IMG/VR virus record: IMGVR_UViG_3300010239_000031
Coordinates: 1 to 26,885 of that record
DNA length: 26,885 bases
Direction: 5' to 3' (one strand)
Origin: a virus
Lineage: Duplodnaviria; Caudoviricetes
In this document: positions 1-26,885 of the stretch, piece by piece
Layout: each line of letters starts with the position of its first letter
How positions within the stretch are numbered: the stretch's first letter is position 1
Made by a program: the position numbers and the translations under genes
Notes under the pieces: generated by a model
The model's database searches: none
What the model was told of the DNA's origin: nothing
Seen by the model: only the letters and a program-made list of their open reading frames with translations

Positions 1-462
1 CTATACTGGGATTCCCCTCTCAAGAAGTATCTTGGCGAGTTCTTCCTCAGAGACACCATAAATCCTACTAGCAAGCTGTATAAGATCCTCCCCATTCCCA
101 TTCACAACATCCCGTGGAGAGTGTAACCCTCTTTCCTCCAGCCTATCAATGACAAATCGCACAGCTTCCCTGCACTCCCAGGATTGCTCCTTAGGGAGTC
201 GCTCTGTCTCCTCAAGTATCTCTCTTTCTCTCCTCTGTAATTCCTCGAGTTCTTTCTCCAACCTCTCCCTCTTATCCCATATCCTCTTCAGCTCCTCCTC
301 AAGCTCCTGCCCGTATAACTCAGGGATGATCCCCTGGTTCTTACGCAGCATCCTGGCGAAGTACTCAATGGCATCAGCGAATGTGTACTTACTCTTCTTT
401 ATAGTGTCCCTATCCACCTCTGAAACCCTGACACTTACCATCACAGACTTCGGGGGTTTCAT
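1..462 (-). CDS. Putative RHH-type DNA-binding protein with coiled coil
   Basis: N-terminal VMVSVRVSEVDRDTIK beta-helix pattern, E/R/L heptads in the middle; ATGA overlap with the upstream ORF. Confidence 0.6.
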   Translation of the reverse strand: MKPPKSVMVSVRVSEVDRDTIKKSKYTFADAIEYFARMLRKNQGIIPELYGQELEEELKRIWDKRERLEKELEELQRREREILEETERLPKEQSWECREAVRFVIDRLEERGLHSPRDVVNGNGEDLIQLASRIYGVSEEELAKILLERGIPV

Positions 463-740
463 GAGGATTCCCCCTCTATTGTTTCTCTCCTCTCTTTCTC
501 CTGGTATTCCCTCCTCTTTTCATCCCTCCTCCTGCAGGCCTCCTCATGCTCCAGGGCCATCCTACGCAACACCTCCTCGACACGGACCTCGTCTATGAGA
601 TCATAGACACTCATCGATTCTCTGAAGTAGTAGTTCATCTGGTTCAGGAAGAGCTGCATCACCCTCCCAATATCCACATTATTCTCAACAAAGAACCGGT
701 AGAGGCCATCATCAACTCTTAACTTCACATCCACGAGCAT
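459..740 (-). CDS. Hypothetical protein, RHH/antitoxin-like N-terminus
   Basis: VDVKLRVDDGLYRFFVENNVDIGRVMQLFL; GGAGGGGG RBS; coupled to neighbours. Confidence 0.55.
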   Translation of the reverse strand: MLVDVKLRVDDGLYRFFVENNVDIGRVMQLFLNQMNYYFRESMSVYDLIDEVRVEEVLRRMALEHEEACRRRDEKRREYQEKERRETIEGESS

Positions 741-821
741 TCATCCCCCCTCCGCGATGTAGTGATGCTCCTTGAGTATCTCATCATCCATTGTTATCGT
801 TGTAACCCCCAGGGCGTTCAC
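741..821 (-). CDS. Small ORF, 26 aa (MNALGVTTITMDDEILKEHHYIAEGG), not in ORF track
   Basis: GTGA overlap with the upstream stop, TGA directly abutting the next ATG; fills the gap exactly. Confidence 0.4.
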   Translation of the reverse strand: MNALGVTTITMDDEILKEHHYIAEGG

Positions 822-1057
822 CCCCTGACTGAGTATAGAGTGACAGGTTTCCCATGCCTATTCCGAGTACACCCTGAGGGGCGGGCCACCCGGCGGGTGT
901 GTATTGTGACAGCCTGCCGGGTGGCCTCATATTTCCTCCCGAAGGTGTACTTGGTGTGGAGGAGTCGCTGCAGCTCCTCCACGGTCAAGTCACCATGTTC
1001 ATGTAGTAGTTCCCTTATCGCGTCCTGGAGGTCTTTCCGGCTACAGATTGTCTGCAT
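818..1057 (-). CDS. Winged-helix-like DNA-binding protein (79 aa; start re-called at MQTICS)
   Basis: LQDAIRELLHEHGDLTVEELQRLL...TRQAV pattern; GGAGGT RBS before the ATG at 1057. Confidence 0.6.
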   Translation of the reverse strand: MQTICSRKDLQDAIRELLHEHGDLTVEELQRLLHTKYTFGRKYEATRQAVTIHTRRVARPSGCTRNRHGKPVTLYSVRG

Positions 1058-1148
1058 CCTCTTTAACCTCCACTGTTTCATCGTGGGCCCATTCGATGAG
1101 GTTCTTCCATGCGGATATCGCTTCCAGTATTTCATCTGCATCCGGCAT
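1041..1148 (-). CDS. Small acidic ORF, 35 aa (MPDADEILEAISAWKNLIEWAHDETVEVKEDADNL), not in ORF track
   Basis: GGGGGATGA RBS; amphipathic helix; overlaps both neighbours. Confidence 0.5.
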   Translation of the reverse strand: MPDADEILEAISAWKNLIEWAHDETVEVKEDADNL

Positions 1149-1269
1149 CCGAATCATCCCCCATATCATCATCCATATCTAACTTTACTCGTTGGGGCTT
1201 GCTCCAGGGGCATTCTTTTTCCTTGCAGCGCCCCAAGATGTAATGGCTGCACTGGACAGTCACCTTCAT
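1132..1269 (-). CDS. Small Cys-rich ORF, 45 aa (MKVTVQCSHYILGRCKEKECPWSK...), possible zinc finger, not in ORF track
   Basis: ATG abuts the upstream TGA, G-rich RBS, C-x7-C-x4-C spacing. Confidence 0.5.
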   Translation of the reverse strand: MKVTVQCSHYILGRCKEKECPWSKPQRVKLDMDDDMGDDSDAGCR

Positions 1270-1527
1270 TCATTCACCCCCCCCCTCATGCGTAGAATCA
1301 CTGAGGAGGTATCGGAGCACCGCCCAGCAATGTTTGCACAGGTAGGATCCCTCCTCCCCATGACGATAATAATAGTCAGGGCACTCACATCTCATCATAT
1401 TGTCTAGGACAGTGACAAGATACTCCCCACTCCCTGACCTCACGATGAAGGCGAGGAGGGAGGGGTCATCCTCCTCCACGGCTTCAACCTTGAGTTCCTG
1501 GGATTTCAGAACACGATCCCATACCAT
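1270..1527 (-). CDS. SWIM zinc-finger protein
   Basis: VRSGSGEYLV...CECPDY...CKHCWAV (CxC-xn-CxH). Confidence 0.8.
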   Translation of the reverse strand: MVWDRVLKSQELKVEAVEEDDPSLLAFIVRSGSGEYLVTVLDNMMRCECPDYYYRHGEEGSYLCKHCWAVLRYLLSDSTHEGGGE

Positions 1528-1708
1528 CTACTCCCCCCCTTATGTACTCCGCCTCTAGGTTCACGTAATCCATGTAGTAAAGGAGGGCGTCGTTAATGAT
1601 CTGGTTCATGCTAACCTTCACGCCCTCCTCCCTGGCTGTTTCAACCAGTTCCTTCAGGTAGGCATAGACCCCCTCAGGTAGGGTTATTGATGTCCTGACA
1701 TACTCCAT
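1484..1708 (-). CDS. Ribbon-helix-helix transcription regulator
   Basis: RTSITLPEGVYAYLKELV...VSMNQIINDALLYY; GGTGGTGGTG RBS. Confidence 0.8.
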   Translation of the reverse strand: MEYVRTSITLPEGVYAYLKELVETAREEGVKVSMNQIINDALLYYMDYVNLEAEYIRGGVDGMGSCSEIPGTQG

Positions 1709-1719
1709 GACACCACCAC

Positions 1720-2250
1720 CTATGCCTCTAATTTCTCTTTGATCCTGAGGTAATCGGACTCTGTGATCCGACCCTCAGTGTAGATGTTATCTAATTCTTC
1801 AAGCACGTTCGTCCTGGTGGCTTCCCCTCTTCTGGCCCTTGTCAACATGATTAGGGCCTTTAATTCTTTGTCATCACTGAAATCCTCTTCACTGAGGACC
1901 CCCAGTTTCATGGGTTTGTGGTGGCCTAGTTTCTTCACTTTCACTGTGTAACTGTGGTACTCCGCACCCTTCTGGGATCTTGCTTTACCATTGTATGTGA
2001 TCCAGACACCCCATCCTTCCTGTATCCTGTCAAAGTATTTCTCCAGGGCCTTGTGGCCTTTCACGTAGTATTCCCCGTCTGCTGTTTGGAGGGTCATGAC
2101 TTTTAGGCTGCCGAGTTTTGTGTGTATCTCCTTGATGCCTTTGCAGATGCCACGTATACTTTCTCCCTCCATGGGGTTCCAGAACATTGCTGATTCGTTC
2201 AGGTCTTCCCATCCTTTATCATTCTCTAATTCCAGTAGCAGGTCATTCAA
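1720..2250 (-). CDS. Putative OB-fold single-stranded DNA-binding protein
   Basis: FWNP-EGESIRG...YYVKGHKAL...GVWITYNGK...YHSYTV beta-rich aromatic pattern seen in viral SSB-like proteins. Confidence 0.5.
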   Translation of the reverse strand: MNDLLLELENDKGWEDLNESAMFWNPMEGESIRGICKGIKEIHTKLGSLKVMTLQTADGEYYVKGHKALEKYFDRIQEGWGVWITYNGKARSQKGAEYHSYTVKVKKLGHHKPMKLGVLSEEDFSDDKELKALIMLTRARRGEATRTNVLEELDNIYTEGRITESDYLRIKEKLEA

Positions 2251-2253
2251 TAT

Positions 2254-2511
2254 TCACACCCCCTTTAAGAGTTTTTTAAGCATTTCCAGCTTCCCATAAG
2301 GACTGAGTCTGAAGTATTCAGTGGGGACATTCACACCCGCCTTTCTTAGGTGCTCCAGGCCAGCTTCGGCCCATGCATCCATCCTTATACGTGAAGTTTT
2401 CCTCTCAGCTATTCTCGCAGCTAACCTGGCGAGTGATAGATGGTCTCGGGGTGTCCTGGAGAACATCTCAAGGTCATGGTATTCATCCATTAATCCCATA
2501 ACATCAACCAC
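2254..2511 (-). CDS. Hypothetical protein
   Basis: ORF tightly packed in the leftward operon. Confidence 0.6.
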   Translation of the reverse strand: MVDVMGLMDEYHDLEMFSRTPRDHLSLARLAARIAERKTSRIRMDAWAEAGLEHLRKAGVNVPTEYFRLSPYGKLEMLKKLLKGV

Positions 2512-2634
2512 CTACAATCCAAATGTGTGGTATGGTGCAACTTCGAGTGTCTTCATAAATCCCATGAAAATGAAAAGGAGGAGTATTAGGAGGATGAGGA
2601 TCACAGCACTCATGTTCAGATCGGACATCACCAT
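2512..2634 (-). CDS. Small single-TM protein, 40 aa (MVMSDLNMSAVILILLILLLFIFMGFMKTLEVAPYHTFGL), not in ORF track
   Basis: One strongly hydrophobic helix; GGGGGATGA RBS; coupled on both sides. Confidence 0.6.
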   Translation of the reverse strand: MVMSDLNMSAVILILLILLLFIFMGFMKTLEVAPYHTFGL

Positions 2635-2768
2635 TCATCCCCCTTCTCAAGGTCTAGTTTTAGCCATTTCAGCACATCATCCACAGTCTTCCGGTACTTG
2701 TGTATATCGTCAATGTCTCTTGCTAGAAGGAGGCGGTTGTAAAGTTCCTTTTTTGTCAGAGACATCAT
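2628..2768 (-). CDS. Small ORF, 46 aa (MMSLTKKELYNRLLLARDIDDIHKYRKTVDDVLKWLKLDLEKGDEW), not in ORF track
   Basis: ATGA overlap with the upstream stop, GGGGGG RBS, helical composition. Confidence 0.6.
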   Translation of the reverse strand: MMSLTKKELYNRLLLARDIDDIHKYRKTVDDVLKWLKLDLEKGDEW

Positions 2769-3217
2769 TTATACCCCCCCATAACGGCCTCATATTCTGT
2801 GTTGTACTCATCCACGAGTTCATCGTCGCTGTATGATATGATGTCAAGGTATGCGAGCCTCACGATCTTAGGGGTGATGATGACATCCCCCTCCCCTTTT
2901 TCACGGAGTGTTTTGACCCTTGCGAGGCTACCGGCGTCATCAAATAGCTGGTTGGCCAGGGCCTGGATCATACTCTCTAACTCACACATTGCCGCAGGTG
3001 TTATGATGGCCTTGTTTGGGTTCCTGATCCCCATGTGTTTCTCGTGGATTTGAGCTTCTAGGGCCTCGCGGGGGTTTTGGATTTTTACCCTGACCCCTGC
3101 GTGGTCCCTGTAGGTTTCGAGGGCTTCTTCTATTTCTTCAGGATATCCCGTTTCACGGGTTTCCTTGTATTTCATCCAGGTTTCCAGTTTTTTCCCAAGA
3201 ACAATTTTTTCTTCCAT
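2765..3217 (-). CDS. Divergent histone-fold protein
   Basis: Residues 71-100 IITPAAMCELESMIQALANQLFDDAGSLAR align without gaps to archaeal histone L1/alpha2 (RVSDDARITLAKILEEMGRDIASEAIKLAR); ITPKIVRLAY matches alpha3 (IKAEDIELAV). Confidence 0.65.
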   Translation of the reverse strand: MEEKIVLGKKLETWMKYKETRETGYPEEIEEALETYRDHAGVRVKIQNPREALEAQIHEKHMGIRNPNKAIITPAAMCELESMIQALANQLFDDAGSLARVKTLREKGEGDVIITPKIVRLAYLDIISYSDDELVDEYNTEYEAVMGGYK

Positions 3218-3240
3218 TTAAGTCGCCGCCTTTTGCTTTT

Positions 3241-3330
3241 GTGATCTAAAATATTATCTTTATAATATATAAATCTTTTTATCTTTAATTCTTTATTATA
3301 TTTATACTAAAGATAAGTTTTTTATGTGAT
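3241..3330. promoter_or_regulatory. Divergent promoter region with TTATCTTTA operator-like repeats
   Basis: AT-rich with TATA-like boxes on both strands; TTATCTTTA at 3254-3262 and 3279-3287, inverted copy at 3308-3316. Confidence 0.65.
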
Positions 3331-3348
3331 GCTACATGAGTAACTATC

Positions 3349-3528
3349 ATGAAAGATAAAGAAGAAAAGAAAGTCCCTGTGAACTTGAGAGTATCTGAAA
3401 AAAAATTGAAAATATTCAAGGCAATTGCGATGCTTAAATTCGAAAAAAACCCCATAACATCTGCTTGGGAAGAAGCGATAGACCTCTTCATCGAGCAAAA
3501 TAAGAAATACCTCGATGAAATCAAGTAA
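3349..3528 (+). CDS. RHH repressor candidate, 59 aa (MKDKEEKKVPVNLRVSEKKLKIFKAIAMLKFEKNPITSAWEEAIDLFIEQNKKYLDEIK), not in ORF track
   Basis: Typical RHH beta-strand (VPVNLRV) plus two helices; divergent from the early operon. Confidence 0.8.
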   Translation: MKDKEEKKVPVNLRVSEKKLKIFKAIAMLKFEKNPITSAWEEAIDLFIEQNKKYLDEIK

Positions 3529-3539
3529 ATTTCTCTCAG

Positions 3540-3570
3540 GCCCCCTTTCCGGTCGCCGCCTAAAGGGGGC
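3540..3570. terminator. 9-bp GC stem-loop after the repressor gene
   Basis: GCCCCCTTT (3540-3548) / AAAGGGGGC (3562-3570). Confidence 0.5.
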
Positions 3571-3617
3571 GCCTCTCTCTCATACACCACCCCTCTTATT
3601 CTGGAACCAAACCCCGC

Positions 3618-3752
3618 CAAGGGGCATCTATATATACCCTTGCCTCTTATAACTATCACATAGCATCCCACCCAGACCTGGGATGCGACCCCCCAAACCC
3701 TAGAGGGAGTGGAACATGGTGGGCAGACCATTAAACCCCTAGGGTCTGGGGG
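3618..3752. other. Structured non-coding element (possible ncRNA or 3' UTR)
   Basis: Stems CAAGGG/CCCTTG, GCATCCCA/TGGGATGC (3663-3686), and a 17-bp stem 3690-3706/3736-3752. Confidence 0.45.
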
Positions 3753-3817
3753 ACACCCTACAAGGGATAATCAGGAGAAAATAAATAATACCCTTAACGT
3801 GGGAGAGCCCCTGAAAA

Positions 3818-5026
3818 CTAATCACTTATTCTTCGCAGGAACTCAGGGTCAGACATGATAACATTGTAAAGCTTCTCAGTCTTCTTCACCCACTCTCTTA
3901 ACTTCTCCTGAGACTCACGCAATTCTTTAATCTCATTCTCCTTCTCTTCCAGTTCTTTCACAATCTCACGAACCTCAGGGGCCATTACTCGTCTTGTAAC
4001 AGTCTTCTCAAAAGTCAAAGATCGCATCCTTTTTCTGTATTCTCTTTCAAGGTGATCTATATTCACTTTGAAATACGCCTCTGTGACTGGATTCACTTTA
4101 TGACCAAGCAGCCAATCAATTGCCAGCTTATCCATTCCCTCCTTATAAAGGATGGTCGTGAAAAGCTTCCTAAGTTTGTGGGAAGTTAAACGACGATTAC
4201 CCGCTGCATCCCTTCCAAGATAGAATCTGTCATTAAGACGATTGAAAATGTTAGCATAAGTGATCGGTTTGAGTCTATCTCCATTTTGAGTTGAAAATAG
4301 AGGCTGAGTCTCTTTTAAAGGTCCTCCATTTAATCGACGGTACCTTAGATAGTCAAGGATTTTTATATTAGCCTCAGGAGTGCTGAAAGTAACATATGGC
4401 ATTCCTGTCTTTACTCTATTTACCTTCCAAACTCCAACAATCTCTTCATCTTGTATGCGTTTTCTGGCATCCTCATAATCCTCTCCGAGGACATTGAAAC
4501 CTATGGCCTTATTATAATCAACAACATTGAGTCTTCGAAGTTCCGCGGATCCCATCCCACTGGTGAGGTGCAGGAGGATCATGGCTTTTTCCCGTGGATG
4601 GGTGTTGTCCAGGACATTTTTGATCTCATGGAGATTTATAAGATCATCCATGGATTTATTTTCAGGTCGAATTTTGTATGTGATCTTTGGGGGGTCAATC
4701 TCATATTCATTGTATAGTGCTTTGATTTTGGAGATGTATAATCTGATAGTTGATCCTTTGACCCCCTGGTCTTGTAGGTGTTGAATGTATTTTAGGAAAT
4801 ATTGTCTGATCTTGCGTTTTCTTCTTTTAACCCCTGAATCTTCCTCTTTTTCCGCTTCTTCTATTAATTCTGTGATTGTTTTTCCTGTGACTTGTGAGTA
4901 GTGTTGTATTGCTGCAATGTATGTCTCTATAGTTTTTTCTTTTATGTTCCTGGAAAATATGAATTCTTGTAGGAGAGGGTCTTGGAGAAGTTCTTCTTTT
5001 GTTGGGTGTGTTTTCTTGGTGGGCAT
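3818..5026 (-). CDS. int: Tyrosine recombinase / integrase (402 aa; start re-called at MPTKKTHP)
   Basis: SAM-like N-domain, VKTG, HKLRK, LLGH and AYF catalytic motifs; C-terminal coiled coil. Confidence 0.9.
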   Translation of the reverse strand: MPTKKTHPTKEELLQDPLLQEFIFSRNIKEKTIETYIAAIQHYSQVTGKTITELIEEAEKEEDSGVKRRKRKIRQYFLKYIQHLQDQGVKGSTIRLYISKIKALYNEYEIDPPKITYKIRPENKSMDDLINLHEIKNVLDNTHPREKAMILLHLTSGMGSAELRRLNVVDYNKAIGFNVLGEDYEDARKRIQDEEIVGVWKVNRVKTGMPYVTFSTPEANIKILDYLRYRRLNGGPLKETQPLFSTQNGDRLKPITYANIFNRLNDRFYLGRDAAGNRRLTSHKLRKLFTTILYKEGMDKLAIDWLLGHKVNPVTEAYFKVNIDHLEREYRKRMRSLTFEKTVTRRVMAPEVREIVKELEEKENEIKELRESQEKLREWVKKTEKLYNVIMSDPEFLRRISD

Positions 5027-5073
5027 GGATGGTATGTATACTCGCATTGCAAATAAAAATATACAATAATAGA

Positions 5074-5090
5074 AAATTTTTAATAATAAA
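5074..5090 (-). repeat. att-like 17-bp core, left copy (inverted relative to 25169-25185)
   Basis: AAATTTTTAATAATAAA is the exact reverse complement of TTTATTATTAAAAATTT at 25169-25185; about 50 bp upstream of int. Confidence 0.65.
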
Positions 5091-5167
5091 GTTATCCCCA
5101 CTGTTTTTTAATGACAATTAACCCGCCGTCCTGAAAAACAACTTAGCCTATTCGAAACTCTTTGAGA

Positions 5168-5247
5168 GGGGCAATCTATTAGACTCCGAGAATTAGATTT
5201 ATGCTAATTTTTATAGTCTATGCCCCCATATTAGAGTAAATATGGGG
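5168..5247. promoter_or_regulatory. Nested and competing inverted repeats ahead of the late region
   Basis: GGGGCA/TGCCCC, TAGACT/AGTCTA, AATTAG/CTAATT nested; CCCCATATT/AATATGGGG stem covers the ATG at 5242. Confidence 0.45.
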
Positions 5248-5595
5248 ATAATTGAGTCTTTAAGCAGAAGATATGAGCATTCAGGGTGGAAATACGCTCA
5301 ACACTACTTTTTCCTCCATGCTATCAGACCAGACCTCAACCTGAATGAAGGGGACATAGAGAGGATACTGCACATACTCAAGAAAGTGGGAGTCAAGGAA
5401 CTTCACAGAAAAGCCTCCATGGAGCAGGTGCTCCTGGCACTCGCTGTCTTCGTGAAGGAGGAAGGGGGGCACCCTGTCCCACTGGATAGGTACAGGATCC
5501 TCAAGGAGTATTCCGTTGATTACAAATTATACACGACAGTACTCCGGAACCTTCTGCAATATTACCGGGCTAGAACACCAACTGTCAGAGGGTAG
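5242..5595 (+). CDS. TFB/TFIIB cyclin-repeat-like protein
   Basis: LNLNEGDIERILHILKKVGVKELHRKASMEQVLLALAVFVKEEGGHPVPLD follows the TFB repeat pattern L-x-L...I.K...L.R..S.E.V..A...G.P..LD. Confidence 0.55.
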   Translation: MGIIESLSRRYEHSGWKYAQHYFFLHAIRPDLNLNEGDIERILHILKKVGVKELHRKASMEQVLLALAVFVKEEGGHPVPLDRYRILKEYSVDYKLYTTVLRNLLQYYRARTPTVRG

Positions 5596-5598
5596 AGC

Positions 5599-5811
5599 GT
5601 GGAGGACTACCTGTTATTCAAGTTGAAGGTATGGGATAATTTCAATCTTATCCTGGCAGGTGAGGATGAATGCCCTGAGTGTGGCTGTAAACACTTTGAT
5701 TTTGACGCTGAGTACAATCTCTGCTGTCAGAACTGCGGATTGGTCCTGGCAGCTATCCACCCCTACGTTGCTGGGGAGCGTATTGATTTGCCCTGGGGTC
5801 TCCTCCTCTAA
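5599..5811 (+). CDS. TFIIB-type zinc-ribbon protein
   Basis: CPECG...FD......CQNCGLVL followed by IDLPW. Confidence 0.75.
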   Translation: MEDYLLFKLKVWDNFNLILAGEDECPECGCKHFDFDAEYNLCCQNCGLVLAAIHPYVAGERIDLPWGLLL

Positions 5812-5857
5812 TTCATGCAATTTTTTCTGGTAAGTCTGCAGATTTCACGACTACGTC

Positions 5858-5872
5858 ACAATATATAATAAA
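5858..5872 (+). promoter_or_regulatory. Putative late TATA box
   Basis: AATATATAATA about 30 bp upstream of the ATG at 5894 (AGGAGG RBS); T-tract at 5820-5826 may end the upstream transcript. Confidence 0.45.
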
Positions 5873-5893
5873 GGAAAACTTAGGAGGATCCCC

Positions 5894-6040
5894 ATGGATA
5901 AGGAGACAACTGCACTCACAGGATTAATCTTCATAGCACTCGCAGCACTCTATCTCCAAAAATATGAGATAGCAACAGCTTGCGTCGGAGCAATAGCAGG
6001 ATACATCACACAGACAGAAAAACGAGAGGGAACAGAGTGA
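5894..6040 (+). CDS. Small two-helix membrane protein, 48 aa (MDKETTALTGLIFIALAALYLQKYEIATACVGAIAGYITQTEKREGTE), holin candidate, not in ORF track
   Basis: AGGAGG RBS, two hydrophobic segments, charged C-tail, GTGA overlap with the next gene. Confidence 0.65.
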   Translation: MDKETTALTGLIFIALAALYLQKYEIATACVGAIAGYITQTEKREGTE

Positions 6041-6270
6041 CACATGAATGCACACATGACGATGATTGGAAGGAGTACCAGGAGTTCAAGGAGGAGATCA
6101 GGGCCTTCATTGCGGGGAAGAACATCCAGAACGGTGTCACCCAAGTGAACATCAAGGAACTAAAAGAAGAGATACAGTCACTAGAACGGAAACTCGACAG
6201 ACTACTATTCATATTCATCACAGCATTCATCACGCTCATCACAACAGCCCTCATCACAATCATACAATAA
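6037..6270 (+). CDS. Coiled-coil protein with C-terminal TM (XhlA/holin-like architecture); start re-called at GTG 6037
   Basis: IKELKEEIQSLERKLDRLLFIFITAFITLITTALITII. Confidence 0.6.
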   Translation: MTHECTHDDDWKEYQEFKEEIRAFIAGKNIQNGVTQVNIKELKEEIQSLERKLDRLLFIFITAFITLITTALITIIQ

Positions 6271-6291
6271 AACGCACTTGGGGGGACACCC

Positions 6292-6783
6292 GTGAGGGGA
6301 GAAGAACAAGAACACATAGACGCATTCAACCTATACTTCCAGCTCAGACAACAAGGACACAACAAAACTGAAGCTGTACGCAGAGTGGCAGCTAAGCACA
6401 GTGTAAGTGAAACGACTGTGTGGATGTGGAAGAAGAAGTTCCGCTGGGATGAACGTGAGAGTGTCAGGGCTGCTGAGGTGAACAGAAAGGTTGAGGAGCA
6501 TTTAAATGAACAACTCGCTGATTTTAAGGCACAATATCTCGGATTGCTGAATGACATGATTTTTCAGGTGATTGAGGAGCGTGAAGTTGACAGTGAAGTT
6601 GCGCTTCAGATCACTTCAATAACTGATCTTGAGAGGGTTGTCAAGTTAGCTCTCCTAATCCAGGGTGAATCCACGGAGAGGGTTGAGGAGGGTGTTAAAG
6701 CTGAATACGACCCAGAACTCATCAGAAAGATTGGTAGAAAGCTTATACAGGAACGAAGAAAGGGACAAGATACTGGCACGTGA
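6292..6783 (+). CDS. terS: Terminase small subunit
   Basis: N-terminal HTH (AVRRVAAKHSVSETTVWMWKKKFRWDER), directly before TerL. Confidence 0.75.
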   Translation: MRGEEQEHIDAFNLYFQLRQQGHNKTEAVRRVAAKHSVSETTVWMWKKKFRWDERESVRAAEVNRKVEEHLNEQLADFKAQYLGLLNDMIFQVIEEREVDSEVALQITSITDLERVVKLALLIQGESTERVEEGVKAEYDPELIRKIGRKLIQERRKGQDTGT

Positions 6784-8068
6784 ACTCCTCGACTACTACA
6801 TCTTCCACTACCTTGACTTCGACGTGCCAGGGCATCAGGAGTCATGGATACGTCATCTGGAGGGTGATGATGATCTCCTTGTCCTAGCCCCACGCGATCA
6901 CGGAAAGACGACGGTGTTCTGCAGGGCGTACCCCGAGCATTTGGCCCTCCACACCCCCAATATAAGGATACTGATTCTCTCCAAGACATACCGTCAGGCG
7001 GAGAAGTCACTGGATCTTATTGAGGCGGATCTCACCGGGAACCCGCGGATCACGAGGGACTATGCCTTGGAATTACAGGGGTACCGGCGTAAGGATAATA
7101 TGATATTCTTCAACCGCACTGAGGCCCAGCGCGACGCGACTATCGAAGCCGCGGGGCTGCTTGGGAGCATCACCGGGTCACACTTCGACGTGATCATCGC
7201 TGATGACCTCATAGATGATGAGTCCACGAGGACACGCCAACGGATGGATAATGTCTATCAATGGTTCCAGGGGACGGTGGAGCCCCTCCTCGAACCCTGG
7301 GGCAGGATGATCGTCGTCGGGACGAGGAAACACTACAATGATCTCTACGGGCGACTCATCGACTCAGACGCTTACACCGTGATTCATGACAAGGCCATCT
7401 GCGCTGATGGGAAACCCCTCTGGCCAGAACGCTGGCCCCTTGAGAAGTTGGAGGAGAAGAAGAGGAAGATGGGCTCTGTGATGTTCAACAGGGAGTACCA
7501 GAACGACCCCACCGGGTTACAGGGACAGTTGCTCAAGGAAGAATGGATTAGATACTATGATGAAGCACCGGAAGGGTTGAATGTTTATCAGGGGTGGGAC
7601 CTTGCTATCAGTCAATCCGAGACCGCAGATTACACTGTCTGCACCACCATCGGAGTCACCGACTCTGATGATGTGTATGTCCTGGACTGGTACCGTGACC
7701 GGATAGATTTCCCTACCCAGGTCACGATGGTGCAACGACTGGCCGATAAGTGGAGCCCTGTACTGGTTGGTGTGGAGGACGTCGCCTACCAGAGAGCTCT
7801 ACCACAGGAAGTCCTTAGGAGGAAACGTTTACCCTTGAAGGGCGTAAGGCCTGATAAGGATAAGATGAGGAGGATAATCTCCGAGTTCGTCTCCTTCGAG
7901 AATGGGAAGGTCTTCCTCCCCGCCAAGCATAGGCACCTCAACAATTTCCTCGACGAGTACCTCCAATTCGATAAGGGGGAGCATGATGACATGCTTGACA
8001 GCCTCTGCATCGCCATGAAGGTGAGCAGGCAGACAAAGTCGAGGATATTCATCCCCAGGAGGAGATAG
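6665..8068 (+). CDS. terL: Terminase large subunit (true start uncertain, possibly TTG near 6731)
   Basis: Walker A APRDHGKT, Walker B VIIADD, VVGT coupling motif, nuclease GWDLA and HDDMLDS. Confidence 0.95.
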   Translation: MNPRRGLRRVLKLNTTQNSSERLVESLYRNEERDKILARELLDYYIFHYLDFDVPGHQESWIRHLEGDDDLLVLAPRDHGKTTVFCRAYPEHLALHTPNIRILILSKTYRQAEKSLDLIEADLTGNPRITRDYALELQGYRRKDNMIFFNRTEAQRDATIEAAGLLGSITGSHFDVIIADDLIDDESTRTRQRMDNVYQWFQGTVEPLLEPWGRMIVVGTRKHYNDLYGRLIDSDAYTVIHDKAICADGKPLWPERWPLEKLEEKKRKMGSVMFNREYQNDPTGLQGQLLKEEWIRYYDEAPEGLNVYQGWDLAISQSETADYTVCTTIGVTDSDDVYVLDWYRDRIDFPTQVTMVQRLADKWSPVLVGVEDVAYQRALPQEVLRRKRLPLKGVRPDKDKMRRIISEFVSFENGKVFLPAKHRHLNNFLDEYLQFDKGEHDDMLDSLCIAMKVSRQTKSRIFIPRRR

Positions 8069-8070
8069 AC

Positions 8071-9726
8071 GTGTTCAATTATCATTTATCCATTAAATCA
8101 TTGGATCAGTATCGTGTCGTGAAGGATGATGATGTGAAGAGTCAGATCCAGAAACCCTCTACGGTGGGTGATGGGTATGTGGAGCCACCCATCCATCCCC
8201 TCACGCTCCTCAGCCTCTACCAGTCCAACCCCTACCACGCGTCAGCCTGTACATTGAAGGCGAATGATATACTCAGGTCCGGTTGGAGCCTCACAGACCC
8301 CGACGCAGCGACGGAGGTTAGGCGCTTCCTAAATAATTGCAGACCATCATTTGAATATACACTCCTCTCAGCGCTCCTCGACCTTCAGGTCTTCAATTAC
8401 TGCACCCTCGAAATAATCCGAGATAAAAGTGGGGCTCCTGTGAGGTTGGGGTACATCCCCGCCCACACCATCCGCGTGCATGAGGATGGGACAAGGTACA
8501 GGCACACGTGGGATGGTGTGAACGTCACTTACATGAAGGATTACCGCTATGAAGGGGAGGTTAATCCTGAGACGGGTGAGGACACTGATGGAGTGGGGGC
8601 AAATGAGGTCATCTTCATCAGCCTCCCCAACCCCCTCTGCAGTTACTATGGGGCCCCTAAGTACCTCTCGGCGGTGACGAGCATCCTCGGGATGAAGAAG
8701 GTTCAGGAGTATAACTACGCATTCTTCGATAATTTCACAATCCCCTCCTATCTCATCACGGTGACTGGTGAGTATGAGGATGAGATGATCCTCGACGCAG
8801 AGGGGAACCCCACAGGAAAAACCGTGCTGCAGGAACTCATCGAGGAGAACTTTGAGTACATCAGGCAGCACCCCCACACACCCATCGTCCTCTCAATCCC
8901 TGGTGGCGGGGACGTTGAGGTCACATTCCAACCATTAAACACTGATACGAATGACTTGGACTTCAGGGAGTATCTTCATGAGATGCGCCGTGATATCATC
9001 ACCGCCCACATGCTGGACCCATACCGCCTCGGTGTGGGGGACGTGGGGGCCCTCGGGGGTAACCTGGCGGAGGTGGCACGCAGGACGTACTATGAGTCAG
9101 TGATACGGCCACAGCAGAGGGTTATTTCATCTATATTCACTGATTTCATGCAGACACACTTTGATGTCGATGAGTCCGTGGAGTTCACCTTCAATGAGGA
9201 GATCATTCTCGAATCTGACGTTGTGAGGAGTTACACTTCATTGGTTCTATCAGGGGTGATGACTCCCCGTGAGGTCCGCCGCCGCTTATTCAATGATGAT
9301 AGTGGCCCCGACTACTACTACATCCCCACGAATGTTGTGCCCCACAATGAAGCTGCGACGAAGAGGGCCCCCAGGTTGGAGGAGAGGGCCTGGCAGCGCA
9401 TCATCAAGGACGCATACGAGAAACGGTATAAAGGACGGTTGGAGGCGGTGATAGATGACCGGGGCCTCACAGCGGAGCAGAAGAGGGAGGCAGTCGACAG
9501 GATCCTCCAATCATTTCGCGAGAACGTCTACAACGAGGCATCAAAGATACTGGAGGAGAGGGCCACCGTGGGGCTGCAGTCAGCCATCCGTAGAGGCGCC
9601 ACAGCCATGCCAGCCAGTGGCCATAACCTGGGGCAATATGATGAGCTCCTCAGGGCGAGCATCGATGACATGACTAACCGCCTCCAATCATACCTGTACA
9701 AGGTCATAGGGTGGCAGGTGACATGA
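8071..9726 (+). CDS. Portal protein (PBSX/HK97-like) with C-terminal extension
   Basis: Position after TerL; YIPAHTIRV, NEVIFI..PNPLCSYYGAP, YNYAFFDN, GVMTPREVR. Confidence 0.9.
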   Translation: MFNYHLSIKSLDQYRVVKDDDVKSQIQKPSTVGDGYVEPPIHPLTLLSLYQSNPYHASACTLKANDILRSGWSLTDPDAATEVRRFLNNCRPSFEYTLLSALLDLQVFNYCTLEIIRDKSGAPVRLGYIPAHTIRVHEDGTRYRHTWDGVNVTYMKDYRYEGEVNPETGEDTDGVGANEVIFISLPNPLCSYYGAPKYLSAVTSILGMKKVQEYNYAFFDNFTIPSYLITVTGEYEDEMILDAEGNPTGKTVLQELIEENFEYIRQHPHTPIVLSIPGGGDVEVTFQPLNTDTNDLDFREYLHEMRRDIITAHMLDPYRLGVGDVGALGGNLAEVARRTYYESVIRPQQRVISSIFTDFMQTHFDVDESVEFTFNEEIILESDVVRSYTSLVLSGVMTPREVRRRLFNDDSGPDYYYIPTNVVPHNEAATKRAPRLEERAWQRIIKDAYEKRYKGRLEAVIDDRGLTAEQKREAVDRILQSFRENVYNEASKILEERATVGLQSAIRRGATAMPASGHNLGQYDELLRASIDDMTNRLQSYLYKVIGWQVT

Positions 9727-10355
9727 CACGGCCGGGGGGCTTGGAATATGATGAGGACAAGGTCGACGCAATACTCGACGCCCTCACAGAAGAACTCGTC
9801 ATGATACAGAACAAGAAACTCCTCGGGGATGTGGAGGCATTCGCATCAGACCTGGAGGCCCTTCAACCTAAAGAATTCATGAGAAAATATGGTGTGTCAT
9901 CATCAGATTATGCCCGCCTCATATCCATCCTTGATGAAGCCGAGGACATAGAGTCCCCCATTGAGGAGGGGGATCATGATGTTGGCCTCATCCTCCTATA
10001 CCTTGGATTGGCGGTCACTTACCTTGCACGTGATGTGGAGAGGGACACGGAGGTGGAGGCATACCGTGCCAGTGGGGCGGAGTACCTGAACTGGGTGACT
10101 ATGGGGGATGAGGCGGTGTGTGCCACCTGTCAGGAGTATGAGGAGGGGTCACCCTACACAGTTGAGGAGTTCCCACACGTCCCTCACCCATGGTGCCGGT
10201 GCCACCCAGAACCCTGTGACGCCGAGGGGAACCCCTTGAAGCCGGGGGAACTCACAGCTGAGGAAGTTGAGGAGATTGAGAGGCTCATGGAGGGATTCCT
10301 CGACGTGGACCTCGACTATTTTGAGGTCCCTGGGAACCCCATCAGGATCCTCTGA
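9723..10355 (+). CDS. Head morphogenesis protein (SPP1 gp7 / Mu gpF-like)
   Basis: WVTMGDEAVCATC...PHPWCRC motif; ATGA overlap with portal. Confidence 0.8.
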   Translation: MTRPGGLEYDEDKVDAILDALTEELVMIQNKKLLGDVEAFASDLEALQPKEFMRKYGVSSSDYARLISILDEAEDIESPIEEGDHDVGLILLYLGLAVTYLARDVERDTEVEAYRASGAEYLNWVTMGDEAVCATCQEYEEGSPYTVEEFPHVPHPWCRCHPEPCDAEGNPLKPGELTAEEVEEIERLMEGFLDVDLDYFEVPGNPIRIL

Positions 10356-10399
10356 TAGTGTTCGTTATATCCGTGTTTAAGGAACAAGATGATTAAAAC

Positions 10400-11662
10400 A
10401 TGGAGGTGAATCCGTTGGCTTGGAAGTTGAACAGGAAGGCATATAACCACGCCGTCCAACTCATAGAGGCTGGAAATGTGACCGATGAGGCCTGGGAGAA
10501 ACCCCTCCTCGAGGACTTTGACGGGGATGTGGAAGAGTATGCCCTCTACCACCTTGCAGTGGACCCCGACGCGGACCCTGACACCACTCAGGCATACGGG
10601 TACCCATATGGACGGGATGGGAAGGTCTACCTCGCAGCCCTGAGAGCGATCCGATCAGCAGCAGCAGGGGGGCGCGGGGCTGCAAGGAATGAGGAGATCT
10701 TCGACGCCGCGGGCCGATTACTTGACATGGCGGTTGAGGAGGTCGCGGGGAAATCAGAGGGGCAGAGGATCCAGGACAACCTGATACTGAAGGTGGATGA
10801 GTACCGACGCCTCGTAAGCGGCCCGGTCCTCGTCCCCGGTGAACCTGACGTTGATGGGGATGTTGTGACTCCTGAGCAAGTTGAGGAGGTCGCTCACAGA
10901 TTCCTGGAGGATTATCAGAATGTGGATATCATGCATAGATTCAGGAATGTCGCCCGGCCAGTTGAATCCTACATCCTCGACGAGCCCCGTAGAATCAATG
11001 GGGTAGACTTACCACGTGGGACGTGGATGATGACCAGCAAGGTCTACGATGATGACGTCTGGGAGGGGATCATGTCAGGGGAGTATACTGGGTACAGTAT
11101 CACAGCAGTCCCACGCGCCACTAAAGACGCTCAACGGAGGACAACACTCAGGGATATAGGATGGCCCTTCGACGTTGTCACGGTGAGCATCGTGGACAAC
11201 CCTGCAGTCCCCAAGGCGAGATTCCTCTCCCTTAAGCATGATAATGGAGGTGATACAATGGATGAGAAATCCGTGCTGAAATCGATATTCCAGACACTCA
11301 AAGGCTACTTCGAATCCGAGGAGGAGAAGGAAGCCTCTGAGGAGGATGGGATCAAAGAGGAAGTTGAAAGCCTCAAATCAGAGATCAATGAACTAAAAGA
11401 GACCCTACGGTCTGTGGTGAAGGTCGTGGAGGATGCACAGGCCCATGAGCCAGAGGACACGTCGGACGCCGATGACACCCCCGCGGGGGAGGATGATGAG
11501 GATTACGAGGCGGATGCTGAAAAAGTGGATGATGAACCCCCCGCCGATGAGGAGGCTGAGGCCCAGGCGATGAAGGGGCAGATTGGAGGCGGTAAAGTAA
11601 CATCCGTGAGGGAACTCCTCGCGGAGGAGATAGGGGTTGACATGTTTGGCAGACCACTATAG
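10400..11662 (+). CDS. Prohead protease (XkdF-like) fused to scaffold
   Basis: GPVLVPGEPDVDGD...DIMH...PVESYI...GTWMM...GEYTGYSI; acidic coiled-coil C-terminus. Confidence 0.85.
   Translation: MEVNPLAWKLNRKAYNHAVQLIEAGNVTDEAWEKPLLEDFDGDVEEYALYHLAVDPDADPDTTQAYGYPYGRDGKVYLAALRAIRSAAAGGRGAARNEEIFDAAGRLLDMAVEEVAGKSEGQRIQDNLILKVDEYRRLVSGPVLVPGEPDVDGDVVTPEQVEEVAHRFLEDYQNVDIMHRFRNVARPVESYILDEPRRINGVDLPRGTWMMTSKVYDDDVWEGIMSGEYTGYSITAVPRATKDAQRRTTLRDIGWPFDVVTVSIVDNPAVPKARFLSLKHDNGGDTMDEKSVLKSIFQTLKGYFESEEEKEASEEDGIKEEVESLKSEINELKETLRSVVKVVEDAQAHEPEDTSDADDTPAGEDDEDYEADAEKVDDEPPADEEAEAQAMKGQIGGGKVTSVRELLAEEIGVDMFGRPL
11258..11662 (+). CDS. Nested in-frame scaffolding protein (134 aa)
   Basis: Internal GGAGGTGAT RBS and in-frame ATG; 17 nt identical to the MCP initiation region. 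Confidence 0.65.
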   Translation: MDEKSVLKSIFQTLKGYFESEEEKEASEEDGIKEEVESLKSEINELKETLRSVVKVVEDAQAHEPEDTSDADDTPAGEDDEDYEADAEKVDDEPPADEEAEAQAMKGQIGGGKVTSVRELLAEEIGVDMFGRPL

Positions 11663-11680
11663 AAGATTTGAGGTGATACA

Positions 11681-12622
11681 ATGGATATGATGGACATGTA
11701 CACAAGGCCATTCGCAATAGTCCCCAAGATAGATGTCCCTGACCTTGGCCGGGGAGTCCTACCAGTCCAGAGGTTCGGACAGTTCGTCAGGGAAGTCAGG
11801 GAATCATCATCCCTGATAGGGGAGGCGAGGATACTGAATGCTCTACAGTCATATGAGGTGGACATTTCACGTATCGGATTGAATGTCCAGTTGGAAGCTG
11901 GTAGGGACAATACAGGTGCAAAGGTCGCCCCAACAGAGGACTCAGTGGATGTCACCACTAACACCCTGAGCATGAAGGAGCTCATCACCAAGATCAGCAT
12001 AGAGGATGAGACCCTCGAGGATAACATTGAGAGGGCCCAGTTCGAGCAGACCCTCGTCACCCTACTGGGTCAGGGTGTGAGTTATGACTTGGAGTGCTTC
12101 TTCCTACACGCTGATACCAGTTACACGGGTGACAGGGCGCTCTACAAGATAAATGATGGTTGGATGAAACTGGCTGGTAATCAGGCAACAACGGCAAGCC
12201 CAACGGATGATGACTGGCCACTCAGCCTATTTGATGAGATGCTCGGGAAGGTCCCTAACAGGTACAAGCAGATGATCCCTCAGATGAGATTCTATGTCTC
12301 ATGGGATATCCTTGAAGCGTACAGGGAGTACTTGAAGGGCAGAGAATCAGCGGTGGGTGATCAGGCAATAATCGGTGGTCCTAACCTGACATATCAGGGC
12401 CTACCCGTCCAGTACGTCCCGGCCCTTGATGCTCTCCAGGATGGGAAGGTGAGGGCCCTTCTCACAGTACCCGCCAACCTGGTCTACGGGTTCTGGCGTA
12501 ACATAAAGGTGGAGCCGCAGAGGGATGCCCCTATGAGACGTACAGAGTACATTGTGAGTCTCAGGGCTGATTGCCATTATGAGGACGAGAAAGGAGCAGT
12601 ATCAGCGACCATAACAGTTTAG
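11681..12622 (+). CDS. Major capsid protein (HK97 fold)
   Basis: Position, 313 aa, strong GAGGTGAT RBS, ISIEDETLEDNIE and DGWMKLA patterns. Confidence 0.88.
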   Translation: MDMMDMYTRPFAIVPKIDVPDLGRGVLPVQRFGQFVREVRESSSLIGEARILNALQSYEVDISRIGLNVQLEAGRDNTGAKVAPTEDSVDVTTNTLSMKELITKISIEDETLEDNIERAQFEQTLVTLLGQGVSYDLECFFLHADTSYTGDRALYKINDGWMKLAGNQATTASPTDDDWPLSLFDEMLGKVPNRYKQMIPQMRFYVSWDILEAYREYLKGRESAVGDQAIIGGPNLTYQGLPVQYVPALDALQDGKVRALLTVPANLVYGFWRNIKVEPQRDAPMRRTEYIVSLRADCHYEDEKGAVSATITV

Positions 12623-12635
12623 AATGGGGGATCAT

Positions 12636-12926
12636 ATGGATACAAATGAACGATTGGACAGTATGATTCAGGAATTCTCTATCAAATATCCAGGTGTAAA
12701 CATCAACAACTTCGACGAATTCTTTAACCAGCCCCCTGGTTTTCTCAAGGATGTCAGTGATTACGCATATGAACTCCTGAAATTCAATGATTACATTAAA
12801 ATGTCCGGGAACAGACAGCGAGATATTAGAAGACTTTATAGATTAACGGCACTCTTACTTTTGGGTTTGATGTACACGAGTCAGAGACTCAGCACCCTTG
12901 AAAATCCACCGGAGCCTCCAGAATAA
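12636..12926 (+). CDS. Hypothetical protein after MCP
   Basis: GGGGGAT RBS before ATG 12636; no recognised motif. Confidence 0.6.
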   Translation: MDTNERLDSMIQEFSIKYPGVNINNFDEFFNQPPGFLKDVSDYAYELLKFNDYIKMSGNRQRDIRRLYRLTALLLLGLMYTSQRLSTLENPPEPPE

Positions 12927-12941
12927 TGTGAGGTCTCAGCT

Positions 12942-13265
12942 ATGACAATCACACCTGAAGATATACGTATAGAGTTACGAAGGGATGAATTAACTGATTC
13001 AGAGGAGGCATTCATCACTAAAAAAATCGAAGAGTACACTCTACGCGCTGAGAGGATCAACCCCACGGCACCGGATCATATAAAGGATGAGTATGTCCTT
13101 GCAGGAGTTCTGCAGGCCTTTCTCACAGATTACATGGATGATGTTTCATCATTTACTGATGGAAGATTCAGCATAACAAAAAAATCAATCATCGAAAATC
13201 CCATCAGTGACAGGTTCAAAAAAGCCCTGCTCAAGTTACAGGGCATCAGGATATGGAAACCATAA
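12942..13265 (+). CDS. Putative head-tail adaptor
   Basis: Position, size, helical N-terminus and SSFTDGRFSIT hairpin. Confidence 0.6.
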   Translation: MTITPEDIRIELRRDELTDSEEAFITKKIEEYTLRAERINPTAPDHIKDEYVLAGVLQAFLTDYMDDVSSFTDGRFSITKKSIIENPISDRFKKALLKLQGIRIWKP

Positions 13266-13283
13266 CGATAAGGGGGTGGATGT

Positions 13284-13625
13284 GTGCCTAACCCCGGATT
13301 GAAACGCTTTCAGCAGACCCTCTACAAGTATGGTGCTGATGCTATCCTCACCCACAGGGAAATGAAGGGTCGCGATGAGAGAGGCCAACCAGTAATGGAG
13401 GACACACAACACACTATTAAAGTATTTTTCCATGTGAACACAGGGAACGAGAGGTTAATCATTGGCCAGCATGTTGTAGATTATGACGCATACGCATTAA
13501 CAATCAGAGACCTGAAGGTTGACGAGGGGGATAAACTGGAAGTGGGGGGCAGAGAATACACAGTCAGCCTGATAATTCCTAACAGGACGCATCAGGAGTT
13601 ACACTTGAAACGGGTGAGAACATGA
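13284..13625 (+). CDS. Putative head closure protein
   Basis: GRDERGQP...VDEGDKLEVGGREYTV pattern; synteny. Confidence 0.65.
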   Translation: MPNPGLKRFQQTLYKYGADAILTHREMKGRDERGQPVMEDTQHTIKVFFHVNTGNERLIIGQHVVDYDAYALTIRDLKVDEGDKLEVGGREYTVSLIIPNRTHQELHLKRVRT

Positions 13626-14026
13626 CAATAAGGATTGATATAGAGAAGCCGGAGGAACTCCTGAGTAAATATGATGAAGTGGAGGATCGTATTGAGCAGA
13701 CAGTCACACTTCTCATGATAGAACTTGAGGAAATAGCTATGAATACAGCCCCCATCAAGACAGGTGAACTTCGTATCAGCCACACATGGAGCGTGAATGG
13801 ATCAGTGGGGGAGATGACCAACACAGTACCATACTTGCAATGGGTCCTCTATGGAAGGGGATGGGTGTTCCCCGTGGAGAAAAAAGCCCTCTATTGGGAG
13901 GAACTGTTACATCCTGTGGCTTATGCCAGGCCAGCCCCGCCGAATGATTATTTCTCTGCAGCCGTTGCCTATATAGATGCGAAAGGTATCGTGGAGGATT
14001 CATTTATCGAGTGGCTGATATCATGA
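13622..14026 (+). CDS. HK97 gp10-like neck/tail completion protein
   Basis: APIKTGELRISH...NTVPYLQWVLYG...PPNDYF. Confidence 0.8.
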   Translation: MTIRIDIEKPEELLSKYDEVEDRIEQTVTLLMIELEEIAMNTAPIKTGELRISHTWSVNGSVGEMTNTVPYLQWVLYGRGWVFPVEKKALYWEELLHPVAYARPAPPNDYFSAAVAYIDAKGIVEDSFIEWLIS

Positions 14027-14430
14027 ACTCATTGGAACTTGCATTCAAGGATAAACTGGAATCAATGGGTATCAGTGACACTGTTGTCCTGGACTTTAAT
14101 GAGAAGATTGAGGGTGAATCAGTCATCATAGTGAGCTTAAAGCAGTTGAAGAAACTGGAGCCGGTCCTTGATGGGAAAATCTACAGGGCCACAATAGAGG
14201 GGCATCTCACAGGTGTGTGGAAAGTTGTCGACAATAGCGTCACAATGGCCGTTAAAAAAAGGAATGATGCATTAGAGGCTATCATGAGAGAATTTCTCTA
14301 CACAAAGGTCGGCGGTGCGCGTGTACGCCTACTTAAGTGGGATAAGGACATCAGGCAGGACATAGTGGATGATAGAAGGTATTATGTCCTTTTTGATGTT
14401 ACGCTTGAGATTGAATTGAATATGAGGTGA
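14023..14430 (+). CDS. Putative tail terminator
   Basis: Synteny and size; ATGA overlap. Confidence 0.55.
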   Translation: MNSLELAFKDKLESMGISDTVVLDFNEKIEGESVIIVSLKQLKKLEPVLDGKIYRATIEGHLTGVWKVVDNSVTMAVKKRNDALEAIMREFLYTKVGGARVRLLKWDKDIRQDIVDDRRYYVLFDVTLEIELNMR

Positions 14431-15161
14431 TGGATATGATTGTGGATAAACTAGCAGAAACTATACTGACAGGGGAGAATGTTGGGTTCTTCCTTGGGAT
14501 ACCTGTGCAGGAGGAAACCCCAATAGGGGATATAGACGGGACGAATAAGGATTTTTATGTGAATAATCCGCCGATATTCCCCAGGAGCTGTAATGACCTG
14601 ACAGTGAAACCAGAAGATGTCACAGTAACAGTTGATGGGGAAGCAGCAACAGTCTCAACAATCCTATTCAATGAATCTGAAGGCTATGCTGAGGGTTTCA
14701 GTCTCGCATCAGCACCAGACACAGGGGATAGTGTGAAAGTATCATATGTGGAGGAGATGGAACCATTCCTTGCCCAGGATGTCACTCCTGATGTGAAGCA
14801 GGACACGAAGGAGGTCAGCATATTAAATGAGTCGGCGAAGATAACAAGCTACGCTGGCACCACAATCACCCTAAAATCTGAGCAGATACTCTCCAAGAAT
14901 GGTTTGGAGCAGTTCAGAAAACTAATGTACTACAAGGTGGGTGAGACCACAGGGGCCGAGCAGTATAAACTCCGTGACAAACCCCTCAACCTATACGGGT
15001 ACACCGTATACCACGTGGATGGGGAGACACTGGGACGGTTCTACTTTGAAAATGTGAAACTGAAACCTGACATACCCGGAGGGAAAGCCGGGGATAACCT
15101 GTCATTCACCCTTGAGATGACCGTTTCAGACACACCAACACTAGTAATACCAAAAGTTTAA
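14427..15161 (+). CDS. Putative tail tube protein with inserted beta-sandwich domain
   Basis: Position before the chaperone and TMP; C-terminal FYFENVKL...LSFTLEMTV tube-like strands. Confidence 0.65.
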   Translation: MMDMIVDKLAETILTGENVGFFLGIPVQEETPIGDIDGTNKDFYVNNPPIFPRSCNDLTVKPEDVTVTVDGEAATVSTILFNESEGYAEGFSLASAPDTGDSVKVSYVEEMEPFLAQDVTPDVKQDTKEVSILNESAKITSYAGTTITLKSEQILSKNGLEQFRKLMYYKVGETTGAEQYKLRDKPLNLYGYTVYHVDGETLGRFYFENVKLKPDIPGGKAGDNLSFTLEMTVSDTPTLVIPKV

Positions 15162-15172
15162 GGTGACCCGCT

Positions 15173-15742
15173 TTGACCACCCCCAAACGTTTCTCTTTTC
15201 TGAGGAGGAAAAAGGTTAAACTGGACGGTACTGAAGTCGAGCTCGAAGGGTACAGGGTTGTTGACAGTGAATATGTGATCCCTCTTATCGAAAAAAGGAA
15301 TGAGGCATGGGAGATAGCAACAGCCTACAAGGAGTTCATCGGGAGGCTAGAGAGTGGGGAGGGCGTCTCAGAGGATGATGCGAAGAAAATTAAAGAACTA
15401 AAGGATAGGATAGATAAACTCACAGTGGAGGTCAGCAGGATAAGTTATCCCTTAGCGCAGAGAGGCTTGAAGAGGGCCCTGTACAGGGACACTAAAGAAT
15501 ACAAGGAAGCGGAAGCTCAGGGGACCCTAACAGAGTACATTGACAGTCTACCCGACGTAGAATTAGCCCCATACATGGTCACAGAGATCGTGAATATCAT
15601 GTTAGAGCTGGGGAACCCTGATATCATAGGGGTATCCACTGATGAACTAGACCCTAGGGGTACTGAAAATACTGAAAAAAAGAGTGGAACCCGGAGGAGG
15701 AGTGGATCTCCCTCAAAAGGGGGATCTACCAGCTCAGCATGA
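15173..15742 (+). CDS. Tail assembly chaperone (gpG-like)
   Basis: Position; slippery site near the 3' end. Confidence 0.75.
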   Translation: MTTPKRFSFLRRKKVKLDGTEVELEGYRVVDSEYVIPLIEKRNEAWEIATAYKEFIGRLESGEGVSEDDAKKIKELKDRIDKLTVEVSRISYPLAQRGLKRALYRDTKEYKEAEAQGTLTEYIDSLPDVELAPYMVTEIVNIMLELGNPDIIGVSTDELDPRGTENTEKKSGTRRRSGSPSKGGSTSSA

Positions 15743-15912
15743 AGACAGGGTGGAGCTTAAGGGAGATACTTGAACTTGAGTACAGTGTATTCATAGAATA
15801 TCACCTGGCTCATATGGAACCCCCCAGGGTGAAACCCTCCAAGGAGGAGATTGAGAAAAAACTAGAGGCCCTCAAAAGGATAAATTATTCTTTAAATGAT
15901 GAGGACGAATAA
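15676..15912 (+). CDS. -1 frameshift extension of the tail chaperone (gpGT-like)
   Basis: A AAA AAG at 15676-15682; -1 frame reads [34 protein letters not shown]... to TAA 15910-15912. Confidence 0.8.
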
Positions 15913-16602
15913 GATGATCATAGCGGTTATTAATTGGACTGATCTAAGAGGTTTAGGGTTATCTTTCCTGTAGATTATACTTAGTGCAGTGAGGATTGGA
16001 ACTAGGAACATGATAGTCAGGGCCATGATACCCTCACTTTCACTTGCAGTGGGGTTGATCAGAAGTAATGCAATGTAACTTCCTAGGAGGATAGCTGTTG
16101 CGTGGAGGACATGGAAACCTCCTTCTACTTCCCTGGGCCCTTCTTTATCAGAATCTCCTTTAATAGTGCCAAGCACTCCTTCAATGGTTAGGACCGCCCC
16201 TGCTAGTAATCCTAATATACCGAAGGCACCATAGATCAGGCTTTTAGGGTCATGGATGACGATTATGCCTAATATGAGGAATAGGATACCCTCAATGGCA
16301 AGTAATTCTTTAGGGTTTTTTTCGCGGAGGATTATGGCTGATATGATTATAGCTGGCAAAATAAATAATATCAATTCTATTAGAGTCAGTTCTATATCCC
16401 CTAAATTCTGGATACCTCCATTTGTAGCTGCCACTAACCACATAAATGCAAGGTATATGCTGCATTTTAATACACTTAGATCTTCGTCTTTCTCTAGGTT
16501 CCCCCCGCATTCACATGTGTAATCCTTGGGGTTTTCATCATCTTTTAGGGTGTACTCCCGGCCACACTCCTTACATTTAACCTTCACGTGAGACACCCCC
16601 AT
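15892..16602 (-). CDS. Zn-ribbon plus multi-pass membrane protein (moron)
   Basis: CKECG...CECGG followed by about 6-7 hydrophobic helices; antisense to the tail operon, AT-richer, own TATA-like element upstream. Confidence 0.75.
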
Positions 16603-16654
16603 AATAATGTTATGTTAATAAGTAATTAAATTTTTTCCACATGGAGGGTCATTT

Positions 16655-19600
16655 TTGAGTGATCATAGCCTTGCTGTGCAGGTTCAGATGGATGCTGAGG
16701 AAGTGTTGAACGGTTTGAATGAGATTAACAATATGCTATCAAATCTTCCAGGTTCAGTGGAAGTCGATTTCACCAGTGAAGATGCAATCACTCCCATCCT
16801 TGAATCTATCCAGGAGGGTTTGAACAGCCTGCCCTCAGACGTTGAAATCACCATCTCAGCATTCGATGACTTCGCCACAGAGACCATCACAAATCTTAAA
16901 GACCTTGTGGAGGCATTGCCATCAGAAGTGAATGTGAACCTCACAGCAGAGGATAATGCATCGGATCTGCTTGATTCTTTGAAGGAGAAACTCTCTGAGG
17001 AATTCAACATAACATTGAACGTTGATGATAACGCTACAGAAACAATTACAAGCCTGAAAGAACTCCTTAGTGAACTCCCATCCACTGTGGATATCTCCTT
17101 GAATGTGGAGGGTAATGCTACAGAAATAGTTGAGAGACTCCATGAACTCCTAGGGGATATCCCTGATGAGGTCACAACCACAGTGAACGCTGAAGTTAAT
17201 GAAGGGGGGGTGGAAGACCTTAAGGCTAAACTTGAGGAGATCGATGGGACCACATATGATACTGCAGTTAATGTGGATACAGAATCAATTGAAACAGCTA
17301 CTGAGACAACAAACACATTCACCGGAGCTGTTGATGGTTTAACATCGAAGGTTGCTGGCTTAACGGCGGGATTCTTCTCATATAATAAAACACTCGAACT
17401 CTTAGATTATAATAGGATAATTGAGCAGTCAGCAATTCTCACGAATGCAACTCAAAGTCAGAGAGAAGCCATGGAGGATCTAATCCGTGAAAACTATGTC
17501 TACTCACTAGGGATGAAGGGAACAGCGTCAGTGATGTACACACTTGCAGCCTACACCAATGATGTGAACTTGACTATGGGATACTTTGAAGCAGCCCTTC
17601 TTGGGGTTAAAAGGAGTGGTGAGGATGCCTCTACAGTGTCACTGGCACTTGCAAGGGTCTTCAGAAATTTCAATGTCAGCGTCCAGGACTCAATGGATAC
17701 TGTTAATCTCTTCCTTGGGCTTTGGAGGATTTCAGGTTATCCATCCTTCACACAGTTCATTGATACCGTTGATAGGCTCGGATACTTCTTCAGACAAGCC
17801 GGTTTGAATGCTGAGGACACAGCCAGGATAATTGCATCAGTAGGCCCTGTTGGCACACGACTTCTGAGACCATTCGCTAAAGAGTTAACTGAAATCTCAA
17901 GGGAATGGGAGAGGGGTGGTACGGGTGTCCAGGAATACGGTGATAAACTTGAAAAGTTTGGCGTGGCTGTGAAAGACGCTCATGGTAATATCAGACCATT
18001 CCGTGATGTGCTTTTTGATTTTATAGAGGTTCTTTCTCGGATTCCTGATCAGCAGGAACGTGTTAGGGTGGCCACTGAGGTTTTTGGTGAATCGGTGGGG
18101 CCAGCGCTGGCACAGGTGGCAAGTAACTGGAAAACCACGGGTAAGGTAACTGAAGAGGAATCTGAGAGGATGAACAAAGCGCTCGGTAAATCAGCGGAAA
18201 AACATAGGGATATATTAGGATGGATAAGGTACTATCTGGATCAGTTCGTGATATGGTTGAACGATTTTTTCGGTGACATGGGCCTAATCGGAGAATCACT
18301 GCTTGTTGGGGTATTCGCAAAAGCCGCTGAGTACCTTGCCGAAGGCTTAAAGAGACTCATCCCACGTGTCACTGGGGCTATCAGGAGGCTATTGTCCGAC
18401 GGATTCGATGAATTGAAGGGAAGGTTGCCTGAGGAACTGTCACGCCGCCTCATAGATACATTATCTGAAGGATTTGATAAGGCGGCGGGCAAAGCAAAGG
18501 ATATCATTAAGGGGTTTATTGACACGATTAAGAGGATCCTTGGTGATGAGACAGGCCGTTTAACACCTAAAATTGAGATCCCTGCAGAATTCAAATTCAA
18601 ACTCCCCAAAATAGATTTAACTATAGGGGATACTCAGATTGATGACGCTGCAAGGACCCTCCTAGAGAGATTCACGGGGGGTGTTGATGACGCTGCGAGG
18701 GGGTTCCTCTCAAGGTTCTCATCATCATTGGATGATGCTGCGAGGGTGAGCCTCCCCTCCCTCGGATCCAGGATAGGTTCACTCCTTGTGAGGGGTATTG
18801 GTGAGGGTGTGGGTGCGGCTCTCATGACCGTGGACATCCTCGCAAACTTCAGGCAATACTTGAGTGATGCTCTCACAGATCCTACAAAATTAGTTGGGCC
18901 TATAAGCTATACAATCCCTGAACCTTTAAAGAAACTATTAAGTCCCGAAAACCTCTTCAAGAGGCTGTACGGCCCTGAGGAGTGGGAGAAGAGGAAGGGT
19001 ATCCTCATGGATAATACTAAAAAGTATGTAGAGGATCCCATCCGCGAGCAGCTCCGAGAGTTCGCTGAGAACCCGCCAGGGTACCTCATCCAGGGATTCA
19101 GTCAGATGTGGAATGATTTCAAATCATGGGTATCATCTCATATACCCAAGTTCAGATGGCCAAGACTTCCCAGCCTCAGCATACCTAACCCTGTGACTGC
19201 TATCCAATCCGCGTGGGCCAAATTTAGGGAATGGGTGTCATCTCATATACCCCGATTCAGGTGGCCACGCCTACCTAACATCACAATACCCAACATAGTC
19301 GGAGCTATCCAATCCGCTTGGGCCAAATTCAGGTCATGGGTATCATCCAATATACCCCGATTCAGGTGGCCCAGACTCCCCAACGTATCCATGCCTGATA
19401 TCCTCGGGGCATTCAGGAGGACATGGAGCACCTTCACATCTAAGGTTAGGGGGGTCTTCTCAGGCTTCAAGTGGCCACGCCTCCCCCTCCCTAACTTCAG
19501 TGGGATAGCATCCAGTTTCAGAGCGTGGGGGGCACGCTTCATCCACAACCTTGTTGAAGGGATAAGGTCCGCCCTCCCCAACCTGAACAATATCCTCGCT

Positions 19601-19996
19601 AAGATCAGGCGACTACTCCCATCGTCACCCCCCAAGGAGGGCCCCCTATCCAGCCTCACCTATGACGTCATGAAGGAGTACGGTTACCTCCTGGGTCATA
19701 GTTTCAGTGAGGGCCTCAGCGCCACCATCCCCTCTGTCATTGATGGCCTTGGAAGAGCCCCATCACCCCCCAGCCTCTACATCCCCACTGGTGGTGTGGG
19801 GGCCATCCACTCCCTGCAGCCCAGGGTGGAGGTCCACACACATGTGAATGTGGATACAGTGAGATCCGAGGTTGACGTGGAGAGGATGGCTGATAAGATC
19901 ACGCGTAAAGTTGCGGAGCAGATGGATGAGGAGATGCTCCGCCAGGGGATCCCCGGATTCCTGTATGGTAACAGGTACGTGACTGCTCTGAGGTGA
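16655..19996 (+). CDS. Tape measure protein
   Basis: 1113 aa helical protein after the chaperone; LEKFGVAVKDAHGNIRPFRDVL and LPSSPPKEGPL motifs; internal repeats. Confidence 0.92.
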   Translation: MSDHSLAVQVQMDAEEVLNGLNEINNMLSNLPGSVEVDFTSEDAITPILESIQEGLNSLPSDVEITISAFDDFATETITNLKDLVEALPSEVNVNLTAEDNASDLLDSLKEKLSEEFNITLNVDDNATETITSLKELLSELPSTVDISLNVEGNATEIVERLHELLGDIPDEVTTTVNAEVNEGGVEDLKAKLEEIDGTTYDTAVNVDTESIETATETTNTFTGAVDGLTSKVAGLTAGFFSYNKTLELLDYNRIIEQSAILTNATQSQREAMEDLIRENYVYSLGMKGTASVMYTLAAYTNDVNLTMGYFEAALLGVKRSGEDASTVSLALARVFRNFNVSVQDSMDTVNLFLGLWRISGYPSFTQFIDTVDRLGYFFRQAGLNAEDTARIIASVGPVGTRLLRPFAKELTEISREWERGGTGVQEYGDKLEKFGVAVKDAHGNIRPFRDVLFDFIEVLSRIPDQQERVRVATEVFGESVGPALAQVASNWKTTGKVTEEESERMNKALGKSAEKHRDILGWIRYYLDQFVIWLNDFFGDMGLIGESLLVGVFAKAAEYLAEGLKRLIPRVTGAIRRLLSDGFDELKGRLPEELSRRLIDTLSEGFDKAAGKAKDIIKGFIDTIKRILGDETGRLTPKIEIPAEFKFKLPKIDLTIGDTQIDDAARTLLERFTGGVDDAARGFLSRFSSSLDDAARVSLPSLGSRIGSLLVRGIGEGVGAALMTVDILANFRQYLSDALTDPTKLVGPISYTIPEPLKKLLSPENLFKRLYGPEEWEKRKGILMDNTKKYVEDPIREQLREFAENPPGYLIQGFSQMWNDFKSWVSSHIPKFRWPRLPSLSIPNPVTAIQSAWAKFREWVSSHIPRFRWPRLPNITIPNIVGAIQSAWAKFRSWVSSNIPRFRWPRLPNVSMPDILGAFRRTWSTFTSKVRGVFSGFKWPRLPLPNFSGIASSFRAWGARFIHNLVEGIRSALPNLNNILAKIRRLLPSSPPKEGPLSSLTYDVMKEYGYLLGHSFSEGLSATIPSVIDGLGRAPSPPSLYIPTGGVGAIHSLQPRVEVHTHVNVDTVRSEVDVERMADKITRKVAEQMDEEMLRQGIPGFLYGNRYVTALR
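16745..17200 (+). repeat. About 28-aa acidic repeats in the TMP N-terminus (approximate bounds)
   Basis: LPS(D/E)V.I.L..(E/D)D.ATETI..LK unit repeated about 5 times. Confidence 0.7.
19105..19500 (+). repeat. 105-bp / 35-aa tandem repeats in the TMP C-terminus (approximate bounds)
   Basis: W..F.SWVSS.IP.FRWPRLP unit, 3 close copies plus 1 degenerate. Confidence 0.85.
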
Positions 19997-20439
19997 TGAT
20001 GATGGTGATAGTATATGGTGACTGGAGTATAGAGGGGAAGAAACCATCAGGGATAGTGTCTGTACATGTGAGTCTGCCCACCGTCACCCTGCAATGTGTA
20101 GCCCTCCCATCCTCAAATGGCACCCCCCTCGATGAGATTAAGGAGTTCATGGCCATGGCGAGGTACCAGGTGACTGATGATTACCTCCTCAACATGGGGA
20201 CATACGTCCAGGGGGACAGACGCAGGGACCTCCTCCGCATCAGCGACGGGGTGAACCATTACCTCGGCCTCATCGAAGCCCCGGATTACACGCTGGATAA
20301 GTTCAGTGAGGAGATCATAGAGTACACACTCAAGATCCACCTCGAGTTACCCTCTGATATCTCCAAAGTCTACAGTGCAAGCCCATTCAGTCCCTCCTCT
20401 TTTAATTCCTTCTATTTCCGTGTGGGGGGTTCGCAGTGA
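19993..20439 (+). CDS. Putative distal tail protein
   Basis: First gene after the TMP; size. Confidence 0.45.
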   Translation: MMMMVIVYGDWSIEGKKPSGIVSVHVSLPTVTLQCVALPSSNGTPLDEIKEFMAMARYQVTDDYLLNMGTYVQGDRRRDLLRISDGVNHYLGLIEAPDYTLDKFSEEIIEYTLKIHLELPSDISKVYSASPFSPSSFNSFYFRVGGSQ

Positions 20440-21218
20440 AGGATTTCAGGATGATAGAGTGGGGGGGCCTTGGATGGGTGGATATGGAGGAACAGGTCAT
20501 CACTGCGCGGAGGGGTGACACCGTCAAGGGGTACTTCACAATCAAGAACACGGGGGACACGGTGATAGATGACCTACTCATCCACGCCGCCCCTGACCCA
20601 TTCGCGAAATTCAGTGATAAACAGGTGCAGATGAATGACCTGATGATGAACTGCCTGTACTTCACATCCAGTCTCCCGGATAAGATAATGCCAGGGGAGG
20701 AAGTCACCGTATACTACACATTGGATTGCATGTATAGTGGGCCCTTCCAGTTCATCATCCTCGCATCCGCGTCTAACCCTACAGGAGAGTTTCACACGGG
20801 GCCCCCATTTAATTATAATGCGGTCGTGAAAGGCCCCTACATTAACCGTGAGGAATGGTTCATTGACTTTAATCTTCCAGCGCCCCCGAGGAGGTCGAGG
20901 GGGGACTATGAGGACATCGCCATCGCCCCCACCGGGGGGGACCTCCCGTATATCCCATGGATCTGGCTCAAGAGGGGTGACGGGGGTGAGTGGAAGATAC
21001 GGGCCTACCTCAACGCCCCCGGGGGGTTCACCCCACGGGTCTCGGATAAGTGGATGGGGTACATCTACACGGGTTTCAGCGTCCCCCACGATCCGGGGAG
21101 GCTGGTGAATTATGAGTGGTTGAAGAGCCAGAGCCCCACGGCGACTGTGAATATCACGTCGTGGAGGGAGTCCACCTGCATCTATGATTATTTCGTCGTG
21201 AAGGGGGTGATACGATGA
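20436..21218 (+). CDS. Putative tail-tip protein, beta-rich (Ig-like N-domain)
   Basis: GDTVKGYFTIKNTGDTVI...IMPGEEVTVYY pattern; synteny. Confidence 0.5.
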   Translation: MKDFRMIEWGGLGWVDMEEQVITARRGDTVKGYFTIKNTGDTVIDDLLIHAAPDPFAKFSDKQVQMNDLMMNCLYFTSSLPDKIMPGEEVTVYYTLDCMYSGPFQFIILASASNPTGEFHTGPPFNYNAVVKGPYINREEWFIDFNLPAPPRRSRGDYEDIAIAPTGGDLPYIPWIWLKRGDGGEWKIRAYLNAPGGFTPRVSDKWMGYIYTGFSVPHDPGRLVNYEWLKSQSPTATVNITSWRESTCIYDYFVVKGVIR

Positions 21219-21904
21219 TGTTAATCAGGGGGGATAGGGCCCTCCTTTTCACCAGCCTCCGCATCAGCCACCAGATCAATTCCACAGCAATGATTCATTT
21301 TGACACCCCTGAGGACATCAGAATCGGTGATAAAGTAATGGTCAGGGGGGACGACGACAAACTACTATTCTATGGGTACGTGAACTACATCTCCCTCGAC
21401 TACAAGACAATGAGGAGGAGGTGCAAGGGGGTGGCAAGCCCAATCCTGAACAAGCTCATGCAGTACTCGTACACATTCCCAGACTCAGAGTTTCGGTCAT
21501 GGGGGGTGGTAATGTTACGGTTCCTGCAGAGTTGTGGGGTGCGGTTACACCCTCATTCATACGTCCCCTCTAATAATATAGGGAGAGGGTACTTGTATGG
21601 GACAATGGCACAGCCAGGGGCCACGGCCCTGGACACGTTCCTGAAGCTCCACCCCTTTTTTGGGCGGATTGAGACTGAAGGTAGTAAGAGGTATGTGACT
21701 GTGAAATGGGATGACATCATCAACAACCTGATCGAGGAGACAGGCAGGGACCTTTTCTGGGTCCTCTACGATGACATGATATACGTAGGGGTGAAGGGCG
21801 CTGCGGGGTTTGAGGTGGACCCCACAATCCTCACCTCCGCGGTGATCACAGAGGATGCCACACAAATCGTAGAGTCACTGCAGAACATACAGGTGGTGTA
21901 CTAA
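21215..21904 (+). CDS. Baseplate hub-like protein, N-terminal part
   Basis: IRIGDKVMV...LLFYGYVNYI hub-type strands. Confidence 0.55.
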   Translation: MMLIRGDRALLFTSLRISHQINSTAMIHFDTPEDIRIGDKVMVRGDDDKLLFYGYVNYISLDYKTMRRRCKGVASPILNKLMQYSYTFPDSEFRSWGVVMLRFLQSCGVRLHPHSYVPSNNIGRGYLYGTMAQPGATALDTFLKLHPFFGRIETEGSKRYVTVKWDDIINNLIEETGRDLFWVLYDDMIYVGVKGAAGFEVDPTILTSAVITEDATQIVESLQNIQVVY

Positions 21905-22945
21905 TTGGTGAGTGATCAGTGGCTACAGGATGTGAGGGGGTGGTACCGTGTCCCCATAGGGGGCACGGAGATCCAGTACCTTGAAGGGGACGATTGGAGC
22001 GTCGACGTGGGATGGGCGTTGGGGTGGCCGAGGAAGAAGACATCCACCTACTCACCATTCACTGACCCCGGGGCCTCCGCTTCACGGTTCGGCTTCAGCT
22101 ACAAGCCAGTCGATAATTGGAGGTATATGGTCATTGAGTCGCCTGACTTCAGCACCCCCATCGGTGTTTCGAGGGCGGGGGCGACGGTCCTCGCCCAGGG
22201 CGGGCGGCCATCGGCGACCGCGGGGATATGGACAGTCGCATGGGTAAGCGGCCCCACCACCTACGCCCAGTGGGATGATGAAATCAAAACCCTCATAATC
22301 GACCCAGGGTACTATGTAACCAAGGAGTGGGCTGTGGTGATGAAGTACTGGTCATCCGCGAGGTCAGGGCCTGTGTTCAGCACCGCCACCGTGAAGCTAT
22401 ACAGTATTGGCCCCCCATCCACATTCAGTCCGGTCCCTGAGTTCAGTGAGGATGAAAGCAGAAACCCAGAGTGGGGGCATAAGGAACCAGGACCCCTCCC
22501 ATCCGGGGGCCCTAAATATATAGATTATGGGGCGTCTAAGAGTGGGGGCCCTATCTTGGGGAGGGGGCCATTCACTGATGCGGAGAGTCGTAGGGAGGAA
22601 GGGAACCCACTCAACCCATTCCTCAGTTACCCTGGAGTGAATGATGATAATAGTCTCTTCAATGTCACAAACCCGTTCTCTAATCCCTATGTATCTGAGA
22701 AGGCCGCGAAGCCGGGGAGTGAAATAGAATGCACGGTGGAGGGATACTATGAGTGCCTCGTAGGGGACCATATCATCCTCCCAGAGGACCCAGGGCGGAG
22801 GCGGTTCATCATCACGGATGTGACCTACTCCTCCGACGACGGCGCGATCAGGACGACGATCAGGGGATCAGTGGATGGGGAGATCAGAACGTCACAGGCC
22901 ACACTAATCCGCGGCCTCGTGAACTACCTGTATGGCAGACGATGA
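21905..22945 (+). CDS. Baseplate hub-like protein, C-terminal part
   Basis: Same frame as the previous ORF across a single TAA; ends with VGDHIIL...FIITDVTY...TTIRG. Confidence 0.55.
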   Translation: MVSDQWLQDVRGWYRVPIGGTEIQYLEGDDWSVDVGWALGWPRKKTSTYSPFTDPGASASRFGFSYKPVDNWRYMVIESPDFSTPIGVSRAGATVLAQGGRPSATAGIWTVAWVSGPTTYAQWDDEIKTLIIDPGYYVTKEWAVVMKYWSSARSGPVFSTATVKLYSIGPPSTFSPVPEFSEDESRNPEWGHKEPGPLPSGGPKYIDYGASKSGGPILGRGPFTDAESRREEGNPLNPFLSYPGVNDDNSLFNVTNPFSNPYVSEKAAKPGSEIECTVEGYYECLVGDHIILPEDPGRRRFIITDVTYSSDDGAIRTTIRGSVDGEIRTSQATLIRGLVNYLYGRR

Positions 22946-22962
22946 ATATTTGGAGGTGAAAG

Positions 22963-23574
22963 GTGATGAAGGTATGGCATAAGGCGGTGGCAAGTCAGAA
23001 CCACCAGATAGATGGGGATGATTGGAATGATGAACACTTGATAGAGGGCCTAGACGAATTCATATCCACATACTGCCCCTACTCAGTGAAGGGCGGGGGG
23101 AATATCCAGGACAAGGACGGATCATACACGGTGAACCTGAATTACACCAGCAGCACAATCCCTGGGGAAATAATAGTTGAGTTCAGGTGCACGGGGAGGA
23201 GGAAGGACTCGAATGACGCCCCAGTCATCCTCCGAGTTGATAGTGACAGCACAGAATCCAATTACGCGGGGGTATACTTCAAGATAGGATCAAGTGGCCC
23301 CACATATGGGGCTACGAGTGGCGGGGGCCTCCCAATACTCTCCCTCCAAGACCAGGGTTCAGCTGGGGATTACCCCTTGATGGGGAGACTCGAGTGCTAC
23401 CTGAATGGGAGGATACTCACAGTATCATCTCTTGTCGCAGGTGGGGGTGCTATGAATATAGTCTCGGGGATGTACACGAAGGCCTCGGTGTTCACGAACC
23501 CCCCAACCCTGTCACTTATCATTCCAGGTAATGGGTACATTGATGAGCTAGTCTGGAGGGTGATGCTGGGATGA
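22963..23574 (+). CDS. Putative receptor-binding / tail fibre protein 1
   Basis: N-terminal WH...DWN..H.I anchor shared with the next gene; GGAGGTGA RBS. Confidence 0.5.
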   Translation: MMKVWHKAVASQNHQIDGDDWNDEHLIEGLDEFISTYCPYSVKGGGNIQDKDGSYTVNLNYTSSTIPGEIIVEFRCTGRRKDSNDAPVILRVDSDSTESNYAGVYFKIGSSGPTYGATSGGGLPILSLQDQGSAGDYPLMGRLECYLNGRILTVSSLVAGGGAMNIVSGMYTKASVFTNPPTLSLIIPGNGYIDELVWRVMLG

Positions 23575-24194
23575 TATGGCATCGTAGTAAGATTGGGGGG
23601 GCTGTGACCCCTGGCGACTGGAATCAGGACCCGCATGTGATTGATAGGGACGCCCTTCTAGATTACCTCGGCTCCGGTGTCGGCTCCGGTGGAGGCGGCA
23701 GCAGTGGTCACTGGCGCCTCCTCAAGCTTTACAACTTTGAGGAGCCAATTCATTCCTTTAATTTCCAGGTGCCAACCGATTTAGACGTGCTTAAACTCGA
23801 GTACGCGGTGAGGGTTACATGGTCCGCTGGTGAGGGCCATTTCAGAATACTCTTTAACAATGATGATAACAAGTCGAACTATAGCAGCTTCATGCACTAT
23901 ATTGACACTAGCGGGGGCCATAGCAGGGTGGATACATGGCCCTTTGAGTATCCATTCTTCGCCCGAGGAGAAGCAGCTAACGAGATAGCGATGAACGTTG
24001 GGCATGTATTGATCACCTTGAAACCTGGAGTGAGGCGGTTTGCTGTGAATGATAACACGATAATTGGTAGGGATTACAGGTTTTGGGGGGTGCAGATTGG
24101 CCGTTGGAACGATTTAACCTCTACTGTTGATTCAATCCACATTAAATCGCGTGATGGGACTTTAACCGGGAAGGTGGCGGTATATGGCTGGTGA
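23571..24194 (+). CDS. Putative receptor-binding / tail fibre protein 2
   Basis: Same anchor, Gly-Ser linker, beta-rich C-domain. Confidence 0.55.
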   Translation: MIWHRSKIGGAVTPGDWNQDPHVIDRDALLDYLGSGVGSGGGGSSGHWRLLKLYNFEEPIHSFNFQVPTDLDVLKLEYAVRVTWSAGEGHFRILFNNDDNKSNYSSFMHYIDTSGGHSRVDTWPFEYPFFARGEAANEIAMNVGHVLITLKPGVRRFAVNDNTIIGRDYRFWGVQIGRWNDLTSTVDSIHIKSRDGTLTGKVAVYGW

Positions 24195-24348
24195 ATTTAG
24201 GGTTATGATCCCAGAGGATGGTGATGGGCAACTTTCTCTGACCCATTTCCTGAATGAATACACTGGAGATGAGGACTTCGCAGGGTCAGGGGTGATTACT
24301 GAAATTAATGATGAGTTTAATGAATCTAATTTTTGGAGGTGGACATGA
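24184..24348 (+). CDS. Small acidic ORF, 54 aa (MAGEFRVMIPEDGDGQLSLTHFLNEY...FWRWT), not in ORF track
   Basis: RBS-like GGAAGGTGGCGG; ATGA overlap with pei. Confidence 0.5.
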   Translation: MAGEFRVMIPEDGDGQLSLTHFLNEYTGDEDFAGSGVITEINDEFNESNFWRWT

Positions 24349-25028
24349 TTAATAAGAACACTCCAGAGTATGTATCCATAACCCAATTTAAAGACATGTT
24401 AAGCAGGTACAACCGCTTCAAGGAGGTTAATGGGAGAGAACCCAGGGTAGTGTTCATCAACTCAGGTGGGGGCCCAAGCGTATCGTTAGAAACCTTCAAA
24501 GACATGTGCAAGAGATATAATCAGTTCCTTGAAGAAAACCGAAGGGAGCCAAGGATAGTATACGTGACTCCCCCTGAACCACCCGTGCCTGAGGAGGTCA
24601 GGGAGATGCGCAGGGTTCTCGGTGAATTCAAAACAGCCACACAGCTTTACACTCTCGTCTCAAGGAGATGTAAGTACAAATTCTACTATAATGACCAAAC
24701 ACCAAACAGGGAAGCCCTTAAAAAGATGGTGACTGATGGGATCAATTGCACCGACGCCTGTCAAGTTTTCAAGCCAGTTATCGAGGGACTCGGCTATTCA
24801 GTCCGCATAGAACACGTTAAAGTTAAATGTAACGACAACAAGTGGTATGGGCATTACTTCCTCCGCGTCGCGGGGAAGGAATTGGCCAGCGTCAGTCTCC
24901 CCTCTGAACGGTGGACAGTCTGGGACTATGTCAGCGCCACCAAGACGGGCCGGCCCTTGGGGGCCCCCTGCTGTAGTAGGGGTATCCAACATCTTGGTTG
25001 GGGGATAGTGGGTCCTGTTTATGATTGA
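24345..25028 (+). CDS. peiP: Pseudomurein endoisopeptidase (PeiP-like endolysin) with two PMB repeats
   Basis: PMB repeats (FKDM..RY..F...N.REPR.V), transglutaminase-like triad INCTD / YGHY / VWDY; GGAGGTGG RBS. Confidence 0.93.
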   Translation: MINKNTPEYVSITQFKDMLSRYNRFKEVNGREPRVVFINSGGGPSVSLETFKDMCKRYNQFLEENRREPRIVYVTPPEPPVPEEVREMRRVLGEFKTATQLYTLVSRRCKYKFYYNDQTPNREALKKMVTDGINCTDACQVFKPVIEGLGYSVRIEHVKVKCNDNKWYGHYFLRVAGKELASVSLPSERWTVWDYVSATKTGRPLGAPCCSRGIQHLGWGIVGPVYD

Positions 25029-25168
25029 TATTACATAAAAAAATAAATAAGAAGAGATATTGTTTGTGGCAGAGACATGCATGTGTTGTTGTGATTGCAT
25101 TGAATATATTACTTTCTATAAGTATCAGTACGAAAATTTGAAGGGAAAATTAAACTTTCTTGTTTAAT

Positions 25169-25185
25169 TTTATTATTAAAAATTT
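25169..25185 (+). repeat. att-like 17-bp core, right copy (candidate attR)
   Basis: TTTATTATTAAAAATTT between pei and the first ORB; reverse complement at 5074-5090. Confidence 0.65.
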
Positions 25186-25206
25186 GTTTAAAATGGTGAC
25201 ATCAGG

Positions 25207-25591
25207 TTCAACTGTAAAAGGTTCTTTCCTGGTTCAGCCTGGTTTACAGAGCGAAAAATAAAAACCTTAAATACACTTGAAATAAATGTCTCAAAAAATC
25301 GAGATCAATTAATACTAACTTACACTTGAAATGGATGTCTCCCTTACAGGTCATCAGAACCATGGTCAGATTACACTTGAAATGAATGTCTCACACATCT
25401 CCCCCTGAATCAGAAAAAGGGCCGAGGAAGAGCAGGATTTTTACACTTGAAATTCATCTCTCATGAGTTCCCATCGAGGATGCAGATGGTTACACTTGAA
25501 ATGGATGTCCCACATACGTTATTATAAATCAAGCTGGTTTTAATAAAAACTTTTATCTAATAGTTGGAATAAGAAAATTTACACTTGAAAT
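25207..25591. other. oriC: Chromosomal replication origin oriC with ORB repeats
   Basis: TTACACTTGAAAT at 25320, 25371, 25441, 25490 and 25579; a 1-mismatch copy at 25271; an inverted TTACAGTTGAA at 25207-25217; AT-rich tract about 25518-25560; directly upstream of cdc6. Confidence 0.92.
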
Positions 25592-25736
25592 CTACCACAC
25601 TCCCACATCAGGGAATGGTAGTACGGGGCGCTGCCAGCTGAAAAGGTCATCCTGAATTTCACTGTATCCAGATTTTAGGGCCTTTATTGATAATTTGATG
25701 CAGCAGTTTTCTCTAAAAATTAGTTGAAGTGGTACC

Positions 25737-26885
25737 ATGAACATTTTTGATGAGATAGGGGACAAAGAATCTGTTTTTAAGGATAAGAAATATCTTGATC
25801 ACAGGTTCCTTCCTGACAGATTACCTCACAGGGAGGAGCAGATACGATCAATAGCCAAGTACTGGGTCGAGGCCCTCAATGGAGTGACACCTCCAGATAT
25901 CACAATCTATGGTAAAACAGGTACAGGGAAAACTGCAGTTGCAAAATTTGCCATGAAACAGCTGAAGGAGGCATCAAAGGACTGTGACGTGAATATAAGG
26001 ACTGAATACATCCGCTGCACAGATTACACAACAGAGTACCAGGTCATAGCAAGATTATGCCAGCAGCTTGGTCGTGATGTCCCCTACCGTGGCTGGACAA
26101 AGGCTGAAATCGTGAACACCTTCAGGAACATGTTCAAGAAAAACGCCTTTGGCCAGGACATGATACTCATGGTCGTACTTGATGAAGTAGACATACTCCT
26201 CAGAAATGATGGAGATGGACTCCTGTACACCCTCACAAGGACAGATAATGTCTCCATTTTATCCATAAGTAACTACGTGGAATTCAAGAAATTCATAAAA
26301 CCCCGGGTTAGGAGCAGCCTCCGGGACAGGGAGATAGTTTTCCCACCCTATGGGGCCCAGCAGCTTGTTGATATCCTTGAGGAGAGATCAAAGATGTCCT
26401 TCAAGGAGGGTGCCCTTGATGATGATGTCATACCCCTATGCGCAGCTCTGGCAGCCAAGGAGGAGGGTGATGCAAGGTACGCCCTGGACCTCCTCAGGAC
26501 AGCAGGTGAAATTGCCGATGAAAGGGACTCAGATAAAGTCCTGGGGGACTTTGTGAGGGAGGCCAAGGACTACATAGAACACAACAAGATCACGGACATA
26601 ATACTGACACTACCGAGCCAGCAGCAGAGGGTGCTTGAGGCCATACTCTACCTCACAAAGAGGAAGGAGGAAATAACCTCCGGAAGGCTTTATGAGGTCT
26701 ACAAGGAAATAGCAAAGGGGGACTCTGTTTCCTACAGGAGGATATTTGACTTCATAAACGAGCTTGAAATGCTCGGCCTCATATCCACAAATACTGTTTC
26801 ACGGGGAAGGGGAAAGGGACGTACAAATATCATAGACTTGCAGTGCGAAACCTCCCTCCTGGAGGACTCACTCTGGGGTGTTTAA
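25737..26885 (+). CDS. cdc6: Orc1/Cdc6 replication initiator
   Basis: LPHREEQI, Walker A GKTGTGKT, Walker [17 protein letters not shown]-terminal winged helix (ELEMLGLI...RGRGKGRT). Confidence 0.98.

Follow-up and report, generated by a model that had tools for sequence, protein, structure and literature searches.

Histone-fold proteins have been described in Caudoviricetes, some of them HMf-like and encoded by viruses of Methanobacteriota, in the accessible text of Liu 2025 (PMC13681535). The viral classes named in the accessible parts of the literature are the 'phage histones' (Schwab 2024, PMC11390915) and VTTHFP, VHHHFP, VFFHFP, BBVHFP, MFVHFP and VKHFP (Liu 2025, PMC13681535). According to the same parts of these two sources, alpha3 histones, including phage histones/VTTHFP, have an alpha3 cut to 3-4 residues, a shortened alpha2 and an N-terminal fold. 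Histone folds of tailed viruses are known almost only through metagenome surveys, and functional tests are few. Here we describe a histone-fold candidate that was hitherto unrecognised in psiM2, a cultured virus of Methanothermobacter. The host of psiM2 is now genetically tractable, and lytic versus non-lytic behaviour is presented as an open question in the accessible text of a preprint (10.64898/2026.10.07.757236).

The window analysed here is a stretch of 26,885 nucleotides (IMG/VR record IMGVR_UViG_3300010239_000031). It represents a psiM2/psiM100-type tailed provirus, with genes for integrase, terminase, portal, protease, capsid and pseudomurein endoisopeptidase, and with host cdc6 at the right end.

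The ORF31 gene and its neighbourhood

Homology to psiM2 and psiM100 ORF31 identified an ORF31 orthologue at 2765..3217 (-), encoding a probable histone-fold protein of 150 aa (P0001). The product is 97% identical to psiM2 ORF31 (AAC27070, UniRef O80220) and 39% identical to psiM100 ORF31 (AAG39944), both annotated as 'unknown', and matches PHROG 37053 (E 2e-81), which is labelled as unknown function. Full-length homology and synteny both place it in this psiM2-like family, the psiM2 and psiM100 orthologues likewise following the integrase. Our family alignment comprised 29 sequences with identities down to 30%; P0017 (a chance hit), P0024 (a long-start duplicate) and P0033-P0040 (found later) were omitted. 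Over its entire length, 18 columns are invariant, and all 29 proteins are acidic overall (pI 4.7-5.3). Every member with readable context, the deepest clade (P0016, P0029-31) apart, is hosted by a psiM2-like viral locus. When codon positions were compared, third positions differed most against four of five related loci; against psiM2, with only 10 differences, first and third positions tied. The ORF at 2765-3217 is a genuine, conserved viral gene.

Concerning earlier literature, no published link between ORF31 and the histone fold was found in the titles and abstract openings searched. In the accessible parts of the following sources, ORF31 is absent among the 18 annotated psiM2 rows of Table S3 of PMC8651126 (Liu 2021), O80220 is missing from supplementary file 3 of PMC11390915, three supplementary files of PMC13681535 (3,982 IMG/VR ids) contain no IMG/VR id for psiM2 or for two relatives, and the terms 'histone' and 'ORF31' do not appear in the text of the preprint mentioned above.

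The initial annotation had placed the gene at the head of the early operon. It does come first by position, while the word 'early' is presumptive. Downstream, co-directional small genes (1..2768 (-); 46 aa, 40 aa, 85 aa, ORF1, RHH-like 74 aa, SWIM, ORF2-4) form a probable early operon. On the other side lies an AT-rich intergenic region of 131 bp (3218..3348; 22% GC versus 49% in the window), which probably contains divergent promoters and an operator. It is followed by a divergent gene for a 59-aa protein with the look of a ribbon-helix-helix (RHH) protein, a probable repressor (3349..3528 (+); identity 38-98% in 10/10 related loci). As there was no Pfam match, this assignment was made by eye. 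The putative recognition strand of the protein varies between cassette types. A tyrosine integrase gene is found at 3818..5101 (-) (PF00589, E 1e-12; 98% to psiM100 ORF29).

The RHH-like gene and ORF31 co-occur in all ten related loci. Compared with the window, psiM100 displays identities of 98% for the integrase, 98% for the next gene, 56% for the RHH-like protein and 39% for ORF31, and psiM2 displays 62% for the integrase, 98% for the RHH-like protein and 97% for ORF31. The two genes are swapped as one block against their neighbours. Contigs from two RNA libraries follow the same exchange pattern, with 497 other letters in place of 2772-3259 between matching flanks. The linkage is loose, since one related locus (L004) mixes types. 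The region examined here recalls the immunity region of lambdoid phages, and by analogy ORF31 would occupy Cro's place. Because it adjoins the probable repressor, ORF31 is a direct candidate for a part in the lytic/non-lytic decision.

The GenBank 'ORF30' of psiM2/psiM100 (window 3285-3731 (-)) lies on the ORF31 strand, opposite the 59-aa ORF. The latter is better conserved (56-73% vs 42-49%), and in L012/L013 it is found at 38%, with no ORF30 match. Judging from these sequences, ORF30 is probably a shadow of the RHH-like ORF, and the probable repressor has been left unannotated. In L013 (5584-6594) and L012, from a more distant virus, an RHH-like/ORF31/46-aa cassette is present with no integrase nearby and with a different intergenic region of 213 bp.

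Predicted fold and residue pattern of the ORF31 protein

AlphaFold predicted helices at residues 7-23, 26-39, 49-62, 74-107, 116-130 and 132-146, with pLDDT values of 82-92 per block over residues 51-140. The model of P0016, a relative with 34% identity, displayed the same helix layout, including the N-terminal hairpin. The predicted short alpha1 - L1 - long alpha2 - L2 - alpha3 superposes on solved histone folds. When 48,161 chains were searched independently of Foldseek, all three helices were covered by 17 of the top 50 rows, and all 17 were histones or histone-fold complexes by title. A Foldseek check was also run, and after re-alignment 50/50 rows were histones or histone-fold complexes. 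Residues 47-129 of the model fitted H3 65-134 with an rmsd of 2.6-2.9 A, and H2B chains aligned over 48-144 at about 5 A. The histone fold proposed in the initial annotation finds support in the models, and we consider it very probable that the window protein adopts it.

At the sequence level, the ungapped 30-mer match of the window protein was not significant, as 95/500 and 43/500 shuffles scored as high (two archaeal histones). The P0016 score was reached by just 3/500 and 1/500 shuffles, and the best register was the homologous position in 10/10 protein-histone comparisons. With the family HMM, the two archaeal histones beat 999/1000 and 987/1000 shuffles, but reversed histone sequences scored equally, and the signal is therefore largely that of an amphipathic helix. 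A profile comparison with hhalign gave a probability of 4% (E 0.011). In the PDB, the first rank of the family profiles was the viral histone doublet 9cvt (E 0.91, 0.0085, 0.014 and 0.08 with four alignments), both folds of which were matched at E 0.0085. PF00125 matched P0016 only, and weakly (E 0.066), and PF00808 (nucleosomal archaeal histones) had no match among the members scanned with Pfam. For both queries, most of the clusters retrieved from a language-model atlas were histone-fold clusters (lead-level scores, 0.83-0.88). We also noted that profile positions 97-128 (alpha2 end, L2 and alpha3) weakly resemble the N-terminal part of PDB 3v9r_B (E 0.53), which we take to be the yeast histone-fold protein MHF2; this weak match would be in keeping with the helix-strand-helix repeat inside histone folds.

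With HMfB numbering taken from the 1a7w_A alignment, HMfB R19-H49 maps ungapped onto I71-V101 (offset +52) and K53-V64 onto V112-Y123 (offset +59), with 7 extra residues between the two blocks. The earlier mapping (R19=I71, H49=V101, T54=I113, D59=I118 and the 7 extra residues) proved exact in this numbering. The HMf core pattern is retained (A24, L28, G/A36, I39, A43, A47, L62, A63). The P0016 clade carries the motifs R-V-T-x-D-A and T-V-x-x-D-x-I-x-L-A in the correct order and spacing, and is identical to each of two archaeal histones at 15/43 mapped positions, versus 9/43 for the window protein. Hydropathy backs the alpha2 register (r 0.66 at offset 0, 0.60 at +8). It favours other registers for alpha1 and alpha3, so that position calls in alpha1 are soft.

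In HMf histones, H49 and D59 are residues of the four-helix bundle (tetramer/stacking), and R19 and T54 pair across the dimer. The loss of the stacking residues, previously claimed for the window protein, extends to the whole family: across 29/29 members the H49 equivalent is V/I/T and the D59 equivalent I/V/H/M. The R10 equivalent is also missing in 29/29. Taking into account the roles ascribed to H49, D59 and R10, stacking of the HMf type is unlikely. The RxTxxxxD motif in L2/alpha3 is not present, as D59 is absent throughout and T54 occurs in only six members. R19 and T54 are jointly kept in P0010, psiM100-type P0015, P0016 and P0029-31, a set that includes psiM100 ORF31 and the deepest clade; in the other 23, position 71 is I (10) or H (13) and position 113 is I or L. 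The further claim that DNA-binding residues have been lost does not extend to the family, in which 6/29 keep both R19 and T54 and a basic L1 and a basic N-terminal helix are found in 29/29. On the tree, the R19/T54 label takes two steps, with R19 and T54 changing together. A single joint loss was not rejected (p-AU 0.065, with both trait columns left in the tree). These natural alleles with and without R19/T54 offer a ready comparison of the role of a histone fold in an archaeal virus.

Along the protein, the N-terminal extension of about 47 aa noted earlier is present, but is predicted by AlphaFold to form a helical hairpin (residues 7-39; 3101..3199 (-)) with invariant W14, Y17, E28 and Y36 and a basic first helix (net charge of residues 9-21 +2 to +6 in 29/29). 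Alpha1 (residues 49-62; 3032..3073 (-)), whose register is uncertain by one turn, lacks an arginine where HMfB has R10. The expanded loop L1 (residues 63-73; 2999..3031 (-)) includes the R19 equivalent 71 and invariant G63, R65, N66 and T73. Residues 63-72 carry a net charge of +2 to +5 in 29/29. This loop exceeds the L1 of HMf in length, an insertion that the initial annotation had missed. In alpha2 (residues 74-107; 2897..2998 (-)), invariant A76, A88 and A99 correspond to the HMfB A24, G36 and A47 positions. The 7 extra residues had been regarded as an insertion in L2, but many of them are predicted to extend alpha2 to residue 107. L2 and alpha3 (residues 108-130; 2828..2896 (-)) contain the T54 and D59 equivalents, 113 and 118, and invariant G108, L121 and L124. 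The C-terminus is acidic (125-150, net -7), as had been noted, but rather than a tail AlphaFold predicts an ordered helix (residues 132-146; 2780..2824 (-)) roughly at the location of H2B alphaC, with invariant D131 and N139. The terminal extensions are not tails, as they are predicted to be ordered and 6 of the 18 invariant residues (W14, Y17, E28, Y36, D131 and N139) fall in their helices or caps.

Compared with HMfA/B (PF00808; 1a7w, 1hta), the ORF31 family shares a predicted three-helix fold, full-length alpha2 and alpha3, the core pattern and, in 6/29, R19 and T54. On the other hand, the ORF31 protein has 150 rather than about 69 aa and carries an extra N-terminal hairpin and C-terminal helix, the family is without RxTxxxxD, H49, D59 and R10, and L1 and alpha2 are longer. 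ORF31 is acidic, whereas a plasmid histone (P0032) has a pI of 9.0. Phage histones, as far as the accessible descriptions go, are likewise histone folds of tailed viruses without RxTxxxD and with a C-terminal helix. They and VTTHFP have an N-terminal fold, a truncated alpha3 and conserved lysines, whereas in the ORF31 model alpha3 is of full length (15 residues), alpha2 has 34 residues, and the fold starts at 49, preceded by the helical hairpin. Another difference is that ORF31 has no KOW domain. In the accessible text of PMC11390915, coiled-coil, Mc (MJ1647) and RdgC histones also have a C-terminal helix after alpha3, the coiled-coil histones have acidic ends, and the RdgC histone is encoded by the first gene of its operon, all as in ORF31; ORF31 differs from the three in its predicted C-terminal helix of 15 residues and in the missing basic face of alpha1. 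A tetramer formed through the C-terminal helix is characteristic of these bridging histones. Family scans recognised no RdgC-like neighbour. The best structural matches were eukaryotic H3/CENP-A, H2B and TAF9/TAF12, yet identity there is 8-21%, and we infer that this likeness probably comes from loops and helices of comparable length and not from descent. By the features tested, ORF31 is a predicted viral histone-fold protein of a variant kind, outside the nucleosomal and alpha3 classes.

Possible roles of the ORF31 protein

We tentatively favour a mechanism in which the ORF31 protein would form a histone-fold handshake homodimer without hypernucleosome stacking, contact DNA and regulate early genes. 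Descent from HMf-type archaeal histones is suggested by the identities of the P0016 clade and by the viral histone doublet as top PDB profile match. Pairing of the protein with itself is proposed because the 777 ORFs of the window and ten loci yielded no second histone-fold paralogue, and because R19 and T54 change together. Capped, and with H49 and D59 absent in all members, such a homodimer would probably be unable to polymerise into hypernucleosomes. The invariant R65 and the positive charges of L1 and helix 9-21 point to DNA contact through the basic L1 and the N-terminal helix. As ORF31 is the first gene divergent from the RHH-like gene, is paired with it in 10/10 loci and is swapped with it as a block, the protein may regulate early viral transcription from its Cro-like position. 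In a broader version, which we regard as doubtful, the family would be a distinct class of viral histone derivatives, in which an HMf-derived fold with conserved helices capping its two ends gave up polymerisation and was recruited to a lysis-lysogeny cassette in Cro's place, reading DNA or poisoning host histone polymers via a new basic G-x-R-N loop, with the stepwise loss of R19/T54 preserved in the family.

Rather unlikely, in our view, is a protein-interaction module like TAF/NC2, whose conserved hairpin and end helix would bind a protein of the host or of the virus, such as the RHH repressor or the basal transcription machinery, with no DNA binding of its own. The acidity of all members and the lack of R19 and T54 in 23/29 would suit such a module, but the deepest lineages keep both residues and L1 is basic in 29/29. 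TAF9, TAF12 and SAGA chains are among the top structural matches, a likeness that proves no function, and the co-variation of ORF31 with the RHH-like gene may be mere linkage. The invariant aromatics W14, Y17 and Y36 outside the fold also speak for this module.

The initial annotation had proposed a dominant-negative or capping partner of host histones. We judge this model unlikely, in which ORF31 would pair with HMt histones of the host as a heterodimer, cap or dissolve hypernucleosomes and open chromatin on induction. A dimer-core pattern retained while H49/D59 are lost in 29/29, together with the acidity of the protein, is consistent with such capping, and, as the search for a partner fold in the virus found none, an obligate heterodimer would require a host partner. 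According to the accessible text of PMC9145170, archaeal histones assemble into both homo- and heterodimers. On the contrary side, alleles at 30-39% identity amid near-identical neighbour genes would seem to drift too far for the mimic of a conserved histone, the model is nearer H3, TAF9 and H2B in shape with L1 and alpha2 longer than in HMf, and capping has no need of an invariant basic L1.

It is improbable that the protein is merely all-helical, with a long amphipathic helix imitating alpha2: all of the top-50 rows that cover three helices are histone folds, the P0016 clade has its motifs in order and spacing with 15/43 identities, and two models concur in layout. As for a bulk architectural protein condensing or shielding viral DNA in the virion or during replication, the histone fold and the packaging of genomes by giant-virus histones (accessible text of PMC11390915) are weighed against net acidity, absent stacking residues and a gene in a regulatory block beside the integrase, distant from the head genes, making this very improbable; nothing supports the virion role that the initial annotation had raised under viral-DNA packaging.

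Further observations on the window

Two copies of the 17-bp psiM100 att core lie in inverted orientation at 5074-5090 (-) and 25169-25185 (+). In comparison with psiM2, psiM100 and L007, the att-integrase-ORF4 block (1-5095) runs the other way with respect to the late genes, which may reflect a real inversion or a misassembly. One locus, L008, is possibly not independent of the window, which it matches at 99.99% identity over 9.2 kb. Six copies of a 12-bp motif were seen by eye upstream of cdc6 (25737-26885), at about 25270-25600, and presumably resemble origin-recognition boxes. If they are origin boxes, the right att core would adjoin a host replication origin; psiM100 is flanked instead by mtw1216/mtw1215.

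A 40-aa ORF at 2512-2634 (-) has a hydrophobic stretch, seen by eye, and homologues in L002 (3926-4048) and L007 (2469-2591), with similar ORFs also in L004 and L013; it is possibly a small membrane protein of the early block with a role in superinfection exclusion. The tape-measure gene (19118-19384) contains tandem repeats of about 105 bp (79-82% alike) encoding repeated Trp/Pro/Arg-rich units. The Pei endoisopeptidase gene (24333-25028) encodes 231 aa, in which two pseudomurein-binding repeats were detected, compared with the 305 aa of PeiP from psiM2.

Follow-up and report, generated by a model that had tools for sequence, protein, structure and literature searches.

A psimunavirus provirus appears to have integrated through its 17-bp core into the ORB array beside the cdc6 gene of its host and to carry three att-type sites, its own integrase having likely inverted the 5.35-kb early arm by recombination between attL and a cryptic viral site; this would leave inversion of the late module favoured and excision weaker (we put the probability of this reading at roughly 0.7). 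The integrase of the provirus thus likely inverts the element more readily than it excises it.

Provirus layout and insertion within the predicted oriC

The window, i.e., the whole stretch of DNA analyzed (26,885 nt; virus record IMGVR_UViG_3300010239_000031), contains what looks like a complete provirus of ~25.5 kb (about 25,455 bp) related to psiM2 and psiM100. The record was cut at gene boundaries, with a stop codon at its start and the stop of cdc6 at its end; the left end of the window is therefore not the end of the provirus. In tblastn searches, 31 of the 35 window ORFs tested matched psiM2 and 31 of 35 matched psiM100; no ORF among the 35 appeared broken. The late module encodes ORF6, terminase, portal, protease, capsid, tail, tape measure, the baseplate region, and pei. 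By its gene homologues and by the head-tail gene set (terminase, portal, capsid, tape measure, Peptidase_C71, and Phage_integrase, with morphology read from the genes alone), the provirus is classified in Psimunavirus/Leisingerviridae. The host genus is identified as Methanothermobacter from sequence similarity: cdc6 is 97% identical to that of a Methanothermobacter sp. metagenome-assembled genome (L004), and the host flank is 97–98% identical to two genomes of the same genus (G011 and G007).

The sequence AAATTTTTAATAATAAA at 5074–5090 is the exact reverse complement of 25169–25185, as the sequence-only reading had noticed. Identity is exact over just 17 nt, or 21 nt if one mismatch is allowed, and the pair is the longest exact inverted repeat in the window; inverted repeats of at least 17 nt arose in 8 of 100 shuffles (50-nt blocks), placing the length alone moderately beyond chance. 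We take the pair as real because the 17-mer is identical to the GenBank-annotated psiM100 attL/attR core (AF301375 1514–1530 and 30295–30311) and both copies carry psiM100 arms: positions 3836–5095 are 98.9% identical to psiM100 int and the attL side, and positions 24913–25185 are 89.5% identical to the peiW end and the attR side. The background to the earlier reading also held: psiM100 has pure-AT cores of this kind, its full cores being direct, and in psiM2 int follows peiP. As that reading had it, int lies inside the provirus near the left core and the right core follows pei at the virus/host boundary, with host identity from 25169 on (compared with G007, G011, and L129). An Rfam search produced no match.

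Table 1. Features of the provirus and its flanks (window positions unless a contig is named)
Feature	Position	Strand	Remarks
Z, repeat-rich, AT-rich viral DNA	274 nt left of window		continuation of early arm; read in L128
Site L (true left junction)	L128 74–89; about window -289 to -274		direct orientation to attR
Inverted early arm: int, ORF30, ORF31, ORF1–ORF4 homologues	1–5073	-	minus-strand matches to psiM100/psiM2, rest plus
Tyrosine integrase (int)	3818–5026	-	402 aa
P' arm, viral side of psiM100 attL, upstream of int	5027–5073	-	flank identical to AF301375 attL
Middle site M, full 17-bp core, hybrid X arm-core-P' arm	5074–5090	-	inverted relative to L and R
16 bp TAACTTTATTATTAAA (minus strand)	5079–5094	-	common to oriC attB/attL and cryptic viral site S; L126, L128, L087, L088
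X segment, viral DNA upstream of ORF6	5091–5203	+	outer arm of cryptic site S
Late module	5242–25028	+	colinear with psiM2/psiM100
pei, pseudomurein endoisopeptidase	24333–25028	+	Peptidase_C71
P arm, viral side of attR	25029–25168	+	matches psiM100 attR side; joined to P' in X2
attR (site R), P arm-full core-host oriC arm B'	25169–25185	+	
Right oriC part, seven mini-ORB-like boxes	25186–25600	+	25207 minus; 25272, 25321, 25372, 25442, 25491, 25580 plus
Host cdc6/orc1 initiator gene	25737–26885	+	Pfam Cdc6_lid, Cdc6_C

Empty sites with the core inside oriC were found in G007, G011, and L129, and in each of the two genomes, G007 and G011, this is the sole perfect copy of the core. The predicted origin at these loci comprises 12 mini-ORB-like boxes, six on the minus and then six on the plus strand, ahead of cdc6, and matches the archaeal ORB-type layout (inverted ORB arrays and AT-rich tracts beside cdc6); eight of the nine exact ORB-type boxes of each genome fall in this cluster, which is unique. 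The empty attB directly follows the fifth of the twelve boxes, so that the integrated provirus separates five boxes from the other seven and cdc6. The element had been placed next to oriC; its position is within the origin, not adjoining it. The core is not distinguished as an unwinding element, being one of three AT peaks (0.80, 0.78, and 0.82 in 40-nt windows). A single origin is reported for M. thermautotrophicus in a section of PMC4010727, and the host species here may differ. We found no account of a provirus in oriC in the literature; Medvedeva et al. 2023 and the supplements of bioRxiv 10.1101/2025.11.27.691053 may list the site.

The inverted early arm and the three att-type sites

Relative to other psimunaviruses, the flipped piece is the 5.35-kb early arm: early and late arms are co-oriented in all seven other relatives showing both (L001, L002, L003, L084, L086, L126, and L132). 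The late module had been proposed as the invertible segment; recombination between M and R would indeed invert it, but judged against all relatives the inverted piece is the early arm. From the sequences at the junctions, the early arm is placed in inversion between attL and the cryptic viral site S through the 16 bp common to both, with the exchange point mapped within these 16 bp (5079–5094); a contig from run X2 connects window position 1 directly to 5079. Native S consists of 12 nt of the core plus TAAC in L126 and X2 and retains 10 nt in L003; in X4, it is inferred by the same joint. It sits where the viral repeat region ends and is absent from psiM100, psiM2, L084, L086, L132, and L175. 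None of 200 local shuffles reached the 16-nt match to attL (longest, 13), which argues against a mere chance side reaction, and S may be more than an accident of AT-rich DNA. The X segment is present in canonical viruses (L003, L126, and X2 record 2) and has no match in any of nine Methanothermobacter genomes; to the question raised earlier, whether 5091–5240 is host or viral, the answer for 5091–5203 is viral.

The reciprocal left junction is present in L128, a near-identical contig (99.99% identity to the window) that may be non-independent. There, the host oriC arm is followed by TAAC, 12 nt of the core, and Z, the Z arm being identical to L126 on the opposite strand over 338 of 338 nt. At the true provirus ends, the inversion has left a direct repeat of only 12 nt of the core (plus TAA); the full cores are inverted. 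A third core left of the window, which the sequence-only reading had proposed to look for, thus exists in degenerate form, about 286 to 275 nt from the left end of the window, and is direct to attR, so excision is geometrically possible via a weaker site; the provirus is not geometrically locked, which had been one of the two outcomes envisaged, and a locked state is unproven.

We compared runs X1–X4 and X6, from 20 runs containing the stretch; X6 added nothing on the junctions. In X1, one contig (depth 103.2) begins 304 nt left of the window and runs to 25198, the empty site forms a 48-nt contig (depth 66.9), and the host arm has a depth of 176.8; the resulting provirus/empty-site bubble is ~60:40, and its lengths fit a k=31 bubble exactly. 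Only a single X1 record covers 1–9000, i.e., one orientation, so the flip is not at equilibrium. An intact attP in X1 was considered and rejected: the loose end behind 25185 is site M of the same contig. In X2, the attP junction (P arm-core-P' arm) is present, the very pei-core-int form that a flip had been predicted to recreate. X3, which comes from the same study as X1, contains the P'-core-X junction of site M (record 12; depth 5.8) and an X-core-B' junction (record 19; depth 8.4), the product predicted for a late-module flip, in keeping with the claim that the two oppositely oriented full cores would invert rather than excise. This second junction extends only 13 nt past the core on the viral side at a depth of ~8, is seen in contigs rather than reads, and could alternatively derive from integration through S. 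The excision product of the window state, a P-core-Z circle, was not seen in these runs. Scans of viral contigs for further inverted-state copies recovered only psiM100 and L003 (9 of 11 hits were apparently due to chance), and a metagenome scan returned six stretches: L127/L128 (one contig), L126, L129, and two unrelated ones; records very similar to the window may be missing from these scans. In the G008 provirus, where masked stretches of N dominated the search for repeats, no att site emerged.

Integrase and competing explanations

Int is identical to psiM100 ORF29 at 392 of 402 residues and retains the catalytic residues K206, H283, R286, H309, and Y318. The box-I Arg is replaced by Gly, a substitution found in 28 of the 31 Methanobacteriales relatives aligned; as a family trait, it is not taken as the mark of a dead integrase. 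Arg204, two residues before Lys206 and conserved in 30 of the 31, may stand in for it. No arm-binding Pfam domain was found, and the SAM-like domain starts at residue 21, leaving no room for a lambda-type arm-binding domain; judged by its domain content, Int is not of the lambda-type heterobivalent kind, an N-terminal arm-binding domain not being evident. Among solved relatives, an archaeal XerA is the closest to it in sequence. The archaeal integrases tested recombined all site arrangements without a cofactor, according to passages of PMC8371274; our literature search found no biochemical study of a psiM100-type integrase, and activity here is seen solely through recombination products.

The pieces in hand are the empty attB in oriC, native S, the hybrids L and M, attR, attP (X2), and the late-flip junction (X3). 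We infer that the recombinase is the viral Int, which would act in an Xer/Cre-like manner and need no arm sites, working on a 7-bp overlap, ATTATTA, with imperfect inverted 7-bp half-sites on either side. Recombination between M and R, both full cores in opposite directions, would invert 20 kb and rebuild attP in the chromosome. Site L keeps 12 of the 17 nt of the core; its right half-site reads AATAATA in place of AAAATTT, and 3 nt of its left half-site fall within a mini-ORB, so lower rates are predicted for both L x R recombination (excision) and L x M recombination (reversal). No gene is broken by the flip, in which entire transcription units travel together with the DNA upstream of them. 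It thus likely arose as a side reaction through relaxed specificity and spread clonally, perhaps by lowering excision. Integration may have preceded the early-arm flip, the flip may have occurred in the circle before integration, or integration through S may have been followed by a late-arm flip; present data do not distinguish these orders.

The provirus might instead be trapped: if Int needed the P and P' arms as lambda Int does, only inversions would occur and the element would never leave oriC. Consistent with this, P' lies at M, P at R, and neither at L, so that P- and P'-bearing sites are opposed in every reachable state; both X3 forms beyond the window state are inversion-type; and integration at secondary sites is said to hinder excision in the relevant part of PMC8371274. 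However, each route to the window state requires at least one exchange with an arm-lacking site, so arm dependence is not strict; the domain layout of Int, the lack of decay in the ORFs tested, and the ~40% of X1 origins that are empty, which may include cured cells, also speak against it, and we consider it unlikely. It is improbable, too, that the virus targets the only origin of its host on purpose and uses S as a switch, the flip creating a chimeric origin from the five orphaned ORB boxes and the viral 96%-AT tract and repeat array, Cdc6 on the ORB overlapping the left site blocking excision, and the host coming to need the provirus, or being locked to it, for normal replication. A programmed switch as such, with S an evolved second att site kept by one psimunavirus lineage to toggle arm orientation (e.g., to set the excision rate or to place the viral AT tract and repeats beside host ORBs), seems more doubtful still. 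The presence of S in canonical viruses of at least four data sets (L003, L126, X2, and X4), its location, and the shuffling result favour it; against it, S is missing from the six viruses named above and degraded in L003, no promoter is parted from its gene, one state is fixed in X1, and a separate invertase is absent.

Slightly less probable again is that a host enzyme made the inversion, either XerA or RadA-type recombination on the 16 bp of AT-rich identity. The Gly in box I might point that way, and the psiM2 Int is reported inactive in a portion of bioRxiv 10.64898/2026.10.07.757236. Yet Gly is the family norm and Arg204-x-Lys206 looks invariant; 98%-identical Int proteins occur at two distinct host loci that share the core, and attP, attB, and attR forms all exist; and every exchange falls within the att overlap. 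Moreover, 16 bp is short for homologous recombination. Misassembly at the AT-rich repeat, which the sequence-only reading regarded as its main alternative, is hardly credible: all sequence comes from short-read contigs, but the shared stretch (16–17 nt) is shorter than an assembly word, X1 spans 1–9000 as one unbranched contig (depth 103) with a clean bubble, the reciprocal junction exists in L128, and the M junction recurs in a second sample (X3). The reading we prefer remains that the viral Int inverted the early arm.

Relation to known systems and implications

psiM100 (AF301375) shares with this provirus the 17-bp core, a near-identical Int, the P and P' arms, and the gene order per arm, but its full cores are direct, its arms are co-oriented, and it is inserted between mtw1216 and the fibrillarin gene, whereas here the element is inside oriC with three sites and an inverted early arm; the terminases are only 28% identical, over part of their length. 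Many of the psiM2 (AF065411) homologues are 85–100% identical and int likewise follows pei on the circle, but psiM2 lacks the core (no match within three mismatches), and its Int is 65% identical. It stays extrachromosomal, according to part of bioRxiv 10.64898/2026.10.07.757236. The provirus of Methanothermobacter sp. THM-1 (NZ_CP044013 1493241..1518755) has the same core and a similar length (25,498 bp versus ~25,455 bp), with direct-repeat flanks and a target listed as intergenic (Liu et al. 2021, S7 Table). Its host is 98.81% similar to M. wolfeii SIV6 in the passage of PMC8459667 concerned, so the site is probably of the psiM100 type and not oriC.

The invertible tail-fibre locus of the Natrialba virus phiCh1 is likewise a tyrosine-recombinase inversion in an archaeal virus genome, as described in a section of PMC8651126. 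In phiCh1 and phage shufflons, a protein is varied by the exchange of gene ends through a dedicated invertase, whereas here recombination uses the integration core, flips whole arms of 5 or 20 kb, and rejoins no gene. Features of phase variation are missing: there is a single recombinase gene, all sites are intergenic, and genes retain their upstream DNA. As for coexisting orientations, X1 has one and X3 two junctions at low depth. Near-core recognition at secondary att sites of lambda and SSV1 and in IntpTN3 inversions also rearranges DNA and can hinder excision, as stated in part of PMC8371274, but in the present case the secondary site is in the virus's own genome and inverted, and the primary site is in oriC. 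IS insertions occur in bacterial oriC regions. At Sulfolobus oriC3 and in haloarchaea, integrated elements brought in origins and so reshaped archaeal replication, according to a portion of PMC4010727; these origins were added elsewhere, whereas this insertion splits an existing ORB array.

A 25-kb insertion thus sits in the middle of a single predicted origin in ~60% of the chromosomes of one natural population. It allows one to ask directly which ORB boxes and AT tracts are required in a methanogen origin, and whether the virus supplies or replaces origin parts. The three sites form a natural substrate set for a psiM100-type integrase with an unusual catalytic motif, and Int with its 17-bp core is a potential integration tool for Methanothermobacter, in some hosts of which the only perfect target is oriC. 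The arrangement illustrates a route by which a provirus can exchange excision for inversion, a first step towards domestication.

The core pair and the identity of the element

The window represents a psiM2/psiM100-like provirus followed by the host oriC and cdc6. Matches to psiM2 were found for 31 of the 35 ORFs tested, and likewise to psiM100 (31 of 35); the element belongs to Psimunavirus, and the virus record is trimmed at gene ends. Sequence comparison confirmed the exact inverted pair of 17-bp cores described in the sequence-only reading: core R is the reverse complement of core M, allows no exact extension, and makes with it the longest exact inverted repeat in the window. Inverted repeats of at least 17 nt were reached in 8 of 100 block shuffles of the window; chance is excluded for this 17-mer because it is identical to the core annotated in psiM100, not because of its length, and the same identity bears out its proposed att-like nature. 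The core is also tabulated by Liu et al. 2021 (S7 Table, PMC8651126), who list two proviruses with it, psiM100 and THM-1, both intergenic with direct repeats. Judging from the pei repeat count and the divergent terminase module (see the table), the genome is a mosaic.

Coordinates of features in the window and in related sequences
Feature	Sequence	Position (strand)	Observation
Early stretch matching psiM2 and psiM100	window	56-5095 (-)	
Missing base	window	1276	one C, present in run X1 and contig L128; likely homopolymer error
int	window	3818-5026 (-)	
Core M (X-P')	window	5074-5090	
X segment	window	5091-5203	
Late stretch matching psiM2 and psiM100	window	5204-25185 (+)	
ORF6	window	5242-5811 (+)	predicted cyclin/TFIIB-like fold (sub-threshold matches); weak TFIIB zinc-ribbon ORF next
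CRISPR spacer matches	window	~5342-5378 (twice), 5399-5433, 5698-5735	
Terminase module	window	5980-8068	only 28-29% like psiM2/psiM100, yet common to L003 and L126
Perfect mini-ORB-like box	window	13599-13611	TTACACTTGAAA; within viral late genes; probably chance
pei	window	24333-25028	two cell-wall-binding repeats vs four in PeiP
Core R (attR, P-B')	window	25169-25185	
Annotated attL, attR cores	psiM100 (AF301375)	1514-1530, 30295-30311	
Viral repeat region	contig L128	90-363	TGTATATACA-type units; TGTACATACA-type 125-bp repeats there in psiM2, psiM100, L003 and L086; putative viral origin, now adjoining the host's left ORB array
Three-gene cassette	relative L003	5604-8326	207, 184 and 403 aa; in the X segment, with the cryptic site on one side and ORF6 on the other
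int-skipping contig	window, run X2	3816-5040	depth 17; int depth half of the rest
Interrupted ORB array	another Methanobacteriaceae MAG (L018)	7997-9742	broken by ~1.7 kb of AT-rich DNA; possible second oriC insertion
CRISPR spacers matching the window	genome G011 (L112)	C1:984,800-986,400	same genome has an empty oriC site

The inverted early arm and a third site

Seven other relatives in the comparison set contain both arms (L001, L002, L003, L084, L086, L126, and L132), and in all 7 the early and late arms are co-oriented; this count leaves out L128, nearly identical to the window, and L175, which is without the early arm. Given that the corresponding stretches of the window lie on opposite strands, it is the early arm that has been turned around. 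Measured from one shared stretch to the other, this arm is 5,353 bp long, in a provirus of ~25,455 bp from core to core; the inversion cuts no gene, and every gene retains its own upstream DNA. ORF6 and the zinc-ribbon ORF may together make up a TFB-like late activator that has been split.

A degenerate scan of JGI metagenomes recovered L128 (LDZS01004131.1), which matches the window at 99.993% identity along 15,110 nt and extends 363 nt further left. Here, TAAC and 12 nt of core link the left ORB arm of the host (B) to a viral tract rich in AT (Z); this degenerate core left of window position 1 is the third copy for which the sequence-only reading had suggested a search. The unrelated contig L126 has the canonical virus order, X arm-TAAC-12 nt of core-Z, and its Z side is identical to the left end of L128 at 338 of 338 nt, on opposite strands. 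This cryptic viral site, S (X-Z), is also present in L003, with 10 nt of core; the position of the L003 cassette looks like a cargo hot spot, its content perhaps being a defence or toxin-antitoxin-like unit. Native S and attL (B-P', where P' is the viral side next to int) have 16 bp in common; block-shuffling the virus 200 times never produced a 16-nt match to a model attL (longest, 13). Together with the observed junctions, this shared sequence indicates that partners were exchanged, yielding L (B-Z) and M (X-P').

Junctions in sequencing runs and the recombination model

The 4000-7000 stretch is present in 20 of the 24 runs listed, five of which (X1-X4 and X6) were examined, all as contigs, which drop rare variants. 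In X1, which may be the source run of the window, a single contig of 25,503 nt (depth 103.2) begins 304 nt to the left of the window and ends at 25198, accompanied by a 48-nt empty-site contig (depth 66.9) and the host arm (depth 176.8). A k=31 bubble that opens after the host arm and 12 nt of core and closes after the core plus 13 nt would have just these lengths; the provirus is present at about 61% of origins, and the other arm orientation is absent among X1 contigs. X2, from a different study, contains the canonical virus, in which 274 nt connect position 1 with 5079, as well as attP (pei-core-int) and an uninterrupted empty oriC; this virus is an unintegrated form, and its attP is the junction that flipping had been predicted to recreate. 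The int-skipping contig of X2 probably stems from unintegrated viruses that lack int or have a different one. X4 has the same canonical joint, and X6 was uninformative. X3, which has a depth of 4-8 and comes from the study that also supplied X1, yielded one P'-core-X contig and one X-core-oriC arm contig, both of which end in an identical 30-mer. The latter, reaching only 13 nt into X, is the junction expected from a late-module flip or from integration through S; no P-side (viral side of attR) or empty-site contig is among those listed for X3.

The reading that we favor, with a probability of roughly 0.7, is that S served the viral Int as a secondary site and that the early arm was inverted in this way, much as in integration at a secondary att site. 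Because the full cores of M and R face opposite ways, recombination between them would invert the late module and rebuild attP, in agreement with the earlier claim of inversion rather than excision. The "locked" provirus, one of the two outcomes that the claim allowed, would hold only for these two cores: L and R share one orientation, which makes excision possible, though it is predicted to be slower because the right half of L is degenerate and its left half overlaps an ORB. Misassembly is barely credible, given the single X1 contig across the provirus in a clean bubble with the empty site. An evolved switch appears improbable, and the element is not a phase-variation locus of the phiCh1 type; that a host recombinase made the inversion seems improbable as well.

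A strictly trapped provirus with an arm-dependent Int is unlikely. The SAM-like domain of Int starts at residue 21 and archaeal XerA is its best solved relative by sequence, so that no lambda-type arm-binding domain is evident; a study of archaeal integrases reports that those tested recombined every site arrangement without a cofactor (PMC8371274). Int is identical to psiM100 ORF29 at 392 of 402 residues and has the K, H, R, H, and Y residues, with the box-I Arg replaced by Gly. The same Gly occurs in 28 of 31 aligned sequences (Int plus 30 loci, L144-L173), with a nearly invariant Arg-x-Lys-Thr, suggesting that this widespread Methanobacteriales family (84 of 301 genomes) possibly has a rewired active site. 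All ten aligned sites contain ATTATTA, the presumed overlap, flanked by imperfect inverted 7-mers, the putative half-sites. In half-site symmetry, attB, M, and R score 5-6 of 7, and L, native S, and psiM100 attL score 4 of 7; given the value for psiM100 attL, symmetry alone does not rank the sites.

Insertion into the predicted host origin

The locus is empty, with a full core, in two genomes of the genus Methanothermobacter (G007 and G011) and in metagenome contig L129, to which the host flank of the window is 97-99% identical. In the row of twelve mini-ORB-like boxes, the core comes after number five, 3 nt past the matched box; thus, insertion leaves five boxes on the left and seven, along with cdc6, on the right. 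This is the only perfect core copy in either genome, and 8 of the 9 exact boxes in each fall within the oriC cluster. Among the five genomes searched, only these two have the core in oriC; G013 has two copies, around a psiM100-like provirus at a different locus, and G008 and G012 have no perfect copy. The origins of other species differ at the core position. We did not adopt the core as the unwinding element of the origin because it is just one of three AT peaks there.

A single origin has been reported for M. thermautotrophicus (PMC4010727); the host species here may differ. Full-text searches, with partial coverage of possibly relevant literature, found no report of a provirus in oriC, and the terms oriC, cdc6, and Methanothermobacter do not occur in the main text of bioRxiv 10.1101/2025.11.27.691053. 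We regard the insertion into oriC as no less noteworthy than the inversion.
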